Assembly (NCBI GenBank): GCA_022825945.1
Contig: JAJDVS010000082.1
Coordinates: forward strand, 10,470 to 74,469
DNA from: Pseudomonadales bacterium
Lineage (GTDB): Bacteria; Pseudomonadota; Gammaproteobacteria; Pseudomonadales; Pseudohongiellaceae
Direction of reading: 5' to 3'
DNA length: 64,000 nucleotides
In this document: positions 1 to 64,000 of the stretch, in pieces
Numbering within the stretch: the stretch's first letter is position 1
Layout of the letters: the number at the start of each line of letters is the position of its first letter
Notes under the pieces: generated by a model
The model's input: only the letters and a program-made list of their open reading frames with translations
Databases searched by the model: none
What the model was told of the DNA's origin: nothing
Program-made: the position numbers and the translations under genes

Positions 1-895
1 GCATGTTGCCGGCGTCCATGGAGCCTTCCGCCTTGCCCGCGCCCACGAGGGTGTGCAACTCGTCGATAAAGAGAATCACCGAACCTTCGCGCCTGGCGAT
101 TTCCTTGAGCACGCCTTTCATGCGCTCTTCGAATTCGCCGCGGAACCTGGTCCCGGCGATCAGCGAACCGAGGTCAAGCGCGAGTATGCGCTTGTTTTTC
201 AGACCCTCGGGAACTTCGCCGTTGACAATGCGCTGGGCAAGCCCTTCGGCGATGGCGGTTTTACCGACGCCGGGCTCGCCGATCAATACGGGATTGTTCT
301 TGGTGCGGCGCTGCAGCACCTGCACCGCCCTGCGAATCTCGCTGTCGCGGCCGATGACGGGGTCAAGTTCGCCCTTGCCGGCGCGTTCGGTGAGATCGGT
401 GCAGAACCGGTCGAGGGCCTGGCGGTCGGTTTCCGCATCGGCGTTGTCCACCGGCTCTCCGCCGCGCAGATTGTCGATGGCATTGGCCAGGGCCTGTTCA
501 CTGACGCCGCCCGATTTGAGCAATCTGGCCACCGGGTTCGAAGCTTTCATGGCCGCCAGCAGCACGGTTTCGCTGGAAACAAAGCTGTCGCCCTGTTCAT
601 TGGCGAGGGTTTCGGCGCGATTCAGCAGCCTGTTCAGTTCCGGGGAGATGGAAAGCTGGCCGTCGTGGTCCCTGATTGCTGGCAGGTCCCTGACGAGTTG
701 CTCGAGATTGGTACGGAGTTCGGTGAGGTTGAATCCGGTCTGGGCGAGCAGGGCGCGGACGGAACTGCCGGGCTGATCGAGCATGGCGAGCAGCAGGTGG
801 GCCGGGTCGATTTGGGTGTTTTGGTGGGCCAGGGCCAGGGATTGCGCGGTGGCGAGGGCCTTTTGGAGGTTGGTGGTGAATTTTTCGGGGCGCAT
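1..895 (-). CDS. clpB: ClpB protein disaggregase, N-terminal ~298 codons (gene runs off the left edge)
   Basis: Own reverse-strand translation; the ORF is absent from the track because no stop lies in the window. ATG at 895-893 gives [35 protein letters not shown]. Walker [16 protein letters not shown] lies near 240-300, and [26 protein letters not shown] at ~80-1 is typical ClpB NBD1. Confidence 0.93.
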
Positions 896-1093
896 GGGAG
901 GTTGGGTTGTGCCGGGCATGTTGGTGGATTCATGTATGGGGGCCGAGCCGGATTTGTTCAAGTTTTGGGCATCTTGCCGGCAGCGGCCCAAGACAGATTG
1001 AGATTGGCTCACCAGGAATCGGGAGAAGAACGCTGCATGGCTGGAGTGGCTTACGGCAAAATTGGGACGTATTGGCTCCAGGTAGGCTTGAGG

Positions 1094-1867
1094 TTAGGTG
1101 GGGGCGGGTTTGATGGCTATCAGGTTGGCCATTCGGCCGGTGGGGTTGGGGTGGTGGCGGCGGTGGGAGTAGTAGTGGGCCGGGTGGCAGCGGGTGCATT
1201 GGGGGGTGGCGGACAGGGAGGTTACGCCGAGATTGCCCAGTTTGATCTGGGCGATTTTTGGCAGGTTGGTGAGGTACTTGCCTGGTTCCCGGGTGGGGGT
1301 GAAGGCGGGTTTGAATTGTTGGCGCTCGGCGGGGGTGGCGTCGTTCAGGAAGGCGCTGGGGACGTCTTTGCCGGTTTCGTAGCAGCAGGAGTGGATGGCG
1401 GGAGCGAACCAGGCGAGAAGGTTCCGGGGCCGAGTCTGCATTTTGGCCAGGGTGTTTTCGATGATGCCTGCCTTGAGGCCGCGCCAGCCGGCGTGGAGGA
1501 TGGCGATTTCGTCGCCGGCGCGGCTGCTCAGGAAAATGGGCAGGCAGTCGGCGCTGAGTACGCAAAGCGCGATGCCGGGGATGCGGCTGATGAGGCTGTC
1601 GGCTTCCGGTGGTCCACCTGCCCTGGTGACGATATGGACCCTGCCGCCATGTACCTGCCTGAGCCACTGGAATTCGGCGGGGAAATCCAGGCTGGCGGCA
1701 AGCAACCGGCGATTCTGCTCCACCGTTTCCGGATTGTCCCCCACGTGATGGGCGAGATTGCAGCCGGCGTAAGGGCCGGCGCTGCAGCCGCCTTCACGGT
1801 TGGTGGAGGCTGCAAAAACGCTTGCCGGTGCGGGCCATTCCGCCGGTAACAACTGGATTGCCGGCAT
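1094..1867 (-). CDS. pgeF: YfiH/PgeF family laccase-domain protein (peptidoglycan editing factor / purine nucleoside phosphorylase)
   Basis: 257-aa ORF with family motifs (NLAHHVGDNPETV, LSADCLPIF, ILHAGWRGL, CCYE). Sits in the conserved clpB-pgeF-rluD arrangement. Confidence 0.88.
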   Translation of the reverse strand: MPAIQLLPAEWPAPASVFAASTNREGGCSAGPYAGCNLAHHVGDNPETVEQNRRLLAASLDFPAEFQWLRQVHGGRVHIVTRAGGPPEADSLISRIPGIALCVLSADCLPIFLSSRAGDEIAILHAGWRGLKAGIIENTLAKMQTRPRNLLAWFAPAIHSCCYETGKDVPSAFLNDATPAERQQFKPAFTPTREPGKYLTNLPKIAQIKLGNLGVTSLSATPQCTRCHPAHYYSHRRHHPNPTGRMANLIAIKPAPT

Positions 1868-2835
1868 CAGCCCCCTCCTTCGCCCCGTGCGTCACGCCGC
1901 AGGAGGGCAAGCAGTTCTTCCATGTCCCGGGGCAGGTCGGATCGGCATTCGAGTTCGGCGCCGCTTATCGGGTGGGTCCATGCCAGCCGGCAGGCGTGCA
2001 GGGCCTGGCGGGGAAACTCCCCGAGCACGGCGCCGAGTTCCGGCAGGCAGCGCGGTGGAGGTTTGGGACGCCCGCCGTAGGCGCGGTCGCCGATGGCGGG
2101 ATAGCCGAGCCAGGACAAATGCACTCTTATCTGGTGGGTGCGGCCGGATTCCAGCGCAATCCGCAGCAGACTGTGGGCGCGAAAGCGTTCCAGAATGTGG
2201 TAATGGGTTCGCGCCGGCTTGCCGCTCGCCAGCACCGCCATGCGTTTGCGGTGCACCGGATGGCGGCCGATGGGCTGATCCACGATTCCGCCGGTGATCG
2301 GCACTCCGGTCGTCAGCGCCTGGTATTCGCGCTGGATATGGCGCTGCCGCAACTGCCGCACGAGAGCGGTATGGGCGGGCAGGCTGCGGGCCACAAGCAG
2401 CAGGCCCGTGGTGTTCTTGTCGAGGCGATGGATCAGGCCGGCCCGGGGGAGTTGCGCCAGTTCCGGATACTGGTGCAGCAGGCCATTGAGCAGGGTGCCG
2501 CCCGGGTGTCCGGCTGCGGGATGCACCACGAGCTTGTCGGGTTTGTTGATGACGAGCAGGTGATCATCCTGGTAACGGACATCCAGCGCCATGGATTCGG
2601 CGGCCAGATCTTCCGCAGCTTCGAGTTCCGCGGCGATTTCGATAATGTCCCCGGCCTTGAGGTTTTCCCGCTTTTTCAAAATTTGGGAATTTACTGTCAG
2701 TTCGCCGCTTTTTATCCACATTTGCAAGCGTGATCGGGAATAATCGGGAAACATCCTTGCCGCTGCCCGGTCCAGCCGCAAGCCGGCCAGGGATTCGTCA
2801 ACCTTTTCTCGGCGCAGGATTCTGCCGCTTTCCAT
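1867..2835 (-). CDS. rluD: 23S rRNA pseudouridine(1911/1915/1917) synthase RluD
   Basis: 322-aa ORF with an S4 domain N-terminus (LRLDRAAARMFPDYSRSRLQMWIKSGELTVN) and catalytic HRLDKNTTGLLLVAR. Its stop shares 1 nt with the pgeF start, and it is divergent from bamD as in other Gammaproteobacteria. Confidence 0.93.
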   Translation of the reverse strand: MESGRILRREKVDESLAGLRLDRAAARMFPDYSRSRLQMWIKSGELTVNSQILKKRENLKAGDIIEIAAELEAAEDLAAESMALDVRYQDDHLLVINKPDKLVVHPAAGHPGGTLLNGLLHQYPELAQLPRAGLIHRLDKNTTGLLLVARSLPAHTALVRQLRQRHIQREYQALTTGVPITGGIVDQPIGRHPVHRKRMAVLASGKPARTHYHILERFRAHSLLRIALESGRTHQIRVHLSWLGYPAIGDRAYGGRPKPPPRCLPELGAVLGEFPRQALHACRLAWTHPISGAELECRSDLPRDMEELLALLRRDARGEGGG

Positions 2836-2973
2836 GGAACTGCCCGGGCAAATGGAGGTCAGACATTTTCCCGTATCCGGCTCCGGAATGGGAGTGGCGC
2901 CGGCTTCGGGTTTGGACCCGGCCGGGGGCCGGCGTTACAATCGCGGCCCTGAATACCCTAAACGGAAAACAGT

Positions 2974-3969
2974 TTGATGGATGCTTTCTGGCGAATATCG
3001 CGCACGGCGCTGCTCCTGCTTGCGGCGTGCTTCATGGTTTCCTGCGCCTGGTTCGGGGATGACGGGGACGAAGACGAATTTGCCGGCCTCAGCACCGAAG
3101 AACAGTTCTACCAGCGGGCGCTGGACCAGCTCACCAACCAGAATTTCCGCGGCGCGATTTCCACTTACGAAGCGCTGGAATCCCGCTTTCCCTTTGGCCG
3201 CTTCGCCGCCCAGGCCCAGATCGAGATTGTCTACGCCTATTACCGCAGCGGCGACCGGGAAGCCGCCCGGGCCGCGGCCCAGCGTTTTATCCGCCTGCAC
3301 CCGGATAGCGAAAACATCGACTACGCCTATTACATGCTCGGGCTTTCCTCCTTTGACGACAACAGCGGCTTTCTCGACCGCTTTGTGCCCATAGACCCAA
3401 CCAAGCGCGATCCGGGCCGCACCGAAGAATCCTTCAATGACTTCGCCCAGTTGCTGGCGCTGTATCCCGACAGCCCCTACGCAGCCGACGCCAGGGCGCG
3501 GATGATCTACCTGCGCAACAATCTGGCGGCTTACGAGATTCATGTGGCGAACTACTATCTGGAGCGGCGCGCCTTTATCGCCGCCCAGCGCCGGGCCCAG
3601 TACGTGGTGGAAAATTTCCAGGGCACCCCGGCGGTGGCCGACGCCGTGGCGATCATGGTGGAGTGCTATCTCAGGCTCGGCCTCGATGACCTGGCCAATA
3701 CTTCCCTGGCGCTGCTCAACGAAAACTATCCCGGGCATCCCGCCATCGACGAGAACGGCGAGTTTGTCATCCGCACCGAAATTTCCGACCCTTCCCTGCT
3801 GTACACCGTGACTTTCGGCCTGCTTGGCGACAACCGCGGCAATCCGCCGCTGGCGCCCACCGAGCGGCCTCCCATGTCCGGCAGCCAGCAGATCATCAAC
3901 AATCAGGAAGCTCCCGAAGAACCGAAGCGCTCCTTTCTCAGCATCATCACCTTGGGCGTGCTGGACTGA
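2974..3969 (+). CDS. bamD: Outer membrane protein assembly factor BamD (YfiO/ComL, TPR lipoprotein)
   Basis: 331-aa ORF with lipobox-like [11 protein letters not shown] and TPR-like repeats ([45 protein letters not shown]). Conserved position divergent from rluD. Confidence 0.9.
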
Positions 3970-4031
3970 CTGGCTACTCGCCAGATTGCCGGGCATTCGT
4001 AATCGGGTAAGGTCGCCAGCGGTTTGGAAGG

Positions 4032-5657
4032 TCAGTCGCCAGGCTGCCAGGCGTTCGTTATTGGATACCGTCGATCCCGGCCGAAGGCTTTCTGGGTGAG
4101 CCGCACGCCGGGCGGGCCCTGCCTGCGCTTGTATTCGTTGCGGTCCACCATTCGCACCACCCGCGCCACGGTTTCCCGGTCGAAGCCGTCCTCCACGATG
4201 CGGTGGGCGCTCCAGTCCCGCTCCACATAGCGCTCCAGGATGGGGTCGAGCACGGCGTAGGGCGGCAGATTGTCGGAATCCACCTGTTCCGGGGCGAGTT
4301 CCGCCGAGGGCTCCCGCTCGATGACTTCCACCGGTATGGCTTCCCGGGAATCCGGCTCCAGCCCGTTGCGAAATCCGGCGAGTCGATAGACCATGGTTTT
4401 GGAAACATCCTTGAGCACATCGAAGCCGCCCGCCATGTCTCCGTAAAGCGTGGCGTAGCCCACGGCCAGTTCGCTCTTGTTGCCCGTGGTGAGCACGAGC
4501 AGGCCCTTCTTGTTGGAAATCGCCATGAGCAGCACGCCCCGGCAGCGCGCCTGCAGGTTCTGTTCGCTGACATCGGGCCCGGCGCCGGCGAATTCTTCCG
4601 CCAACGCCGCGATGAAAGCCTCATACAGCCCATCGATGGGAATCACGCGGTAATCCACCCCCAGAGCTTCGGCCTGTCTCGCCGCCGCGTTCCTGCTCAG
4701 GTTCGAAGTGAAAGTGAATGGCATCATGACCGCCCGCACCCGCTCCGGGCCGAGGGCGTCCACCGCCACCGCCAGGGTCAGCGCCGAATCGATGCCGCCG
4801 GAGAGGCCGAGCACCACGCCGCCGAAACCGTTCTTGTTGACATAATCCCGGACCCCCATGACCAGGGCCCGGTAGATCTGCTCTTCCATGCCGGCCTGTG
4901 GAACGAGTTTTCCCGGGAGCAGTTTGCAGGCGCCGTCGCGGCGATCCACTTCGATATCAATTGGGTAAAGCCCTTCCTGAAAGGCCGGGGCAAGACTGCG
5001 CAAGCCGCCCTCGGCGTCCACCGCCAGGGAGGCGCCGTCGAAAACGAGTTCATCCTGCCCGCCGACCAGGTTGACATAGACAATCGGAAACTCGCCCCGC
5101 CGGCAGCGTTCGGCGAGCAAAGCCTTTCGTTCGCCGGTTTTCCCCGCGTGAAACGGCGAGGCGTTGATATTGATGAGCAGGCCGGCGCCGGCATTGCTCG
5201 CCTGCGCCGTGGCGATCTCGCTCCACAGGTCCTCGCATATCGTGAATGCGATGCGGGCGCCGAAAAGCTCCACGAGGCAGGGGCCGCCGCCGGGGCGAAA
5301 ATAGCGCTGCTCGTCAAAAACCTGGTAATTGGGCAGGCGCTGCTTGTGGTAGGTGGCGATGCGGCGACCCTGGTGGATGACCGTGAGCGCGTTGTACAGG
5401 CCCTCATCGCCGGTTTCGGGAAAACCCACCACCACGGCGCACTCGAGTCCGGCGCCGGTGATCTCGTCCAGCGCCCGCTCGATGCGCCCGCCGAGGCTCG
5501 GACGCAGCAGCAGGTCTTCCGGCGGATATCCCGTGAGGGTCAGTTCGGGAAAGACCACGAGGTCCGCCTGCTGTTCCATCCGGGCCCGACGCGCGCTTTC
5601 CACCACGCGGCGGGCATTGCCCTGGATATCGCCCACCAGCAGATTCAACTGCGCCAT
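4032..5657 (-). CDS. nadE: Glutamine-dependent NAD+ synthetase NadE (nitrilase domain + NAD synthetase domain)
   Basis: Long ORF 4032..5753. The likely start is the internal MAQLNLLVGD (ATG at 5657). CN-hydrolase motifs are present (FPELTLTGYPPEDLL, ICEDLW), as is the ATP-PPase signature LGLSGGIDSAL. Confidence 0.9.
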   Translation of the reverse strand: MAQLNLLVGDIQGNARRVVESARRARMEQQADLVVFPELTLTGYPPEDLLLRPSLGGRIERALDEITGAGLECAVVVGFPETGDEGLYNALTVIHQGRRIATYHKQRLPNYQVFDEQRYFRPGGGPCLVELFGARIAFTICEDLWSEIATAQASNAGAGLLININASPFHAGKTGERKALLAERCRRGEFPIVYVNLVGGQDELVFDGASLAVDAEGGLRSLAPAFQEGLYPIDIEVDRRDGACKLLPGKLVPQAGMEEQIYRALVMGVRDYVNKNGFGGVVLGLSGGIDSALTLAVAVDALGPERVRAVMMPFTFTSNLSRNAAARQAEALGVDYRVIPIDGLYEAFIAALAEEFAGAGPDVSEQNLQARCRGVLLMAISNKKGLLVLTTGNKSELAVGYATLYGDMAGGFDVLKDVSKTMVYRLAGFRNGLEPDSREAIPVEVIEREPSAELAPEQVDSDNLPPYAVLDPILERYVERDWSAHRIVEDGFDRETVARVVRMVDRNEYKRRQGPPGVRLTQKAFGRDRRYPITNAWQPGD

Positions 5658-5767
5658 GACGAGCCTGAATTTCACGAGCGCGCCTCGGCAATTTTTTCGC
5701 TGGATTTTTCCGCTTTTTGAAGGATTCTCACTAGACTTTCCGCTATCGGACAAAATGGACGGGAAAG

Positions 5768-6328
5768 ATGAATCGCAATACCGGACTGAGCCTGCTGGAA
5801 CTGCTGCTGGCGATCGCCCTGCTGTCGATCATTCTGGCGGCGACGGCGCCATCGCTGGGCGGCATTATAGAACAACGCCGGGGCGACGAAGTCATGCGCC
5901 TGCTGCGCGGCGCCATCGAATTCACCCGGGTGGCGGCCATCGGCAGCGGCGGCCTGGCGACGCTGTGCCCCTCCCGGGACGGTCAAAGCTGCGGCGGGGG
6001 CTGGCAGGAAGGCATGATCGCCTTCGTGGACGGAGATGGCGACCGCATTCCCGACTCCGGCGATGCGCTGCCGCGGGCGTTTCGATTTCCCGCTCCCGCC
6101 GGCAGTCTCCGCTGGCGTTCCTTCGGCAATCGCCAGTATCTGCAAATGACCGCCATGGGTTTTACCCGCAACCAGAACGGGAGTTTCACCTGGTGTCCCG
6201 CCAATGGCGATGCGCGCCAGGCCAGGCGGTTGATACTCAATGCGGCGGGGAGGCTCCGGGAAGCGGAGGACCGGGACGGAGACGGCATCCGGGAAAGCGG
6301 TAATGGCGAGGCGCTGGTTTGTGATTGA
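5768..6328 (+). CDS. Type IV pilus minor pilin, GspH/FimT-FimU family
   Basis: Prepilin leader MNRNTG/LSLLELLLAIALLSIIL with Glu at +5. Length of 186 aa and adjacency to pilV-W-X-E fit. FimT and FimU cannot be distinguished by eye. Confidence 0.75.
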   Translation: MNRNTGLSLLELLLAIALLSIILAATAPSLGGIIEQRRGDEVMRLLRGAIEFTRVAAIGSGGLATLCPSRDGQSCGGGWQEGMIAFVDGDGDRIPDSGDALPRAFRFPAPAGSLRWRSFGNRQYLQMTAMGFTRNQNGSFTWCPANGDARQARRLILNAAGRLREAEDRDGDGIRESGNGEALVCD

Positions 6329-6337
6329 ATGGTTGTC

Positions 6338-6760
6338 TCACCAGCAGTGGCCGGTTTCCCCGCCGCCCGCGCCCCGGACACCCTTGCTGTCGAGGCTGAG
6401 TTCGGCGCATTCGTCCGCGGCCTGTTTTCCCTGGCCCCGGGCGATGGCGATAAAGCACTGGCTCAGGTTTTGCCCGGGGCAGGCTTGTACTTCAATCTCA
6501 TAATGTTCGTTTCGGGTCAGACGCCGCCTGCCGGATACCGTTGGCGCCAACAACGGCCATGCGTCGGCGGTGTAGCCGCCATTGCGGGCGCGGTGGCGTT
6601 CCTGTTCGGCGGCGACTTCCATCAGTTCCAGGCGCGCTTCCATCCGGCGGCTGCGCAGCAGATGGCCCTCATACGCGGGCAGGGCCAGCGCCGCGAGCAG
6701 GCCCGTCACCGCCAGCACGAGCAGGGCTTCCATCAGGGTGAGTCCAGTTTGCGCGCGCAT
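6338..6760 (-). CDS. pilE: Type IV pilin PilE-like (minor pilin)
   Basis: Internal ATG at 6760 gives MRAQTG/LTLMEALLVLAVTGLLAALALPAY, a class III signal with E+5. It is the last gene of the minor-pilin operon. Confidence 0.8.
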   Translation of the reverse strand: MRAQTGLTLMEALLVLAVTGLLAALALPAYEGHLLRSRRMEARLELMEVAAEQERHRARNGGYTADAWPLLAPTVSGRRRLTRNEHYEIEVQACPGQNLSQCFIAIARGQGKQAADECAELSLDSKGVRGAGGGETGHCW

Positions 6761-6782
6761 GAATTCCGCGGCCTCCGCGCAG

Positions 6783-7322
6783 TCACAAAAGCCGCCGCCA
6801 GGCCAGACGGGCCCGGGAGAGCATCTGTTCCCCATCGCAGACGACCACGCCGGTGACTTGCAGCATCGTGGCGCCGGCGCCTTCGCCCCGGGCGGTAATG
6901 CGGTAGTACACCGGAGCCGACAAGGGCTCGAGCTGCGGGTTTTCCGGGTCCGGCGAAACCGCGGGTTCGCGCCAGCTCTCCACTGTGAAGCGGGGCGATT
7001 CGGGGGTTAGCGGATACGACGCCGCATGGCCCCGGGATTGCCACCAGTCGTCGTCGGATTCGGTGGTCCGGGTCCAGATCGTTGCGTTTTCCGGCAACCC
7101 CGCAGCAAAATCTCCACCCGCATCGGGGCATTGGCCGGCGAGACCCGTTTCGGCCTCGGCCAGCGCCGCCTCGGCGGCCGCGAAGGCATAGTGGGATTCG
7201 CGCAGATTGCCCAGCATGCGCTCGTGCAGCAGGACCGATTCCAGACCGGCAACCGCCATCAGGCTCAGCAGGGCCAGAAACACCAGACAGAACAGCAGAA
7301 TCATGCCTTGCTGCCGCTTCAT
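6783..7322 (-). CDS. pilX: Type IV pilus minor pilin PilX
   Basis: 179 aa starting MKRQQGMILLFCLVFLALLSLMAVAGLE (PilX_N-type, lacking E+5). ATGA overlap with the pilW stop at 7319-7322. Confidence 0.78.
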   Translation of the reverse strand: MKRQQGMILLFCLVFLALLSLMAVAGLESVLLHERMLGNLRESHYAFAAAEAALAEAETGLAGQCPDAGGDFAAGLPENATIWTRTTESDDDWWQSRGHAASYPLTPESPRFTVESWREPAVSPDPENPQLEPLSAPVYYRITARGEGAGATMLQVTGVVVCDGEQMLSRARLAWRRLL

Positions 7323-8197
7323 GATTCCTCCTCGTCCGGATTCCCGGGAGCTTCCGGGGGCGGCCAGACGATCCGGGGAAAATCGGCGGTCCCAAGCGGA
7401 CGGTTGCGCAGGCTCAGGGTCTGGCTGAACTCCCCCTCGATCTCCGGAACCAGCAGGCTGCGCAGTTGCAGTTCCACCCGCACGCCGCGCACGGCGGACC
7501 AGTCGCCTACCTGCTCCGCCGAAAGCAGCGCGCCGCCATCGATCTGGTAGCCAAAGCGGATCGATTCCAGCCCGGCGACGATTTCCCGGGCGGGGCCGGA
7601 TTCCGCGAAGTTCGCAAGGTCGCGGAGAAACAGGGCCGGGGGACTGTTTGCCTGATTGCCGCGCCTGCCGATGTAGAACAGACTGCCCCGCAGCGCCGGA
7701 TTCCCGCCCGCGGCGTCGGGCGGCTGCAATTCCGGCGGATCATTGGCGGCGCAGCCGCGCACCGACCACCACAGGGCGATGACCTCGCCCTGGGCGCCGA
7801 CGCCGAATTCAGGATGGGGCCGCTCGCTGTTCCAGCCTTCCATGGGCGGAAAGGAAGCCGGGACTTGCCAGGCGGGGTCCAGGGGCGATGTTTCGCCGGA
7901 TTCGCCAAGGCAGCCGGGGAATCCCGCCAGACGAACGCGCCGACCCAATACATGCAGGGCGTATCGGGCGCTCTCGTGAAGCCGCAGTTCCGCGGTGACT
8001 TCATTCCGCAGGACGCTTCCCGCCAGATAGGCGCGGATGGCCACGCCGGCGATCGACAGGCTCAGGGCCGCCGCCACCAGCAATTCGATCAGGCTCAGTC
8101 CCGCCTGGGCCCGGAACCGATTGCCGGACGGCAAGCAGGGCTCAGGGCCGCAATGCGGTAACCAGCCTTCGTTCCGGTTCGCCATCCTGATTCTCAT
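7319..8197 (-). CDS. pilW: Type IV pilus assembly protein PilW (minor pilin)
   Basis: Prepilin motif RAQAG/LSLIELLVAAALSLSIAG. The long ORF to 8515 overlaps pilV, so the plausible starts are ATG 8197 or 8185. Start is uncertain. Confidence 0.75.
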   Translation of the reverse strand: MRIRMANRNEGWLPHCGPEPCLPSGNRFRAQAGLSLIELLVAAALSLSIAGVAIRAYLAGSVLRNEVTAELRLHESARYALHVLGRRVRLAGFPGCLGESGETSPLDPAWQVPASFPPMEGWNSERPHPEFGVGAQGEVIALWWSVRGCAANDPPELQPPDAAGGNPALRGSLFYIGRRGNQANSPPALFLRDLANFAESGPAREIVAGLESIRFGYQIDGGALLSAEQVGDWSAVRGVRVELQLRSLLVPEIEGEFSQTLSLRNRPLGTADFPRIVWPPPEAPGNPDEEES

Positions 8198-8570
8198 CCC
8201 ACCAGAGCTTGATTGCCAGAAAGTCGCCATTGCCGTCGCAGGCGGTCGCCGGGGCCGTTCCGTCCCGGGGCGTGCTGTCGATACAGACTTCGATCTTGCC
8301 GGCGGGAAGCGTGTCGGCAAATTCCGCCTGCCAGCGGGACAGCCCGGCGGCGTCTTGCCCGCCGTCTTGCAGTCTTTCCGCCATATCCGCGGCATGGAGC
8401 ATTGCCCGGGATTCGAGGTTGATTTCGCGCAAGTACGCCAGGCCGCGGAACTGCGTGGCGGCGATTCCGGCAAGGCAGAAGGAAAGTATCGCCAGGGCCG
8501 CCAGCGCTTCGACAAGGGTCGCCCCGCCGCAGTGTGCCCGGCGTATCGGGCGTTTGCTGGATTCCATCAT
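8142..8570 (-). CDS. pilV: Type IV pilus modification protein PilV (minor pilin)
   Basis: 142 aa with leader ...HCGG/ATLVEALAALAILSF and E+5. First gene of the pilVWXE string. Confidence 0.78.
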   Translation of the reverse strand: MMESSKRPIRRAHCGGATLVEALAALAILSFCLAGIAATQFRGLAYLREINLESRAMLHAADMAERLQDGGQDAAGLSRWQAEFADTLPAGKIEVCIDSTPRDGTAPATACDGNGDFLAIKLWWDENQDGEPERRLVTALRP

Positions 8571-8602
8571 TCGATCTCGCTAAGCTGCCGCATTCCCATA
8601 TT

Positions 8603-9388
8603 GTGAAAAAGTATAGGAAGCTTTTGCCGATTCAGCTTGATCCGGGAACAATCATCCTGCTCTGCCTTGCCGGTTTCCTCGCCGGCGGCGTCAATACCAT
8701 TGCCGGCGGCGGATCCAATCTCACCCTGCCGCTGCTGATGATGCTCGGCTTGCCCGCGGATGTGGCCAACGGCACCAACCGGGTCGGCATCTGGCTGCAA
8801 TGCATTGCCGGCGTGGGGGCGTTCGACCGTCACGACGCCTTGCCGCGGGCCGCGGTGGTCCCGGTGTTCGTTCCCACGCTTTCCGGCGGCCTGACCGGCG
8901 CCTTGCTCGCGGTGGCGCTGCCGAACCTCTATCTCAAGCCGGTGCTGTTGCTCTGTATTCTGACCATGGCGGTGGTGATGCTGCTGAGGCCGGATACGAT
9001 TGCGCCGCCGCCGGGAACCGAGGCCCGCTCACCGGGAGAGCATCGTCTTGCCTGGTGGGGACTGTTCGGCGCCGGGGTCTACGGCGGCTTTGTCCAGGCC
9101 GGGGTGGGTTTCATTCTGCTGGCGGTGCTCACCGCCGGGCTGCGCCATGACCTGCTGCGGGCCAATGCCCTGAAGATGAGTTGCGCCCTGGCCTTTACCA
9201 CGGTGGCGCTTGGCGTGTTTATCGTTTTCGGCAAGGTAAGCTGGGTACCGGGGCTGATTCTGGCGCTGGGCGCCATGGCGGGGGCCTGGCTGGCGGTGAA
9301 AATCGCGGTAAACCTTTCCCAGGCTGCCTTGCGGAGGATTTTGTTTGTGCTTACGGTGGCGGCGGTCGTTGGCGGCTTTTTGAGTTAG
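8603..9388 (+). CDS. TauE/SafE family sulfite/anion exporter (DUF81)
   Basis: Polytopic membrane ORF with the family motif AGFLAGGVNTIAGGGSNLTLPLLMMLGLPADVANGTNRVGI. The ATG at 8534 lies inside pilV, so an in-frame GTG at 8603 is preferred. Start is uncertain. Confidence 0.75.
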   Translation: MKKYRKLLPIQLDPGTIILLCLAGFLAGGVNTIAGGGSNLTLPLLMMLGLPADVANGTNRVGIWLQCIAGVGAFDRHDALPRAAVVPVFVPTLSGGLTGALLAVALPNLYLKPVLLLCILTMAVVMLLRPDTIAPPPGTEARSPGEHRLAWWGLFGAGVYGGFVQAGVGFILLAVLTAGLRHDLLRANALKMSCALAFTTVALGVFIVFGKVSWVPGLILALGAMAGAWLAVKIAVNLSQAALRRILFVLTVAAVVGGFLS

Positions 9389-9395
9389 GGCCTGT

Positions 9396-9884
9396 TCACA
9401 CTATGCGCTGTCGCTCTGCAGGAGGTGCGGCTGGTGACATGGGCGCCCGGCTGAACTTGTTCGACGCGCTGGTTGCCTTGACCAGCAAGCGCAGCAACTC
9501 TTCCTGTTCGACCTCGGTCAATCCGCGCATGATGTCATCCTGCACGACCCAAACGACGGGTATCGCGTTCTCGTAAACCTTCCGGCCGTCATCGGTAATC
9601 ACTATCAGATTTCTGCGCCGATCGTATTTTTGGTAGATACGGCGAACAAATCCCTTTTTTTCCAGCCTGTCGATCACTCCGCCCGTTGTGGCGCGGTCGC
9701 ACGCGATATGTTGAGCGAGGCTGGTCTGATCGATTTCGGGAAATTCCTTGACCACGCTCAACGCCGCGAACTGCACTTGCGTCAGATCAAGATCCTGCTC
9801 CGAGATTCGCGACATGAATGCGCCGACGGAAATCTGGTGCAGTCGCCGAATGTAGTGACCAACCATTCTTGTGATTGGATTCAT
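9396..9884 (-). CDS. MarR family transcriptional regulator
   Basis: 162 aa with a winged-helix region (LTQVQFAALSVVKEFPEIDQTSLAQHIACDRATTGGVIDRLEKKGFVRR) typical of MarR. Confidence 0.85.
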   Translation of the reverse strand: MNPITRMVGHYIRRLHQISVGAFMSRISEQDLDLTQVQFAALSVVKEFPEIDQTSLAQHIACDRATTGGVIDRLEKKGFVRRIYQKYDRRRNLIVITDDGRKVYENAIPVVWVVQDDIMRGLTEVEQEELLRLLVKATSASNKFSRAPMSPAAPPAERQRIV

Positions 9885-10105
9885 ATGTTTCCCAAAGGGT
9901 GATTGCGCTGTCGAATGTCTAGATTGACCAGGCTGGCCGGAACAGGGGTCCAGCCTATCCGCTCAGGGAGCATTCTTCAAGGACGGGCGCATTGGTGGGC
10001 GCATTGGCCTTATGGCCGCGCCAGACCTTTCCGGCCTTGCGCGCGTCCTGATCGCATGGTTCTGAATCTTGACGTGGCAAGAGCAAATTTCGGGATTGAA
10101 ATGTA

Positions 10106-10136
10106 TTGACAGCATACAAAACATATGTATACATAT
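10106..10136 (+). promoter_or_regulatory. Candidate sigma70 promoter (TTGACA -35) overlapped by a perfect 14-bp palindrome ATATGTATACATAT; possible MarR operator
   Basis: TTGACA at 10106-10111, TATACA at 10128-10133 (16-bp spacer), palindrome at 10123-10136. Located in the AT-rich gap between marR and the FGE-like gene. Confidence 0.4.
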
Positions 10137-10200
10137 TATGCGAAAGTCGATTAGGAGAATGTTGCAAGCATTCTTCCGACCGAATCATGAGGATGCAACG

Positions 10201-10971
10201 GTGAACCGATATCAGTTTGGATTAATTGCATTGATGTTGCCGTCTTTGGCGGGCGCCAACGAATCGCGACTCGATGAAGCGCTCGGAGCCATCGGCAAGC
10301 AGATGGTGAGTGTGCCGGGAGGCTCTTTCGACATGGGATGCACGCCGGAGCAGGAAAGCTGCGAGCCCGACGAGAGCCCGGTGCGCCAAGTAACGGTCGG
10401 CAGCTTTCAAATATCCAGTGTCGAAGTGACCCAGGAACTTTGGCAATCCGTGATGGGCGAGAATCCCAGTACTTTCGGCGATTGTCCGCAATGTCCCGTG
10501 GAAACCGTGAGCTGGGACGATATTCAGTTGTTCCTGGGCAAACTGAATGCCAGCGGAGAAAACTACCGGCTGCCGACCGAAGCGGAGTGGGAGTACGCCT
10601 TTCGGGGAGGCCCGCTCAGCGGGAATTATCAGTATGCCGGGTCCGACGACCCCGCGGACAGCGCCTGGTATTTCCGTAATAGCGGAAACAGGACGCATGC
10701 GGTGGGCCGCAAGACAGCCAATGAACTCGGCCTGTTCGACATGTCGGGCAATGTCCGCGAATGGGTGCAGGACTGTTATCGCAACAGCTACGTCGATGCG
10801 CCGGAAGACGGGCGCGCCGCGGGGGAAGACGACTGTGCCGACCGCGTGATACGCGGCGGTTCCTGGTACGGCAAATGGAATTATCTGCGCGCGGCCAACC
10901 GGTTCTGGTATTCGACGTACTTTCGCAACAACAACCTGGGATTCCGTCTCGCGCGCGATGCCGTGCGGTAG
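10201..10971 (+). CDS. Secreted formylglycine-generating-enzyme (FGE/SUMF1) family protein
   Basis: Motifs VSWDDIQLFLGKLN, YRLPTEAEWEYAFRGG, GLFDMSGNVREWVQDCY, RVIRGGSW and NNLGFRLARD. GTG at 10201 follows GAGGA (10189-10193) and gives the signal peptide VNRYQFGLIALMLPSLAGA. Upstream ATGs at 10138 and 10159 remain possible. Confidence 0.8.
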   Translation: MNRYQFGLIALMLPSLAGANESRLDEALGAIGKQMVSVPGGSFDMGCTPEQESCEPDESPVRQVTVGSFQISSVEVTQELWQSVMGENPSTFGDCPQCPVETVSWDDIQLFLGKLNASGENYRLPTEAEWEYAFRGGPLSGNYQYAGSDDPADSAWYFRNSGNRTHAVGRKTANELGLFDMSGNVREWVQDCYRNSYVDAPEDGRAAGEDDCADRVIRGGSWYGKWNYLRAANRFWYSTYFRNNNLGFRLARDAVR

Positions 10972-11007
10972 GCGGTTTGATCGGAAAAGCAAACGAGGAA
11001 AAGCGGA

Positions 11008-12042
11008 TTGGAACTCGGATCCATAACCGAATTGCCCGCCGATTACCGCGCTGAAATGGCGGCGGTCGGCGTTACCCCGCTCTGGCCGATCTTGCGCGGC
11101 AGCTTGCCGCGGGGCACGCCGCGGGCGACTTGCGCGCCGACGCATTGGCGTTACGAAAAGCTGCGACCGCTGTTGCTGCGGGCGGGCGAACTGACGCCCA
11201 TCGAGCGCGCCGAAAGGAGAGTTCTGGTGCTGTCCGGAACCGGATACGGAGAAGCGGCCGCGCAAGCCACGCCATCGATCTATCTGGGCATGCAATTGCT
11301 GTTGCCGGGCGAGCGGGCGCCGTCTCACAGGCACACCCCGTCCGCGGTGCGTCTGGCGGTTGAAGGCGCCGGGGCTGCAACTGTCGTGGAAGGGGAAAAG
11401 CTCCCGATGGAGCCCGGCGATCTGGTGCTGACGCCGAACGGCGAATGGCATGAACATGTACACGAGGGGCAAGAGCCGGTTATCTGGCTGGACGCCCTCG
11501 ATCTGCCTTTGCTGATCTACCTTGAAGCGTCTTATGCGGAGGAGGCGGGAACGGAAGCGCAACCGCGGATTCCGGATCGGAGCGCGGTGGAATACGTCGC
11601 CAGCGGACTGCGGCCAAAGCGCCCGGCCGGCGTGGCGGCGCCGAAAAATCCACTGCGAAGGTTTCCCTGGAAAAGAACCAGGGAAGCCTTGCGCGCCATG
11701 ATTCGGTCGGGCGGCAAGCCTTGCGCGGAAATGGAGTTCATCAATCCAGAAACCGGCGAAGGCGTGCTGGCAACACTCGGGTTCTGCGCGCTACTGATTC
11801 GCGCCGGGCGCCAATGCGCACCGGCCCGATGTTCGCCGCCGGCGGCTTTTCACGTTGTGGAGGGGCGGGGCTGTTCAGAAATCAACGGCGAAAAAATTCG
11901 CTGGCGGCGGAAGGACACATTCTGCGCTCCGGCTTTCGCTTCGATCATCCATGAGGCCGACGAGGATTCCTACCTGATTCGGATCGACGAATCTCCCCTG
12001 CACAAGAAACTTGGCGTATACGAGGAGCGCGCGAATGTCTGA
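11008..12042 (+). CDS. Gentisate 1,2-dioxygenase (bicupin)
   Basis: 344 aa with cupin motif GERAPSHRHTPSAVRLAVEG...GDLVLTPNGEWHEH and the typical N-terminal MAAVGVTPLWPIL. TTG start preceded by GAGGA. Followed by the two downstream gentisate-pathway enzymes. Confidence 0.85.
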   Translation: MELGSITELPADYRAEMAAVGVTPLWPILRGSLPRGTPRATCAPTHWRYEKLRPLLLRAGELTPIERAERRVLVLSGTGYGEAAAQATPSIYLGMQLLLPGERAPSHRHTPSAVRLAVEGAGAATVVEGEKLPMEPGDLVLTPNGEWHEHVHEGQEPVIWLDALDLPLLIYLEASYAEEAGTEAQPRIPDRSAVEYVASGLRPKRPAGVAAPKNPLRRFPWKRTREALRAMIRSGGKPCAEMEFINPETGEGVLATLGFCALLIRAGRQCAPARCSPPAAFHVVEGRGCSEINGEKIRWRRKDTFCAPAFASIIHEADEDSYLIRIDESPLHKKLGVYEERANV

Positions 12043-12733
12043 GCTGATTTTTCCGTCCCTGCAATGCGGTCATCTGGAAGTGAAGGGAGAAAGTCGGTTC
12101 TTTCCCGTAAACCGGATTTTTTGTGTTGGTCGCAATTACGCCGCCCACGCCGCGGAAATGGGCGTGGAAGTCGATCGCGAGGCGCCGTTTTATTTCACCA
12201 AATCGCCATTGGCGTATCAGCCCTCCGGTTCTGTAGTTCCCTATCCGCCAGGTACGGAAAATTACCACTACGAGATGGAACTCGTGGTGCTCATGGGCGC
12301 GAATACATTCAAGTGCAGCAACGAAAAAGCGCTCGATTCCGTTTACGGCTTCGCTTGCGGTCTCGACATGACCCGCAGGGATTTGCAACTGCGGGCGCGG
12401 GAAAAGGGCCGCCCCTGGGATCTCGGCAAGGACTTCGAAAGATCGGCCGTATTCGCTCCGGCAACGCGGGCGAAGGACTTCGGAGCCATTGCCGGGCAGC
12501 GCATCCAGCTCGCGGTGAACGGCGCGACCCGGCAGGACGCCAGCCTTTCCGACCTGATCTGGCGGGTTGATGAACTCATCGCCCACCTGTCCCGCTTTTA
12601 CCGGCTGCAACCCGGCGACGCGATCATGACCGGCACGCCCGCGGGCGTCGGTCCGCTGATGCCTGGCGACAGCATCGTCGGGACGATCGATGGGCTGGAT
12701 CCCGTCAAAGTGGAAATCGCGAGCGCCGCATGA
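12035..12733 (+). CDS. Fumarylpyruvate hydrolase (FAH family)
   Basis: MSELIFP... with FAH motifs RIFCVGRNYAAHAAEMG, YHYEMELVVLMG and GDAIMTGTPAGVG. The ATG overlaps the dioxygenase stop. Confidence 0.85.
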   Translation: MSELIFPSLQCGHLEVKGESRFFPVNRIFCVGRNYAAHAAEMGVEVDREAPFYFTKSPLAYQPSGSVVPYPPGTENYHYEMELVVLMGANTFKCSNEKALDSVYGFACGLDMTRRDLQLRAREKGRPWDLGKDFERSAVFAPATRAKDFGAIAGQRIQLAVNGATRQDASLSDLIWRVDELIAHLSRFYRLQPGDAIMTGTPAGVGPLMPGDSIVGTIDGLDPVKVEIASAA

Positions 12734-13380
12734 TCGCTCTATACGGCTTTTTCCGCAGTTCCAGCACGCATAGATGCCGCATCGCGCTGCATCTCAAGGG
12801 TCTGGACTATGAGACAAGACCGGTCAACCTGCGCGCCCGCGACCACGAGGCGGAATCCTTCGCGCAACTGAATCCACAGCAGAGCGTTCCCGTGCTGGTC
12901 GATGGCGACGTGGTAGTCACGCAATCGCTCGCCATCGTCGAATGGCTCGAAGAGCGGTATCCCGAGCCGGCCCTGATGCCCGCGGACCCCGGCCTTCGCG
13001 CCGCCGTCAGATCGGCGTCGCAATTGTTCGCCTGCGAAATCCAGCCATTGCACAATTTGCGGGTATTGAACCGATTGCGATCGGAACTCGACGCGTCCGA
13101 AGACGATGTGCGGAATTGGTGCCGTCACTGGATTCATGCCGGGTTGACCGCGTATGAGCGCCTGATCCGGCAACACGGCGCCGGCGGGAAGTATTCATTC
13201 GGCGACACGCCCGGCATGGCGGATGCCTGCCTGGCGGCGCAGTTGTTCGCGGCGCAACGGTTCAAGTTGGGCCTGTCCGATTTTCCCCAAGTGGAGCGGA
13301 TCGGCCGCAATTGCGCCTCCCATCCCGCTTTCCTCGCGGCGGAACCGGCGCGGCAGCCGGACGCCGCCGATCATCCTTGA
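12730..13380 (+). CDS. Maleylpyruvate isomerase (zeta-class GST, MaiA-like)
   Basis: 216 aa with a GST N-terminal fold (LYGFFRSSSTHRCRIALHLKGLDYE, NPQQSVPVLVDGD). 4-nt overlap with the hydrolase gene. Confidence 0.82.
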   Translation: MIALYGFFRSSSTHRCRIALHLKGLDYETRPVNLRARDHEAESFAQLNPQQSVPVLVDGDVVVTQSLAIVEWLEERYPEPALMPADPGLRAAVRSASQLFACEIQPLHNLRVLNRLRSELDASEDDVRNWCRHWIHAGLTAYERLIRQHGAGGKYSFGDTPGMADACLAAQLFAAQRFKLGLSDFPQVERIGRNCASHPAFLAAEPARQPDAADHP

Positions 13381-13392
13381 GTCGCGAAGGTC

Positions 13393-14682
13393 ATGATAGT
13401 CGCCAGCAAAGGAAAATCGCCGGAAACGCTTCCGGTATTGATCGTTGGCGCCGGCATCGGCGGTCTCGCGGTCGCGCTGGCGTTGGCGCGGCATGGCTAT
13501 CGCAGTCTGGTGCTGGAAAGAGCGCCGCAATTGAGCGAAGTCGGCGCGGGCATCCAGCTCGGACCGAACGCGTTCACTGTTTTCGATTACCTGGGCATCG
13601 GTTCCGAAGCTCGCGGCGTCGCCGTTTTTATCGACAGCTTGAAGCTCTGCGACGCCGTTTCCGGTGAAAAGGTCGTGGAAATCCCGTTGCAGGAAAGGTT
13701 CCGCCGCCGTTTCGGCAATCCATACGCCGTCCTGCACCGGGGCCAATTGCATGGCGTGTTGCTGAATGCCGCCCGCGGCAACGATCTGATCGAGATTCGA
13801 CCCAACGCGGGCGTGCGCGACTACGAACAGGGAAGCGCTTCCGTCACCGCTTTGCTGGAAAACGGCCGAGAGCGGGTGAAAGGCGCGGCGCTGGTGGGTT
13901 GCGACGGGCTCTGGTCGAACATCCGCCAGCGCATCGTCGGCGACGGCGCGCCGCGCGTATCCGGCCATTCCACCTACAGAGCGGTTATCCCCAGGGAAGA
14001 CATGCCGGCGGAGCTGCAAACCAACGCGGCGACGTTATGGGCCGGACCAAAGTGCCACATCGTCCATTATCCGCTGTCGGACTGGAAACTGTTCAACCTG
14101 GTCGTAACCTACCACAACGAGGCGCCGGAGCCCGTGGCGGGCGTTCCGGTCGAAGCCGGTGAAGTCCGGCGCGGTTTTCAAGCGGTGACGCCCAGGATCC
14201 GGCGCCTGATCGACCGCAGCGAAGACTGGAAATTGTGGGTTTTGTGCGACCGGGAACCGACCGCGAACTGGTCCCAGGGCCGCGTGACGCTTGTCGGCGA
14301 CGCCGCCCACGCCATGTTGCAGTACTTCGCGCAAGGCGCCTGCATGGCCCTGGAAGACGCCGTCTGTCTCGCGGACGCCGTGGCTCTGTCGGAAGGCGAT
14401 TTCGATCTGGCTTTCGAAAGTTATCAGGAAGCGCGCATATTGCGCACCGCCCGCGTGCAGATTCAGTCGCGGGCGATCGGAGACTACATCTACCACCCGT
14501 CCGGAATCGCCGCCGATCTCCGCAATGCGGAAATGCGTTCGCGAACCGTCGAGGACTGGTACCGATCGCTGGATTGGCTGTACGGCCACAATCCTTCCCT
14601 ATTCTCATCGGCGACGCCGGCGCGTGTGCCGAAAAATCACGAATTGAATTCCGCCCGTATGCCGGACATTCCTGTCCGGTAG
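13393..14682 (+). CDS. FAD-dependent aromatic hydroxylase, 3-hydroxybenzoate 6-hydroxylase / salicylate hydroxylase-like
   Basis: Rossmann motif VLIVGAGIGGLAVALALARHG, then GCDGLWSNIR and the FAD-binding TLVGDAAHAMLQYFAQGACMALEDA. Context supplies gentisate to the adjacent pathway. Confidence 0.82.
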   Translation: MIVASKGKSPETLPVLIVGAGIGGLAVALALARHGYRSLVLERAPQLSEVGAGIQLGPNAFTVFDYLGIGSEARGVAVFIDSLKLCDAVSGEKVVEIPLQERFRRRFGNPYAVLHRGQLHGVLLNAARGNDLIEIRPNAGVRDYEQGSASVTALLENGRERVKGAALVGCDGLWSNIRQRIVGDGAPRVSGHSTYRAVIPREDMPAELQTNAATLWAGPKCHIVHYPLSDWKLFNLVVTYHNEAPEPVAGVPVEAGEVRRGFQAVTPRIRRLIDRSEDWKLWVLCDREPTANWSQGRVTLVGDAAHAMLQYFAQGACMALEDAVCLADAVALSEGDFDLAFESYQEARILRTARVQIQSRAIGDYIYHPSGIAADLRNAEMRSRTVEDWYRSLDWLYGHNPSLFSSATPARVPKNHELNSARMPDIPVR

Positions 14683-14714
14683 CGCGTGGAACACTGCAAA
14701 GTCGGAGGTACGAA

Positions 14715-17495
14715 ATGAACATCAAATCCGCAGTTGGTCGCCGCAGGAAAGGCGCGTCCATGTTGGGCAGGCTGAAACTCGCCGCGACGCTTTGCGCCGG
14801 CCTGGTTTTCAGTCCGCTGACCTGGGTCCACGCCCAGGAATCCGCCGGGAACGCGCCGCGGATCGAGAGCATATTCGTTACCGGGTCGAGAATATCGGTG
14901 CCCGGCAACCGCAACTCATCCCAGCCTCTAAGCGTAATCAATACCGAGGCGTTTTCGGACTCGGGCGCCTTGCTGATTACCGAAGCCTTGAACCAGTTGC
15001 CGCAACTTGGCAACGCGCTCGAAAGCGGCAGCAGCATCATAGCCCTGAACAACGGTTTCGGCGCCGGAACACAGACCGTCAATCTGCGCAATCTGGGTTC
15101 GAACCGCACATTGGTGCTGGTCAACGGCCGGCGTCATGTGGGCGGGGACGTTGGCACGTCGGCGGTTGATCTGTCGATGATCCCGGCGGGTCTGATCGAC
15201 CGTATAGATATCGTCACCGGGGCCACTTCATCCATCTATGGCTCCGATGCGGTTACCGGCGTGATTAATGTAATCCTGAAAGAGAATTACGAGGGCACGA
15301 GTTTCTCCGCAAGGGCCGGGGGAACGTCCGAAGGCGGCGGCGAGGAATATGCCTTCACGGCGACCCATGGCGGCGTCTTCGATTCCGGCGATTTCATCGT
15401 CGGGTTGGAGTACACGAAACAGGGCGAAATTCTTGGAGGGGATCGCGATTACGCCTTGCTTGACGGCAGCGCGGGAACGGGTCTGGCCGCCGTGGGCGCG
15501 GGATCGGGAGTAAACCCGGGCGGACTTTATGTCTCCTCTTTGGGCGGCACCGGCGGTTTCGATTCATCGGGAAACTTCACCCAGCCTTTCGCCGAGCGAT
15601 TCCAGCGCATGCCCTGGCGTTCGCTGCAAAATGAGGTAGACAGGCTGGTGGTGTCCGGCCGCGCCGGATTCGATATGAGCGACACGGTTTCCGCCTTTGT
15701 CGAAGGTTCGCTTGCCGAATCCGAAGTCGTCGTCGACCTTGAGCCGCAGTTGGCGATTTTCAGCAATGCGGGATTCACGTCCTCGGGAACCGCCGGCTTT
15801 CGTTTTCCCACGGCCACCGCCGCCACGGTGCCTTCGGTGGGAGCGGACCTGCGGGCGGTGACCCGGCGGTTTCTGGAATTCGGGCCACGGGCTTCGCGGA
15901 TCGACCGCGGGCTGGCGCGCTTCGCAGTGGGCCTGGACACCGATCTCGGATTCGCCGAAGGCCATTTCAGTTACCAGTACGGCCGCATAGAAGCCGAGCA
16001 GACTGACTTCGACACCGTGGACAAGCTCGCGCTGGTGAACGCGATCAACCCGGCGAGTTGCGCGGCCACGCCGGGATGTTCGTTCGTAAACATCTACGGG
16101 CGCGGCACTATCGACCCTGCGTCGGAAAATTCGATCGCGAACGATCTGGTCAGCAATTCGGAGGGGGATCAACATGTGTATTCGGCCTGGATCAACGGCG
16201 ACGCGCTGGAATTTTCGAGCGGTCCGGCGCGCTACGTTCTCGGCGTCGAATATCGCGACGAGTCGGCCGAGATCAATCCGCATCCGGCGCTGATCGCCGT
16301 GCCCGACCCCGTTGGCAATTCCGGAAATCCGGTTGGCTTGCAAGGCACGAGAACCTTCTTCGGTGCGACCGCCGGCGAATACGACGTACTCGAGGCCTAT
16401 GGCGAATTGCAGGTGCCGTTCGGCGAAAATTTTGACTTGGGCCTGTCCGCCCGTGCTTCCGACTACAGCACGGTTGGAGAAGAGACGACCTGGGGCGCGA
16501 ACGCGCAATGGCGGCTGAGTGAAACATTGACTTTGCGCGCCAGTGTCGGCGAGGCGACTCGGGCGCCGAATTTGCAGGAACTGTTTTCGCCGGACAGTTC
16601 GCGCACCTCGGAAATAGTCGACCCTTGCGACACCAGGACCGACGAAGGCGATCTTCGCTCGCAACCCGCCGGCTGTTCGCAGTTTGTCGATGCATCGTTC
16701 GATCCGAGCAATCTGGAATCGAATGTAAGAGCGGTCAGCGGAGGCAACCCCAATCTGGAATCGGAGACCGCGGACACGGTTTCCCTCGGTGTGGTGATAC
16801 AGACGGACGAAGACCTGGTTTTCAGCATCGACTACTTCGACATCGAGATGACAAATGTGCTCGCTCCCGCTTTCGGAACGCAGGCCACCGTCGACAACTG
16901 CATTTCGACCGGGAACCCGTTCTTCTGCGAAAACGTGATCCGGGACCCAGCCACCGGCTTCGTCACGACCGTGAGAAGCGAACAGGTCAATCTCGCTTCC
17001 GATTCGGTCGCCGGCATCGAATACGCCTTGCAAGGCGGCTTTGACGCCGGACCGGGACAGATTCTGGTCAACGGCATTTACACGCGCTTGCTCGAACGCG
17101 ACCGTCAGGTGAACGACACCAGTGCGATAGAAGATCTGGCCGGCAGGGTGGACAACGTACAGGACAAGTTGAACTTCGGCGTCAGCTACCGCGCCGACCG
17201 ATTCGATCTGGGACTGATGTTTCGACACATCGGCGATGGAATACAGTCCATAAGCGCCGACCCCGATGTCGCATTGGGCAACGAGATAGATTCGATTACC
17301 TATCTGGACCTGTTCGCCAGTTACCGGGTGAACGACAGCGTGTTGCTGAGGGCCGGGGTCGAGAACGCGACGAACGAGGACGCGCCCATCGTCACCCCGC
17401 TATTCGAGGGCGTCGGCACGGGCGGGGCGGTCGCGCCGGGCCTGTATGACATTCGGGGGCGCTTCTTTTATACCGGACTCGAAGTCAATTTCTAG
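14715..17495 (+). CDS. TonB-dependent outer-membrane receptor
   Basis: ATG 14715 lies after GGAGG (14705-14709). Signal peptide MNIKSAV...LTWVHAQE, plug motifs (IESIFVTGSR, DRIDIVTGATSSIYGSDAVTGVINVILK) and C-terminal YDIRGRFFYTGLEVNF. The track ORF start at 14235 is an upstream read-through inside the hydroxylase gene. Confidence 0.9.
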   Translation: MNIKSAVGRRRKGASMLGRLKLAATLCAGLVFSPLTWVHAQESAGNAPRIESIFVTGSRISVPGNRNSSQPLSVINTEAFSDSGALLITEALNQLPQLGNALESGSSIIALNNGFGAGTQTVNLRNLGSNRTLVLVNGRRHVGGDVGTSAVDLSMIPAGLIDRIDIVTGATSSIYGSDAVTGVINVILKENYEGTSFSARAGGTSEGGGEEYAFTATHGGVFDSGDFIVGLEYTKQGEILGGDRDYALLDGSAGTGLAAVGAGSGVNPGGLYVSSLGGTGGFDSSGNFTQPFAERFQRMPWRSLQNEVDRLVVSGRAGFDMSDTVSAFVEGSLAESEVVVDLEPQLAIFSNAGFTSSGTAGFRFPTATAATVPSVGADLRAVTRRFLEFGPRASRIDRGLARFAVGLDTDLGFAEGHFSYQYGRIEAEQTDFDTVDKLALVNAINPASCAATPGCSFVNIYGRGTIDPASENSIANDLVSNSEGDQHVYSAWINGDALEFSSGPARYVLGVEYRDESAEINPHPALIAVPDPVGNSGNPVGLQGTRTFFGATAGEYDVLEAYGELQVPFGENFDLGLSARASDYSTVGEETTWGANAQWRLSETLTLRASVGEATRAPNLQELFSPDSSRTSEIVDPCDTRTDEGDLRSQPAGCSQFVDASFDPSNLESNVRAVSGGNPNLESETADTVSLGVVIQTDEDLVFSIDYFDIEMTNVLAPAFGTQATVDNCISTGNPFFCENVIRDPATGFVTTVRSEQVNLASDSVAGIEYALQGGFDAGPGQILVNGIYTRLLERDRQVNDTSAIEDLAGRVDNVQDKLNFGVSYRADRFDLGLMFRHIGDGIQSISADPDVALGNEIDSITYLDLFASYRVNDSVLLRAGVENATNEDAPIVTPLFEGVGTGGAVAPGLYDIRGRFFYTGLEVNF

Positions 17496-17524
17496 GGAAG
17501 CTCTGATCAAGTCAGAGCTTCCCT
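17496..17524 (+). terminator. Perfect 12-bp stem hairpin directly after the receptor stop codon
   Basis: GGGAAGCTCTGA-tcaag-TCAGAGCTTCCC. There is no T-tract, so it may be a stability or REP-type hairpin rather than an intrinsic terminator. Confidence 0.4.
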
Positions 17525-17543
17525 GCGGCACATGGAAGTGCCG

Positions 17544-17650
17544 CCGAATTCGATGGCGTAAACCATTGAATTCGGGAGCAAAACAAAACCACGCTTTTGT
17601 TTTGCGATAATGAAAAACTCCACGGATGGAGTTTTTCAGAGAATACCTAG
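17544..17650. repeat. Three consecutive hairpins; the last 47 bp (17604-17650) recur exactly at 45370-45416 in inverse orientation
   Basis: Hairpins are CCGAATTC...GAATTCGG (17544-17575), GCAAAACAAAA-ccacgc-TTTTGTTTTGC (17578-17605) and AAAAACTCCA-cgga-TGGAGTTTTT (17612-17635). Confidence 0.7.
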
Positions 17651-17742
17651 CACCGGCGCAACGCGCGAGCCGATGTTTGTCGCGCGGGGCACAAGCGGCG
17701 GGCCGCGCGGCACATCGCCGGGCATTCAGGAGTGAGACAATC

Positions 17743-19209
17743 ATGGGCGCGCAATCGGTATCGCTGCTGAATCTTTTCGTCATCGCGGGCACCATGATCG
17801 CGGTGACGATTTTCGGCCACTTGCTCTCCGGCGGCGTCAAGAACCGCAAGGATTTTTTCAACGCGGGCGGCGGCTTGCCATGGTGGGCCGTATCCACTTC
17901 CATCATTGCCACCGTCGTCAGCGCCGTGACTTTCATCTCCGTGCCGACTTCTGTTTTTCAAGCGGAAGGCAACCTGTTTTACATTCAGATTCTTTTCGGA
18001 ATGATGCTCGGCAAGATTTTGACAGGGGTTTTTTTCGCCGTTCCCTTCTACCGCGCCAGCGATTGCTCCACCGTCTACGAGTTTATCGCAACTCGCATCA
18101 ATAGCCGCGTGGGCGGATTCTCCATGGTTCTCGGCCTGGTGTTGACGAGTCTGAACACGGGTGTCCGGCTACTGACCACGGCGCTCGTACTTAGCGTGGT
18201 CACGGGTTACGGCTTGTTTGTCTCGAGCATGTTGATCGTCGGCTTCGCTATCCTGTGGAGTTGGATGGCCGGATTGAAAACCGTAATCTGGACGGACTTT
18301 CTCCTGTTCGTGGTTTTCTCGCTCGGCGCGATTTTCAGCATATTCTGGGTGGGTGGACAAGCCGGCATGTCGTTTGGGGAGGCCTTCCGCCATCTGGACG
18401 AAGCCGGCAAGCTCGCAATGTTCGATTTCTCCATCAATCCGGAACGCACCTATACCATCTGGGCCGGGCTGATCGGGATGTCCGCGGCCGCCCTGTCCCA
18501 GGCGGGCAGCCAGGCGGTGTTCCAGCGCGTCAAGGCTTGCCGCAGCGAGGCGGACGCCAAAAAAGCCTTTATCGTTTCCGCATTGCTGTATCTGACACCG
18601 ATCTGCATGCTCGCGGTAGGCCTCGCCTTGTCCCTGTTTTACGCGCAAAACCCGCTGCCGCAATCGGTGGTGGAGCAACTCGCGACCGAACCGGACCGTA
18701 TTTTCCCCTATTTCATCGTCACCGAGTTGCCCGATGGCGTCTCAGGCATCCTGATCGCGGCGATATTCGCCGCCGGCATTTCCACCATAGACACCCACCT
18801 CACCGAGGTTTCCAACATCACCGTAACCGACATTTACGAGAAAAATTTCCGCGCGGGCGCAAGCGAGGCGCACTATCTGGTAGTGGCGCGGATGGCGGTT
18901 GTGCTGTGGGGCCTGTTTTATGTCGGAATGGCGATGTTCATGAGCCAGTTTCAAGGCGAAGGCCTTTTGAATCTGCTATTGATGGCGCCCAACTTCGTGA
19001 CCGGCATTATCCTGGGCACGATAGTTCTCGCCCTGTTTCGATGGGGCGAATGGACCTCTTATATCGCGGGCGCCGTGATCGCATTCGGAACCACCTTGCT
19101 GATGCAGTACGCTGGCGTCAGCTTCTTCTTCTGGCCATTTGTTTCAGGTCTGTTGATGATTGGCGTCGTCAGATACTTCCCTCGCGGCTTGCGGACCGCG
19201 CCAGGTTGA
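17743..19209 (+). CDS. Sodium:solute symporter (SSF) family transporter
   Basis: ATG 17743 lies after AGGAG. Multi-TM ORF with the SSF-type N-terminus KNRKDFFNAGGGLPWWAVSTSIIATVVSAVTFISVP. The first 39 track codons derive from the repeat element. Confidence 0.82.
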   Translation: MGAQSVSLLNLFVIAGTMIAVTIFGHLLSGGVKNRKDFFNAGGGLPWWAVSTSIIATVVSAVTFISVPTSVFQAEGNLFYIQILFGMMLGKILTGVFFAVPFYRASDCSTVYEFIATRINSRVGGFSMVLGLVLTSLNTGVRLLTTALVLSVVTGYGLFVSSMLIVGFAILWSWMAGLKTVIWTDFLLFVVFSLGAIFSIFWVGGQAGMSFGEAFRHLDEAGKLAMFDFSINPERTYTIWAGLIGMSAAALSQAGSQAVFQRVKACRSEADAKKAFIVSALLYLTPICMLAVGLALSLFYAQNPLPQSVVEQLATEPDRIFPYFIVTELPDGVSGILIAAIFAAGISTIDTHLTEVSNITVTDIYEKNFRAGASEAHYLVVARMAVVLWGLFYVGMAMFMSQFQGEGLLNLLLMAPNFVTGIILGTIVLALFRWGEWTSYIAGAVIAFGTTLLMQYAGVSFFFWPFVSGLLMIGVVRYFPRGLRTAPG

Positions 19210-20615
19210 CGCACGGCTTGCGCGGCAATCGGATTTTTACTTTGACTGGATTCCGGAATACGAAAGCCGAACGCGAATTCGACACGATCATCGCAGGCGG
19301 CGGCGCGGCGGGCGTGGGTGCGGCGGTCGGCGCCAGTCTCGCCGGCGCGAAAACCCTGCTGGTCGAATCCGGCGGCAGCCTGGGAGGCGCCGCATCGCTT
19401 CGCGGCGTGATTACCTATTGTGGGATATATACTTTCGAGGACCCGCCGAGACAAGTCGTTCACGGCGTCATGCGGGAAGTTCTGGAACGACTTGCGAGTC
19501 GCTCCGCCGTTACCGGGCCGCATCGGCATCGGGGCGTGTTCCTGGTTTTCGATCCGGAGGCGAACAAGCGGGTACTTGATGAGGTCTGCCTCGATGCGGG
19601 GGTGAACCTGAGTTTCCACAGTCGCGCGATTCGCGCCCACAAGGAGGGGAATCGTCTTGCCGGCATCGTGCTGGAAACCGCCGGGGAGTTTTCCGAAGTA
19701 ACGGCGAATTCGTTCGTAGACGCCACGGGTGAGGCAACATTGGCGCATCTGGCGGGAGCGTCCACCAGATACGGCAATGCCGGGAACCAGTTGAATCTCG
19801 GCAGTCTCGCCACTCGGTTCGGCGGAATCTCCGCGGAAGCGAGTGTGACAGCCGACGACATCGCGGCGGCCGTGGCGGAATCGCGCGGGCGGGGAATCGG
19901 ACCGTTCAGCAAGGACAAGAGCGTCGTTTGCCGCTTGCCGTACAGCGCGGATTTGGTGATTTACGTTGCCAGTCACGACTACGATCCGCGTGACCGGTCG
20001 AGCATCACCGAGGCCGAATTGGCGGGACGCCGCCAGGCGGAAGCCTATCTTGAGGCGGTCAGGACGATTCCCGGCTGCGAGCGGGCGTATCTGGTCAGCA
20101 CCGGCCCGGAATTCGGAACGCGGGAAAGCCGGCACTTGAATTGCGTGTATCAACTCACCTGGCGGGATGTCATGAACAAACGCGGCTTCGAGGACTGTAT
20201 CGCGCTCGGCGCCTGGGGAGCGGAATGGCATGAGCGGGAGACTTTTGGCAGTGTGATGGAAGCGGCGCCGGGAAATGGTTTCTACCAGATTCCGCTCGAC
20301 TGCCTGCGGAGTGTGGACACTTGCAATTTGCTGGCCGCCGGGAGGACCGCGGACGGCGATCGCAAAGCCGGCGCCGCCATTCGGGTTCTCGGCACCGCCA
20401 TCGCGACCGGACAGGCCGCGGGAGTGGCGGCGGCGCAAATCGCCGACAGCGGCGGGATAAGCGTGCCCGACCTGCAAAGGGAATTGTTTGAGCAGGGACA
20501 AACCGCCACACCCGAACAACTCGCCGAAATGCGTGTGAAACCGCCCTGGGAGCCTGCCCCACGGGAATTCGCGAAAGCGAAAATTCGCGGAATCTTGTTT
20601 GGAGGGCGCGATTGA
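19206..20615 (+). CDS. FAD-dependent oxidoreductase (FAD_oxidored-type, GIDA-like Rossmann)
   Basis: EFDTIIAGGGAAGVGAAVGASLAGAKTLLVESGGSLGG dinucleotide motif. There is no in-frame ATG after the symporter stop, so the candidates are TTG starts at 19206, 19218 and 19242. The last ~20 codons (WEPAPREFAKAKIR...) are encoded by a MITE-like fragment. Confidence 0.7.
   Translation: MTHGLRGNRIFTLTGFRNTKAEREFDTIIAGGGAAGVGAAVGASLAGAKTLLVESGGSLGGAASLRGVITYCGIYTFEDPPRQVVHGVMREVLERLASRSAVTGPHRHRGVFLVFDPEANKRVLDEVCLDAGVNLSFHSRAIRAHKEGNRLAGIVLETAGEFSEVTANSFVDATGEATLAHLAGASTRYGNAGNQLNLGSLATRFGGISAEASVTADDIAAAVAESRGRGIGPFSKDKSVVCRLPYSADLVIYVASHDYDPRDRSSITEAELAGRRQAEAYLEAVRTIPGCERAYLVSTGPEFGTRESRHLNCVYQLTWRDVMNKRGFEDCIALGAWGAEWHERETFGSVMEAAPGNGFYQIPLDCLRSVDTCNLLAAGRTADGDRKAGAAIRVLGTAIATGQAAGVAAAQIADSGGISVPDLQRELFEQGQTATPEQLAEMRVKPPWEPAPREFAKAKIRGILFGGRD
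20546..20588 (+). mobile_element. Fragment (left end) of the MITE-like element family
   Basis: CTGGGAGCCTGCCCCACGGGAATTCGCGAAAGCGAAAATTCGC matches the left ends at 29591 and 45207. Confidence 0.6.
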
Positions 20616-20650
20616 ATGGGATGGCAAAATGGAACAGCTTTCGGATCGAT

Positions 20651-21133
20651 TCAGGGGGTGATGCGGGTGAAGCTGAGGTTGCCTGGGTCAGCACAGGGGG
20701 TGGTATTGGAGGTGGCGCAGGAGAGGAGCTCGAGTTGCAGGTTTTCGGGATTCTTGACGTGTACGCTCCAGGTGGCGGTTTTGCCTTGGCTGAGGCCGGG
20801 GTCGCTGGTCATCCGGCCGCCGCCGGGCTGGTAATTGCCTACTTCGATCTGGCCGGTCATTGCGCTCCAGCTCTCGGGCGCGCCTTCGGCGTCGAAATAC
20901 AGCGGCACCGCGATGGCGGCGCCGGTGGGGGCGTGCAACAGCAGCATGGCCTGACCGGGGCCGAGCCAGATGTCGGTTAACGGGCCTTCCCAGGGGTAGG
21001 GTTCCGCGGGATTTTTGCCGGTGGGGCCGGGACTTGCGGAAAGACTTGCGGGGCCGGGAATCGGCGTTGGCGCGGGCAAGGGGTCGCCCCGCGGATAAAT
21101 GATCAGGGCGGTGACGGCACAGCTTCTGAGCAC
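20651..21133 (-). CDS. Hypothetical protein (Pro-rich linker + beta-rich C-domain); N-terminus unresolved
   Basis: 160-aa ORF from GTG 21133. The same frame stays open for ~60 more codons upstream (to ~21313) without an ATG, GTG or TTG. Confidence 0.4.
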   Translation of the reverse strand: MLRSCAVTALIIYPRGDPLPAPTPIPGPASLSASPGPTGKNPAEPYPWEGPLTDIWLGPGQAMLLLHAPTGAAIAVPLYFDAEGAPESWSAMTGQIEVGNYQPGGGRMTSDPGLSQGKTATWSVHVKNPENLQLELLSCATSNTTPCADPGNLSFTRITP

Positions 21134-21464
21134 GCCTTCGAGGGCTTCGGCTTCTGCGCGGTCAACAGTGAGCCGGTACTTGGCCTTTACCTGGACGATG
21201 CGGCTGGCGAACCAGCAATAGTTGTAGCCTGGCAGCCATTCGGCCGCATCCCTGGCTGATTTGGCAGAACGGTTCAGGCTTGTTCTCTGGCGTCCGATCT
21301 TCTTGTCCAGATCTCATGACTTGCTGTTGTTTGTGGTTGTTATGGGCCTGCCGCGTCACGCGAGCGTGGGCGCGCCAGGCTGAAATTCAGTTCTGCCGGC
21401 TTTTGGAAAAATTCTTGCCGGTTAATCCGGGAACCTGCGGCGCAAGTTCCTGCCGGGGCAGTCT

Positions 21465-22871
21465 ATGGCGGCTCTTCATAGTGGTCAAGTTGCCGGTTTG
21501 GAGTCAATGGGTGTCCCGGAGTTGCTGTACACTGGGTGGATGCGACAACTTGCCGGATTTGGCCGTCTTGCGGCTTCGCTGGTTCCCGTGCAGTCGGGCG
21601 GCAGCAGCCTTGCCCGCCAGGGGCTGCAGCGCCTGTTGCTGCTGCGGGCCTTTGTTACCGGCGCAAGTTGCAGCGGCTGGTTTGTCCTGCAGTTGTTTTC
21701 CGGGCTGGTGATTCCCGCGGCGTTTATCGCCGGGCTGGTGGCGGCCATCGTGGTTTCGATTCTGCTCGGCTACCGGCGCCTCGGTTTGAGCCGGCCCATC
21801 GGCAACAACGAGCTGTTCCTGCACATTCTGGTGGATGTGGTTTTTCTCGTGCTGCTGCTGCTGTACACCGGCGGCATCGGCAACCCTCTCATTTCCTACC
21901 TGCTCGTGCTGCTTGCCGTCGCCGCCACCCTGCTGCCCCGGCGCCATGTGAACTCCTTTGCCCTGGGCAGCATCGTCATTTACACCTTTTTCCTGCTGCT
22001 CGACCTCTCCGCCGAACGGGACATGACGGGCATGAGCGGCTCCGCCGCGTCGATGTTCGAACTGCATCTGGTGGGAATGTGGGTGATTTTCGTGGTCAGC
22101 GCCATTCTGATCACCGTGTTCATCAGCGCCATGGCCATCGCCGTGCGGGAGCGCGAACACCATCTCGCCGAAGCCCGGGAAAACGAATTGCGCAATGAGC
22201 AGCTTGTCGCCATCGGCACGCTTGCCGCGGGCACCGCCCACGCCCTCGGCACGCCGCTTTCCACCATGTCGGTGATTCTCAATGATCTGGATGAACTCGG
22301 GCGGGACAGGCTTGGCGACGCATCGGTGCGGCAGGACATCGGCCTGCTGCGGGAACAGGTGGGCCGCTGCAAGCACTCCATCAACCAGTTGATCCGCTAC
22401 TACCACAAGGACAATCCCGGCGCCCGGGAAGAAATCTGGCTTGGGCGTTTCGCGGCGGACATCAAGGACTACATACTCAACGTGCATCCTTCCGCCAAAG
22501 TCGATTTCGCCCTGGAGGCGGCGCCCGACACGCTCCTGCAGATCGAACCGAGCCTGCGCCACGCCGTGATCAATATCATCGAAAACGGAATCAAGGCCGC
22601 CCGGCGCGAAGTGCGGGTCAACTATGCCCCGGACCGGGAAGACAGCGGCAAGCTCCTGATCAGCGTGAAGGATGATGGCCCCGGCATTCCCGCCGAGGTG
22701 CTTGAGCGCATTGGCGAGCCCTTTGTTTCCCGGCGCAAGGGCAGCATGGGACTGGGAATCTTTCTCGCCAACGCCGCCCTGCGCCGGGCCGGCGGCAGTA
22801 TCGAAATGTTCAACCAGCGGGGTGGCGGCGCCACAAGCCTGATTCGCCTGCCGCTGGGAGCCGGGGCATGA
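21465..22871 (+). CDS. regB: RegB/PrrB/RoxS-type redox-responsive sensor histidine kinase
   Basis: Six-TM N-terminus with LYTGGIGNPLISYLLV, H-box LVAIGTLAAGTAHALGTPLSTM and the redox-box region GRCKHSINQL. 4-nt overlap with the partner regulator. Confidence 0.75.
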   Translation: MAALHSGQVAGLESMGVPELLYTGWMRQLAGFGRLAASLVPVQSGGSSLARQGLQRLLLLRAFVTGASCSGWFVLQLFSGLVIPAAFIAGLVAAIVVSILLGYRRLGLSRPIGNNELFLHILVDVVFLVLLLLYTGGIGNPLISYLLVLLAVAATLLPRRHVNSFALGSIVIYTFFLLLDLSAERDMTGMSGSAASMFELHLVGMWVIFVVSAILITVFISAMAIAVREREHHLAEARENELRNEQLVAIGTLAAGTAHALGTPLSTMSVILNDLDELGRDRLGDASVRQDIGLLREQVGRCKHSINQLIRYYHKDNPGAREEIWLGRFAADIKDYILNVHPSAKVDFALEAAPDTLLQIEPSLRHAVINIIENGIKAARREVRVNYAPDREDSGKLLISVKDDGPGIPAEVLERIGEPFVSRRKGSMGLGIFLANAALRRAGGSIEMFNQRGGGATSLIRLPLGAGA

Positions 22872-23404
22872 GCGAAGGCAGACTGCTTTTCGTCGAAGAC
22901 GACGAGGCTTTCGCCTGGGCGGCCGGGCGGGCGCTGGAACGGCGGAACTATGCGGTAAGTCACGCCGGGGAGTTCGACCGGGCCCGCAAGCTGGTGGAGG
23001 AGGAAACCTTCGATTATGCCGTGCTCGATCTCAACCTCGGCAATTGCACTTCACTCGACCTCATCCTGCCCCTGCGCGAGCGCAATCCCGCCATGCGCAT
23101 CCTGATGTTGACCGGCTACGCCAGCATTGCCACCGCGGTGCGGGCGATCAAGCTCGGCGCCGACAATTATCTCGCCAAACCCGCGGACACCGATGAGATA
23201 ATCACCGCCCTGCTCACCGACCCGGACAACGCATCCGAACATGACACCGCCCCGCAACCCATGTCGGTGCGGCGGCTGGAATGGGAGCATATCCAGAAAG
23301 TGCTGGAGCAGAACCATGGCAATATTTCGGCCACGGCGAGGCAATTGAACATGCACCGCCGAACCCTGCAGCGCAAGTTGCGGAAGCGGCCCGTGCAGCG
23401 CTGA
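22868..23404 (+). CDS. regA: RegA/ActR/PrrA/RoxR-type response regulator (REC + Fis-type HTH)
   Basis: LLFVEDDEAF..., phospho-acceptor context AVLDLNLG, LAKPADTDEI, and C-terminal LEWEHIQKVLEQNHGNISATARQLNMHRRTLQRKL. Confidence 0.82.
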   Translation: MSEGRLLFVEDDEAFAWAAGRALERRNYAVSHAGEFDRARKLVEEETFDYAVLDLNLGNCTSLDLILPLRERNPAMRILMLTGYASIATAVRAIKLGADNYLAKPADTDEIITALLTDPDNASEHDTAPQPMSVRRLEWEHIQKVLEQNHGNISATARQLNMHRRTLQRKLRKRPVQR

Positions 23405-23726
23405 GAAGGAAGCCCGAATCCGCCTGCTCAGCGCCGGGCCAATGGTAATAGACCGCTGCGCCAAATCAATGGCGGGTGTCCTGCGATGAATCGGAACCCG
23501 TCTCCGCCAGCCGGGCGGTTACAATCCGTAACGCTTGGCGGATTTGAATCTGCCTTAACTGACGGGCAATGGGTTACAATTCCGTTTCCATGAAGTCGGC
23601 TTCTGAATTGCCCGGGCGTAACTTTTCATCCGCCGGCGGCGTTTTCACGTAAATAGGCATCGTGGGCCATTGCCGCGGTCCGGCCACATGGCTGCCTGAA
23701 CGGATACCGGTGAAATCGAGGTTCGC

Positions 23727-24851
23727 GTGAAGAAACAACAGATTGTCGCGGGATTGCTTCTGATCGTCCTCTGCGCGTGGCTTTTCCTGCCTCGCAACGC
23801 GGAAAGCGGCGATGAGGAAGAAATCGCCGCGGGCCAGCGCACCGCGCCGCCCATCCTCGCTCTGCCGGCGGATGCGCCGGCGGGCAGCGCGGCGGATGTG
23901 CCTTTTGTGCGCGCGTCGCGGATTTCGCCCCAACGCTATGCCGCCACGGTTCGCGTTCGCGGCCGCACCGAAGCTTTCCGCCATGTGGAAGTCCGCGCCG
24001 AACAGGCGGGCCGCATTGTCGCCGACCCGGTGCCCCGGGGCGCCCGGGTGCGGGCGGGCGATACGCTTTGTGAAATCGCCGTGGATGATCGCCAGGCCGA
24101 TCTCGATGAAGCCCTCAGCCGCCGGGAGCAGGCCGAATTCGAATACGAGGCGGCCCTGGATCTGCAAAGCCGGGACCTGCAATCCGATGTCGCGGTGGCC
24201 CAGTACAAGGCGGCGCTGGCCGCCGCCAGGGCGGCGGTGGCAAGGGCCTCCATCGCCCTGGAAAAGATCCGCATCACCGCTCCGTTTGATGGCATTGTGG
24301 AATCGCGCACGGTGGAAATCGGCGATCTGCTCAATATCGGCACGGTCTGCGCATCGGTGCTCGACGACGATCCCATGCTGCTGATCGGGCTGGTGCCGGA
24401 GCAGGACATCGGCCGTATCACCCTGGGCGCAGCGGTCGGCGCCGAACTCGTCAGCGGGGAAACCATCACCGGTCGCGTCATTTATCTTTCCCGCTCGGCG
24501 GACCCCTCCTCGCGCAGCTACCGCATCGAGATCGAGGTGGACCCGGAGCAGTTTGCCATCCGTTCGGGCATTACCGCCGAAATGCAGGTCAGCGCCGATG
24601 AAATCAGCGCCCACCTGATCCCCTCCTCCGCCCTCACCCTGGACGACCTTGGCCTGCTCGGCGTCAAGATCATCGACGCAAACCAGACCGTGCGCTTCCG
24701 CACTATCGAAATCGTCGGCGACAACACCAGCCTGCTGGAGCCGGGGGTCTGGGTCAGCGGGCTGGAAGGCGAAGTCAACCTGATCACCATCGGCCAGGAG
24801 ATCGTCTTTCCCGGCCAGGTGGTCACCGCCGATCTCGGGCGAACGCAGTAA
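23727..24851 (+). CDS. RND efflux periplasmic adaptor (MFP/HlyD family)
   Basis: 374 aa with a signal anchor, a coiled-coil hairpin (EALSRREQAEFEYEAALDLQ...AALAAARAAVARASIALEK) and ITAPFDGIV. Directly precedes the RND pump. Confidence 0.85.
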   Translation: MKKQQIVAGLLLIVLCAWLFLPRNAESGDEEEIAAGQRTAPPILALPADAPAGSAADVPFVRASRISPQRYAATVRVRGRTEAFRHVEVRAEQAGRIVADPVPRGARVRAGDTLCEIAVDDRQADLDEALSRREQAEFEYEAALDLQSRDLQSDVAVAQYKAALAAARAAVARASIALEKIRITAPFDGIVESRTVEIGDLLNIGTVCASVLDDDPMLLIGLVPEQDIGRITLGAAVGAELVSGETITGRVIYLSRSADPSSRSYRIEIEVDPEQFAIRSGITAEMQVSADEISAHLIPSSALTLDDLGLLGVKIIDANQTVRFRTIEIVGDNTSLLEPGVWVSGLEGEVNLITIGQEIVFPGQVVTADLGRTQ

Positions 24852-24865
24852 GACAGGGCGGAAAC

Positions 24866-27800
24866 ATGAAGTACATCGACGCAGCCGTTTCCCGATCGCG
24901 CACCACGCTGACCAGTTTCGCCGCCATCATGCTCACCGGTTTCGCCTGCTATCTGGCGATTCCCGTGGAACTGAACCCCGATGTGCAGGTGCCGATCATC
25001 GTCACCACGGTGATTCACGAGGGCATTTCCCCGGAGGACTCGGAACGGCTGATTTCCAAGCCGGTGGAGGTCGAACTCAAGGCGCTGGACGGCATCACCG
25101 AATACACCACCTTCTCCAGCGAGAACGCCGCCACCATCGTGGCCGAGTTCGATATCGACATGGATTCCCAGGCGGCGCTCAACGAACTGCGGGAAGCCAT
25201 CGACCGCGCCAAGGTGTGGTTCCCGCCGGATACCGAGGAGCCGATCATTCAGGAAGTTTCCGCCTCGGGCATTCCCGTGGTGAATATCGTCGTTACCGGC
25301 GAAGGCGTGCCGGAGCGGACCCTGCTGCGGGTGGCCGAGGAGTTGCAGAGCCGGATCGAGATTCTGCCGCCGGTGCTCGAAGCCCAGATGGTGGGCAACC
25401 GCGAGGAACTGATGGAGGCCATCGTCGATCCCAACAAGCTGGAAACCTATGGCTTTCCGAGCACGGTGATCGGCCAGGCGGTGCTCGGCAACAACCGGCT
25501 GATTCCCGCCGGGCAGGTGGACACCGGCCGCGGCAGCTTTTCCATCAAGGTGCCCGGCCTGATCGAAACCGCCGACGACCTGTTCGACCTGCCCCTGGTG
25601 TCGAACGATCTCGGCGTGCTCACCGTGGGCGATGTGGCCAGCGTGCGGCGCACCTTCAAGGATGCGACCCGCTTTTCCTACGCCAATGGCGCCCCGGCGA
25701 TTTCCCTCAATGTGATGAAGCGCAAGGGCGCCAATCTGGTGGACACCATGGCGGCCATCGACGAAGTCGTGAGCGAGATTCGACCCCAGTTGCCACCGGC
25801 GGTCAATGTGGACTACATCAACAACACCGCTCCCCTGGTCCTCGAACAGAACATGGGCCTGCAAGGCAATATGGCCACCGCCATGGCGCTGGTGCTGATC
25901 GTGGTGATTGCGGCGGTGGGCGTGCGTTCCGGCCTGCTGGTCACCCTCGCGGTGCCTTTCTCCTTTTTCTTCGCCTTCATCGTCATCACCATCATGGGAT
26001 TCACCTACAATTTCATGGTGATCTTCGGTCTGCTACTCGGCCTCGGCATGCTCATCGACGGCGCCATCGTGCTCGTGGAATACGCCGACCGCAAGATGGC
26101 GGAAGGACTTGACAGCAAACAGGCGTACCGGGCCGCGGTGGAGCGCATGTTCTGGCCGATTACCGCGTCCACCGCCACCACCCTGGCGGCCTTTCTGCCG
26201 ATCATGTTCTGGCCCGGGGTCGCGGGGCAGTTCATGAGCTATCTGCCGATTACCGTGTTCGCGGTGCTCATCGGCTCGCTGCTGTACGCCCTGCTCTTCG
26301 CTCCCGCCATCGGCGCCCTGATCGGCCGATCCTCGGATGCCGACAAGAAGTACCTGCGCGCCCTGGAAGACGGCGACCCGGAGCAGACCGGCGGCATCAC
26401 CGCGGCCTACGCCAAACTGCTGGGACTCGCGGTGCGCTTTCCGGGCACGGTTTTCCTGCTCAGCGTCACCACCCTGATGGTCATTGTCGGATCCTATGCG
26501 ACCCTGGGCCGGGGCGTGGAATTTTTCACCGGCGTCGAACCCAATCAGACCAGGATACGGGTTTTCGCCCGGGGCAATTACTCCCCGGCGGAACTGCGCG
26601 ACATCATGCTGGAAGTCGAGGACCGCATCCGCCAGGTGGGCCATTTCAAGGGTATCGTCACCCAGTCCGGCGCCGGCATGCAGATGGGCGGAGACCAGCA
26701 AACCGCCTCGGACCTGATCGGCTCGATCTACATCGAAATGACCGATCGCAGGGACCGGGACGTCAATGGCATCGAACTGGAAAATCTCTATCGTCAGGCC
26801 ATTACCGGCCTGCCCGGCGCCCGGGCCGAAGTGGCGCCCATCGAGGATGGTCCGCCGGTGGGCAAGGAAATCCAGTTGGAGCTATCCGGTGAAAATCTCG
26901 ATCTGCTGTTCTCCGAAGCCAGAAAAATCCGCACCTACATGGAAGAAACCATGACCGGCCTGATCGATATCGACGATACCGCGCCGGTGCCCGGCATCGA
27001 GTGGGAAATCTCCGTGGATCGGGCCCAGGCGGCCATCATGGGGGCGAGCATGGCCGAAATCGGCACCGCCATCCAGATGCTGACCAATGGCGTGTTCATG
27101 GGGGTGTACCGGCCGGACGACACCGAGGAGGAAGTCGATATCCGCCTGCGCTATCCGCGGGAATACCGGGGCCTCGACGAAATCGACACCATCCGCATCG
27201 CCACCGCCAACGGGCCGGTTCCCATCAGCAGCTTCATCACCCGGGAAGCCAGGCCCGCGGTAAGCTCCATCCAGCGGGTCAATGGCAATCGCGTGGTGTA
27301 TGTGCGCGCCAATCCGGCGCCGGGCGTCGTCGCCGACAACAAGGTGCGGGAGCTTGCGGCCTGGCTCGAGAACAACCCTCCCGTGGCCGGCGTGGACCAC
27401 CAGTTCCGCGGTGCCAATGAAGAGCAGGCGCAATCCGCGGCCTTTCTCACCCAGGCCTTCTCCCTGGCCATGGCGCTGATGGCGATTCTGCTCATCACCC
27501 AGTTCAACAGCTATTACCAGTCGCTGCTGATTCTTTCGTCGATTCTGCTGTCGACTTCCGGGGTGCTGCTCGGCCTGCTCATCACCGGCCAGACTTTCAG
27601 CGTCATTCTCACCGGCATCGGCATCGTCGCCCTTGCCGGCATCATCGTCAACAACAATATCGTCCTGATCGACACCTTCAACGTGCTGCGCCGCCAGCAC
27701 CCGGAATGGTCGCTGCGGGAAGTGATCGTTCACACCGGCGTGCAGCGCCTGCGCCCGGTGTTCCTGACCACCTTCACCACCGGCTTCGGCCTGCTGCCGC

Positions 27801-28027
27801 TCGCCATGCACGTATCGGTGGACCTCATCGGCGCCGAAATCGAAGTGGGCGGCCCGATCACCTCGCAATGGGTGGCCCTGGCCTCGGCCATTGTCTTCGG
27901 CTTGTCCTTCGCCACCATCCTGACCCTGATCGTCACCCCGGCCATGCTGGCCCTCCCGCAAAGCCTTCGCCGCATGCGGGACGCGCTGCTGCGCCTTGTT
28001 CTTCCGCGCCGGCTCGGATACGAGTGA
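24866..28027 (+). CDS. RND efflux transporter permease (AcrB/AcrD/AcrF family)
   Basis: 1053 aa with 12-TM architecture. Family motifs include LLLGLGMLIDGAIVLVEY and GIVALAGIIVNNNIVLID. Confidence 0.92.
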   Translation: MKYIDAAVSRSRTTLTSFAAIMLTGFACYLAIPVELNPDVQVPIIVTTVIHEGISPEDSERLISKPVEVELKALDGITEYTTFSSENAATIVAEFDIDMDSQAALNELREAIDRAKVWFPPDTEEPIIQEVSASGIPVVNIVVTGEGVPERTLLRVAEELQSRIEILPPVLEAQMVGNREELMEAIVDPNKLETYGFPSTVIGQAVLGNNRLIPAGQVDTGRGSFSIKVPGLIETADDLFDLPLVSNDLGVLTVGDVASVRRTFKDATRFSYANGAPAISLNVMKRKGANLVDTMAAIDEVVSEIRPQLPPAVNVDYINNTAPLVLEQNMGLQGNMATAMALVLIVVIAAVGVRSGLLVTLAVPFSFFFAFIVITIMGFTYNFMVIFGLLLGLGMLIDGAIVLVEYADRKMAEGLDSKQAYRAAVERMFWPITASTATTLAAFLPIMFWPGVAGQFMSYLPITVFAVLIGSLLYALLFAPAIGALIGRSSDADKKYLRALEDGDPEQTGGITAAYAKLLGLAVRFPGTVFLLSVTTLMVIVGSYATLGRGVEFFTGVEPNQTRIRVFARGNYSPAELRDIMLEVEDRIRQVGHFKGIVTQSGAGMQMGGDQQTASDLIGSIYIEMTDRRDRDVNGIELENLYRQAITGLPGARAEVAPIEDGPPVGKEIQLELSGENLDLLFSEARKIRTYMEETMTGLIDIDDTAPVPGIEWEISVDRAQAAIMGASMAEIGTAIQMLTNGVFMGVYRPDDTEEEVDIRLRYPREYRGLDEIDTIRIATANGPVPISSFITREARPAVSSIQRVNGNRVVYVRANPAPGVVADNKVRELAAWLENNPPVAGVDHQFRGANEEQAQSAAFLTQAFSLAMALMAILLITQFNSYYQSLLILSSILLSTSGVLLGLLITGQTFSVILTGIGIVALAGIIVNNNIVLIDTFNVLRRQHPEWSLREVIVHTGVQRLRPVFLTTFTTGFGLLPLAMHVSVDLIGAEIEVGGPITSQWVALASAIVFGLSFATILTLIVTPAMLALPQSLRRMRDALLRLVLPRRLGYE

Positions 28028-28130
28028 GGCAGAAGAACGCACGAAACCACGCTTGAGGCAATCGGCGGGCGTACCTTTGCCCGGTTGCGGCTTCGGTCCC
28101 GGCTGCGCTTGTAAGGGCTTGGGGGACTGT

Positions 28131-29255
28131 GTGAGAATCGGTTTCGGGGATGTTGCGGTAGTTTTCATGGGCCTTCTGCTCGCGTTCTTTTTTGTCAGCA
28201 TCTGCTTCTCCTTTCTCTGCTCCATCATGGAAGCGGTGCTGCTCAGCGTCACACCGACCTATGTGGGCGTTCTGGAAAAGCAGGGATCCAGTGTTGCCGC
28301 CGACCTTGCCGCCTACAAGGAAGATATCGACCGGCCACTGGCGGCGATACTGACGCTCAATACCATCGCCCATACCGTCGGCGCCATTGGCGTTGGCGCC
28401 CAGGCCGCCGTGCTGTTTCCCCATTCGGAGATATCGCTGTTCGGGGCAGGCATTGCGCTGAACTGGGAAGCCATTGTGGCGGTGATCATGACCCTGGCGA
28501 TTCTCATCTTCTCCGAAGTGATTCCCAAGACCATCGGCGCCAATAACTGGGAGGCCCTCGCTCCGGCCGCCACCAGGACCCTCAAGGTCATGCTCATCGT
28601 GCTCTGGCCGCTGGTATGGCTGAGCCAGTTCATCACCGGCAAACTGAAGAAGGACAAGGACCGGCCCGTACTCAGCCGCACCGACCTTGCGGTGATGACC
28701 GATATCGGCACCGAAACCGGCGTGCTTGCCGAGAGCGAGCGCAAGATCATCCACAACCTGCTCGCCTTCCGCGGCATTCAGGCCGCCGATGTGATGACGC
28801 CGCGCATTGTCGTGGTGGCGGCAAGCGAGGACACCCGGCTGCGGGAGTTTCACGACAGCCACGATGAACTGCCTTTCTCCCGCATACCCGTGTACCAGGG
28901 CAAGAACGACAACGTCACCGGCTATGTGCTCAAGGACGAAGTTCTGCTCAAGCTCGTGGATGAACACGATGAGGTTAGGCTCAAGGACCTGTGCCGGGAC
29001 ATCATCGCGGTCCACAAGACCGCCACGGTGCCCGATCTGCTCGACATGTTCATTGCCAAGAAGGAACATCTGGCGGTGGTGGTGGATGAGTTTGGCGCCA
29101 TGGAGGGCATACTGACCATGGAGGACATCATCGAGACATTGCTCGGGCTCGAGATCGTCGACGAATCCGACGATACCGAGGACATGCAGGCCCTGGCGCG
29201 CAGAAACTGGAAACGCCGGGCCCAGAAGCTGGGCATTATCCCGCTGAAGCAGTGA
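28131..29255 (+). CDS. CNNM/hemolysin-C family protein (DUF21 membrane domain + CBS pair)
   Basis: SIMEAVLLSV, LAAILTLNTIAHTVGA, then the CBS region (VMTPRIVVVAA...HDELPFSRIPVY... VVDEFGAMEGILTMEDIIETLLGLEIVDE). GTG 28131 lies after GGGGGA; ATG 28167 is the alternative. Confidence 0.82.
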   Translation: MRIGFGDVAVVFMGLLLAFFFVSICFSFLCSIMEAVLLSVTPTYVGVLEKQGSSVAADLAAYKEDIDRPLAAILTLNTIAHTVGAIGVGAQAAVLFPHSEISLFGAGIALNWEAIVAVIMTLAILIFSEVIPKTIGANNWEALAPAATRTLKVMLIVLWPLVWLSQFITGKLKKDKDRPVLSRTDLAVMTDIGTETGVLAESERKIIHNLLAFRGIQAADVMTPRIVVVAASEDTRLREFHDSHDELPFSRIPVYQGKNDNVTGYVLKDEVLLKLVDEHDEVRLKDLCRDIIAVHKTATVPDLLDMFIAKKEHLAVVVDEFGAMEGILTMEDIIETLLGLEIVDESDDTEDMQALARRNWKRRAQKLGIIPLKQ

Positions 29256-29557
29256 AATCCGGGCAAAATCGGCTGGTTATGACAACCTGAGACAGAAAAT
29301 CCAGCCTATATTGTGATAAGTTGTTACAAAACCGCAAATGGTCCCGAGTCGGCGTTAGGATACTTGGCAATTCATTCGCTGTGCGCCCCCCCGTAAGCAG
29401 TGATTGAATAGCTGAAGGCGGGGCTCGTGAGTTTACTTTCTTTATCGTTCCCCCTAAACGAATGGAATTGCTGGCGATGCTTCCCTTCAGCGCCTTTTAA
29501 CTCTCTCCCCGATTTCCTTGTGCCCAGTGGCAGAGTCTCAGACGGAGACCTCCCGGT

Positions 29558-29586
29558 GAGATTCCGCGACTTCGCGCGGAATGACG
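29558..29586. repeat. REP-like hairpin (short variant)
   Basis: GAGATTCCGCG-acttcg-CGCGGAATGAC, related to the ATTCTGCG/CGCAGAAT family found elsewhere in the window. Confidence 0.6.
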
Positions 29587-29590
29587 GGGG

Positions 29591-29718
29591 CCAGGAGCCT
29601 GCGCCACAGGAATTCGCGAAAGCGAAAATTCGCTATCGTCGCGCCCCTGGCCGGTCGATTGAGGCGAATATTGTTGGATATGCAACGAAATCGAGCGGCC
29701 GGGGGCGCAGGCTCCTAG
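29591..29718 (+). mobile_element. MITE-like non-autonomous element, short copy (128 bp)
   Basis: CCAGGAGCCTGCGCC...GGCGCAGGCTCCTAG imperfect terminal inverted repeats. Collinear with 45207-45373 with about 6 mismatches and one 39-bp internal deletion. No transposase ORF. Confidence 0.7.
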
Positions 29719-30416
29719 CGCAGACTTGACAGCAGCAACTCCCGTTGCCGCGCCTGCTGTTCGTGCAGGATTCCGCTGTCGCCCAGGGAATACAGGCCCA
29801 GATGGGATTCGGCGATGCGGATATTGCTCCGCAGGCTTTCGATCTTGCCCGGATTCAGGCCCGGGGCGGTCTCGGCAATCTCCAGCCTCAGCTTGAACAG
29901 TCTGCGGGCCTGCCGCAGATGTGGCACCGTGCGACCGTCGAGGCCATGGCGCAGGGCATCGGCATGCCAGTCGCTGATTCTGGCAAGCCCACTCTCCAGG
30001 CGGGCCGGGTCATCGGCGTACAGTCGCAGGTACAGGCTTTGCAACAGGGTGAAGTAATCGTCCACCTTCTCCCAGTTGGCCTGCACCGACTCGCTTTCGA
30101 TCAGGCTGTGGAGAATATCAAGCTGACCTTCGTGATACAGGCCCCCGGACATGCGGGCCAGCTCGAGTGCCCGGCGCAGAATGGGCAGTGCCGCCGCGTG
30201 TTCGTTCTGTTCCTGGAGAGACTGGGCCCGGCGCAACAGTGAATCCGCAAGCGGGGAATCCGCCGGGAATGAATCCCCTGACTGCCCGCTGGCAGGCGAA
30301 TGCAATACCAGCACAGTGACCGCGACCCAGCTCCACAAACCGGCCCCGGAAAAGATGGATATCCTGATGCTGCCGAGAAAAACCGGCATGATGCGAAACC
30401 CCGAAGCGAAAAACAC
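29715..30416 (-). CDS. Hypothetical secreted helical-repeat protein
   Basis: 233-aa ORF (GTG 30416; ATG 30389 gives MPVFLGSIRISIFSGAGLWSWVAVTVLVLHSPASG, a signal-like segment). The stop codon TAG is the terminal CTAG of the MITE-like element. Confidence 0.55.
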   Translation of the reverse strand: MFFASGFRIMPVFLGSIRISIFSGAGLWSWVAVTVLVLHSPASGQSGDSFPADSPLADSLLRRAQSLQEQNEHAAALPILRRALELARMSGGLYHEGQLDILHSLIESESVQANWEKVDDYFTLLQSLYLRLYADDPARLESGLARISDWHADALRHGLDGRTVPHLRQARRLFKLRLEIAETAPGLNPGKIESLRSNIRIAESHLGLYSLGDSGILHEQQARQRELLLSSLR

Positions 30417-30564
30417 TGCCTCGAATATCGCGCATCAGCGCGGCAATATCAAGAAAAATCGACCGGTTTTTTCAAATATATGACATTTTTGTGACAATCA
30501 AGATTGCAAGTTACTGTTTTATAAAGGTCATATTCTTGATGCACTATTTTGGTGCTTTATGCTC

Positions 30565-32586
30565 CTAACGATGGGTCCGATTGGCAAGCAGGGATTCCAC
30601 GAGCAGCAGGACCATGGCGAACAGCAGAATCCACCACCAGATGCGCTGCGGGCGTTCGAGTTCCTCCGCGAGTTCCGCCATCTGCACTTCCCGGGAACGA
30701 ACCACATCGGTATCGGGATTGATGATGGCGTCGGTGAGGGTCGCCACCGCCATTCTTTCCAGGTTTGACTCGGCGGCGTCGGCATTCACGGCGAAATTCT
30801 CATTGCCGCCGTCCACCTCGGCGCGGATGATGCCCGGCATGCTCGCTTCCACCAAAAAGTTCTCGCCGGCGAAGGTCATTGCATTGCCGTCGGGGCCTTG
30901 CACGCCGGCAACCAGTCCGGCGCCATTGATGTCCACGGAAAACCGATCCCCCACCTGATACGAACGCTGTTTCAGTTCCGGCTGCACCAGGTGGCGCAGG
31001 GTTTCATGGATGAAAGGCAGAAACAGGCCCTGAAGCGGCAGATTGTTCCATTCCAGATCCATGCTCGAAGCGAACAGCAGCACCCTGCCTTCGCCGAATT
31101 CCTGCTCCACCAGCGCCGGCATGGCGTTGTCGAACTGCATCAGCACCTCCGCGCCCGGATTGGCGGCAAGCCGCCAGTGATGCTGGAAACGCGCCGACCA
31201 GTCGGTATCCAGCGAGCGGAACACCGGATGCCGCCGATCGAAATCGGCGATGACCAGATAATCGCCGGCGCCGGTGAGTTCCGGGCTCGCCAGTTGCGCC
31301 GGGCTGATTTCGGCGAACTGTTCATTGAAGCGCTCCGGCTCCACCTGATCGCCGGGCGCAATGAGCAGGGCGCCGCCGTCGCGCACGTAGTCCGCCAGGG
31401 CATTCGTCTGGCCGACGCTGAGTTCGCCGACATTGAGCAGCACCGCCACGTCGTTCTGGCCCAGGGCCGCCGGGCTCAAATCCGCAGGCTCCAGCGCCTG
31501 CAGGCGAAAGGGCGATTCCCCGGAGCTGCTCACCGCCAGGGAGAACCAGTGTCCTTCGTCGTCGAACCACTGCCCGGAGGCCTCGCCATTGACCAGCAGA
31601 ATACGAATTCCCGGCAGCACATCCACGGTGAAATACCAGACGTTGTCGGCGGGAAAATTGTCGCCGGACAGTTCGATGCGGCCGATATGGCTGCCCTGTT
31701 GGGGAAAACTCGCGGCAAAGCTGACCACGCGCTCGGAGCGGTCATCGAGCGCCACCGACTGGCGGTCGATGAGCTGGTCATTGATCAGCAGGCTGACATC
31801 GGCGCGACTGGCGAACAGGGTCCCGGTGGAGCGGACCCGGGCAAGCACCTGCCGCCGCGGTTCGTCTTCGAGCAATTGCTCCGGCGAGCGCACGTCGGTA
31901 AGCGCCAGATTCACCGATTCGGGCCTGCCGGCGTCGATTCCGGTGAAGCGGACTCCCGGGGCGAGCTTCCAGTCTTCCTCCACATTGTCCATGCCCGCCT
32001 GCTGGTAGTCCGAAACCAGATACAGGGCGCGGTTTTCAAAGCGGGATGATTCGAGCAATTCATTGGCCAGACGCAGGGCCGGCATGAAGTCGGTGGCGCC
32101 ATGGCCCGGCTCAATCTCCCGCAGCAGCGCCCGGACGCTGTCGAGATCGGTATTGAATTCGCGCACGAGATCGACGCTTTCGTCAAAAGCGATCAGCGCC
32201 ACTTCGTCGCCGGCGTCAAGGGAATCGATCAGATCGAGGGCCTTGCCGCGGGCGGTTTCGAACACGTCCTCGTAGCGCATGCTCATGGACACATCGAGCA
32301 GCAGCACCGCCGACTCGGGGTCGGCGTCGAGCAACCGCGCCAGCGAAAGGTTGATCAGGGGGCGGGCGAAGGCGAATACCAGCAGGGCGATCAGGCCCGC
32401 GCGCAGGGCAAGCAGCAGCAATTGCCGCAAATGCTGGAACAGCACCAGCTTGCGCGGGGTTTTCTTGAGAAAGCGCACCGTGCCGAACCTCATCCTGGGC
32501 GGCTTTTCCCGGCGGATGAGGTGAATCGCCACCGGAACCAGCGCGGCAAGCAGGCCCAGCAGGAACAGCGGCGTGAGAAAGACCAT
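30565..32586 (-). CDS. BatA-type N-terminal double-transmembrane + VWA domain membrane protein
   Basis: MVFLTPLFLLGLLAALVPVAIHLIRREKPPRMRFGTVRFL (aerotolerance-regulator N-terminal type). VWA with MIDAS LLLDVSMSM. C-terminal TM IWWWILLFAMVLLLV. The start shares 1 nt with the DUF58 stop. Confidence 0.85.
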   Translation of the reverse strand: MVFLTPLFLLGLLAALVPVAIHLIRREKPPRMRFGTVRFLKKTPRKLVLFQHLRQLLLLALRAGLIALLVFAFARPLINLSLARLLDADPESAVLLLDVSMSMRYEDVFETARGKALDLIDSLDAGDEVALIAFDESVDLVREFNTDLDSVRALLREIEPGHGATDFMPALRLANELLESSRFENRALYLVSDYQQAGMDNVEEDWKLAPGVRFTGIDAGRPESVNLALTDVRSPEQLLEDEPRRQVLARVRSTGTLFASRADVSLLINDQLIDRQSVALDDRSERVVSFAASFPQQGSHIGRIELSGDNFPADNVWYFTVDVLPGIRILLVNGEASGQWFDDEGHWFSLAVSSSGESPFRLQALEPADLSPAALGQNDVAVLLNVGELSVGQTNALADYVRDGGALLIAPGDQVEPERFNEQFAEISPAQLASPELTGAGDYLVIADFDRRHPVFRSLDTDWSARFQHHWRLAANPGAEVLMQFDNAMPALVEQEFGEGRVLLFASSMDLEWNNLPLQGLFLPFIHETLRHLVQPELKQRSYQVGDRFSVDINGAGLVAGVQGPDGNAMTFAGENFLVEASMPGIIRAEVDGGNENFAVNADAAESNLERMAVATLTDAIINPDTDVVRSREVQMAELAEELERPQRIWWWILLFAMVLLLVESLLANRTHR

Positions 32587-33479
32587 CAGAAGCTCCGCGC
32601 CCGCCGCATCATGAACGCCGAAAGCGCCTGGTCAAGGGGCTGGGAAGTGTCCATCAGGCAATAGTCCACCCCGCTGCCCTGGCATTTCCTGCGGCAATAG
32701 TCGAGAAATTCCCGGACGTGTTGCAGGTAGGACTTGCGGATCGCCGCCGGCGAAGTAATGAAACTCTCGTCGTTCTCCATGTCGATGAACTCGGTGGCCT
32801 CGGTGAAGGGGAATTCGAGCTCGGCGTGGTCCATGATCTGGAATGCGATCACGTCGTGGCCCATGGCGCGCAGGTTCTGCAGGGTGCGAATCACGCGCTC
32901 CTCATCGTCGAGCATATCGGTAATGAGCACCACAAAGCTTTTCTTGTGGAGCGAAGTGGCCAGGTCGGTGAGCGGCTTGACCACATCGGTGCCGCCGCCC
33001 TGCTCCACTTTCGCCAGCGAACGCAGAATCCGCATCAGGTGCATTTGCCGGCATTTGGGTGGAATGTAATCGCGAATCTCTTCATCGAAAACGATCAGCC
33101 CCACGGCGTCGCGCTGGCGCATGATGAAGTAGGACAGCGCCGAAGCCAGGGTGACGCCATATTGCAGCTTGGTGAAATCGCCGGCGCCATAGGCCATGGA
33201 AGCGCTGCTGTCGAGCAGGATGACACAGCGCACATTGGTTTCGTCTTCGTATTGCCTGACGTGGAACTTGCCCGAGCGGGCGTAGAGCCGCCAGTCCACA
33301 TGGCGCATGTCGTCGCCGGGATAGTAGTGGCGGTAATCGTTGAATTCGACGCTGAAGCCCCGCTCCGGGCTCTTGTGCAGGCCCGACAGGAATCCCTCCA
33401 CCGCCACCCGGGCGCGCATCTCGAGATTGGAAAGCCCCGCGAGTACCGAGGGATCGAGAAAATTGAGGGATTCCGACAT
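32586..33479 (-). CDS. DUF58 family protein (VWA-like, MoxR partner)
   Basis: Family signature GFSVEFNDYRHYYPGDDMRHVDWRLYARSGKFHVRQYEDE, followed by ILLDSSASM. Confidence 0.88.
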   Translation of the reverse strand: MSESLNFLDPSVLAGLSNLEMRARVAVEGFLSGLHKSPERGFSVEFNDYRHYYPGDDMRHVDWRLYARSGKFHVRQYEDETNVRCVILLDSSASMAYGAGDFTKLQYGVTLASALSYFIMRQRDAVGLIVFDEEIRDYIPPKCRQMHLMRILRSLAKVEQGGGTDVVKPLTDLATSLHKKSFVVLITDMLDDEERVIRTLQNLRAMGHDVIAFQIMDHAELEFPFTEATEFIDMENDESFITSPAAIRKSYLQHVREFLDYCRRKCQGSGVDYCLMDTSQPLDQALSAFMMRRARSF

Positions 33480-33484
33480 CCGGG

Positions 33485-34552
33485 CTAGTCCTCGAGTTCC
33501 GCCGCCGGGGCGGGCACCGCCTCGAGCAGCCTGGTGATGACCTGGTCGGTGGTGACCCGTTCCGCCTCGGCGTGGAAGTTAAGCAGTATCCGGTGCCGCA
33601 GGATCGACGGCGCCAGGGCCCGCACGTCGCCATAGGAAACATTGAAGCGCCCGGAAAGCAGGGCCCGCACCTTGCCCGCGAGAATCAGGTTCTGGGAAGC
33701 GCGGATGCCGGCGCCCCAACTGATCCAGTCCTTGATGAACTGGGGCGAAGTGGGCGAATGGGGCCGGGAGGCATGCACCAGGCGCACCGCGTAGCGAATC
33801 ACGGCTTCCGCCGCGGGCACCTGCCGGGCGATACGCTGGAAATCGAGAATATCCTCGCCGCTGAGCGGGTGCGACAGGGGATTGTCATAGGTCTGGGTGG
33901 TGGTGCTCACCACGGTGACTTCGTCGGATTCCGACAGGTAATCGAGTTCAATCTTGAACATGAAGCGGTCGAGTTGGGCTTCCGGCAGGGGATAGGTGCC
34001 TTCGAGCTCGATGGGGTTCTGGGTCGCCAGCACGAAAAACGGCGCCGACATGGGATGGGTTCTTCCCGCGGCGGTCACCTGGCGCTCTTCCATGGCTTCC
34101 AGCAACGCCGACTGGGTTTTGGGCGGGGTCCGGTTGATTTCGTCGGCAAGCAGGATATTGGTGAAAATCGGCCCGGCGACAAACTTGAGGCTGCGCTGGC
34201 CGTCGACTTCCTCCACCACTTCCGAGCCCACCACGTCGGCGGGCATCAGGTCCGGCGTGAACTGGATGCGGCTGAACTTGACCTGGAGAATATCCGCCAC
34301 GGTCTTGATCAGCAGGGTCTTGGCAAGCCCCGGCACCCCGGTGACCAGGCAATGCCCGCCGGCGAACAGCGCGATGAGCAGTTCATCGACGATTTCATGC
34401 TGGCCGATGATGACCTTGCGGATTTCCTCCACGATCCGCTCCCTGCCTTCCTGCATGCGCCTGACGAGGCTCAGGTCATCCCGGTCCCGCACCACGGCCT
34501 CACCAATGCCCGCCGCCTCGTCCGCCGTTGCTGTCGCTTGTGCTTCTGACAT
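33485..34552 (-). CDS. MoxR family AAA+ ATPase
   Basis: Walker A GVPGLAKT, RIQFTPDLMPADVVG, Walker B LLADEINRTPPKTQSALLEAMEERQVT and the C-terminal lid region. Confidence 0.92.
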   Translation of the reverse strand: MSEAQATATADEAAGIGEAVVRDRDDLSLVRRMQEGRERIVEEIRKVIIGQHEIVDELLIALFAGGHCLVTGVPGLAKTLLIKTVADILQVKFSRIQFTPDLMPADVVGSEVVEEVDGQRSLKFVAGPIFTNILLADEINRTPPKTQSALLEAMEERQVTAAGRTHPMSAPFFVLATQNPIELEGTYPLPEAQLDRFMFKIELDYLSESDEVTVVSTTTQTYDNPLSHPLSGEDILDFQRIARQVPAAEAVIRYAVRLVHASRPHSPTSPQFIKDWISWGAGIRASQNLILAGKVRALLSGRFNVSYGDVRALAPSILRHRILLNFHAEAERVTTDQVITRLLEAVPAPAAELED

Positions 34553-34602
34553 GCCCTGTTTCCCGTTGCTTGTGGAAATCCGGAAATTTCCAGGTTGATG
34601 AC

Positions 34603-35433
34603 CTAGTGACTGAACGCGTAGATCAGGAAGTTTATCCCGATCTTGTACGCCTCGTTGGTGTAGCGGGTCGGATATTCCGCGTAAAAGGTGTGCTCCCAGC
34701 CGTCGCCGAGATCGGTATTGTAGTTCGCCAGCATCATGATGCGGCCATCGTCGTCGAGCACGGCATAGACTTCCGGCGGATAGCTCGGGTCATCGAGATT
34801 CATGTAGCCGCCGAAATCCCAGGTCACCATGCGTCCGGGCACCTGGGCCAGTTCGTCGATATCGAAAAAAATGTGGAAAATCTCGTGGCTGGTGTCGAGT
34901 TTGACGATTTCCCGGTCGGGGAAGATCTTGCCGATTTCCATGTACATGTCGTCGAGGTGGGGCTGGCCCCAGAAATCGTCCACCATGACGAATCCGCCCC
35001 GGAACATGAATTCCCGCAGGATTTCGATTTCCTCGGCGCTGAAATTCGGGCCGCTGTAGCTGGAGCCGATGGGCACGCGCTTCCAGTTCATGTAGAGAAA
35101 GATATGCTCGAAAATGCGCGGGTCGGTCAGTTGCATGAAGGTGTGGTTGCGGGGATTGGTGTCGATATTGGTGTAGCGCTGGACGCCGCGCAGGAAGTTC
35201 TCGTCGGAATCGGGATAGTCGGTGTCCCACCAGCCGCCCCGGCGGCGATAGGAAAAGCCGGTGCCGCCATGATTGGTGTATTGCCCCCGCACCCAGGTGA
35301 ATTCGGTGATGTCGTCGCCGTAGATGGCAAGATCCTCGTTGTCCTCAAACCGCGGTTGCTGGGCCTGGCTTGCGGCGCAAATCAGCAGCAGGCACAGACA
35401 TGCAGCGAGCAGCCCGGGGCGGCGGCGGGACAA
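34603..35433 (-). CDS. Secreted DUF4159 family protein
   Basis: TTG 35433 lies after GAGGA and gives LSRRRPGLLAACLCLLLICAASQAQ, a signal peptide. Family-typical FMFRGGFVMVDDFWG and YKIGINFLIYAFSH. The longer track ORF (to 35784) overlaps the upstream gene. Confidence 0.78.
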   Translation of the reverse strand: MSRRRPGLLAACLCLLLICAASQAQQPRFEDNEDLAIYGDDITEFTWVRGQYTNHGGTGFSYRRRGGWWDTDYPDSDENFLRGVQRYTNIDTNPRNHTFMQLTDPRIFEHIFLYMNWKRVPIGSSYSGPNFSAEEIEILREFMFRGGFVMVDDFWGQPHLDDMYMEIGKIFPDREIVKLDTSHEIFHIFFDIDELAQVPGRMVTWDFGGYMNLDDPSYPPEVYAVLDDDGRIMMLANYNTDLGDGWEHTFYAEYPTRYTNEAYKIGINFLIYAFSH

Positions 35434-35449
35434 TGCCGGGCGGGAATCC

Positions 35450-38167
35450 TCAATTGGCTTCACTGGCGGGATTCCCGTCAATGGACTGGAGCAGTATCTG
35501 TTGCGCCCGCAGATAGCCTGGCGCGGTCTCCAGCGCCCGCAGCACGGTTTCCCGGGCGGCAGCGGGACGCCCATCGCGCAGATAGGCTTCGGCCAGGCTG
35601 GTTCCGGCTTCCACCGGGTCCGAGATTTCCAGTTCCAGCAGGATTTCGTACTCGGTGACCGCGAGGGATGAGTCGCCGGTGAGGTCGGCAAGCCTGGCGC
35701 GCAGGGCGTGAACTTCGCTTTCATACGGGTCCACCTGCAGGGCCCGGTCGATATAGTAGTCGGCGCGTCCGGCATCGCCGGCATCGAGGGCCGCTTCCGC
35801 CAGAATCAGGGCGGACTGGTCGTCATGCTGCAGATTTTCCAGCAGGATTTCGAGCCAGCGCCGCTGTTCCTCGAGGTTGCCCTCGCTTTCGTAAATCTGG
35901 GACATCACCAGGGGCGGGCTCGGATAACCGGAATAGTTCGGCAGCAATTCGTGGGCCGCCAGTAGTGACTGTCTGGCCTCGGCGAAGTTCTCCTCCTTGA
36001 ACAGCACAATGCCGAGTTGCAGATGCGCCATGAAATCCCGGGGGTTCTCCTCAAGCCGGCTGCGCATGTACTGCTTGAGGGAAGCGTTGTTGTAGAGTTC
36101 CGACAGGATCGCGCTGGAGTTCTCGCGAATGCCGTGGCCGTGGCCTTCGACTTCGTCCGGTACGTCCTCATTGTGGACATGGACATTGATCTCGGCCACC
36201 CGCCGGGCGATCCAGTCGCGAAAGCCCGCGTCGAACTCGTTCGGGGACAGGTCGAAAACTTCCCGGAAGCGCTCGCTGTCCCGCTTGATGAGGCCGTACT
36301 GCACGACCAGTTCCCGCAGCTTTTCGAAACCGAAAGTCTGCTCGATGTAATCCACCACCAGATAGGACTGGAAGTAGGCGAAACCCAGGTCGGCATTGCT
36401 GCCGGCGCCGCTGAAGGCCGAGTTCAGCTCCGACACGGGCAGATACTGCTCCCGCTCGGCGGCGCGCACCAGGTCCAGGCCCTGGCGGCGGCCCCAGTAG
36501 GGCCGGCCCTGCTGTTCCTCCCATACCGAAATGCCTTCCGACAACCAGCGCGGAATCCGGTTGCGGGTCATTTGCAGGGTAATCACATGGGAAAATTCGT
36601 GCCAGACGATTTCCTGCCAGTTGGCGCTGAGGGTGTCCGGGGAGATGAGGGTAATCACCTTGCCGAAGCAGATGCCCACCAGCGGTCCGATATCGGGCAG
36701 GCCCACGGAACGCACGGCGAAATCCTGGGTATTCTCGAAAACCTCGATCAGCACCGGGTACTCCGGCTCGAACTGCCATTTTTCCACCATTTCGTCCCAG
36801 GCCTCTTCCAGCAGCGGCTCCAGATACGGCCAGAGGATTTTGGCGTCCCGGGGCGACATGTGAACGAGGAAATGCTCACTTTCCAGGGTGGCGTATTCTT
36901 CCAGGGTGTCGAATACCGTGAGCAGATTGGAGGACAGCACATTGAACGGGTCGTTATCAAAACCGGTTTCGAGATTGGCGCGGCCCTCGGCTTCCTCGCC
37001 GAGACGGATCAGGTTGCTGCCGAGCAAGGTATAGCCCCGCCAGTATTCCGGGTCGGCGGCGATGGCGGCGCGGGCATATTCCACGGCTTCGGTGAAGCGG
37101 TAGTTGCGGCCGAAATGATCCGCCACATCGGCCAGGAAAACCGGGTTGCCGGGGCTGAAAGCCTCCACCTGGGCGGCGTGCAGTTCATAGTCCGCCATGC
37201 GCTCTTCCATGGCCGCCTGGGCCGCCATGGCGCTGAGCACGCCCAGGGCTTCGGGATTCAGGTCGAGCGCCCGGGAAAAATGCCCCGCGGCCTCCTCCAC
37301 CCGCTCATTGCGCTGCAACTGCCGGCCCCAGACTTCCATGGCCGGCACCGCGTTGGGATTGATCGCCAGGGCTCGTTGCAGGCTGCGCTCGTCGCCGGTG
37401 ATCCGCGCCAGTCCCACCAGGGCGGGAACATGGCGATCGTTGATTTCCAGCGCGTCCTCATAGGAGGTTCGCGCTTCGCCTTCATTGTATTTTTCCAGGA
37501 ACAGGTCGCCCCAGAGCGTTTGCGCCTCAAGGTTTTGCGGGTCGGCCCGGGTGGCTTCCCGGAACAGGCTGTTGGCGTCGTGAAAGCGGCCGAGCAGCCA
37601 GCTTGCCAGGGCCGTCATGGTCACCTCGGCGGAACTGAAAATCAGGCCGTTGTTGTAACGGCCCACGACTTCCTCAAGCAGGGGATCGCTTTCCTCCCCG
37701 CGACCGGTGAACTGCAGCAGCGATGCCTGCTGCGTCAGGCTGCGCACCGGCGCGCCTTCGAGCCCGAGACCGTCGATCACCGCCTGGAGAATGGCAATCG
37801 CCTCGGCGGAATTACCGGTCATGCGCTTGACTTCGGCCAACTGGGTACTGACCAGGGGGTAATCCGCATAGTCGCCGCCGATCAGTTCCTCGCAGACCGC
37901 CATGGCCTCCTGATAGTTGCCCATGCCCGCCAGGGCGCGGCTTGCGCCGATGACGCCGGCGGTGCGATCCAGTCCGTCAGCCTGCCGGAATACTTCGGCG
38001 GCGGCGGCGTAGGCGCCCGACAGCAGCAATTGCCCGCCGCGCTGCAGAGGGGCCGCGGCAAGCGCCGGCTCGTCTTCGGGCTGGGCGATCGCCGCGGCGG
38101 GCAGCAGCAGGATCAGGCCGAGCAGCAGGCGGTTCAGAATATCCATTGCGGAGGACTTGTGGTTCAT
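35450..38167 (-). CDS. Secreted TPR-repeat protein with embedded peptidase-MA (HExxH gluzincin) domain
   Basis: Signal peptide MNHKSSAMDILNRLLLGLILLLPAAAIAQ. TPR-like repeats flank both sides. WHEFSHVITL (HEFSH at 36587-36601) is followed by RWLSEGISVWEE. Confidence 0.8.
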   Translation of the reverse strand: MNHKSSAMDILNRLLLGLILLLPAAAIAQPEDEPALAAAPLQRGGQLLLSGAYAAAAEVFRQADGLDRTAGVIGASRALAGMGNYQEAMAVCEELIGGDYADYPLVSTQLAEVKRMTGNSAEAIAILQAVIDGLGLEGAPVRSLTQQASLLQFTGRGEESDPLLEEVVGRYNNGLIFSSAEVTMTALASWLLGRFHDANSLFREATRADPQNLEAQTLWGDLFLEKYNEGEARTSYEDALEINDRHVPALVGLARITGDERSLQRALAINPNAVPAMEVWGRQLQRNERVEEAAGHFSRALDLNPEALGVLSAMAAQAAMEERMADYELHAAQVEAFSPGNPVFLADVADHFGRNYRFTEAVEYARAAIAADPEYWRGYTLLGSNLIRLGEEAEGRANLETGFDNDPFNVLSSNLLTVFDTLEEYATLESEHFLVHMSPRDAKILWPYLEPLLEEAWDEMVEKWQFEPEYPVLIEVFENTQDFAVRSVGLPDIGPLVGICFGKVITLISPDTLSANWQEIVWHEFSHVITLQMTRNRIPRWLSEGISVWEEQQGRPYWGRRQGLDLVRAAEREQYLPVSELNSAFSGAGSNADLGFAYFQSYLVVDYIEQTFGFEKLRELVVQYGLIKRDSERFREVFDLSPNEFDAGFRDWIARRVAEINVHVHNEDVPDEVEGHGHGIRENSSAILSELYNNASLKQYMRSRLEENPRDFMAHLQLGIVLFKEENFAEARQSLLAAHELLPNYSGYPSPPLVMSQIYESEGNLEEQRRWLEILLENLQHDDQSALILAEAALDAGDAGRADYYIDRALQVDPYESEVHALRARLADLTGDSSLAVTEYEILLELEISDPVEAGTSLAEAYLRDGRPAAARETVLRALETAPGYLRAQQILLQSIDGNPASEAN

Positions 38168-39195
38168 GGCGCAAGCTTATTGAATCTCGCGGTGGCGCGG
38201 GCCAGCTCCACCAGCAATTCCTCGAGCTGGCGCCAGTAGTCGGGTTCGAGGAATTCGGCCTTGCGGCCCCGCAGAATGAAAACCGAGCGTTCCAGTTGTT
38301 GCATGCGGGATTTCAGCGCCAGTGCTTCGCCGCCGAGATTGGCGGTTTCCGCCGCGGCGGAGTCGATATAGGCGATTTCCGCCAGGCGGCCGTCCGGGTC
38401 ATCGAGGCCCGGGCCGAGGCTGAACATGGCGTCGCCGTTATCGTCGAGCCCGGCGTGTTCCGAGGCGAGCCGGCCCTGGTCGGCGTACCATTGCTCGACA
38501 TTGGCCCGGGCGTAATTGAAGGCTTCCAGCAGGGACACCCGGTTGTTCTTGTCCAGGTCCCCGGCGCGGCCGTCGAGGGCTTCGATGAAGTAGCGCGAGA
38601 AAACCGGATCGTATTTTTCCGAAGCCGAGCGCGTGGCGGAAATCACCACCCTGCCCTCTCCCGAAAGAAAGGTGGAAAAACCGTAGCTCGCACTGGTGGT
38701 ATTGACGATGACCATGTCCTGCCGCGCGAAGGGTTCCAGCAATTCGCGGAACTCCGGGCCGGTGTAGTCCGGGCCGATGATATTGAACTTGGCTTCCCCG
38801 CCCTCGCCGGAGCCGTGACCGATGAGATAGACGGTAAGCTGGTCGCCGTCGCCCACCTGATCGCGCAATTCGCTGAATGCCGCGGCTATGCCGGCCCGGT
38901 CGCTGGTTCCGTCGAGCCGGTTGCCGGCATTGGGACCGGCCGCGTCCAGGTCGTGGAGCAGGGTGATGGAATCGGTGGAATAACCGTAGTCCCGGATGAG
39001 GATGTCGTGGAGCGAATAGGCCCATTGCCGGAATTGGGAGATACTGTCGGCGCCCACCGAGGGGCCGACGATAATCACCGCGTACTTGGCGGAATCCGGC
39101 GCTTCGAGGAAATAGTCGACTTCCATCGGAAGTTGCGCCCGGGCCGCGGAAGTCGCGAAAACCAGCAGTAGCAGGAGCGTTGGCAGCCGGTTCAT
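38164..39195 (-). CDS. Secreted caspase/legumain (peptidase C13)-fold protein with Ser at the catalytic Cys position
   Basis: ATG 39195 (ATGA overlap with the upstream stop) gives MNRLPTLLLLLVFATSAARAQ. YAVIIVGP..., TVYLIGHGSGEGG (His-Gly dyad) and MVIVNTTSASYGF align by eye to legumain MVFYIEACESGS. C-terminal coiled coil. Confidence 0.65.
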   Translation of the reverse strand: MNRLPTLLLLLVFATSAARAQLPMEVDYFLEAPDSAKYAVIIVGPSVGADSISQFRQWAYSLHDILIRDYGYSTDSITLLHDLDAAGPNAGNRLDGTSDRAGIAAAFSELRDQVGDGDQLTVYLIGHGSGEGGEAKFNIIGPDYTGPEFRELLEPFARQDMVIVNTTSASYGFSTFLSGEGRVVISATRSASEKYDPVFSRYFIEALDGRAGDLDKNNRVSLLEAFNYARANVEQWYADQGRLASEHAGLDDNGDAMFSLGPGLDDPDGRLAEIAYIDSAAAETANLGGEALALKSRMQQLERSVFILRGRKAEFLEPDYWRQLEELLVELARATARFNKLAP

Positions 39196-41492
39196 GACAA
39201 GCCCCGCAGCCGGCGCGTCATCCAGTCGATGCATAGCAGGCCCACGAGCAGGGCGAGTAGCCAGGGTTCGTCCCACAGGTCGATCTGCGTTTCCCGGGAA
39301 TAGGCGTTGGGGGTGAATTCGATGGCTTCGGGCAGTCCGCCCACCTCGTCGAGATCGAAATAGCCGCCGCCGGCGGCCTCCGCCATGCGGCCAAGGAGTC
39401 CCCGGTCCATGCCGGCATTGTTGAATTCGCGCAGGGAAGGCGTCACCACGATGGCGGCCTGCTTTTCGGCGCCTTCCTCGCCGACAGCGCTGGTCACGTC
39501 CACGAGCAGGTCGAAAACCCCTTCCTGGTCGGCAATGAAGGAAGAGCGGTAAATGCCGTCTTCCTCGATATTCCATTCCATGGGGGTGTCGGTGATTTCG
39601 TCCAGCGGGTTGGTGGTCTGGATCCACAGGCTGGCGTCATTGTCGGGCTCGTACTGTTCGTCGAGCACCCGGGCGGTGACCTGCACCTCGTCGCCGATAT
39701 TGTAGAACTCGCGGTCGAACTCCAGGGTCACCCGGTCCGGCGCCGAAACCGCGAGCCAGCGCAGCATCTGCCGCCACAGGGTTTCGTGTGAGGTATCTTC
39801 CGAGTCCATCATCATCTGCCAGCGCCAGGTGCTCGCGGTGGTGAGCGACAGGACCCGACCGCTGCCATAGCGCTGGGTAACGATCACCGGCAGGGCCTGG
39901 TTCCGGTATTGCAGCGCCGGATGTTCCAGCAGCACTTCGGCCCCGGGCTTGATGCGGCCGGTGACGTACACTCCCTGCAACTGTGGCAATTGCGACCAGG
40001 CGAATCGGTTTTCGGCGTCTTCCCCGGCGAGCCGGAGCAGCGGTGAAAACTCGCCGTTGCGGGTCAGGCGCGGAACGAACAGTTCGCCGCTGGGGTGGTC
40101 GCCCCGACGTATGCCGCCGCGCAGGGGATTGGGCAGGAAATTCTCCTCCACCAGGGTCACCGGCAGTATGTCCACCAGCGGAGTGCCGATGAATGCCTCA
40201 TCCACCATGCCGCTTTTGAGCAGGCCGCCGCCACGCTCGGCGACAAAGCCCTCGATCATCCGCAACTGGTCGTCGTTGAAGAACTCCTTTTCGATATCGC
40301 CGAGGATGATCGCCTCGTATTCGTACAGCGTCTCCCGGCTGCCGGGAAAGCCTTCGGCAAGCTCGGTGGGCGATTCGATGCCCTGGCGATAGAACTTGCC
40401 GGGGCCGGTTTGCAGATAGGTCGCCAGCCGCAGGGATTCGTCATCCTCCACCGCCCGGCGGATGAACTTGTATTCGTTGCGCGGATGACCTTCGAGATAG
40501 AGGATGTCCAGGGGCGGTTTGTCGGTATTGTCCACCAGAAAGCGGTAGCTGTTGTTGCGGGTGATGATCTCGCCGGGCTGAACGCCCACCCGCAATTCGT
40601 AAACGATGCGCTCGGCGCGTTCCGGGGTGACCTCAAGACTGAAGCGCCGGGATACGCCCGCGGCGCCGAGGCTGACCACCTCGCTGCTTACCGCGGCGTC
40701 GCCGTCGAACACCGCGAGTTCCACTTCCTGGCCGGCGAATCCCTGGTGGCGCAGGGCCGCGGTCACGGTGAAGACCGAACCTTCGAGCACGGTGCGGGCG
40801 GCGCTGACGTCCACAATGCCGATATCGAGTGGAATGTCTTCCTGACCCACGCCCACGGTGAAAACGGGAATCCGGCGGTTGCCGAATTGCCGGGCGGCGA
40901 TGATCGGGTCGCTATTGCTGTTGTCGGCGCCATCGCTGACGAGCACCACGCCGCCGAGGGGAAGCCCGTCAAGCTGACCGGCCACGGCTTCCAGGGCCTG
41001 GCCGATGGCGGAACCGGCGCCGGATTCGCCGAGCGCGCCGTCGCTTTCGCCCGGCGCGACCCGGCGGATGGTCTGGTCGAAGGCGAAGCTGCGAAGCTGG
41101 AAGGATTCGGCGAGTTCATCCATCACCGGGCCGGCGAGAAAGGCGTCCGCCGCAGCCGCTGCCCGGCTGCGACCGTCCATGTCGGCGATGGTCATGCTTT
41201 GGGAATTGTCGAGCAGCACGGCGAGATAGGTATCCTGGGGCGAGACCTGGCGCGTGTTCACCACCGGCCGCAGCAGGCAGAACAGGATCAGGACCAGCGC
41301 CAGGGAGCGCAGCCCGATGAACCAGGCTTTCCAGACCGGCGACAGCGGCCGCGTGGTGCGGTAGTAGCTCAGCCAGACCGCGGCGACAACGAGCAGGGAA
41401 ATGAGCCCGAACAGCCACGGGCTGACGCCATGGGCAAAGCTCAGATTGCCTTGTTGCAGCGCGGACAGCAGCGTGGGCTGGGTGACTTGCAT
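39192..41492 (-). CDS. Membrane-anchored VWA domain protein with amidotransferase-like C-terminal domain
   Basis: Two N-terminal TMs. VWA with MIDAS VLLDNSQSM and VVLVSDGADN. The ThuA/GATase1-like region is suggested by ILYLEGHPRNEYKFIRRAV and YEAIILGDIEKEFF...GFVAERGGGLL. C-terminal TM WLLALLVGLLCIDWM. Confidence 0.78.
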   Translation of the reverse strand: MQVTQPTLLSALQQGNLSFAHGVSPWLFGLISLLVVAAVWLSYYRTTRPLSPVWKAWFIGLRSLALVLILFCLLRPVVNTRQVSPQDTYLAVLLDNSQSMTIADMDGRSRAAAAADAFLAGPVMDELAESFQLRSFAFDQTIRRVAPGESDGALGESGAGSAIGQALEAVAGQLDGLPLGGVVLVSDGADNSNSDPIIAARQFGNRRIPVFTVGVGQEDIPLDIGIVDVSAARTVLEGSVFTVTAALRHQGFAGQEVELAVFDGDAAVSSEVVSLGAAGVSRRFSLEVTPERAERIVYELRVGVQPGEIITRNNSYRFLVDNTDKPPLDILYLEGHPRNEYKFIRRAVEDDESLRLATYLQTGPGKFYRQGIESPTELAEGFPGSRETLYEYEAIILGDIEKEFFNDDQLRMIEGFVAERGGGLLKSGMVDEAFIGTPLVDILPVTLVEENFLPNPLRGGIRRGDHPSGELFVPRLTRNGEFSPLLRLAGEDAENRFAWSQLPQLQGVYVTGRIKPGAEVLLEHPALQYRNQALPVIVTQRYGSGRVLSLTTASTWRWQMMMDSEDTSHETLWRQMLRWLAVSAPDRVTLEFDREFYNIGDEVQVTARVLDEQYEPDNDASLWIQTTNPLDEITDTPMEWNIEEDGIYRSSFIADQEGVFDLLVDVTSAVGEEGAEKQAAIVVTPSLREFNNAGMDRGLLGRMAEAAGGGYFDLDEVGGLPEAIEFTPNAYSRETQIDLWDEPWLLALLVGLLCIDWMTRRLRGLS

Positions 41493-41494
41493 GC

Positions 41495-44400
41495 TCAGCG
41501 CGCCGAATCGCCCGAACCCTGCTGTTCCGACAGCACGCGGTAGTACTCCTGTACCAGGCCGCGGTATTCGTCGGGGATGTCCTCCTCGATGGTGGCGTAC
41601 AGGCGGTTGTTGATTTCCTCGAGTTCGGCCTGGGCGCGCAGGGCGCCTTCGAGTTCGATGACCGGCTCGAGCAGGGCGCGGAACAACTCGGGCTGGTTGA
41701 GAAAGTCCTCGATGTCCTGGCGGGTGATTTGCCGGGTCACCGAACGCGCATCGCCCCAGGGCAGATTGCCGCCATCGGTGCGGATTTCGCCGCCGGGGCC
41801 ATGGCGGTCGGTGCCGGACTGGCGCAAATCGCCGTTCCGGTTGCCGCCCCGGGCCTGCCCGCCAGCGCCTTGCTGGGCCTGCTGCCGCATCTGCTGGCTG
41901 ATTTGCCGGGCGAGCTGGCGGGATTGCCGCAACTGCTCGCGCAATTCACCCACGCCGGGCATGCCGGGGCCGGGCCGGTTGCCGTTTTCATTGAGCGCCT
42001 GAACCTGGCTTTCGAGTTCCTGCAACCGCTCGCGCAACTGCCGGGCGTCCGCCGCCGCCTGCTGCAGGGGGTTGCCTGAAGCCTGGGCCGGGTCGAGCGC
42101 CGCGAGGCTTTGGGCCAGGTCCTCGATCTGGTCTTCCACGGTCTGCTCGATATCCGCGGCGAGATTGACCATGCCATTGCGCAGGATGCGGTTGCTGGTC
42201 TGCATTTCTTCCTGGATGGGGCGCAACTCCCGGGTCGCCTGCTGGGCCTGGGAAAGCAGCCGCTGATCCTCGTTGCCGCCCCGGGCGATGACCGCCCGCA
42301 GCATGTCCTCGATTTCCTCGATTTCCTGTTGCCGGCGCTGCTGGACCTCGATCAGCTCGTCGAGATCAGCGTCATTGCGCACCGATTGCCGGGTCTGGCC
42401 GAGACCCATTTCCCGGCTGGCCTCTTCCATGGCTTCCCGCAGCTCGCGCTGTTGCTCAAGCAATTGCTGGCCGCGCTGACCGAGATTGCGCGCCAGTTGA
42501 TTCACCGAACGATCCGCCTGCTCGCCGAGCTGCCGCTGCTGGCGGCGCAGGTTTTCCAAAGCCTTCTGGCTTCTGGCGGCGGCGATGGAGGGCGATTCCG
42601 CCGCGGCTGCGTCCCGCATCTGCCGGGCCGCCTGCCGCAGCGCCTCGGTCTGCCGGGCGCCGCCGCTTTCGCCCTGGGAACTCTGGCCCCGGGAGGCGCT
42701 GGCGCTTTGCTGGCCCCGGGACATCTGCCGGGCGAGTTGCTGGACTTCCTGGCTCAGTTGCTCCTGCTGGCGCATCAGCCTTTCGAGTTCCCTGCGCTTT
42801 TGCTCTTCGGTCAATTGTTCCGCGCGACGGGCGAGATTGCGCTGGGCCCGGGTCAGGCCCTCCTGGCGCCGGGCGAGTTCCTCAAGCTGGTTGGCTTCTT
42901 CCTGCTGCCGGGCGCTCTGGCCCCGGCTGTTGGGATTTTCATAGCGGTTTTCCAACTGGCCAAGCTCCATTTCGAACAGTTCGCGCAGGTCTTCGCGTTC
43001 CTGCCGGGCTGCTGCGCCGCCACCGCCGCCTCCCTGCCGCATGCTGATTTCGGTGCGGTTGATATTGGCTTCGGCCTTGAGGATGTATTGCAGCGCAGCC
43101 TGTTCCGGTTGCAGGGCGCTGGTGACCTGGAGCAGGTCCAGCTCCGCCGCCGCGAGATTCATCTGATCTATGGCCAGGGCGAGGTTTTCCACCGCCTGGT
43201 CGTAGGAGTCGTCGGAAAAATTGAGCCTTTCCGACAGCCGGTCAATCGACATGCGCGCCTGGCGGGTGGCTTCGAGCTGGGATTCGGCGATGATTTCGGC
43301 GTCGGCGGCGAACTCTTCGGGCGCCGCCCGGGACTCGCGGTTCTTGAGCTTCCAGGTTGCCGCGATGATGTCTTTCTGGATATTGACCAGGGCGCTGCTG
43401 TCTCCGCCCTGACCGCCGCCACCTCCGCCGCCGCCCTGGTTGCGGCGGAATTCCTGGTCGGTGGGAATGACCTGGAGAAAGTAGATATCGGAAATCACCT
43501 CGCTGGGACCGTCGAGGCCGTTATTGTCCGCGAGGGTGAGATAGTAGCTGACGAAATCGCCGGGCTCCACGGCCAGGTCCTCGAGATAGATCAACTGCTC
43601 GCCGGATACGCTGCGCACTTGCTCTTCGGGGAGGAAGTCCACCTCCGCCTCGTCCTGCCCCACCACACTGTAATGGAGATTGAAACGGGTCAGGCCGTAG
43701 TCGTCGCTGGCGTCTACTTCAAGGATGACTTCCTCCAGGGGCATGACATCCTGATCCCTGCCCGGGCGGCGCAGGGCGAGCTCCGGAGGTTGGTCCACGA
43801 TGGCCCTGATGTAGTAGTCGAGCGGATCGCTGCTGGCAAGGCCGGAATGATCCACCGCCCGCACCCGGTACACGCCGTCCTGGCTGAGCGTGAAGGAGGC
43901 GGCGCCGGTATTGCCGTCGATGTTGAGCGGCAGGTCGGGCATGTCGGCGCCTTCCGCGGCGGGGTCGAATTCGAGCCGGGCCTCGGCCACGGCCTTGTTG
44001 AAGCCCACGGTGATTTCCACCGCGCTGCCCACCGGGGCGATCAGGTCGCCGCCGTCTTCTTCGAGCAGGTCTTCCATACCGGTGTATTCGGGATAATCGA
44101 AGGCCACATCGATTTGTTCCACCCGGGGCAGGTCAAATACGCTGATGCGGTACTGGCGGGAGTTTTGGGTATCGCCCTGATCGAATGTCACATAATAGGT
44201 GGTGTCTTCCATCAGGCTCGGGATGTAGTAACTGAACGCGGCGCCGTCGCTGCCGCCGCCGTCCCGCCTCATGGCCACATCGCGCCAGTTGACGTTGTCG
44301 TCCTGCAGGCGCAGGGTCACAGCCTCCGGGGCGGCGCCGCTGACCCGGGCCGCAACGGTAAGGCCGTCGCCGCGCTGCAATTCCATATCGCCCGGTTCGA

Positions 44401-45022
44401 TGAGAATCTCGATCACCGGCGGCGGCTCGCCCTGCATCACGATTTCAGCGGCTTCGAACGGCCAAAGCAGGCGACTGAAGGAATCCCTGAGGGTTCCCGA
44501 TGTCAGCAGGACCACCGAGACCGCGAGCACGGCGCCCGCCGACAGCCCGAAACCGAGCCAGGAGCGACCCACCGGGGTAATCGATTCCATTTCCCGCTGC
44601 TGGCGCAGCATTTGCCGCTCGGCGTCCTGCCACAGGCGGGCAATGAACTGCCGGGACACGCCCCGGCGGCCAAAACGCAGTTCATCCTCGCTGAATTCCA
44701 GGGAAGTCAACAGGCGCTGTTCCAGATCGGGGATATGGTCTTCCACATAATGCGCCAGACACTGGTGGGTCGCATGGCGGCGGCGCAGCACGCCGAACAG
44801 CCGCCAGCCCAGTGCGCCGATGGTTCCCAGCAGCGCCGCGAGCATTGCCAGGCTCGCCAGGGGCGCTGGCTGCAACTCGCTGAACAACAGGGTAAAGCTG
44901 AATATCAGCAGGGCGCTGACGGCGCAAAACAGGCTGAGTTGGCGCAATGCAAAAAAGGTGCTGCGGCGGCGGCGGAGGTCTTCGAGAGTGGCGTGCAAGC
45001 TGTCGAACGTGGGATGCGTCAT
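41495..45022 (-). CDS. 1175-aa membrane protein with Ig-like beta region, poly-Gly tracts and ~550-aa Q/R/E-rich coiled coil (DUF4175-like)
   Basis: ATG 45022 lies after GGAG. TMs FALRQLSLFCAVSALLIFSFTLLF, LASLAMLAALLGTIGALGW and WLGFGLSAGAVLAVSVVLL. Also HYVEDHIPDLEQRLLTSLEF, the GGGGGGGGQGG tract, and C-terminal EDIPDEYRGLVQEYYRVLSEQ. Confidence 0.78.
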   Translation of the reverse strand: MTHPTFDSLHATLEDLRRRRSTFFALRQLSLFCAVSALLIFSFTLLFSELQPAPLASLAMLAALLGTIGALGWRLFGVLRRRHATHQCLAHYVEDHIPDLEQRLLTSLEFSEDELRFGRRGVSRQFIARLWQDAERQMLRQQREMESITPVGRSWLGFGLSAGAVLAVSVVLLTSGTLRDSFSRLLWPFEAAEIVMQGEPPPVIEILIEPGDMELQRGDGLTVAARVSGAAPEAVTLRLQDDNVNWRDVAMRRDGGGSDGAAFSYYIPSLMEDTTYYVTFDQGDTQNSRQYRISVFDLPRVEQIDVAFDYPEYTGMEDLLEEDGGDLIAPVGSAVEITVGFNKAVAEARLEFDPAAEGADMPDLPLNIDGNTGAASFTLSQDGVYRVRAVDHSGLASSDPLDYYIRAIVDQPPELALRRPGRDQDVMPLEEVILEVDASDDYGLTRFNLHYSVVGQDEAEVDFLPEEQVRSVSGEQLIYLEDLAVEPGDFVSYYLTLADNNGLDGPSEVISDIYFLQVIPTDQEFRRNQGGGGGGGGQGGDSSALVNIQKDIIAATWKLKNRESRAAPEEFAADAEIIAESQLEATRQARMSIDRLSERLNFSDDSYDQAVENLALAIDQMNLAAAELDLLQVTSALQPEQAALQYILKAEANINRTEISMRQGGGGGGAAARQEREDLRELFEMELGQLENRYENPNSRGQSARQQEEANQLEELARRQEGLTRAQRNLARRAEQLTEEQKRRELERLMRQQEQLSQEVQQLARQMSRGQQSASASRGQSSQGESGGARQTEALRQAARQMRDAAAAESPSIAAARSQKALENLRRQQRQLGEQADRSVNQLARNLGQRGQQLLEQQRELREAMEEASREMGLGQTRQSVRNDADLDELIEVQQRRQQEIEEIEDMLRAVIARGGNEDQRLLSQAQQATRELRPIQEEMQTSNRILRNGMVNLAADIEQTVEDQIEDLAQSLAALDPAQASGNPLQQAAADARQLRERLQELESQVQALNENGNRPGPGMPGVGELREQLRQSRQLARQISQQMRQQAQQGAGGQARGGNRNGDLRQSGTDRHGPGGEIRTDGGNLPWGDARSVTRQITRQDIEDFLNQPELFRALLEPVIELEGALRAQAELEEINNRLYATIEEDIPDEYRGLVQEYYRVLSEQQGSGDSAR

Positions 45023-45097
45023 GTTGACTCCGCCATTTGCGTTTGCCCCGGCGCCGGCATCCGGGCGGGGATTTCCGGCGGCGTTCGGCCCAAGTCA

Positions 45098-45127
45098 AAT
45101 ATCCCACCAACGCGCCAGTGATTGCAA
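45098..45127 (-). promoter_or_regulatory. Candidate sigma70 promoter of the eight-gene operon
   Basis: On the minus strand, TTGCAA (45127-45122), an 18-bp spacer, then GATATT (45103-45098). It lies ~75 nt upstream of the ATG at 45022. Confidence 0.3.
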
Positions 45128-45206
45128 GCGCGGTTGGGGGCCGGCTCGCCCCGGCCGCGGTATCGGTCAGCATGGCCACGGGCGCGGATTTGGCTCATGG
45201 CGCGGC

Positions 45207-45373
45207 CCAGGAGCCTGCGCCGTAGGAATTCGCGAAAGCGAAAATTCGCTATCGCCGCGCCCCTGGCTGATCGATTGAGGCGAATATTGGTGGATATGCA
45301 ACGAAATCGAGCGGCCGGGGGCGTGGATGAGAGCGCATTTGCAGCCGTGAATTCCTACGGCGCAGGCTCCTAG
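45207..45373 (+). mobile_element. MITE-like non-autonomous element, full copy (167 bp)
   Basis: Terminal inverted repeats of ~25 bp: CCAGGAGCCTGCGCCGTAGGAATTC ... GAATTCCTACGGCGCAGGCTCCTAG. Internal hairpin GAATTCGCGAAAGCGAAAATTC. No coding capacity for a transposase. Confidence 0.75.
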
Positions 45374-45416
45374 GTATTCTCTGAAAAACTCCATCCGTGG
45401 AGTTTTTCATTATCGC
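45370..45416 (-). repeat. 47-bp hairpin unit, exact inverted copy of 17604-17650
   Basis: CTAGGTATTCTCTGAAAAACTCCATCCGTGGAGTTTTTCATTATCGC is the exact reverse complement of 17604-17650. It shares the CTAG with the MITE end. Confidence 0.8.
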
Positions 45417-45419
45417 TTT

Positions 45420-45503
45420 CGGCGTCTTGTCGACGTGACAGCAACTGTCCTCCCGGAGGGTGCGGAAGCTCTGGATGCCGATGGGTGGCTGGCGGCGCTG
45501 CAT
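45420..45503 (-). pseudogene. Remnant (first ~28 codons) of an AAA-ATPase-like / PD-(D/E)XK family gene
   Basis: MQRRQPPIGIQSFRTLREDSCCHVDKTP matches the conserved N-terminus of that family (PIGIQ-F--LRE----YVDKT). The reading frame then runs into repeat DNA. About 88% DNA identity to 58171-58254 by eye. Confidence 0.6.
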
Positions 45504-45566
45504 GACGGAGTCGGGTTTGGCAGATTCGGGTTCCAGGAATCATGTATGCTGAACCCGCACAGGCGT

Positions 45567-45595
45567 TTGCAACTTATGCATAATGATATTACATT
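45567..45595 (+). promoter_or_regulatory. Candidate sigma70 promoter for the MFS transporter gene
   Basis: TTGCAA (45567-45572), a 17-bp spacer, then TACATT (45590-45595). It lies ~33 nt upstream of ATG 45628 in an AT-rich patch. Confidence 0.4.
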
Positions 45596-45627
45596 AGGTC
45601 TAACTTGTCGTTGCCGGGAAAATCTCC

Positions 45628-46887
45628 ATGAACAGTCTGCGCGCCAGCGGATACTACCCTTGGTTGATCGCGGTTTTCACCTGTATCGCGCTGATGGTGA
45701 GCAACGGGCAGACCATTTCCGGGCTGTCGGTCTTCAATGTCGAGTTCATGAACGAGTTCGGCTGGTCCCTGGGAGAGATCACCTTTCGCGACATGATCAC
45801 CCTGCTGCTGGCGGGGCTGGTGGCGCCGGCGACCGGTATCCTGATCGACCGCTTCGGCGTGCGGGTCTGCATGCTGGTGGGCTGGGGACTGCTGATTCTG
45901 GGCAATATCGCCTACAGCCGGATGGATAGCCTCACCGAGCTGTATCTGGTGCATGCCCTGTTCGCCCTGGTGCTGGTGGTCTGCGGACTCAACGCTGCGG
46001 TGATTCTGGTTTCCAAGTGGTTCGGGCGCTTTCGCGGCACCGCCATCGGCATCGCCCTGATGGGGACGAGCCTGGGTGGCATCCTGTTCCCCCAGTACGG
46101 CACCGCGATGATCGAAACCCTGGGCTGGCGCAGCGCATTCCTGTGGGGCAGCCTGTTTCCCGCGGTGATGCTGGTGCTGACCTGGCTGCTGGTCAAGGAC
46201 AGGCCCGACCACGGCGATGCCCTGCCGGATCAGGCGGGCGCGACGGATGCGCGGCGGGCGGCAATCGACCCCGGCGCCGGCGTGGCCTATGCCGACGCCT
46301 TGCGCAGCCGCTCGTTCTGGGCGCTGGCGATCATCGCCATGGCGACTTTCTATACCGTGCTCGGCACCCAGGCGCACATTTTCGTTTACATGACCGACAC
46401 CGACTTCAACGCCCAGGTGGCGACCAACGCCATCAGCCTGTTCTTTTTCTGCGCCCTGATCGGCAAGTTCGTGTTCGGCCTCGCGGCGGATTACCTCGAC
46501 AAGCGCAAGGTGTTCTACGGAAACATCCTGGTAATGCTGCTCGGGTCGCTGATTCTGATCCGCATGGAAGTGGCGCTGATCTGGGTCGCGGTGACCGCCT
46601 TCGGCCTGGGCTGGGGCGGGGTCTACACCATGATCCAACTCACCGTGATGAACATTTTCGGCATTCGCGACGCCGGCAAGATCCTCGGCACGATCACCGT
46701 GCTCGACGCCAGCGGGGGCGGCCTCGGCATCTGGCTCACGGGAGTGATTTATGACGCCACGGGCAGCTATGAGCTGCCGTTCCTGATTTTCGCCGCGCTG
46801 ATCGTGGTCGCCCTGGCGGCGCTTACCCAGGTGAAGCAGCCCGGGGCGGAGGCGACATCGGCGCCGGCGACTGGCGCCGCGACCTGA
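45628..46887 (+). CDS. MFS transporter
   Basis: 419 aa with 12 predicted TMs. MFS loop motif GILIDRFGVRVCM, and a second half with ADYLDKRKV. Confidence 0.82.
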   Translation: MNSLRASGYYPWLIAVFTCIALMVSNGQTISGLSVFNVEFMNEFGWSLGEITFRDMITLLLAGLVAPATGILIDRFGVRVCMLVGWGLLILGNIAYSRMDSLTELYLVHALFALVLVVCGLNAAVILVSKWFGRFRGTAIGIALMGTSLGGILFPQYGTAMIETLGWRSAFLWGSLFPAVMLVLTWLLVKDRPDHGDALPDQAGATDARRAAIDPGAGVAYADALRSRSFWALAIIAMATFYTVLGTQAHIFVYMTDTDFNAQVATNAISLFFFCALIGKFVFGLAADYLDKRKVFYGNILVMLLGSLILIRMEVALIWVAVTAFGLGWGGVYTMIQLTVMNIFGIRDAGKILGTITVLDASGGGLGIWLTGVIYDATGSYELPFLIFAALIVVALAALTQVKQPGAEATSAPATGAAT

Positions 46888-46903
46888 ACAGGGGGAAATT
46901 GCA

Positions 46904-47581
46904 ATGATTACCGAGCTTGCGGTGCTGCGCTGGCTGCATATTCTGGCGATGGTCTACTGGCTGGGAGGCGAATGGGGGGTGTTCCAGACTTCCACCCATG
47001 TCATCAATCGCCGCCTGTCCATGGAAGAACGGCGGCGGCACATGGAAACCGCTTACCGGATCGATATTCTCGCCCGCACCGGCATCATCATGCTGCTGCC
47101 GCTGGGCCTGCATATGGGCAATATCTGGGGCGTGCAACCCCTGGGCGGCGCCTGGCTGTGGCTGATGTGGGCCCTGTTCGCCGGCTGGCTGGCGCTGTGC
47201 TGGGCGGCCTTCCTCCATCGCGAAACCGACCGGGGCATCCGCCTGACGATCTGGGACGAGCGCATCCGCTATGTGGTCATTCCCACCCTGCTGATCACCG
47301 CGCTGTCGTCCCTGCTCGGCCATGGCCCCTTCGAGGCCGGCACGGGGCAGAAATGGTTTGCCTGGAAAGTGCTGATCTATGGCCTGATGCTGATCATCGG
47401 CCTGCAACTGCGCTACATCATGCGCGAATGGACCAGACTGTTCCGGGTGCTCGCCGCCGGCCCCGACCCCGAGGCGGAAAGCACCCTGGAGAAGTCGCTC
47501 CGCTTCGGCAAACGGCTGGCCTATGTGTACTGGGTCGGCATCGCCACGGTAGCCTTCCTTGGCGCGACCAAGTTTGTTTGA
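46904..47581 (+). CDS. Hypothetical integral membrane protein (5-6 TMs)
   Basis: 225-aa ORF with clear hydrophobic helices (LHILAMVYWLGGEWGVF, GIIMLLPLGLHMG, WLWLMWALFAGWLALCWAAFL). Lies 16 nt after the MFS gene. No family recognised. Confidence 0.6.
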   Translation: MITELAVLRWLHILAMVYWLGGEWGVFQTSTHVINRRLSMEERRRHMETAYRIDILARTGIIMLLPLGLHMGNIWGVQPLGGAWLWLMWALFAGWLALCWAAFLHRETDRGIRLTIWDERIRYVVIPTLLITALSSLLGHGPFEAGTGQKWFAWKVLIYGLMLIIGLQLRYIMREWTRLFRVLAAGPDPEAESTLEKSLRFGKRLAYVYWVGIATVAFLGATKFV

Positions 47582-47599
47582 GTGCTGCGCGTAGCCCCA

Positions 47600-47790
47600 T
47601 TCCGTCATTCCGCGCGTTGCTTCCGCCTCGTCATTCTGCGCGTAGTCGCAGAATCTTGTTGGACGGGCACGGCATGAGATTCTGCGACTACGCTTCGCTC
47701 CGCGCAGAATGACAGGGAAAGGGAAGGCTCCGCACGGAATGACAGGGGAGGGGAGGGCTACGCGCGGAATGATGGATGCCGCAGAATCTC
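47600..47790. repeat. Cluster of REP-like hairpins (BIME-like)
   Basis: CGTCATTCCGCGCG; TCATTCTGCG-cgtagt-CGCAGAATC (47630-47656); GAGATTCTGCGACTACGCTTCGCTCCGCGCAGAATGAC (47676-47712); CACGGAATGAC; CGCGGAATGAT. The last units overlap the 3' end of the 47758 gene. Confidence 0.75.
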
Positions 47791-48633
47791 TTCCGGGGTG
47801 GTCGGCCAGACGCCGGATTGTGAAGTGACGTAGTCCAGCGCCCGTTCCAGCCGGGCGATGCGGTGGGGTTGGCCCAGCACCCAGGGATGCAGATTCAGGG
47901 AAAGCATGCGACCGCCGGATTCCGCCGCCTCCCTGAGCAGAAAATCGCAGGCGTCGCAGACCTGCTCCACCCAGGAGTCCTCCGAATGCAGGTTCTGCAT
48001 GAGGATGAAGCGGTCCTCGATTTCATTGGGAAGGGGCATTGCCCATAAGTCCCCCGCCCGGGTATGGAAGCGGTAGGGCATCTCATCATTGACCCAGTCG
48101 GCGAACCAGACGATCCCCTGCTCTTTCAGCAAATCCGGCGTCAAGGGGCTTTCGCTGCGCGCCGGGCCGAGCCAGCCCCGCACCGGGCGCCCGGTGGCCT
48201 CCTCAAGGCTGTCGATGCTGCGCCGGATCAGGTCGGTTTCTTCCATGGGGGTGAGGCCGCCATGGTGCGGGCTGTCCATGTCCCAGCCATGGGCGACGAT
48301 CTCGTCGCCGCGCTCGCGCAGGACGGAAAGCAGATACGGCGCCCGCTCGACCATGGCGCCATTGACGGCGAAAGTCGGCTTGATCCGCCAGCGGTCAAGG
48401 GTGTCGAGCATGCGGAAGATCCCCACCCGGTTGCCATAATCGCGCAGGCTGAAATGGCGCAGGTCGGGATAGGGCATGCTCATGCCGCCGGGCACGGCGA
48501 AGGGAATGCCGCGCGGGTTCAGGGGGAAGAACTGCACACAGACATTGACCCAGAAAGCGACCCGCGCGCCGCCGGGCCATTCCACCAGCTCGCGTTCGTG
48601 CAATTGCGACCATTCATAGCGTTGATGGTCCAT
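47758..48633 (-). CDS. Polysaccharide deacetylase-fold (PuuE-like) protein, paralog B
   Basis: Internal ATG 48633 gives MDHQRYEWSQL... It shares WPGGAR, RDYGNRVG, (A/S)HG and LHPW-type motifs with the adjacent paralog. Confidence 0.75.
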   Translation of the reverse strand: MDHQRYEWSQLHERELVEWPGGARVAFWVNVCVQFFPLNPRGIPFAVPGGMSMPYPDLRHFSLRDYGNRVGIFRMLDTLDRWRIKPTFAVNGAMVERAPYLLSVLRERGDEIVAHGWDMDSPHHGGLTPMEETDLIRRSIDSLEEATGRPVRGWLGPARSESPLTPDLLKEQGIVWFADWVNDEMPYRFHTRAGDLWAMPLPNEIEDRFILMQNLHSEDSWVEQVCDACDFLLREAAESGGRMLSLNLHPWVLGQPHRIARLERALDYVTSQSGVWPTTPEEILRHPSFRA

Positions 48634-48670
48634 GCCATGGCGGCGATGGCGGTAGCGCAGACAAGCCGGA

Positions 48671-49603
48671 TCAGGCGGCGTTGACACCGGCGGCCTCCTG
48701 CTTGCGGAGAATGTCTGCGACCGCGCAATCGTAGTAATTGGCGAGAAAGTACTCGGCGATTTCCCGCCCGGTGGCGACCCAGACCCCGTCATGCCCGGTG
48801 ATGTATGCAAGCGCCTGCTCGAGTGCGGCGAGGCGATGGGGGCAACTCACCTGGTAGTTGTGGGTGGGAATGCACATGACCGTGCCGCTGGTTTCACCCT
48901 CGGCGTAGAGGCGGTCGAAATTGTCCCGCAGCATGCCGCCATAGCGCCGGGGTTCAACGCGGTTGACCACATAGGCGATAGTGTCGTTCATCTCCAGCGA
49001 ATACGGAATCGAGATGAAGCGCTGGCCGCCGCGCACCCGCACCGGGGTCGGCTGGTCGTCGTGGAACAAGTCGCAGGTGTAGACGCCGCCGGCTTCGGCG
49101 AACAGGTCCATGGTGTGTTCGGAATGGGACAGCGCCGGCGCCAGATAGCCCGCCGGGCGCCTTCCGGTATGCTTTTCGATGCTGTCCATGGCATCGAGGA
49201 TCATCGCCCGCTCCTGCTCCTCGGAAAGGCCATAGGTGTAGCGGGTGTTGTAGATGCCATGGCTGAAGAACTCCCAGTCGCGCTCGGCGCAGGCCGCGAT
49301 GATTTCGGGATGATGCTCGCACAGCGCCGCCGACAGCGAGACCGAACCGCGAATGCCAAAACGGTCGAGCAGGCGCATTTGCCGCTCGTGTCCCACCCGG
49401 TTGCCGTAGTCGCGGACCGAATAGCCGCTGACATCGGGATATGGGCGCGGCCAGGGTTTGCGATAAGGATTGGCGGGCGGGTCGAGTTCGTAGAAGTCGA
49501 TATTCGGCGCCACCCAGCATGCGATTCTCGCGCCGCCGGGCCAGACGATCCGGGGCCGGTCGCGATACGGCCAGTAGTCGTAGAGTTTGAGGTCGGGCTG
49601 CAT
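48671..49603 (-). CDS. Polysaccharide deacetylase-fold (PuuE-like) protein, paralog A
   Basis: ATG 49603 gives MQPDLKLYDYWPYRDRPRIVWPGGARIACWV... Other motifs are RDYGNRVG, FFSHG and IPTHNYQVSCPHR. Confidence 0.75.
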   Translation of the reverse strand: MQPDLKLYDYWPYRDRPRIVWPGGARIACWVAPNIDFYELDPPANPYRKPWPRPYPDVSGYSVRDYGNRVGHERQMRLLDRFGIRGSVSLSAALCEHHPEIIAACAERDWEFFSHGIYNTRYTYGLSEEQERAMILDAMDSIEKHTGRRPAGYLAPALSHSEHTMDLFAEAGGVYTCDLFHDDQPTPVRVRGGQRFISIPYSLEMNDTIAYVVNRVEPRRYGGMLRDNFDRLYAEGETSGTVMCIPTHNYQVSCPHRLAALEQALAYITGHDGVWVATGREIAEYFLANYYDCAVADILRKQEAAGVNAA

Positions 49604-49622
49604 GGCTTTGGCGTGGCCTCGC

Positions 49623-50330
49623 TCAGTCTTTGGCCGGCAGCGCATCGAGCCAGGCGAAGACCTCGGCCACGGGAATCACGTCGGCGTACTTGATGGCGAG
49701 GTCCATCAGATTGGCATAGTGCACGCTTTCGTGCTTGTCGGCGACACATTCCTCGGGAACGACGGTGCGATAACCCCGGGACAGGGACTCCACGGCGCTG
49801 GCGCGGATGCAGCCGGAAGTCGAGCCGCCGGTGAGCACCACGGTGTCCACCCGGTGCCAGACGCAAAGCGACTGCAACTGGGTCTCGAAAAACGCCGAGG
49901 GCATTTTCTTGCAATAGATCACATCGCGCTCCCGGTCGATTTCGAGCCGGTCGTCGAATTCGGCGCGCTCCGAACCGTGCTTGATGTTCTGCAGGGAGTC
50001 CGGGGTATCGCCGCGGGTTCCCCAGATGCCACAGTCCTCGCCGGACTCCATATAGGCCACATAGGTCCACGCCACCGGCCAGCCCGCACGGCGGAATCCG
50101 GCGCTGAGGCGGTTGACGTATTCCTTCTGTTTCGGGTCGGTTTCATAGGCTGTGACGAACAGGTCGGGGCGGGTGTACACCTTTTGCAGGTCCACGTTGA
50201 CCAGGATCGCCTTGTCGCCAAAACCGAATCGCGGGCGCGGATTCGCCTTGATTTCGAGATACAGCTCTTTCGCCGTGCGGTCGGTCCGTTCCATATCCCA
50301 AGCCCCGTTTTTCCTCACCAAATCGAACAT
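49623..50330 (-). CDS. Isochorismatase-family cysteine hydrolase (N-carbamoylsarcosine amidase / maleamate amidohydrolase-like)
   Basis: KAILVNVDLQKVY, KKMPSAFFETQLQSLC and VDTVVLTGGSTSGCIRASAVES (catalytic Cys context). Start is ATG 50330 or 50294. Confidence 0.78.
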   Translation of the reverse strand: MFDLVRKNGAWDMERTDRTAKELYLEIKANPRPRFGFGDKAILVNVDLQKVYTRPDLFVTAYETDPKQKEYVNRLSAGFRRAGWPVAWTYVAYMESGEDCGIWGTRGDTPDSLQNIKHGSERAEFDDRLEIDRERDVIYCKKMPSAFFETQLQSLCVWHRVDTVVLTGGSTSGCIRASAVESLSRGYRTVVPEECVADKHESVHYANLMDLAIKYADVIPVAEVFAWLDALPAKD

Positions 50331-50465
50331 TTGCCCTAAAGGTATAACATTATTACAATTACACTCTTGCAAGGCAATCTGCCGGACTGTTGTTCAGCAA
50401 TTCCCATTATGGCAATGGGCGCGCCCACATTGGTCATCCGGGATCTCATCGCGTGGCCACTGCAA

Positions 50466-50503
50466 GAGATTCTGCGACTGCGCTTCGCTTCGCGCAGAAT
50501 GAC
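50466..50503. repeat. REP-like hairpin
   Basis: GAGATTCTGCGACTGCGCTTCGCTTCGCGCAGAATGAC, located in a divergent promoter gap. Confidence 0.75.
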
Positions 50504-50548
50504 ATGAAGCTTGGAGCGCCATAATGAAAATTTCTGGAGTTGAATAGC

Positions 50549-51748
50549 ATGCCGGGCGCGCTCGAAGGAATTCGCATACTCGATCTCACCCACATGCTGG
50601 CCGGACCCTATGCGAGCATGATTCTTGCCGACCTCGGCGCCGAAACCATCAAGGTCGAACCCATTGCCGGCGAAGGCACGCGCAAGCTCCTCGCCAATGA
50701 CCCACGTTATTCCCTCGAAGGCATGGGCGCCTATTTCATCACGCTCAACCGCAACAAGAAAAGCGTCGCCATCGACCTGAAGCATACCGATGGCCTCGCG
50801 CTGTTCCACCGGCTCGTGGCGGTCTCCGACGTGGTCATCAGCAATTTCGGCGCCGGTGTGCCGGAAAGGCTCGGCATCGATTACCCCAGCCTCGCCAGGG
50901 TCAATCCGCGCATCATCGCCTGCACGGTAACCGGCTTCGGCGCCAGCGGCCCCGGCAGCGGGCGGCCCGCCTTCGATCAGGTGGCACAGGCCACCGGCGG
51001 CGGCATGTCGATAACAGGTCCCGACCGGGAGCATCCCGTGCGCGCCGGCATTCCCATCGGCGACCTCGGCGGCGGCATGTTCGGAGTGATGGGCGTGCTC
51101 GCGGCATTACAGGAACGCGAACGTAGCGGGCGCGGGCAGGAAGTCGACATTTCCATGCTCGATTGCCAGATCTCCATGCTCAACTACATGGCGACGATGT
51201 ACTTCCTCTCCGGGGAAAATCCCCACCCCATCGGCAATTCCCATTTTGTCCACGTGCCATACGACACTTTCGGCTGCGCCGACGGTTTCATCGTCATCGC
51301 CGTCATCACCGACAACTTCTGGCAAAACCTGAAACAGGTGCTCGACTGCCCCGACCTCGACAAACCCGAATACGACACCCAGCCGGGACGCTGGCGCGAC
51401 CGGGAGTACATCAACCGCCGGGTCAATGAAGCGCTTGCGGGGGATACCTGCGCCAACTGGCTCAAGCGCCTGGAGGAAAAACGCATTCCCTGCGCCCCGG
51501 TCAACAATTTCGAGCAGGCGCTTGCCGACCCGCAGGTGCTGCGGCGGGACATGGTGGTGGAACTGCGCCATCCCGATGGCGGAGCCACCCGGGGCCCGGG
51601 CAATCCGATCAAGTTGTCGCGCACGGCCACGGCGGATTACAGCGCCGCGCCGCACCTCGGGCAACATACCGATGAAGTGCTGCGCGACTGCCTTGCCCTT
51701 GACGCCAGGGAAACCGCGCGGCTGCGCGAAGCGGGAGTGATCGGCTGA
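50549..51748 (+). CDS. Family III CoA-transferase (CaiB/BaiF)
   Basis: MPGALEGIRILDLTHMLAGPYASMILADLGAETIKVEP, VVISNFG, and the Asp-containing GIPIGDLGGGM. Confidence 0.88.
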   Translation: MPGALEGIRILDLTHMLAGPYASMILADLGAETIKVEPIAGEGTRKLLANDPRYSLEGMGAYFITLNRNKKSVAIDLKHTDGLALFHRLVAVSDVVISNFGAGVPERLGIDYPSLARVNPRIIACTVTGFGASGPGSGRPAFDQVAQATGGGMSITGPDREHPVRAGIPIGDLGGGMFGVMGVLAALQERERSGRGQEVDISMLDCQISMLNYMATMYFLSGENPHPIGNSHFVHVPYDTFGCADGFIVIAVITDNFWQNLKQVLDCPDLDKPEYDTQPGRWRDREYINRRVNEALAGDTCANWLKRLEEKRIPCAPVNNFEQALADPQVLRRDMVVELRHPDGGATRGPGNPIKLSRTATADYSAAPHLGQHTDEVLRDCLALDARETARLREAGVIG

Positions 51749-52659
51749 TGCCCGACCAGGTCACGATCAACGAAGTCGGCCCCCGGGACGGGCTGCAAAG
51801 CCAGAACCGCATTCTGCCGGTTTCCGGACGCCTGCAACTGATCCGGGCGCTGGAAGCCGCGGGGCTTTCCCGCATCGAGGCCGGCAGCTTCGTCTCGCCG
51901 AAAGCCGTGCCGGCAATGGCCGAAACCGATGTGCTGCTGCACTCCCTGGAGCAGACGGAACGCAATGGCCGGGCCAGTTACAGCTTTCTCATTCCCAATA
52001 CCAGGGGCTATGAACTCGCCCGGGAAGCCGGCGCCGAATCGGTCACCATGGTGGTCTACGCAAGCGAGACCATGGCCCGGCGCAATGCCCGCATGGGCAT
52101 GGCCGATGCCGAACTTGCGGCCTGCCAGATCATCGACCTTGCCAGGGCAGACGGGATTGAGGTGATTGTCATTGTGGCAGTGAGTTTTCGCTGCCCTTTC
52201 GAAGGCGCCGTGGACCCTGCCGTCGTCCACAAGATCGCCGCCCGCTTCGTCGATGCGGGAATCCATCGTCTGGTCCTCGCGGACACCATCGGCGCGGCGG
52301 ACCCGGCCCAGGTCAGCGCCTTGCTTGGCGCCCTGGCCAGGGAACACGGCCCTGGCGTGCTCGGCTGCCATTTCCACGACACGAGGGCCATGGCCCTGGC
52401 CAATGTCTATGCCGCGCTCGATGCCGGAGTGCGCTGGTTCGACAGTTCCATCGGCGGCCTCGGCGGCTGCCCGTTCGCTCCCGGCGCCAGCGGCAATGTG
52501 GCCACCGAGGACGTGGTGGTGATGTTGCGGCAAATGGGCATGGAAACCGGCATCGACACCGGCGCGCTGCTGGCCGCCTCCGACCTGGCCACCGAATTGA
52601 CCGGCACCGCCCCCGGCGGGAGGGTGAGGGAGTGGTTGAGGGGGCAGGTGGGGTCTTGA
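51748..52659 (+). CDS. HMG-CoA lyase-like (HMGL family) acyl-CoA lyase
   Basis: VTINEVGPRDGLQS, LADTIGAADP, GCHFHDTRAMALANVYAAL and GLGGCPFAPGASGNVATED. ATGA-type overlap with the CoA-transferase stop. Confidence 0.88.
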   Translation: MPDQVTINEVGPRDGLQSQNRILPVSGRLQLIRALEAAGLSRIEAGSFVSPKAVPAMAETDVLLHSLEQTERNGRASYSFLIPNTRGYELAREAGAESVTMVVYASETMARRNARMGMADAELAACQIIDLARADGIEVIVIVAVSFRCPFEGAVDPAVVHKIAARFVDAGIHRLVLADTIGAADPAQVSALLGALAREHGPGVLGCHFHDTRAMALANVYAALDAGVRWFDSSIGGLGGCPFAPGASGNVATEDVVVMLRQMGMETGIDTGALLAASDLATELTGTAPGGRVREWLRGQVGS

Positions 52660-52689
52660 GTCACACCGATCCACCATGGTACGCGATCT

Positions 52690-53490
52690 TCAACCCAGGA
52701 ACAGCAGCATGGCGAGGCCAAGGGCTATTCGATAGATTACGAAGGGCTGGAAACTCACCCTTGCTATCCAGCGCAGGAACCAGTCGATGCTGAGCCAGGC
52801 TACCAGCGCCGCGAGCGCCGTGCCCAAAGCCAGCGATAACAACTGCCGGTTGGGAGGCGGCCGCAAGACGAGATCCAGCGCTTCCAGGGAGCCGCTGGCC
52901 AGCATTACCGGCACCGCCAGCAGAAAGGAAAAGCGCGCCGCGGATTCGCGGTCGAGCCGGCACAGCAGCGCGGCGGTCATGGTTACGCCGGAGCGCGAGG
53001 CGCCGGGAATGAGCGCAAGACACTGGGCCAGACCTATGAGCAGGGCGGTTTTCCAGCCGATTTCGTCCATGCCCCGGTCCCGGCGGCCGGCAAGATCAGC
53101 GGCGGAAAGCAACAGGCCAAAGCCGATGGACGCACAGGCGATGACACTGACCGTGCGTGCATGGGCTTCCACCGTATCGCGCAGCAGCAGCCCCGCAAGC
53201 CCGACGGGCGCCGTGGCGAGCAGCAACAACCAGAGCAGGCGACCCTCGGCGTGTTGCGGGCCGAAACGCAGTCCATTCAGCATCATGCGCCACAGGTCAC
53301 GGCGAAAGTAGCCGATCACCGCAAGCAGGCTGCCACTGTGGAAGGCCACATCAAAAGCAAGGCCCTGGTCGGGCCAGCCGAGCCACAGCGATGGCAGCAG
53401 CAAGTGGCCCGAAGACGAAACCGGCAGGAATTCCGTCAGGCCCTGAATCAGGGCTAGGACAACAATCTGCGGGAAACCCGGTTCAGCCAC
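52690..53490 (-). CDS. uppP: Undecaprenyl-diphosphate phosphatase
   Basis: LIQGLTEFLPVSSSGHLLL, AFDVAFHSGSLLAV and PGASRSGVTMTAALL. Confidence 0.93.
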   Translation of the reverse strand: MAEPGFPQIVVLALIQGLTEFLPVSSSGHLLLPSLWLGWPDQGLAFDVAFHSGSLLAVIGYFRRDLWRMMLNGLRFGPQHAEGRLLWLLLLATAPVGLAGLLLRDTVEAHARTVSVIACASIGFGLLLSAADLAGRRDRGMDEIGWKTALLIGLAQCLALIPGASRSGVTMTAALLCRLDRESAARFSFLLAVPVMLASGSLEALDLVLRPPPNRQLLSLALGTALAALVAWLSIDWFLRWIARVSFQPFVIYRIALGLAMLLFLG

Positions 53491-54211
53491 TGGGGGCCTG
53501 TTCCCGGTATTGTGGCGTCCCGGTCACGTAATTGGGCCGCAGCAAGTCCGCATTGACGAATTCGCCGCGCTGCCGGGCCGTTCGGGCAAGCCGTGCCAAA
53601 TCGATTGCTTCCACCGTCACCGCAATGGGCTCCCCCGTCAGCCTGAGTTTGAACCGGGCTTCAATAGCGGCTGCTCCGGGCCAGCCGTCACCTGCCGCCA
53701 TGACCCTTCCAAAATCCTGAGGCGCCGGATCTTTCCCGGCCGCCGATGATTCCGGGCCGATACTCAATTCTTCCAGCCTGCCACCCTGTTCCCTGCCAAA
53801 AAGCGTCAGCCCTTTGCCAGCGCTTCGATAGCAGCCAAAATACAACTCATCCGCCCGGGCGGGGATGCCGGCCAGCCAGGTATCCGCCGGCTGCGATCGA
53901 TGAGCGGCAGCGGCGGTAAGCGCCAGGGTCGAAATCGGCAGGGCGGGAACCTCCCAGGCGGCGCAGAGCCCCTGGGCCGCCGCAATGCCGATGCGGGTGC
54001 CGGTGAAGGAGCCGGGGCCGGAAACCACGGCCACGGCATCGGCGCGCTTTACACCGGCTTCATCAAGCGCTTGCCGGGCGAGTTGGAGGATGGTCTGGGC
54101 GGACTGGCGCTCGTCCCCGGCGCGCCTGACGATCAATTTGCTTTCGTCAGTTCCCGCGAAAACAGCACAGGCCGACGCCAGCGCCGTATTGAGCATCAGA
54201 ATGGACGACAT
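53483..54211 (-). CDS. tsaB: tRNA t6A37 biosynthesis protein TsaB (YeaZ)
   Basis: ATG 54211 gives MSSILMLNTALASACAVF... It carries VVSGPGSFTGTRIGIAAAQGL. Confidence 0.85.
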   Translation of the reverse strand: MSSILMLNTALASACAVFAGTDESKLIVRRAGDERQSAQTILQLARQALDEAGVKRADAVAVVSGPGSFTGTRIGIAAAQGLCAAWEVPALPISTLALTAAAAHRSQPADTWLAGIPARADELYFGCYRSAGKGLTLFGREQGGRLEELSIGPESSAAGKDPAPQDFGRVMAAGDGWPGAAAIEARFKLRLTGEPIAVTVEAIDLARLARTARQRGEFVNADLLRPNYVTGTPQYREQAPSG

Positions 54212-54218
54212 CCCATTC

Positions 54219-54863
54219 TCACAGCAGGCGCAGAACCGCATTGCGGATTTCGGAAACCGGCGCGTTGCCGTCCACATTGAGCACCCGCAGGGGCAGCCCT
54301 TCCTGGGCCAATCCGCGGTAATAGGCCACCAGGGGCTTGGTCTGCTGATGGTAAACCGCGAGGCGCTGGCGCACGGTCTCCTCGTGGTCGTCTTCGCGCT
54401 GGATCAGTTCCTCGCCGGTTTCGTCATCGCGGCCAGCGACTGTCGGCGGATTGAACTCCACGTGATAGACGCGGCCGGAAGCCGGATGGGTCCGGCGCCC
54501 GCCGAGCCGGCGGACGATTTCATCATCGTTTACGGCGATATTGAGCACCACGTCGATTTCAACCCCGGCCTCGGTGGTGGCCCGGGCCTGGGGAATCGTG
54601 CGGGGAAAACCGTCGAACAGGAACCCGCCGGCGCAATCTTCCCGGGCGATGCGCTCGAGCACCAGAGCGACGATAAGTTCGTCGCCAACCAGGGCGCCGC
54701 TGGCCATGACCGCCTCGACCCGCCGGCCGAGTTCGGTGCCGTCACGCACCGCGGAGCGCAGCATATCGCCGGTGGAAATTTGCGGAATCGCAAATTTTTC
54801 CGTGATGAAGCGGGCCTGGGTGCCCTTTCCGGCGCCGGGGGCGCCGAGCAAGATCATTTTCAA
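54219..54863 (-). CDS. adk: Adenylate kinase
   Basis: [36 protein letters not shown] and [13 protein letters not shown]. Confidence 0.96.
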
Positions 54864-55777
54864 TATGAGTCACCGGATTGGTTGCCGCGAACGCGATTCT
54901 TCGCCAAGTCCCACAGTTCGTCAAGTTCCCGCAACTCCCGCTCGGGCAGCATCCAGCCACGATCGAGAGCGAGTTGCTCGAGTAGCCGGAAGCGCGCCTC
55001 GAAGCGGCGGTTCGATTCCCGCAGGGCGGATTCCGGGTCAATCCGGCAATGCCGCGCCAGATTGACCACGGCGAAAAGCATGTCGCCGAGTTCCCCGCGC
55101 ATGGCAGTGGAGTCTTCGGCAGCCAGGGCGGCGCTGAACTCGCCGACTTCCTCCCGGACCTTGTCCAGCACCGGCGGTGGCGAGGGCCAGTCGAAACCGA
55201 CTCCCGCAGCGCGTTGTTGCAGCTTGCGCGCCTTTTCCAATGCCGGCAGCGACCTCGGCAAGCCATCCAGCACGCTGGCGGAGTTGTCTTCTTCCCCATT
55301 GGCGCCATTGCGGTTTCCGTGCGTTTTCCCCTTTGCCGCGCGTTCGGCCCGCTTGATCGCCTCCCAGTTGCCCACCACCTCGCCGGCGCTGAGTTCCTGC
55401 TTTTGGCCAAAGCTTTCCAGCCGACCGTCGGGAAACACATGGGGATGGCGCCGCAGCAACTTGCCGGTAATCTCCGCCGCAATATCCTGAAAGTCGAAAC
55501 CGCCCTCTTCCCGGGACAACTGGGCATAGAAGACCACCTGAAACAGCAGGTCGCCGAGTTCATCGCGCAACTCGTCCCGGTCGCCGCTTTCAATGGCGTG
55601 AATGACTTCGTGGACTTCCTCCACGGTATGGGGAATCAGCGATTCGAAAGTCTGCTTGAGGTCCCAGGGGCAGCCATGCTCCGCATCCCGCAGCATCGAC
55701 ATCAGGGCCAGCAGCCGGTCCACGGGCGAGAGTTGCGCGAGTTGCGACTGATCGCCGGGTTCCCGGTCCCGGTTCAT
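54860..55777 (-). CDS. mazG: Nucleoside triphosphate pyrophosphohydrolase MazG
   Basis: Two MazG repeats: [28 protein letters not shown]...[15 protein letters not shown], and EEVGEF...[15 protein letters not shown]. Confidence 0.9.
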
Positions 55778-57019
55778 GGCAGGCTCCCGGCCCGTTGCCG
55801 CGCAGATTCGAACATGGCCACCGACTCGACATGCAAGGTATGCGGGAACATATCCATTACCCCGGCGGATTTCAAATCAAACCCCCGGCGGCGCAGTTCC
55901 CTGGCGTCCCTGGCCAGACTTTCCGGATTACAGGAAACGTAGACCACCCGGTCGGCGCCGCTGGCGGCAATCAGGGGAATGGTTTCCAGGGCGCCGCTGC
56001 GTGGCGGGTCCAGCAGAATCCGATTGCAGGACTCCGGCGGCTGCGGCAGGGCAAGGGGATGCTTGCGATACAGGTCGGCGGCAATGAAACCGGCATTCGT
56101 GATCCCGTTGGCCTGGGCGTTTTCCACTGCCCTGGCCACCATTTCCCCACTGTTTTCGATGCCGGTCACGTGCCCGCAGCGAGTCGCCAGGGGCAGGCTG
56201 AAATTGCCGGGGCCGCAGAACAGGTCGAGCAGCCGGTCATGTTTTCGCAAATCAAGCAATTCGCTCACGAGATCGATTGCGCGCCGGTTCACCACTGCAT
56301 TCACCTGAAGAAAATCCATGGGATGAAAGGCCAGCCGCAGGCCGAATTTCGGCAAGTGATAATGCAGGCGTTCCGGCCCGCTGCGCGGGTACAGCCGCCG
56401 GACGCTGTCCACGCCGCCTGGCTGCAAATAGATTTGCAGCCTCCACCGGACGGCGAATTCGCTGAGCCGCTGCAAATCGTCCTGGCCCAGCGGGCGCATA
56501 TGGCGCAGTACAATGGCGGACTGGGAGCATTCGCCGCCGGCATCGGACTCACCGGCGGAGACTTCGATCTGGGGAATCGCCTCCCGGGCCGCCATGCCGT
56601 CGAGCAGTGCCCGCAGGGGGCGGATCAGGGCGGCCAGGGGCGCAACGAGCACCTCGCAGTCCTTCATGTCGGTGACAAAACCGCCGCGTTTTTCCCGGAA
56701 CCCCACGAGCACACCGCCCTTGCGGCGTACGAGGCGCGCGGTGAGCCGCGCCTTGCGGCGGTAATTCCATTGTGGGCCCGTCACAGGCGGCAGCAACTGG
56801 TAGCTTTCCGGCTCGATGCCAGCGAGCTCCGCGAGTTCCCGCTGCAGCAGCGCCTGTTTGTCGGCCAATTGCACGGCGCCGGGAATATCCTGCCGGCTGC
56901 ATCCGCCGCAGGCGGCAAAAACCGCGCAGCGGGGAGTGATTGAGGTCGTTTCCGGTTTTGACGAAGAAGACCGGGGAGCCCGGCCGGAACGGGAAACCGC
57001 CTCAGGTTCCGGATTCACT
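55774..57019 (-). CDS. rlmD: 23S rRNA (uracil-C5)-methyltransferase, RlmD/RlmC family, apparently without a TRAM domain
   Basis: Fe-S Cys cluster CAVFAACGGC, SAM motif LDLFCGPGNFSLPLA, DPPRSG and catalytic YVSCNPESLARD. The track ORF to 57297 overlaps cysM. The nearest in-frame start is GTG 57019, leaving ~30 aa before the Cys cluster. Confidence 0.75.
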
Positions 57020-57904
57020 GGAGAAGACGCCGGTGGAGAGATAACGGTCGCCGCGATCGCAGATGATTGCCACAATGGTGGCGTTTTCCACTTCGCGGGA
57101 AATCTGCAAGGCGGCGAAAACCGCCCCACCCGAGGAAACGCCGCAGAAGACACCCTCCTCCGCGGCAAGCCGACGCATGGTGACCTCGGCGTCGCGCTGG
57201 GCGATATCGATGATGCGGTCCACCCTGCCACGATCAAAAATCTTCGGCAGATACTCCTCGGGCCAGCGGCGGATGCCGGGAATGCGAGAATCGTCATCAG
57301 GCTGCAGGCCGATGATCTCGATAGCGGGATTCTTCTGCTTGAGATAGCGCGATACTCCCATGATGGTGCCGGTAGTGCCCATGGAACTGACGAAATGTGT
57401 TACTGTTCCCGCAGTGTCCCGCCAAATCTCGCGACCGGTGGCTTCCACATGGGCCAGGGGATTGTCCGGATTGGCGAACTGGTCGAGCAGCTTGCCTTCG
57501 CCGCGCCGGTTCATGTCCAGGGCAAGGTCCCGGGCACCTTCCATGCCTTCTTCTTCGGAAACCAGAATCAACTCGGCGCCATAGGCCGCCATGGAGGCCT
57601 TGCGCTCTTCGCTCATGTTGCCGGGCATGATGAGCTTCATGCGGTAGCCCTTGATCGCCGCGGCCATGGCCAGGGCGATGCCGGTATTGCCGCTGGTGGC
57701 TTCCACGAGAACATCGCCGGGGGCGATATTGCCGCGTTCCTCGGCACGCTGGATCATGCTCATGGCGGGGCGGTCTTTCACCGAGCCTGCGGGGTTGTCG
57801 CCTTCGAGCTTGATCAGCACATGATTGCCGGTCTCTCCGGGCAATCGTTGCAGGCGCACCAGCGGCGTGTTGCCTACCAGGCTTTCTATTGTCGGGTAAT
57901 CCAT
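57002..57904 (-). CDS. cysM: Cysteine synthase B (O-acetylserine sulfhydrylase B)
   Basis: Near-collinear with E. coli CysM as recalled: GNTPLVRLQRL, EGDNPAGSVKDRPA, EATSGNTGIALAM, SIPGIRRWP-type DSRIPGIRRWPEEY and AIICDRGDRYLSTGVF. Confidence 0.93.
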   Translation of the reverse strand: MDYPTIESLVGNTPLVRLQRLPGETGNHVLIKLEGDNPAGSVKDRPAMSMIQRAEERGNIAPGDVLVEATSGNTGIALAMAAAIKGYRMKLIMPGNMSEERKASMAAYGAELILVSEEEGMEGARDLALDMNRRGEGKLLDQFANPDNPLAHVEATGREIWRDTAGTVTHFVSSMGTTGTIMGVSRYLKQKNPAIEIIGLQPDDDSRIPGIRRWPEEYLPKIFDRGRVDRIIDIAQRDAEVTMRRLAAEEGVFCGVSSGGAVFAALQISREVENATIVAIICDRGDRYLSTGVFSSESGT

Positions 57905-58014
57905 GCGTATTTCTCATTCTGGATCCGAACGAACTCCGGCCGCTTTCCAGCCACCGAACGAAGCCCAAGGGCATTTGGCCTGCGCACGAAGCTGCGCTTC
58001 GCAAACGCCTGCCC

Positions 58015-58254
58015 TTACCCAGACTCGGCGCGCGCGGCGAGCAGGTTGCGTTCTTCGCGGTCGAGGGCGGCTTCGTTCCCTTCCGCCATCTTGAACTCCA
58101 TGATGAATACCTGCCCGCCGCGGAGCAGCACCATGTCCGAACGGCCATGGCTCAACAAGCGATGAATCGGGGGCGTCTTGTCGACGTAATGGCAACTGTC
58201 CTCCCAGAGGGTGCGGAAGTGCTGGATGCCGATGGGGAGCTGGCGGCGCTGCAT
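58015..58254 (-). pseudogene. Internally deleted remnant of an AAA-ATPase-like / PD-(D/E)XK (PDDEXK_9-type) gene
   Basis: The 79-aa ORF joins the family N-terminus (MQRRQLPIGIQHFRTLWEDSCHYVDKTPPIHRLL) directly to a nuclease-core C-terminal piece (GRSDMVLL...VFIMEFKM). The whole ATPase domain is absent. Confidence 0.6.
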
Positions 58255-58326
58255 GGCGGGATGGGTATTGCCGAATCACCTGGATTCTAACACGGCGAGG
58301 CCTGGGAGCCTGCCGGACCTCACCCG

Positions 58327-59103
58327 TCAATCGACCTCAAGGTCCATTTCGTAGCGGAAGTGTTCCGGGTTGTAGAGCGCCCGCAGGTAGTCGTGCATGC
58401 GCTCGCCTTCGGCGCTCTTGTTATAGGAGCGGCGGGTGAGGCTGAGCAGGGGGCTGCCCTCAGCCACATCCAGCGCCCTGGCGGCCTCGGCGACGGCAGC
58501 TTCGGCGCTAAGGGTCTGTTTTACATGGGTTACTTCGAGCCCCTTCTGGCGAAAGTACGAAAGCCGGGGCGTAGTCTCGAATATCGCCGGTTTCGAGGGC
58601 ATATCGACACCGGCGGTCCAACTCGTGTAGTAGCCGAAGTCGAGCCGGTCCCGCTGCCGCACCCGAATCAGGTGCAAGGCCCGCTCTCCCGGATCAAGGC
58701 CCAATTCGTCCCGCACCGCCTGGGGCGGTTCCTGCCAACTGCAGCGGATCACCCGGGCACGGCTGTTGCGCGCCATGGTCTCGATCTCCTGGAGCATGCC
58801 CACCAGCGGCGCCTTCACCGGCCGCGGTGAATATTTGTAGATGACATGGGTGCCCTTGCCCCGGCTGCGGGCGAGCAGGCCTTCGCCGGCAAGATCGTCC
58901 ATGGCGCGCTTGGCGGTGATCCGGGAGACATTGAACAGATTGGCCAGCACTTCCTCGGTGGGCATGCGGCTGCCGAAGGGCAGGGTGCCATCGAGAATCA
59001 GGGTCTTCAACAGGCTGAAGAGCTGAAAATACAGCGGCGTCGGCGAAGATTTGTCGAGTTCCTTGAAGCGCGACTCGTCACTCAGGGTATCGAAAACGTT
59101 CAC
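58327..59103 (-). CDS. GntR family transcriptional regulator, HutC/UTRA subfamily
   Basis: wHTH region PLYFQLFSLLKTLILDGTLPFGSRMPTEEVLANLFNVSRITAKRAMDDLAGEGLLARSRGKGTHV plus a UTRA-like C-domain. GTG start. Confidence 0.88.
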   Translation of the reverse strand: MNVFDTLSDESRFKELDKSSPTPLYFQLFSLLKTLILDGTLPFGSRMPTEEVLANLFNVSRITAKRAMDDLAGEGLLARSRGKGTHVIYKYSPRPVKAPLVGMLQEIETMARNSRARVIRCSWQEPPQAVRDELGLDPGERALHLIRVRQRDRLDFGYYTSWTAGVDMPSKPAIFETTPRLSYFRQKGLEVTHVKQTLSAEAAVAEAARALDVAEGSPLLSLTRRSYNKSAEGERMHDYLRALYNPEHFRYEMDLEVD

Positions 59104-59113
59104 GGCGGGCTCG

Positions 59114-59145
59114 TTTGATATAGAAAGTTATAATGATATATCAAA
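59114..59145. promoter_or_regulatory. Perfect 9-bp inverted repeat TTTGATATA-N14-TATATCAAA; candidate GntR operator overlapping the gntR promoter
   Basis: Begins 11 nt upstream of the GTG start at 59103. On the minus strand it reads TTGATA-16 bp-TATATC as -35/-10. TATAAT on the plus strand lies at 59129-59134. Confidence 0.5.
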
Positions 59146-59310
59146 GGTCGCACAGGGCAAATTCCTGCGACGCAGGCTCCCGGGTCAGGCGAGTCTTTTG
59201 TGGAGCTGTTTCAGGCAGCAGCGTCTGGGTCTTTCGGCGATCACTTGCATTAGCGAACAAACATCCTTCTAATTGGGCGCTTGCTTGCGGCCCGGTGGAT
59301 TTTCCGGCGA

Positions 59311-60264
59311 ATGCTTCTTGACATCCTGTTCATCGTTCTCGGCTTTGTCGGTCTGGCCTGGGGCGCAAATCTCTTCGTTTTCGGCGCCTCGGCGCTGGCC
59401 CGCAATCTGGGAGTTTCGCCGCTGCTCATCGGTCTTACCGTGGTCGCCTTCGGCACTTCGGCGCCGGAATTCTTTTCCTCGGCGGTTGCCTCGCTCAATG
59501 GTGAACCCCATCTGGCGGTGGGCAATGCCCTGGGCTCGAACCTGTTCAATGTGGGCATCGCTCTCGGCGTTGCCGCCATGGTCGCCCCGCTGACGCCGCC
59601 ACCGAACCTGATGCGCAAGGAAATGGCGGCGATGCTGCTGGTCACCTTGGTCACCGGCCTGCTGTTCATCGACCTGCACCTGGGCTGGGTCGACGCCACG
59701 GTGCTGATCGTCATTACAGTCTTCTTCATCCGCAAACTGATGCTGCCCCAGGTGAAGAGCGAACCGGAAAAGGTGCTCGACGATCTGCAGATCGAGAAAG
59801 TCAGCAATTTCCGGGCGATCTGCTTCCTGCTTTTCGGCCTGTTGATGCTGGTGGTCAGTTCCCAGGCGCTGGTGGTCGCCGCGACTTCCATCGCCCATAC
59901 CCTGGGCGTGAGCACCGGCGTCATAGGGCTGACCGTGGTGGCCCTCGGCACGAGCCTGCCGGAGTTGGCGCTGTCGGTGACTTGCGCGGTGAAGGACGAG
60001 GATGAACTCGCCATCGGCAATATTCTCGGCTCGAACATCATGAACCTGCTGGTGGTCCTGCCCTTTCCCGGGCTGCTTGCGTCGGGGCCGCTGGAGCCGA
60101 GCTTCCTCTATCTCGATTACGCCGCGGTATTGCTGATCTGCCTCGTGCTGGCGCTGTTCTGTTATCTCAGCATCCGGCGCGGCAGATCAATCGGCCGACT
60201 GGGCGGCCTGACCTTGTTGTTAATCTACTGCGGCTGGTTTACGTTAATGCTGCAAAACACCTGA
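59311..60264 (+). CDS. yrbG: Ca2+/Na+ antiporter, CaCA family (YrbG)
   Basis: Alpha-repeat motifs GLTVVAFGTSAPEFFSS and GLTVVALGTSLPELALS. Position upstream of kdsD as in E. coli. Confidence 0.9.
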   Translation: MLLDILFIVLGFVGLAWGANLFVFGASALARNLGVSPLLIGLTVVAFGTSAPEFFSSAVASLNGEPHLAVGNALGSNLFNVGIALGVAAMVAPLTPPPNLMRKEMAAMLLVTLVTGLLFIDLHLGWVDATVLIVITVFFIRKLMLPQVKSEPEKVLDDLQIEKVSNFRAICFLLFGLLMLVVSSQALVVAATSIAHTLGVSTGVIGLTVVALGTSLPELALSVTCAVKDEDELAIGNILGSNIMNLLVVLPFPGLLASGPLEPSFLYLDYAAVLLICLVLALFCYLSIRRGRSIGRLGGLTLLLIYCGWFTLMLQNT

Positions 60265-60272
60265 GTCCTGCC

Positions 60273-61247
60273 ATGGACAATAACTTTTCCTTTATCGACA
60301 GCGCCTTGCGCACGATTGCCATCGAACGGGCGGCGCTTGCCGAATTGCCGGGGCGAATCGGCGACGGGTTCGGGCAGGCCTGTCGGCTGATGCTGTCCTG
60401 CAGGGGCCGCGTGGCGGTCACCGGCATGGGTAAGTCGGGTCATATCGGAAACAAGATTGCCGCCACTCTGTCGAGCACCGGCACACCGGCGCTGTTCGTG
60501 CATCCCGCCGAAGCCGCCCACGGCGATATCGGCATGATTACCTCAGCCGATGTGGTGCTGGCGATTTCCAATTCCGGCGCCACCGATGAAATCATCGCCC
60601 TGTTGCCGGTGCTGCGGCGGCGCGGCATCCCCCTGGTCGCCATGACCGGCAAATCCGGCTCGGAACTCGCCCGGGCGGCGGATATCCATCTCGATGCGGG
60701 AGTCAGCGAGGAAGCCTGCCCCCTGGGTCTGGCGCCCACGGCAAGCACCATGGCGGCGCTGGCGCTCGGCGACGCCCTTGCCATGGCCCTGCTGGAGGCC
60801 CGGGGATTCAGCAGCGAGGATTTCGCCCGCTCTCACCCCGGCGGACAGTTGGGGCGGCGTCTGCTCGTCAAGGTCAGGGACATCATGCATCCGAGGCGGG
60901 AGATTCCGCAGGTGCAGGCCGGCGCCGGGCTTGCCGAGGCCCTGCTTGCGATCAGCACCGGCGGTTTTGGCCTCACCACGATTACCGACGCGGCAGGCAA
61001 GGTCTGCGGAGTTTTTACCGACGGCGACTTGCGCCGGGCCATCGACGCCGGCCATGACATTGGCGCGACCCGGGTGGAAGAAGTCATGTCGGCGAATTTC
61101 GTGCGGATCGACGAGAACGCCCTGGCGGCGGAAGCGGCGCGCGTCATGCAGGAAGCCAGTGTTTATGTGTTGATTGTTACCGATGCAGAGGGCGTGCCCA
61201 GCGGCATCGTCAAGATGCATGACCTGCTCCAGGCCAATGTGGTCTAG
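60273..61247 (+). CDS. kdsD: Arabinose-5-phosphate isomerase KdsD (SIS + CBS pair)
   Basis: GRVAVTGMGKSGHIGNKIAATLSSTGTPALFVHPAEAAHGDIGM and LAISNSGATDE, plus C-terminal CBS domains. Confidence 0.93.
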   Translation: MDNNFSFIDSALRTIAIERAALAELPGRIGDGFGQACRLMLSCRGRVAVTGMGKSGHIGNKIAATLSSTGTPALFVHPAEAAHGDIGMITSADVVLAISNSGATDEIIALLPVLRRRGIPLVAMTGKSGSELARAADIHLDAGVSEEACPLGLAPTASTMAALALGDALAMALLEARGFSSEDFARSHPGGQLGRRLLVKVRDIMHPRREIPQVQAGAGLAEALLAISTGGFGLTTITDAAGKVCGVFTDGDLRRAIDAGHDIGATRVEEVMSANFVRIDENALAAEAARVMQEASVYVLIVTDAEGVPSGIVKMHDLLQANVV

Positions 61248-61260
61248 GAGCCTGCGCCGT
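61244..61260 (+). mobile_element. Solo terminal fragment of the MITE-like element
   Basis: CTAGGAGCCTGCGCCGT equals the element terminus. Its TAG serves as the kdsD stop codon. Confidence 0.45.
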
Positions 61261-61795
61261 GATGATGAAATTCCACTGCGGGGAAATCGAGGCCAGACGG
61301 CGGGCGCAATCCATCCGGGCGCTAGGGCTCGATGTGGACGGCGTGCTCAGCGACGGCCGGCTGTATTTCACCAGCGCCGGCGAGGAGATGAAAGCTTTCC
61401 ACGCCCACGATGGCCATGGCCTGAAAATGCTGCGCGAGGCCGGCGTGGAAGTGGCGATCATCACCAGCCGCGCCTCGCCGATTGTCGAGCGGCGCTGCTC
61501 TGATCTCGGCATTCGCCACCTCTACCAGGGCGCGGCGGACAAACTCGCGGCCATGGAGGATTTCCTGCAACTTGCCGGGCTTCAGGCCGGTCAGTTCGGC
61601 TTTGTCGGCGACGATCTCATGGATCTGCCGGTGCTGGGGGCGGCCGGGCTTGCCTGCTCGGTGCCCAATGGCCACGAAGACGTGCGCAAACGGGTGCATC
61701 TGGTCACCTCGCTCCCCGGAGGCGGCGGCGCCGTGCGGGAAATCACCGATTTCCTGCTGCGCAGCCAGTGTGCTGTCCCGCAAGCCGCAAAGTGA
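61259..61795 (+). CDS. kdsC: KDO 8-phosphate phosphatase KdsC (HAD)
   Basis: LGLDVDGVLSDGRLYF (DxD motif), FHAHDGHGLKML, and FVGDDLMDLPVL. Confidence 0.92.
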   Translation: MMMKFHCGEIEARRRAQSIRALGLDVDGVLSDGRLYFTSAGEEMKAFHAHDGHGLKMLREAGVEVAIITSRASPIVERRCSDLGIRHLYQGAADKLAAMEDFLQLAGLQAGQFGFVGDDLMDLPVLGAAGLACSVPNGHEDVRKRVHLVTSLPGGGGAVREITDFLLRSQCAVPQAAK

Positions 61796-61851
61796 AATCC
61801 TCCTCCCCGTGATGCGGCGCGCAGTCGCGGCATCTCGTGGGGGGGCTGCCT

Positions 61852-61991
61852 GAGATTCTGCGACTGCGCTTCGCTCCGCGCAGAATGACGAGGTGGGGAT
61901 GCTTCGCTCCGCGCAGAATGACGAGGTGGGGATGCTTCGCTCCGCGCAGAATGACGGGGTGGGCGCTTCGTTTCGCGCAGAATGACGGGGG
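61852..61991. repeat. REP-like hairpin followed by four tandem 27-33 bp units
   Basis: GAGATTCTGCGACTGC, then GCTTCGCTCCGCGCAGAATGACGAGGTGGGGAT at 61868 and 61901. Diverged copies start at 61934 and 61965. Confidence 0.8.
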
Positions 61992-62009
61992 AAGAATCGC
62001 CAAAGTTTC

Positions 62010-62609
62010 GTGATAGGCTGTTCGCAGAACGGAACCGGGTTTGAATCGACTGTGCCGAAGAGAAGCCTCATCCCCCTGGTTGTGGCCGTGGCCGCCGCGG
62101 TGGCGGCCATGGGCGGCCTGGAAACCATGCGGGAATCGCCTTCCCCGCCGCTGGCGGCGCCAGCGTACAACGCGCTTGCCGAAGGCGTGGACCTGCGCTT
62201 CCACGACGAAGCGGGCAGGCTCGGATACGCCTTGCAGGCGGCCTGCCAGACTCGTTCCAGCGACAATACCATCGAGTGGAGCGAGCCTTCCCTGCAGTGG
62301 TATGCCGGCAATGGTGGCGCCGACTGGCAGGTCGAGGCGGAACAGGGAATTTCGCCCGCCAGCGGCGAGCATCTCGAATTGAGCGGAAATGTCATGCTGC
62401 GGCGCAATGACGCCGGTGATTCCGACGGGCTGACGCTCACCACCAGCAGCCTCGATATCGATCTGGTGGATGAAGTCATCGCCACCGACGCCCGGGTGGA
62501 AATGACTTCCGGCGCACTGCGGCAGAGCGCGGCGGGGCTGGTGCTGCATCTGCCGGAAGACAGCCTGCTCATGCTCGGCAGCGTCCGGGGCGGCCATGGG
62601 CGGCCCTGA
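62010..62609 (+). CDS. lptC: LPS export protein LptC
   Basis: N-terminal TM RSLIPLVVAVAAAVAAMGG and a beta-jellyroll-like sequence. Position between kdsC and lptA. Start is uncertain (GTG 62010). Confidence 0.75.
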   Translation: MIGCSQNGTGFESTVPKRSLIPLVVAVAAAVAAMGGLETMRESPSPPLAAPAYNALAEGVDLRFHDEAGRLGYALQAACQTRSSDNTIEWSEPSLQWYAGNGGADWQVEAEQGISPASGEHLELSGNVMLRRNDAGDSDGLTLTTSSLDIDLVDEVIATDARVEMTSGALRQSAAGLVLHLPEDSLLMLGSVRGGHGRP

Positions 62610-63105
62610 GATTTCCCGCCGGTTCGTGCTGGCGGGCGCGCTGGCCTGGGCCCTTGTGGCGCCGGCGCGGGAAAACGACGACGGGCAGGCCATCGAATGG
62701 AGCGCCGACGGCGACTCTTCCCTGTCGATGGAAAACGGCGTACGCCAGTTGCACATGACCGACAACGTCATCATCACCCGGGGCGGCCTGGAAATCCGCG
62801 GCGATCAGGCCCTGATCGAGTACAGCGCCGAAACCAGCGAACTGAACCGGGTGACGGTACAGGGCGCACCGGCGAACTATCGGCAAAGCCTCGATGAAGA
62901 CGGCGGGCTTGTCATCGGCAGCGGCGATACCATCCTTTTCTACACCGATGCCGACGGCAATACCGTTATTGAACTCGTGGGCAATGCCGGCATTCGCTCC
63001 CGGGAAATGGACACCCAGTGCGAGTCCATCGTTTATGTGACCGAGCTCGAACTGATCCGCGCCAGCGGCAACTGCGCGGGGGCCTTCACCCCCCGGAATG
63101 ACTGA
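62596..63105 (+). CDS. lptA: LPS export periplasmic protein LptA
   Basis: Signal peptide [17 protein letters not shown] and OstA-like repeats ([31 protein letters not shown]). Overlaps lptC and lptB. Confidence 0.82.
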
Positions 63106-63829
63106 AGCCATGCTTGAAGCTGCCGGCCTCGTCAAGAGCTACCGGGGACGCCGGGTGGTCAACGAGGTTTCCCTGGCCATCGGGCGGGGCGAAGTGGTGG
63201 GCCTGCTTGGCCCCAATGGCGCTGGCAAGACCACCTGCTTCTACATGCTCGTGGGGCTGATTCGCCCGGACCGGGGCGATGTCTTCATCGACGGCGACAG
63301 GGTGACGAACCAGCCCATCCATCGCCGCGCCGCCCATGGCCTCGCCTATCTGCCCCAGGACGCCTCGATCTTCCGCATCCTGAGCGTGGAAGACAATATC
63401 CTCGCCATTCTCGAAACCCGCAAGGAACTGGACAGCCAGGAGCGCGGGCGGCGACTCGAAGCCCTGCTCGAAGAATTCCATATCGCCCATGTGCGGCATA
63501 GCAAGGGCATGAGTCTTTCCGGCGGCGAGCGACGGCGCACCGAAATCGCCCGCACCCTCGCCACCGAGCCGGGCTATCTGCTGCTCGACGAGCCATTTGC
63601 CGGTATCGATCCGATATCGGTAAGCGACATCAAGCATCTCATCGCCCACCTCAAAGCCCGGGGCATTGGCATTCTGCTGACCGATCACAACGTCCGGGAA
63701 ACCCTCGACATCTGCGAAAAGGCCTGCATCGTCAGCGAAGGCCGCATCATCGCCCAGGGCGAACCCGCCACGATCCTCGCCAATCCCACCGTCCGCGAAG
63801 TCTATCTCGGGGAACATTTCGACATGTAG
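63098..63829 (+). CDS. lptB: LPS export ABC transporter ATPase LptB
   Basis: Walker [11 protein letters not shown]-loop YLPQDASIF, signature LSGGERRR and Walker [13 protein letters not shown]. Confidence 0.96.
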
Positions 63830-63886
63830 GCACGGGCCTTCCGCCAATCCGAGCGTAACAGCAGCGCCCGGTCCCTCTTCGTCCTT

Positions 63887-63927
63887 CGTCATTCTGCGCG
63901 CAACGGAGCGAAGTCGCAGAATGACGG
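63887..63927. repeat. REP-like hairpin
   Basis: CGTCATTCTGCGCG-caacggagcgaag-TCGCAGAATGACGG, downstream of lptB. Confidence 0.75.
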
Positions 63928-64000
63928 AGGGTCGAAGTTTTCGCAGCTATGCAAGGAAAGTGCCAAAGTCTTCGGGTATACTGAATTTTCTGCATCAGGT

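Follow-up and report, generated by a model that had tools for sequence, protein, structure and literature searches.

Among the closest described systems is MITEPsy1 of Pseudomonas syringae pv. phaseolicola, whose mobilisation has been observed directly (PMC3189936). The repeat analysed here, termed MITE-1, is like MITEPsy1 small, non-coding, multi-copy and bounded by terminal inverted repeats, and the two have a target in common (CTAG/YTAR with a 4-nt duplication, with which MITE-1 is consistent, although this is unproven for it). However, MITEPsy1 is 100 nt long, whereas MITE-1 measures 163 nt and forms a near-perfect hairpin over its whole length, and MITEPsy1 has a proposed parent IS, ISPsy2, whereas none was found for MITE-1. 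A second family present in the same DNA, MITE-2, has termini that match the MITEPsy1 terminal inverted repeats at 14/18 and 15/18 positions (PMC3189936). The MITE-1 termini match them at only 4-7 of 18, and assignment of MITE-1 to an ISPsy2-derived, MITEPsy1-like family was rejected for this reason.

A second point of comparison is provided by the ERIC/IRU and Correia elements, which are intergenic, high-copy imperfect palindromes of 100-170 nt that can form long RNA hairpins, are in many cases transcribed together with neighbouring genes and have documented effects as promoters or on RNase III processing; to our knowledge, they mostly lack a known cognate transposase. Correia elements duplicate TA, and the target of MITE-1 is CTAG. 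These elements and MITE-1 are alike in being palindromic over their whole length but are unrelated in sequence and host. Both groups have been reviewed (PMC2229807 and PMC3184786). A third comparison is with genomic stretches flanked by homologous MITEs, which are reported to be mobilisable, in a review that also describes MITEs as hotspots for homologous recombination (PMC10969869). The locus studied here resembles such segments in that homologous MITEs with intact outer termini lie around a multi-gene segment; it differs from them in that the enclosed operon appears ancestral, the two copies differ in age and sequence, and neither an operon-less allele nor a second location was found, so that the resemblance is one of layout only. 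Our literature search returned no description of MITE-1, nor of MITEs in Pseudohongiella.

Within the 64,000-nt stretch of DNA that was analysed (the window), positions 29591-29718 (copy A) and 45207-45373 (copy B) are one element in the same orientation, both on the plus strand, and both start CCAGGAGCCTGCGCC and end GGCGCAGGCTCCTAG. A repeat search of the window recovered the pair as direct family D3 (29581-29707 and 45197-45323, 93% identity, spacing 15,616 nt). The collinearity claimed for the two copies in an earlier note on this DNA was confirmed: they share about 117 bp, with 6 mismatches in the first 117 nt (AC>GT, T>C, C>T, G>A, T>G), and a 39-nt segment, TGGATGAGAGCGCATTTGCAGCCGTGAATTCCTACGGCG, is in the 45-kb copy and missing from copy A. 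Copy B is full length, with 163 nt between termini and 167 nt with the flanking CC..AG, and lies 185 nt upstream of the start codon of the operon's first gene. Copy A has 124 nt between termini and lacks 39 nt of its right arm; the TAG stop of a minus-strand gene encoding a 233-aa TPR protein lies within the CTAG on the right of copy A (29715-29718). Because 72 of the 113 copies examined are exactly 163 nt long and copy A is the only one of 124 nt, copy A is a deletion derivative, and the 39-nt difference reflects a deletion in its right arm rather than an insertion in copy B. This deletion is bounded by two GGCG microhomologies and was seen in 1 of the 113 copies, namely copy A. Both copies have intact outer termini, and mobilisation of the segment between them is physically conceivable.

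The predicted fold of copy B is a near-perfect hairpin (-112.4 kcal/mol, z = -12.7) with a terminal stem of 26 consecutive pairs, and the termini, which form terminal inverted repeats, are conserved in 70 copies; the fold predicted for copy A has a value of -71 kcal/mol (z -7.0). Despite the palindrome, the orientation of MITE-1 is definable, since copies match at ~95% one way and ~72% the other, and copies A and B fall in different arm variants, ACA and GTA. In the window the 13-nt terminus was counted 5 times, with 0.2 expected, and the 25-nt core 3 times, with 0 expected. Two partial copies are present, both on the plus strand: a left-end fragment at 20542-20588, which stops after the first 47 nt (repeat family D5), and a solo terminus at 61244-61258, CTAGGAGCCTGCGCC (repeat family I9), whose TAG is the stop codon of a KpsF-like gene with SIS and CBS domains and which, in a 97% identical relative, is followed by a piece of MITE-2. 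Open reading frames across MITE-1 are spurious frames without a family match, as expected of a short, non-coding element, and a scan of the whole window against Rfam at gathering thresholds matched no family.

How, then, did two copies come to bracket the operon? MITE-1 is a mobile prokaryotic MITE that inserts at CTAG. The observation behind this statement is a pair of empty and filled sites at 34603-34606 (no strand assigned), inside the operon between the MoxR and DUF4159 genes and overlapping the DUF4159 TAG stop. In the window this site is empty and reads GATGAC-CTAG-TGACTG, with a single CTAG; in the 97% relative (L087; OZ244788.1) it is filled by MITE-1 in the form CTAG-element-CTAG, a clean gain of 163 bp, and in a 93% relative, L114, it is filled by MITE-2. 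Since CTAG is itself palindromic, the sequence reads equally as a target duplication of 2, 3 or 4 nt, and is consistent with 4 nt. Occupancy by MITE-1 varies among relatives at this site, at the site of copy B (site B) and at ~54215, where the window has no element and a relative has an extra copy. A census of the flanks of copies gave CT/AGGAGCC...GGCTCCT/AG together with CCAG and CTGG variants; the left flank of copies A and B reads CCAG rather than CTAG. The earlier description of the repeat as MITE-like is strengthened by the empty and filled site pair, the CTAG duplication and the high copy number. A search of 1.03 Mb of related DNA for an autonomous IS with MITE-1 termini, in which pairs of termini spaced 0.26-5 kb were considered, found none; the candidates so obtained were rejected as separate MITEs or solo termini around ordinary genes, such as a NagZ-like gene. 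Transposition is presumably carried out by a transposase acting in trans.

The target itself is scarce. CTAG is found 11 times in the window, where composition predicts 218, a depletion of ~20-fold, and a Markov model predicts 33; 6 of the 11 are associated with elements. A stop codon lies within the element or target CTAG in three clear cases in the window (29715, 34603 and 61244). By a crude test of TAG-bearing ends, 26 of 74 are preceded by an open frame of 100 codons or more, where the background is 27%, an enrichment that is unconvincing.

Copy number was assessed in OZ244788.1, a complete 3.51-Mb relative that is 93-98% identical to the window and stands in for the window's genome. It holds at least 39 copies with the exact core, a high copy number of the kind that the earlier note had named as speaking against a meaningful bracket, and 11 of the 38 gaps between neighbouring copies (29%) are no longer than 20 kb. 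More than 101 loci were found among the matches listed. The window's organism stems from sponge metagenomes; in such metagenomes, the summed depth in MITE-1 bins is 20-110x baseline. Diverged copies (79-86% identity) are present in MAGs labelled Binatia, other Gammaproteobacteria and 'Ca. Azophilus', and a distant blastn search of PLSDB plasmids with copy B gave no match.

Comparison of the two sites among relatives shows that copies A and B were inserted at different times, because the insertion at site A is also present, as a remnant, in the 97% relative, in which site B is empty. At site A, this relative (L087) has a right-arm remnant of MITE-1 plus REP units, and the insertion is thus ancestral to the split between the two. 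Copy B sits inside a decayed AAA-ATPase_like/PDDEXK_9 gene. To its left, at 45142-45211 on the minus strand, is a 3' (PDDEXK_9-side) remnant that matches L106:430-499 and L111rc:13728-13797 at ~80%; to its right, at 45421-45519 on the minus strand, is a 5' remnant comprising the first ~28 codons (its PF09820 match is weak), which is repeated at 58172-58270 (D4, 86%). In OZ244788.1 the site has no element and an intact gene of 534 aa. Among the 93% relatives, L114 has MITE-2 at another point of the remnant in the other orientation and no MITE-1, and in L104 the ~400 nt of the gene preserved at the contig end are free of any element. On these comparisons, site B is filled only in the window's lineage.

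Both copies have further repeats at their outer sides. The REP noted previously at 29558 stands as such: a REP-like hairpin at 29558-29590 (plus strand; repeat families D1/D2) abuts copy A, belongs to the same family as REP arrays at 47.7, 50.5 and 61.9 kb, whose units are ~33 nt, and is expanded to three units in L087. MITE-1 was also considered as a REP/BIME, a class of 20-40-nt palindromic units in arrays with a RAYT association, and this was rejected because MITE-1 is 163 nt long with a target duplication. Beside copy B, what had been listed as a 47-bp unit and a gene remnant turned out to be a terminal fragment of MITE-2 and the AAA-ATPase_like remnant. MITE-2 is a second CTAG-bounded MITE family, with a full copy of 159 nt at 17492-17650 (plus strand; repeat family I1) and termini GGGAAGCTCTGA and GGTATTCTCTGA. 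The 47-nt fragment at 45370-45416 (minus strand) is inverted relative to 17604-17650 with 100% complementarity (I1), and has one CTAG in common with the right end of copy B. This MITE-1/MITE-2 junction is also seen in L024, L025, L096, L046, L059 and L075.

The bracketed genes are the 233-aa TPR gene and an eight-gene operon (29715-45022, minus strand) encoding DUF4175-like, GATase1-like, unnamed (343-369 aa as called in relatives), TPR/Peptidase_MA, DUF4159, MoxR AAA+, DUF58 and BatA/VWA proteins. The earlier note had held that the pair encloses exactly the operon and one gene; these are indeed inside, but so is the AAA-ATPase_like/PDDEXK_9 remnant at 45142-45211. The operon is present in every relative whose operon locus was examined (97%, 93% and ~80%), and its gene order is identical in L111, L112/L115 and L114. 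It stands at the same CNNM-side junction in the 97% and ~80% relatives; in the 93% relative L114 the order is the same and the locus stops short of that junction. The ~80% relative ERZ21861969:ctg21601c, which lacks the element at this locus, reads RND pump ... CNNM, a 226-aa gene and the same eight genes, and L112/L115 have the 226-aa gene, CNNM (88% protein identity) and RND pump on one side of the operon and NUDIX-GST-SLT-SecDF on the other. Examination of ~120 kb of sequence belonging to three distant genomes revealed neither MITE-1 nor MITE-2. The MoxR/VWA operon thus appears to be old and vertically inherited, with a CNNM-side junction that would predate MITE-1.

These comparisons also bear on the suggestion that the copies mark the borders of an acquired block, which did not hold: the operon is syntenic in the element-free ~80% relative, the second finding that the earlier note had named as refuting it, and the composition of the block matches its flanks, with a GC content of 0.632 against 0.621 and 0.633 and a tetranucleotide distance that ranks 27 of 49 sliding windows, so that the expected deviation was absent from both measures. 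A horizontally acquired island was rejected on the same composition and on the presence of the operon in all relatives examined. Adjacency of the CNNM and MFS genes had been envisaged where the operon is absent; no operon-less relative was seen, and in distant genomes the MFS gene adjoins GntR and CN_hydrolase, ~1 Mb from the operon. Measured against one and the same other genome, the DUF4175-like protein has an identity of 80% and the MFS protein one of 82%.

We therefore consider it very probable that two independent MITE-1 insertions lie by an old resident operon and that their bracketing of it is coincidental, rather than an acquisition border or a mobile unit; the rationale for calling it a coincidence is the high copy number and the target preference. 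MITE-1 is a 163-nt hairpin MITE, presumably non-autonomous, that is abundant in a sponge-associated Pseudohongiella-like lineage and integrates at CTAG. Several surviving CTAGs either hold the TAG stop of a gene or form the ends of earlier elements, and it is from this, together with CTAG scarcity, that window insertions fall in intergenic spacers or decayed genes and so bound whole transcription units. Copy A entered the spacer where the CNNM and TPR genes converge, prior to the split from the 97% relative, and afterwards lost 39 nt via a microhomology deletion. Copy B came later, in the window lineage only; upstream of the operon it landed in an AAA-ATPase_like/PDDEXK_9 gene that was already decaying, beside the fragment of MITE-2, a second CTAG-targeting family.

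One alternative hypothesis is that the direct copies serve as a substrate for homologous recombination, by which, in a fraction of the population, the 15.6-kb segment is deleted, circularised or duplicated in tandem. Their same orientation and 117 nt at 95% identity would allow this, and the longest identical runs, of 31 and 33 nt, are about the minimum usually quoted for RecA-dependent exchange; MITEs as recombination hotspots (PMC10969869) fit as well. However, the operon was present at this locus in every genome and contig examined, and the sole A/B joint in the contigs (29625>45337) has 35 nt on its shorter side and would be yielded by any full-length copy. No such product was seen in the assembled contigs, where rare variants stay invisible, and conservation of the operon across the lineage suggests that its loss is selected against. 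Deletion or duplication through the copies, as proposed earlier, is mechanistically possible and without evidence found for it, and we regard its occurrence here as unlikely.

Could the copies instead be retained for a local function, as RNA hairpins with a role in transcript termination, insulation or stability, with their positions selected? The hairpin is kept across 70 copies, with 97.6% of cells paired as compared with ~40% in slid structures, and compensatory change is seen at 14 pairs, as compared with 7.3 +/- 1.3 for shuffled alignments, none of 500 of which reaches 14; however, this covariation could stem from subfamily ancestry or from repair within the hairpin. The plus strand folds better in 70/70 copies, owing to fixed G-U pairs (-115.8 vs -97.4 kcal/mol), and metatranscriptome contigs contain MITE-1 from many loci, a signal that is not locus-specific and may include DNA. 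Against selection of position, close relatives are without copy B, have copy A in degraded form and tolerate a copy inside the operon, copy A itself has much of its right arm gone, and motif scans found no sigma-70-like promoter or intrinsic-terminator motif inside either copy. A function tied to these two positions is therefore very improbable. A broader possibility, to which we would give somewhat more room while still holding it doubtful, is that MITE-1 may be a structured RNA or single-stranded DNA element under selection, as a transcript-end stabiliser or a target of RNases or defence, and perhaps exchanged between bacteria; if true, the spread of MITE-1 would be linked to how extremely CTAG is depleted in these genomes.

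The remaining hypothesis, that the pair forms a composite MITE-bounded transposon or the borders of an acquired island carrying the MoxR/VWA operon, draws on the intact outer termini and the reported mobilisability of MITE-flanked stretches (PMC10969869), but it can be dismissed as extremely unlikely, since the CNNM-TPR-operon junction exists in the element-free ~80% relative, operon proteins diverge in step with their neighbours (DUF4175-like 80%, MFS 82%), block composition equals that of the flanks, the insertions differ in age and subfamily (6/117 mismatches, different arm variants), in the closest relative site B is without a copy although one lies within the operon, and in the relatives examined the segment is neither absent from a homologous site nor found at a second one.

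The bracketing says nothing about where the MoxR/VWA operon came from or whether it is mobile, and the operon is best regarded as a stable core operon of this lineage. MITE-1 offers clean natural pairs of empty and filled sites and a CTAG-targeting system in a CTAG-starved genome, a modest case for the study of bacterial MITEs. Together with MITE-2 it marks the genome's few CTAG sites, making both useful as strain-level markers. The two families also interrupt the assembly of short reads from these sponge symbionts, with unitig ends at 29.2, 29.7, 45.1 and 45.2 kb. A simple (GCTCG)n repeat stands at the contig end that forms the left end of L106.

Between the MoxR and DUF4159 genes of the eight-gene MoxR/VWA operon, the window is unoccupied at position 34603 (GATGAC-CTAG-TGACTG), and the corresponding locus of the 97% relative (OZ244788.1, 93–98% identical to window 28483-36365) differs by a clean gain of 163 bp with CTAG on either side. 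This is a textbook empty-site/filled-site pair for the repeat element MITE-1 and backs the label "MITE-like" that the earlier note had given it. MITE-1 is a CTAG-targeting, whole-length-palindromic bacterial MITE, flanked as CT/AGGAGCC...GGCTCCT/AG with CCAG and CTGG as variants, and another relative carries a further copy at the position equivalent to window ~54215. The window contains 11 CTAG sites, against an expectation of 218 from base composition or 33 from a Markov model; the ends of elements and the polymorphic site account for 6 of them. TTAA is also depleted (9 versus 77 expected), and CCAG and CTGG, one or other of which replaces CTAG at many element ends, are over-represented (465 and 496 versus 348 and 389 expected), a pattern resembling that attributed to very-short-patch repair. 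Elements are clustered at several loci (L014, L073, L075 (1544-1873) and L076, with junctions between MITE-1 and a second CTAG-bounded family, MITE-2, in L024, L025, L046, L059, L074, L084 and L096), often head-to-tail or adjoining the other family via one common CTAG, and such arrays are as expected if each insertion regenerates a rare target at its own ends.

A repeat search of the window recovered its two main copies as a direct repeat (family D3; 29581-29707 and 45197-45323, 93% identity, 15,616 nt spacing), in agreement with the collinearity and shared orientation described for copy A (29591-29718) and copy B (45207-45373). Both copies do start with CCAGGAGCCTGCGCC and end with GGCGCAGGCTCCTAG, and when aligned they differ at 6 of the first 117 nt, in line with the earlier count of about 6. 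The 39-bp segment reported from the 45-kb copy is seen only there, but it is not extra: the length between termini is exactly 163 nt in 72 of 113 copies (listed loci plus the window) and copy A, at 124 nt, is the sole copy of its length, so the difference is a deletion in copy A. The 39 nt lost are flanked by two GGCG microhomologies. Copy B folds as a near-perfect 167-nt hairpin (−112.4 kcal/mol, z = −12.7), and the fold of copy A is poorer (−71 kcal/mol) because part of the right arm is missing. The repeat search also located a 47-nt left-end fragment (20542-20588) and a solo terminus (61244-61258); overall, the 13-nt terminus occurs 5 times in the window versus 0.2 expected, and the 25-nt core 3 times versus none expected. 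No Rfam family matches MITE-1.

How much weight can a pair of such copies around an operon carry? Scanning the invariant 25-mer against one genome per species returned at least 101 loci, nearly all, among the matches listed, in Pseudohongiella/Pseudomonadales MAGs. On the 3.51-Mb complete MAG chromosome OZ244788.1, at least 39 exact-core copies were counted among the listed loci, a lower bound since an exact 25-mer match was also required, and 11 of the 38 gaps between neighbouring copies do not exceed 20 kb. Element bins in four metagenome runs, sponge and marine, reach a summed depth 20–110 times that of neighbouring genes, and unitigs terminate at the elements. Copy number, short gaps and depth together indicate that MITE-1 pairs lying close together are commonplace. 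Diverged copies (79–86% identity to the consensus, with paired changes that preserve the hairpin) are found in MAGs assigned to other classes and phyla, namely L004, L027 and L100 (OZ243916.1, Binatia), L006, L032 and L052 (OY761822.1) and L099 (JAQAJJ, Ca. Azophilus), which suggests that the family, or its transposase, may have spread horizontally between different bacteria.

Homologues of the first operon gene lie on long contigs across the lineage. In ERZ21861969:ctg21601c (3.46 Mb) all eight genes are present in unchanged order, with the first-gene protein 80% identical, between a 226-aa gene (47% to the protein of the 233-aa TPR gene that adjoins the operon in the window), a convergent CNNM gene (88%) and an RND pump on one side and NUDIX-GST-SLT-SecDF on the other. 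Retention of the CNNM-side arrangement indicates that the left junction in the window is ancestral. The MFS gene lies ~1 Mb from the operon in this contig, adjoining GntR-CN_hydrolase, with the same layout in two other genomes, and neither MITE-1 nor MITE-2 was found in ~120 kb from the three distant genomes. The meaning that the earlier note attached to the bracketing of the operon is not supported: the element has a high copy number and the operon is syntenic in a relative with no copy in the stretch searched, the two observations that the note itself had named as refuting it. RecA-dependent exchange between copies A and B, deleting or excising the segment, is conceivable because they have identical runs of 31 and 33 nt in common. 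However, the operon is missing from no genome examined, and the single A/B joint found, with a 35-nt side, is explained by full-length copies elsewhere, in a search of assembled contigs that rare variants would escape. The proposal that the operon is an acquired block is rejected, given its synteny in that relative and a GC (0.632) and tetranucleotide usage indistinguishable from those of the flanks.

The two insertions have different histories. At site A, the 97% relative retains a right-arm remnant, preceded by REP units, that ends in CTAG and includes the exact 39 nt missing from copy A; since this remnant occupies the same position, the insertion is older than the divergence of the window and this relative and is decaying independently in each lineage. 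The REP family (GATTCTGCGAC...GCGCAGAATGAC, ~33-nt units) is separate from MITE-1 and forms tandem arrays (29558-29590, 47659-47724, 50449-50514, 61835-61997 and 63878-63922); at the unit adjoining copy A, the 97% relative has three units in place of the left part of MITE-1. At site B lie the remnants of an AAA-ATPase_like/PDDEXK_9 gene (3' remnant 45142-45211, 5' remnant 45421-45519). This gene is intact (534 aa) and without the element in OZ244788.1; in the 93% relative L104 it extends over at least 162 aa before the contig stops, and the ~400 nt visible there carry no element; in the other 93% relative, L114, its remnant contains MITE-2 at a different point and in the opposite orientation. 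Compared with OZ244788.1, L114 and those ~400 nt of L104, MITE-1 at site B is present in the window only. Copies A and B are also different arm variants (ACA and GTA), and they are independent insertions of different ages.

Is the hairpin itself maintained? Among 70 distinct full-length copies, whose mean column identity is 95%, 97.6% of hairpin cells are paired, a share that drops to ~40% when the structure is shifted by one to three columns, and 14 pairs show compensatory double changes compared with 7.3 ± 1.3 in shuffles, none of 500 of which reached 14. These values are suggestive, but not proof, of structural constraint, and subfamily ancestry or within-hairpin repair could account for part of them. 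Fixed G-U pairs give the + strand the more stable fold in 70/70 copies (−115.8 versus −97.4 kcal/mol). MITE-1 appears in metatranscriptome contigs from many loci, non-specifically, and motif scans found no promoter or terminator motif within copy A or copy B. Donation of stop codons by element ends is clear at three window sites, and a crude test gave no family-wide enrichment.

MITE-2 has a full 159-nt copy at 17492-17650, and the "47-bp unit" described at 45370-45416 is present and can now be named as its terminal 47 nt. In L114 MITE-2 occupies CTAG 34603, the site taken by MITE-1 in the 97% relative, so that one target was struck independently by two elements. No autonomous IS with termini of the GAGCCTGCGCC or GGAAGCTCTG type was found in 1.03 Mb of related DNA, and no plasmid matched the element. 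ERIC is an orphan element, not known to have a parent IS. ERIC/Correia-type repeats are the closest published analogue of MITE-1 for architecture, and MITEPsy1 is the closest for target choice. The termini of MITE-2 match the MITEPsy1 TIRs at 14/18 and 15/18 positions, whereas those of MITE-1 agree at 4–7 of 18, which is no match. MITEPsy1 duplicates CTAG/YTAA and is derived by its authors from ISPsy2 (PMC3189936).

Beyond the operon on the right, OZ244788.1 continues with Na_Ca_ex-KpsF-KdsC-Lpt, the window and L114 with the MFS gene, and JAJEGU has DUF2188, HTH-M78 and DUF3368 upstream of MFS. This variability stems from the AAA-ATPase_like gene region and not from MITE-1, and it is the pair of AAA-ATPase_like remnants, not the MITE pair, that marks the true rearrangement hot spot. 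The remnants at 45142-45519 and 58025-58292 are direct copies (99-nt core, 86% identical) that enclose a 12.65-kb segment beginning with the MFS gene and ending with the MazG/tRNA-methyltransferase genes, with GntR directly to the right of the second copy. Gene order is remnant-GntR-MFS in JAJDYJ and CN_hydrolase-GntR-MFS in the distant genomes, and the entire MFS-to-GntR segment is missing from the equivalent place in OZ244788.1. In JAJEGU010000010.1 (L102:1-3300; MFS protein 97% identical), homology to the window ends at 45562, and the upstream genes, which encode DUF2188, a 174-aa protein, HTH/Peptidase_M78 (ImmA-like) and DUF3368 (PIN-like), are a small variable cassette at this hot spot. 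Downstream of HMGL-like, where the window has BacA/TsaD, JAJDYJ010000002.1 (L106:8959-13008) carries SIR2_2, a DUF87/FtsK-like ATPase and an Eco57I-type methyltransferase, probably a defence island.

What the first reader, a model, noticed from the sequence alone, without database searches (positions are those of the whole stretch)
30565..45022. Eight-gene, translationally coupled MoxR / DUF58 / VWA envelope operon with two protease-fold proteins and a giant coiled-coil membrane protein
All eight genes lie on the minus strand with overlaps of 1-4 nt or gaps of 50 nt or less. The junctions are 41492/41495, 39192-39195 (ATGA), 38164-38167 (ATGA), 35433/35450, 34552/34603, 33479/33485, and one shared nt at 32586. 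This indicates one transcription unit.

The core resembles the Bacteroides aerotolerance (Bat) type module, whose biochemical role is still undefined as far as I know. It consists of:
- a MoxR AAA+ ATPase (GVPGLAKT, LLADEINR);
- a DUF58 protein;
- a BatA-type double-TM VWA protein (MIDAS DVSMS).

Five further envelope proteins are attached to that core:
- a 1175-aa three-TM protein with a beta-rich ectodomain, poly-Gly tracts and a ~550-aa Q/R/E coiled coil (DUF4175-like);
- a second TM-anchored VWA protein (MIDAS DNSQS) with an amidotransferase-like domain;
- a secreted legumain/caspase-fold protein;
- a secreted 905-aa TPR protein carrying a HEFSH gluzincin core;
- a secreted DUF4159 protein.

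One AAA+ chaperone, three VWA-type modules and two protease folds, all membrane-anchored or secreted, suggest an ATP-driven envelope assembly or processing machine rather than a metabolic pathway. I know of no experimentally defined function for this gene combination.
Basis: partly seen in the sequence, partly recalled or inferred. Interest (0 to 1): 0.8.

Follow-up and report, generated by a model that had tools for sequence, protein, structure and literature searches.

The report
Conserved eight-gene MoxR envelope operon
This is a real eight-gene operon of a marine Pseudohongiella bacterium that couples a cytoplasmic MoxR ATPase to six membrane-anchored or periplasmic proteins; the same gene set recurs in other bacterial phyla, and I found no paper that tests what it does.

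Summary
Eight minus-strand genes (30565-45022) are separated by -4 to +50 nt.

- MoxR (AAA_3), DUF58, BatA_N+VWA and DUF4159 score well above threshold.
- The TPR protein carries Peptidase_MA_2 with an invariant HExxH...E.
- The two-TM VWA/GATase1-like protein is borderline in the window but clear in orthologues.
- The giant protein has 3 TM segments, Ig-like domains and a helical region. Its DUF4175 match is only partial.

The protein with no Pfam hit (G3) does have a legumain/metacaspase fold. The catalytic His is kept, but the Cys position is Ser, and there is an EF-hand-like Ca loop. Its family has about 2100 clusters at 50% identity.

The set is not a one-off:
- It has the same order in all of the 80 Pseudohongiellaceae loci whose contigs are long enough.
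- Gilvimarinus has the same order.
- Cultured Gemmatirosa (Gemmatimonadota) and several MAGs carry the set, with the giant gene moved to the end.

MoxR and DUF58 are cytoplasmic. The other six are membrane-anchored with periplasmic domains, or secreted.

Best reading: an extended, uncharacterised variant of the MoxR/DUF58/BatA-type envelope module. It is not a classical Bat operon, not a defence system and not a thiol-redox system. The mechanism is inferred, not shown.

The parts
41495..45022 (-). G1, 1175 aa. Three TM segments (29-47, 53-71, 156-174) with an 84-aa cytoplasmic loop. Periplasmic tandem Ig/FnIII-like beta-sandwich region (about 175-520), poly-Gly linkers (530-537, 664-669), then about 600 aa of Q/R/E-rich, helix-prone sequence. 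Partial DUF4175 match.
   Evidence: ORF and start. Hydropathy, composition and poly-Gly. Pfam DUF4175 37 bits, residues 302-505 only. AF2 of residues 175-560, pLDDT 85, all-beta. Foldseek hits to titin Ig/FnIII and complement MG domains. Orthologues at 29-42% identity in L083-L087.
39192..41492 (-). G2, 766 aa. N-terminal two-TM hairpin, periplasmic VWA domain (MIDAS DNSQS 95-99), GATase1-like module, weak MG2/Ig-like module, C-terminal TM helix with a basic tail.
   Evidence: Pfam VWA 19.6 and GATase1_like 26.7 bits, both borderline, and MG2 at E 0.0066. Orthologues hit VWA_2 and GATase1_like. MIDAS conserved in 6 orthologues. Topology. Weak similarity to G8 in the GATase-like part, E 1e-4.
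38164..39195 (-). G3, 343 aa, with a signal peptide. Clan CD (legumain/metacaspase-like) fold that keeps the catalytic His127 but has Ser168 at the Cys position; Ser170 is invariant. EF-hand-like loop D213-x-D215-K-N-N-R-V-S221-x-x-E224 and a DDNGD motif. C-terminal amphipathic helices. No Cys anywhere.
   Evidence: No Pfam or NCBIfam hit. Profile against PDB: metacaspase-4 at E 9e-4 and 1.4e-8 with the diverse profile, aligned through the active site. AF2 pLDDT 61. Foldseek: ranks 1-45 are all clan CD peptidases. 16 of 34 relatives hit PF01650, and 1 hits EF-hand_5. Column counts. Family size: 2121 clusters at 50% identity.
35450..38167 (-). G4, 905 aa, with a signal peptide. TPR repeats flank a Peptidase_MA_2 gluzincin domain (H523-E-F-S-H527 ... 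E544 within PRWLSEG). It is the only component with an intact classical catalytic site.
   Evidence: Pfam Peptidase_MA_2 53.3 bits (threshold 32.4) plus many TPR families. H523, E524, H527, P539, R540, W541, S543, E544 and G545 are invariant in 6 orthologues at 29-48% identity.
34603..35433 (-). G5, 276 aa (TTG start; GTG at 35463 is possible), with a signal peptide. DUF4159, a GATase1-like clan fold. The mature part has no Cys.
   Evidence: Pfam DUF4159 124 bits. Alternative starts. Cys positions. Pfam places DUF4159 in the glutamine amidotransferase clan by structural similarity (PMC4702930). Weak PDB match 4i66 at E 0.052.
33485..34552 (-). G6, 355 aa. Cytoplasmic MoxR-type AAA+ ATPase with Walker A GVPGLAKT and Walker B LLADEINR.
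   Evidence: Pfam AAA_3 210 bits and AAA_lid_2 48 bits. No TM segment or signal peptide apart from the Walker A false positive. It is the most conserved gene of the set, 80-98% identical across 80 loci.
32586..33479 (-). G7, 297 aa. Cytoplasmic DUF58 protein (VWA-like, MIDAS DSSAS 90-94).
   Evidence: Pfam DUF58 172 bits and VWA_2 45 bits. DxSxS conserved in orthologues. No TM segment or signal peptide.
30565..32586 (-). G8, 673 aa. BatA_N double-TM hairpin whose 34-aa loop holds 11 K/R (cytoplasmic). Periplasmic VWA (MIDAS DVSMS 98-102), ThuA/GATase1-like module, C-terminal TM helix.
   Evidence: Pfam BatA 60.8 and VWA_2 58.6 bits, with weak GATase1_like, ThuA and DUF4350. TIGR02226 65 bits. 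Topology counts. MIDAS and loop motif conserved. The homologous BB0173 has a periplasmic VWA by experiment (PMC5700661).
29715..30416 (-). Possible lineage-specific ninth gene (233 aa, N-terminal hydrophobic segment, weak TPR_12), 148 nt downstream of G8.
   Evidence: Pfam TPR_12 23.8 bits, below threshold. A homologue at 34-91% identity lies downstream on the same strand in most Pseudohongiellaceae loci, but not in Gilvimarinus or the more distant loci. A promoter-like site lies at 30452-30424.
45023..45627 (.). Divergent intergenic region upstream of G1, the presumed promoter region. It contains a ~167-bp MITE-like element (29-nt inverted repeats at 45206-45234 and 45346-45374).
   Evidence: Sequence. 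Inverted repeat. Four copies of the terminal motif in the window against 0 expected. Promoter-like site at 45611-45583.

Best explanation
The locus is a conserved, multi-phylum operon. It extends the MoxR(AAA_3)/DUF58/BatA-VWA core of 'Bat-like' envelope modules with five further proteins.

Shown:
- The gene set, its tight spacing and its conservation.
- The domain content of each protein.
- Conserved MIDAS motifs in three VWA-type proteins.
- An intact HExxH...E zinc site in the TPR protein (G4).
- A Cys-less legumain/metacaspase-like protein (G3) that keeps His and carries an EF-hand-like loop.

Inferred from sequence (hydropathy, positive-inside counts):
- MoxR and DUF58 are cytoplasmic.
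- G8, G2 and G1 are inner-membrane proteins with large periplasmic parts.
- G3, G4 and G5 are periplasmic or secreted.

Inferred mechanism:
1. The cytoplasmic MoxR hexamer, recruited by the VWA-like DUF58 adaptor, does ATP-driven work on the conserved basic cytoplasmic loops of the double-TM proteins G8 and G2, and perhaps on the 84-aa loop of G1.
2. This controls the assembly or conformation of a periplasmic scaffold.
3. In that scaffold, metal-loaded MIDAS sites of the VWA domains grip acidic ligands of partner proteins.
4. The Ig-like stalk and long helical region of G1 act as a spacer or tether across the periplasm.
5. The TPR-flanked zinc peptidase G4 matures or clears a component or client.
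6. G3 serves as a Ca-dependent substrate-binding subunit or an atypical Ser/His hydrolase.

The expected cellular role is maintenance of envelope integrity under stress, not metabolism.
For: Structure and spacing of the eight genes.

Domains.

Conservation:
- Identical order in all of 80 Pseudohongiellaceae loci where the contig allows.
- Same order in Gilvimarinus.
- Same set, with G1 last, in Gemmatirosa kalamazoonensis and in MAG loci L084, L088, L089, L090.
- L085 and L086 differ. L085 has the set but its TPR protein shows no listed Peptidase_MA_2 hit. L086 has DUF4159 only upstream of G2.
- L081 has seven families before its contig ends.

Catalytic and ligand motifs conserved in orthologues at 28-48% identity.

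Topology. The homologous BatA-type protein BB0173 was shown by experiment to expose its VWA domain to the periplasm (PMC5700661).

Envelope link from relatives:
- RL3499-RL3502 mutants of Rhizobium leguminosarum have envelope and morphology defects (title and summary as cited in PMC5700661 and PMC5118466).
- RL3499 and RL3500 are growth-impaired on TY medium in Tn-seq.
- The P. aeruginosa arc2 cluster, with MoxR and VWA proteins, protects against interbacterial antagonism (bioRxiv 10.1101/2021.08.22.457286).
- In Rhodobacter sphaeroides a table in the CenR binding-motif section of the CenKR paper (the two-component system that regulates cell division and envelope biosynthesis) lists a TIGR02302 family gene and a MoxR family gene. 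That TIGR02302 corresponds to DUF4175 is my recollection (PMC9275681).

That MoxR ATPases work with a VWA adaptor is established knowledge of the family (Snider and Houry 2006, as cited).
Against: - No experiment exists on this gene set.
- No physical interaction, transcript map or phenotype is available for any member.
- How a cytoplasmic ATPase would act on periplasmic domains is unknown for any Bat-like system.
- Deleting all bat genes in Leptospira biflexa gave no growth, morphology or oxidative-stress phenotype (PMC3557215), so phenotypes of relatives are inconsistent.
- The link to RL3499-RL3502 rests on shared families recalled from memory. That paper and those sequences were not on hand.
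- G3 may be catalytically dead.
- The G3 model is of modest confidence (pLDDT 61).
- Signal peptides and topology were judged by hydropathy and charge, not with a dedicated predictor.
Confidence: 0.55

Rival explanations
1. It is a classical Bacteroides-type aerotolerance (Bat) operon. It would supply or export reducing power to the periplasm and protect against oxidative stress.
For: It shares MoxR, DUF58, a BatA_N/VWA protein, a second VWA membrane protein and TPR repeats with Bat operons. Bat operons of Riemerella and others are linked to oxidative and heat stress (PMC11834572).
Against: No protein hits any BatD or SH3 family in the Pfam scan. That these domains define BatD and BatE is taken from PMC5700661. 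The periplasmic parts of G1, G2, G3, G5 and G8 contain no cysteine, so thiol-based redox chemistry is unlikely. The locus carries DUF4159, DUF4175-like, C13-like and gluzincin proteins; the domains that PMC5700661 lists for Bat operons (VWFA, Bat, SH3, TPR, DUF58, MoxR) include none of these. The redox role of Bat proteins is itself unproven, and it was not supported in Leptospira.
Confidence: 0.1
2. It is a conflict or anti-phage system of the MoxR-vWA type. A caspase-like effector would be unleashed by the ATPase on infection.
For: There is a weak bpMoxR Pfam hit (43.7 bits), and a caspase-fold protein and VWA proteins are present. MoxR-vWA systems with caspase effectors are described in PMC7159879 (listed).
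Against: None of the nine proteins hits PADLOC. AAA_3 scores 210 bits against 44 for bpMoxR. No beta-propeller partner is present. The caspase-like protein is secreted and lacks the catalytic Cys. The genes are strongly conserved in fixed order across a whole family and across phyla, unlike variable defence islands.
Confidence: 0.04
3. It is a dedicated maturation system in the manner of NorQD, CoxDE or CbbQO. MoxR with VWA adaptors would insert a metal cofactor into, or reactivate, a specific membrane or periplasmic enzyme encoded elsewhere.
For: This is the best-documented activity of MoxR-VWA pairs (summary and references; PMC3893208 abstract). Three conserved MIDAS motifs are present.
Against: No candidate client enzyme is encoded in the operon or conserved next to it; the flanks differ between lineages. 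Six of the eight proteins are extracytoplasmic structural or protease-like modules, which is not the pattern of known maturation pairs.
Confidence: 0.12
4. The eight genes are two or more independent units that are merely adjacent: a MoxR-DUF58-BatA triad, plus a G2-G3-G4-G5 periplasmic set, plus a mobile giant gene.
For: The G5/G6 spacer is the widest junction (50 nt), and in close relatives it carries a ~160-bp MITE-like insertion. G1 lies first here but last in Gemmatimonadota and several MAGs. L091 has MoxR-DUF58-BatA-DUF4175-G2-G3 with no adjacent TPR peptidase. L082 has a G3-like gene outside any such operon.
Against: The families co-occur in 10 of 11 distant contexts sampled, and in all of the 80 close ones whose contigs are long enough. 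Overlapping stop/start codons sit at three junctions. Gene-order permutation with retained co-occurrence argues for a functional link.
Confidence: 0.12

Closest known systems
Bacteroides aerotolerance (BatI) operon and its spirochaete, Francisella and Riemerella relatives
   Same: MoxR (AAA_3) ATPase, DUF58, a VWA protein with the BatA N-terminal double-TM domain, a second membrane VWA protein, and TPR repeats. The VWA domain faces the periplasm (BB0173). The biochemical role is undefined.
   Different: There is no BatD and no BatE-type SH3 domain. The TPR protein carries a gluzincin peptidase domain. The VWA proteins are twice as long, with GATase1/ThuA-like modules and C-terminal anchors. 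The locus also has DUF4159, a 1175-aa DUF4175-like protein and a Cys-less C13-like protein.
RL3499-RL3502 operon of Rhizobium leguminosarum (Vanderlinde et al. 2011, J Bacteriol 193:2684)
   Same: A broadly conserved MoxR/DUF58 operon with large membrane proteins. Mutation causes envelope-integrity and morphology defects (as cited). From my memory, its membrane proteins carry BatA_N, DUF4159 and GATase1-like domains; this was not checked here.
   Different: It has four genes against eight. From memory, it has no C13-like, TPR-gluzincin or adjacent DUF4175 gene.
Arc2 (PA4317-PA4323) of Pseudomonas aeruginosa
   Same: An uncharacterised gene cluster with a MoxR-like ATPase and a VWA protein, conserved in Gammaproteobacteria, that contributes to survival of envelope-directed attack by competitors.
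   Different: The gene content beyond MoxR and VWA was not compared here. No sequence was available.
Peptidase family C13 (legumain, GPI transamidase subunit) and C14 (metacaspases), clan CD
   Same: G3 has the same alpha/beta fold, and the catalytic His sits in a G-H-G motif at the equivalent strand end. 16 of 34 relatives hit PF01650.
   Different: The nucleophile Cys is replaced by Ser in 27 of 34 relatives (Ala, Pro or Asn in the rest). The mature proteins are mostly Cys-free. An EF-hand-like loop and a C-terminal helical tail are added.
MoxR-VWA maturation pairs (RavA-ViaA, NorQ-NorD, CbbQ-CbbO)
   Same: An AAA+ MoxR ATPase encoded next to a MIDAS-bearing VWA adaptor.
   Different: Those pairs are cytoplasmic, have two components and have an identified client enzyme. 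Here the VWA-like adaptor is DUF58, two further VWA domains are periplasmic, and no client is evident.

Membership tests
MoxR AAA+ ATPase (Pfam AAA_3, MRP-type) | AAA_3 domain above threshold, with Walker A, Walker B and the AAA lid | tested here: met
   AAA_3 209.9 bits (threshold 27) and AAA_lid_2 48.1 bits. GVPGLAKT and LLADEINR are in the sequence.
DUF58 | PF01882 above threshold, with a VWA-like DxSxS | tested here: met
   171.8 bits (threshold 23.4). DSSAS at 90-94, conserved in orthologues.
BatA-type VWA membrane protein | N-terminal double-TM domain (PF07584 / TIGR02226) followed by a VWA domain with MIDAS | tested here: met
   G8: BatA 60.8 bits, TIGR02226 65.3 bits, VWA_2 58.6 bits, DVSMS.
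Classical Bat operon (BatA-BatE) | BatD oxygen-tolerance protein present | tested here: not met
   No protein of the locus or its flanks hits a BatD family in Pfam.
Classical Bat operon (BatA-BatE) | BatE-type TPR plus SH3 protein | tested here: not met
   No SH3 hit. The TPR protein carries Peptidase_MA_2 instead.
Clan CD peptidases (C13 legumain / C14 metacaspase) | Caspase-hemoglobinase alpha/beta fold | tested here: met
   Foldseek ranks 1-45 are all clan CD peptidases (E from 2e-4), though the model has pLDDT 61. Profile against PDB: metacaspase-4 at E 1.4e-8. 16 of 34 relatives hit PF01650.
Clan CD peptidases (C13 legumain / C14 metacaspase) | Catalytic His-Cys dyad | tested here: not met
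   The His is kept (33 of 34). The Cys position is Ser168 (27 of 34 Ser, none Cys). G3 has no Cys at all.
Clan CD peptidases (C13 legumain / C14 metacaspase) | Pfam PF01650 or PF00656 hit for the window protein itself | tested here: not met
   G3 has no family at E up to 0.01.
Gluzincin, Peptidase_MA_2 (PF13485) | HExxH plus a downstream Glu zinc ligand, and a profile score above threshold | tested here: met
   53.3 bits (threshold 32.4). H523, E524, H527 and E544 are invariant in six orthologues. Activity was not tested.
DUF4159 (PF13709) | Profile score above threshold over the full profile | tested here: met
   124.4 bits, profile positions 9-202 of 202.
DUF4175 (PF13779 / TIGR02302) | Full-length match to the family profile | tested here: inconclusive
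   37 bits is above the threshold of 27.3, but only profile positions 184-383 of 825 match. There is no NCBIfam TIGR02302 hit. Orthologues show DUF4175 from unmarked to faint.
Class I glutamine amidotransferase | Catalytic Cys-His-Glu triad | tested here: not met
   There are only fold-level, near-threshold hits (GATase1_like 26.7 and 23 bits, ThuA 23.3 bits). The periplasmic parts of G2, G5 and G8 have no Cys.
MoxR-vWA-beta-propeller ternary conflict systems / known defence systems | A beta-propeller partner, a bpMoxR-type ATPase, or a hit to defence-system models | tested here: not met
   No propeller is present. bpMoxR scores 43.7 bits against 210 for AAA_3. PADLOC gives 0 hits for 9 proteins.
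RL3499-RL3502-type alphaproteobacterial operon | Orthology of the membrane proteins to RL3501 and RL3502 | not testable with these tools
   The paper is not held. Chromosomal Rhizobium sequences are not in the collections offered.

The most novel reading that the evidence does not exclude
The G3 family is an active Ser/His (or otherwise non-thiol) offshoot of the legumain/metacaspase fold. Together with the TPR-gluzincin G4, it would form a Ca-dependent periplasmic processing or transpeptidation complex, loosely like the C13 subunit plus metallopeptidase-fold subunit of GPI transamidase. The cytoplasmic MoxR/DUF58 pair would gate its activity across the inner membrane through the BatA-type double-TM proteins. 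That would give MoxR/Bat-like operons their first biochemical function.
Probability: 0.1. Interest if true: 0.8.

Novelty: new variant of a known kind. Interest (0 to 1): 0.55.

Why it matters
MoxR/DUF58/BatA-type operons are found in many bacterial lineages, including pathogens, and have been tied to stress tolerance, envelope integrity, virulence and survival of interbacterial attack. No biochemical function is known for them after more than 25 years.

This eight-gene version is more informative than the classical Bat operon for four reasons:
- It keeps the same partners together across at least two phyla.
- It includes one clearly intact enzyme, a TPR-flanked zinc peptidase.
- It includes a large uncharacterised family (about 2100 clusters at 50% identity) with a caspase/legumain fold but no cysteine.
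- It occurs in cultured hosts (Gemmatirosa kalamazoonensis KBS708, Gilvimarinus), so the question can be tested.

The fixed partner list also gives concrete targets for complex prediction and pull-downs.

Tried and rejected
- NCBIfam gave nothing specific for G1, G2, G3 or G5.
- Single-sequence phmmer of G3 against PDB was not significant (E 0.68). Only the profiles reached significance.
- The first G3 model was of modest quality (pLDDT 61). I ran no further search on improving it, because three independent lines already agreed on the fold.
- The genome-contig scan used very narrow peptide patterns and returned almost only Pseudohongiellaceae and unclassified gammaproteobacterial MAGs. Breadth had to be recovered another way: the representatives search, then a profile search, then contig look-ups.
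- The listing of cluster members gave no organism names for ten distant G3 relatives, so the phylum of L082, L084, L085 and L088-L091 is unknown.
- Vanderlinde et al. 2011 could not be read.
- The search with G1's ectodomain returned only 45 proteins, many of them partial.
- Rfam and tRNA scans of the window found nothing.
- The promoter/terminator scan gave no more sites than shuffled sequence, and no terminator inside the operon on the coding strand except one consensus match inside G4.
- The defence-system reading was rejected: PADLOC had 0 hits and synteny is conserved.
- The redox reading was rejected: the periplasmic domains are Cys-free and there is no BatD.
- The amidotransferase-enzyme reading was rejected: there is no nucleophile.
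- No coiled-coil or signal-peptide predictor was available.

Full report
**1. Observation**

The window is from a Pseudohongiella species (Pseudomonadales). Locus L001 from an 'uncultured Pseudohongiella sp.' chromosome is 96-98% identical at the protein level across the region.

The junctions are +2, -4 (ATGA), -4 (ATGA), +16, +50, +5 and -1 nt. G5 requires a TTG start at 35433, with GAGGA about 14 nt upstream; a GTG at 35463 is the alternative.

The flanks mark the ends of the unit:
- Upstream lies a divergent MFS transporter gene (45628-46887, +).
- Downstream, after 148 nt, lies a 233-aa gene with a weak TPR match (29715-30416, -).
- Beyond that are unrelated CNNM/CBS and RND-efflux genes.

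**2. What each gene encodes**

| Gene | Coordinates | Size | Content |
|---|---|---|---|
| G6 | 33485-34552 | 355 aa | MoxR ATPase; AAA_3 210 bits, AAA_lid_2 |
| G7 | 32586-33479 | 297 aa | DUF58, 172 bits, with DSSAS |
| G8 | 30565-32586 | 673 aa | BatA N-terminal double-TM domain (61 bits; TIGR02226 65 bits), VWA_2 (59 bits, DVSMS), weak GATase1_like/ThuA/DUF4350 module, C-terminal TM |
| G5 | 34603-35433 | 276 aa | DUF4159, 124 bits, behind a signal peptide |
| G4 | 35450-38167 | 905 aa | Signal peptide; TPR blocks either side of Peptidase_MA_2 (53 bits, threshold 32) |
| G2 | 39192-41492 | 766 aa | Same layout as G8: two N-terminal TMs, VWA with DNSQS, GATase1-like module, C-terminal TM |
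| G1 | 41495-45022 | 1175 aa | Three TMs, partial DUF4175 match, all-beta ectodomain, two poly-Gly tracts, ~600 aa Q/R/E-rich helix-prone region |
| G3 | 38164-39195 | 343 aa | Signal peptide; no Pfam or NCBIfam hit |

Further detail on four of these:

- *G4.* H523, E524, H527 and the PRW[LF]SEG glutamate E544 are invariant in six orthologues at 29-48% identity.
- *G2.* Its Pfam scores are borderline in the window (VWA 19.6, GATase1_like 26.7). Orthologues hit both families clearly, and the MIDAS motif is conserved.
- *G1.* The DUF4175 match scores 37 bits but covers only 200 of 825 profile positions. AlphaFold2 models residues 175-560 at pLDDT 85. Foldseek matches that model to tandem Ig/FnIII and complement MG domains. 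No coiled-coil predictor was run.
- *G3, fold.* A 20-sequence profile matches Arabidopsis metacaspase-4 at E 9e-4, and a 34-sequence diverse profile matches it at E 1.4e-8. The AlphaFold2 model is only moderate (pLDDT 61), yet its first 45 Foldseek PDB hits are all clan CD peptidases: metacaspases, legumain, caspase-6, MALT1, GPI transamidase and C11. Sixteen of 34 diverse relatives hit PF01650 Peptidase_C13 (best 1.7e-9), and NCBI names one relative 'C13 family peptidase'.
- *G3, active site.* The HMMER alignment runs through the active site. The G-H-G histidine (His127, 33 of 34) aligns with the catalytic His. The position of Cys139 aligns with Ser168, which is Ser in 27 of 34 relatives and never Cys. 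Ser170 is invariant. G3 has no cysteine at all.
- *G3, Ca site.* The family carries an invariant EF-hand-like loop (D213-x-D215-K-D/N-G/N-R-V-S221-x-x-E224) and a DDNGD motif. One relative hits EF-hand_5.

**3. Topology (inferred)**

- MoxR and DUF58 have no TM segment or signal peptide.
- G8's 34-residue loop between TM1 and TM2 has 11 K/R. The segments after TM2 of G8 and G2 are acidic, and both C-terminal tails are basic. G1's N-terminus and its 84-aa TM2-TM3 loop are basic.
- By the positive-inside rule, the VWA/GATase-like domains of G8 and G2, and residues 175-1175 of G1, face the periplasm.
- This agrees with the experimentally determined topology of the BatA-type protein BB0173 (PMC5700661).
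- The periplasmic parts of G1, G2, G3, G5 and G8 contain no Cys. This argues against thiol redox chemistry, amidotransferase chemistry and cysteine-protease chemistry.

**4. How widespread the set is**

*Close relatives.* tblastn of the eight proteins against 80 Pseudohongiellaceae and unclassified gammaproteobacterial loci finds all eight in the same order wherever the contig is long enough. MoxR is the most conserved (80-98%), and G1 and G8 the least (54-97%).

*Size of the G3 family.* It has 2121 representative clusters at 50% identity with E up to 1e-3, and 1351 with E up to 1e-10.

*Contexts of eleven distant G3 relatives (33-50% identity).*

| Locus | Source | Arrangement |
|---|---|---|
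| L083 | Gilvimarinus | All eight in the window's order |
| L087 | Gemmatirosa kalamazoonensis KBS708, megaplasmid 1 | All eight, G1 last |
| L084, L088, L089, L090 | MAGs | All eight families, giant gene after the BatA gene; an extra DUF4159 gene sits upstream of G2 in L084, L089 and L090 (opposite strand in L089) |
| L085 | MAG | As above, but the TPR protein shows no listed Peptidase_MA_2 hit |
| L086 | MAG | All eight families, giant gene last, but DUF4159 lies only upstream of G2, not before moxR |
| L081 | Gemmatimonadetes MAG | Seven families, then the contig ends |
| L091 | MAG | MoxR-DUF58-BatA-DUF4175-G2-G3, no adjacent TPR peptidase |
| L082 | MAG | G3-like gene outside such an operon |

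Relatives of G1's ectodomain also carry Acidobacteriota, Verrucomicrobiae and Gemmatimonadetes names.

The combination is therefore a stable, ancient module, not a curiosity of this genome.

**5. Literature**

Five full-text searches found no paper on this gene set, nor on DUF4159, PF07090 or PF13779 in this context. Relatives give scattered phenotypes:

- Rhizobium leguminosarum RL3499-RL3502 mutants have envelope and morphology defects. I know this only as cited; the paper itself is not held.
- Riemerella moxR and batA mutants show altered stress tolerance and virulence.
- Leptospira bat deletions have no phenotype.
- The P. aeruginosa arc2 cluster (MoxR plus VWA) protects against interbacterial antagonism.
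- A table in the CenR binding-motif section of the R. sphaeroides CenKR paper lists a TIGR02302 family gene and a MoxR family gene. That TIGR02302 is the NCBIfam counterpart of DUF4175 is my recollection.
- An N-terminal DUF4175 domain occurs in the Acinetobacter division protein AdvA.

**6. Explanation**

Shown: the anatomy, the conservation and the motif conservation.

Inferred: a two-compartment machine.
- The cytoplasmic MoxR hexamer with its VWA-like DUF58 adaptor acts on the conserved basic cytoplasmic loops of the double-TM proteins G8 and G2, and possibly on G1's loop.
- Their periplasmic MIDAS-VWA and GATase-like domains, secreted DUF4159, and the Ig-stalk plus helical region of G1 form a scaffold.
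- The TPR-gluzincin G4 is the one predicted active enzyme.
- G3 is a Ca-binding pseudo-protease or an atypical Ser/His hydrolase.
- The likely role is envelope maintenance.

I give 0.55 to this overall reading. The specific mechanical steps individually deserve less.

Rivals:
- Classical Bat redox function: 0.1. No BatD or SH3, and the periplasmic domains are Cys-free.
- Cofactor-insertion chaperone for an unlinked client: 0.12. No conserved client.
- Merely adjacent units: 0.12. MITE insertions occur at the G5/moxR junction in relatives and G1's position varies, but co-occurrence is retained.
- Defence system: 0.04. PADLOC has 0 hits and synteny is core-like.

**7. Novelty and score**

This is a new, richer variant of a known kind (MoxR/DUF58/BatA-type envelope operons) and includes an undescribed Cys-less C13-like family. 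Specialists would not be astonished by another MoxR-VWA operon. However, the fixed eight-partner set, present in cultured hosts, makes the old question of what Bat-like systems do more tractable. Interest: 0.55.

Noticed in passing
window 45206-45374; also 17492-17650, 29594-29615, 59159-59180: A ~160-bp MITE-like element with 29-nt terminal inverted repeats (93% complementary, 111-nt spacer). Its terminal motif GGAGCCTGCGCCGTAGGAATTC occurs 4 times in the window against 0 expected. In close relatives, copies of this element or of the related 17492-17650 element sit inside the operon in the G5/moxR spacer (L001 14592-14758; L003 14594-14750; L004 12635-12792) and after G8 in L004. The window has the empty 50-nt site.
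   Followed up: partly
window ~45143-59230: About 14 kb upstream of the operon is absent in the closely related genomes L001 and L004, where the DNA upstream of G1 continues with window 59237-61219. This stretch holds the MFS transporter, two polysaccharide deacetylases, an isochorismatase, a CoA-transferase III and more. L003 has it. Both junctions coincide with copies of the MITE-like repeat, which suggests an indel or recombination between repeats.
   Followed up: partly
window 29715-30416 (-): A 233-aa protein with an N-terminal hydrophobic segment and a weak TPR_12 match lies 148 nt downstream of G8. A promoter-like site lies at 30452-30424. A homologue (34-91% identity) lies downstream on the same strand in most Pseudohongiellaceae loci but not in Gilvimarinus or more distant lineages. 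It may be a lineage-specific accessory.
   Followed up: partly
L081 6755-7561 and 13579-14361; L084 6798-7724 and 13782-14639; L090 6825-7706 and 13752-14603: Gemmatimonadetes-type versions of the operon carry two DUF4159 genes, one before the G2 homologue and one before moxR. The window's single DUF4159 (G5) sits at the second position but is more similar to the first paralogue (34-40% against 27% identity).
   Followed up: no
window 23700-28027 (+) and 27996-29255 (+): An RND efflux pair (HlyD-family adaptor, then AcrB-family pump at 481 bits) is followed by a CNNM/CBS-domain protein. These are ordinary neighbours with no conserved linkage to the operon.
   Followed up: no
L082 (ENA ERZ21830300 contig, 4.9 Mb), 10001-11248: A 415-aa G3-like protein stands outside a MoxR operon. 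A DUF4159 gene and a G2-like gene lie about 7.6 kb away, and a second partial G3-like match lies at 6615-7001. This is a dispersed or decayed version of the module.
   Followed up: no
whole window: There are no tRNA genes and no Rfam family at gathering threshold in 64 kb.
   Followed up: yes
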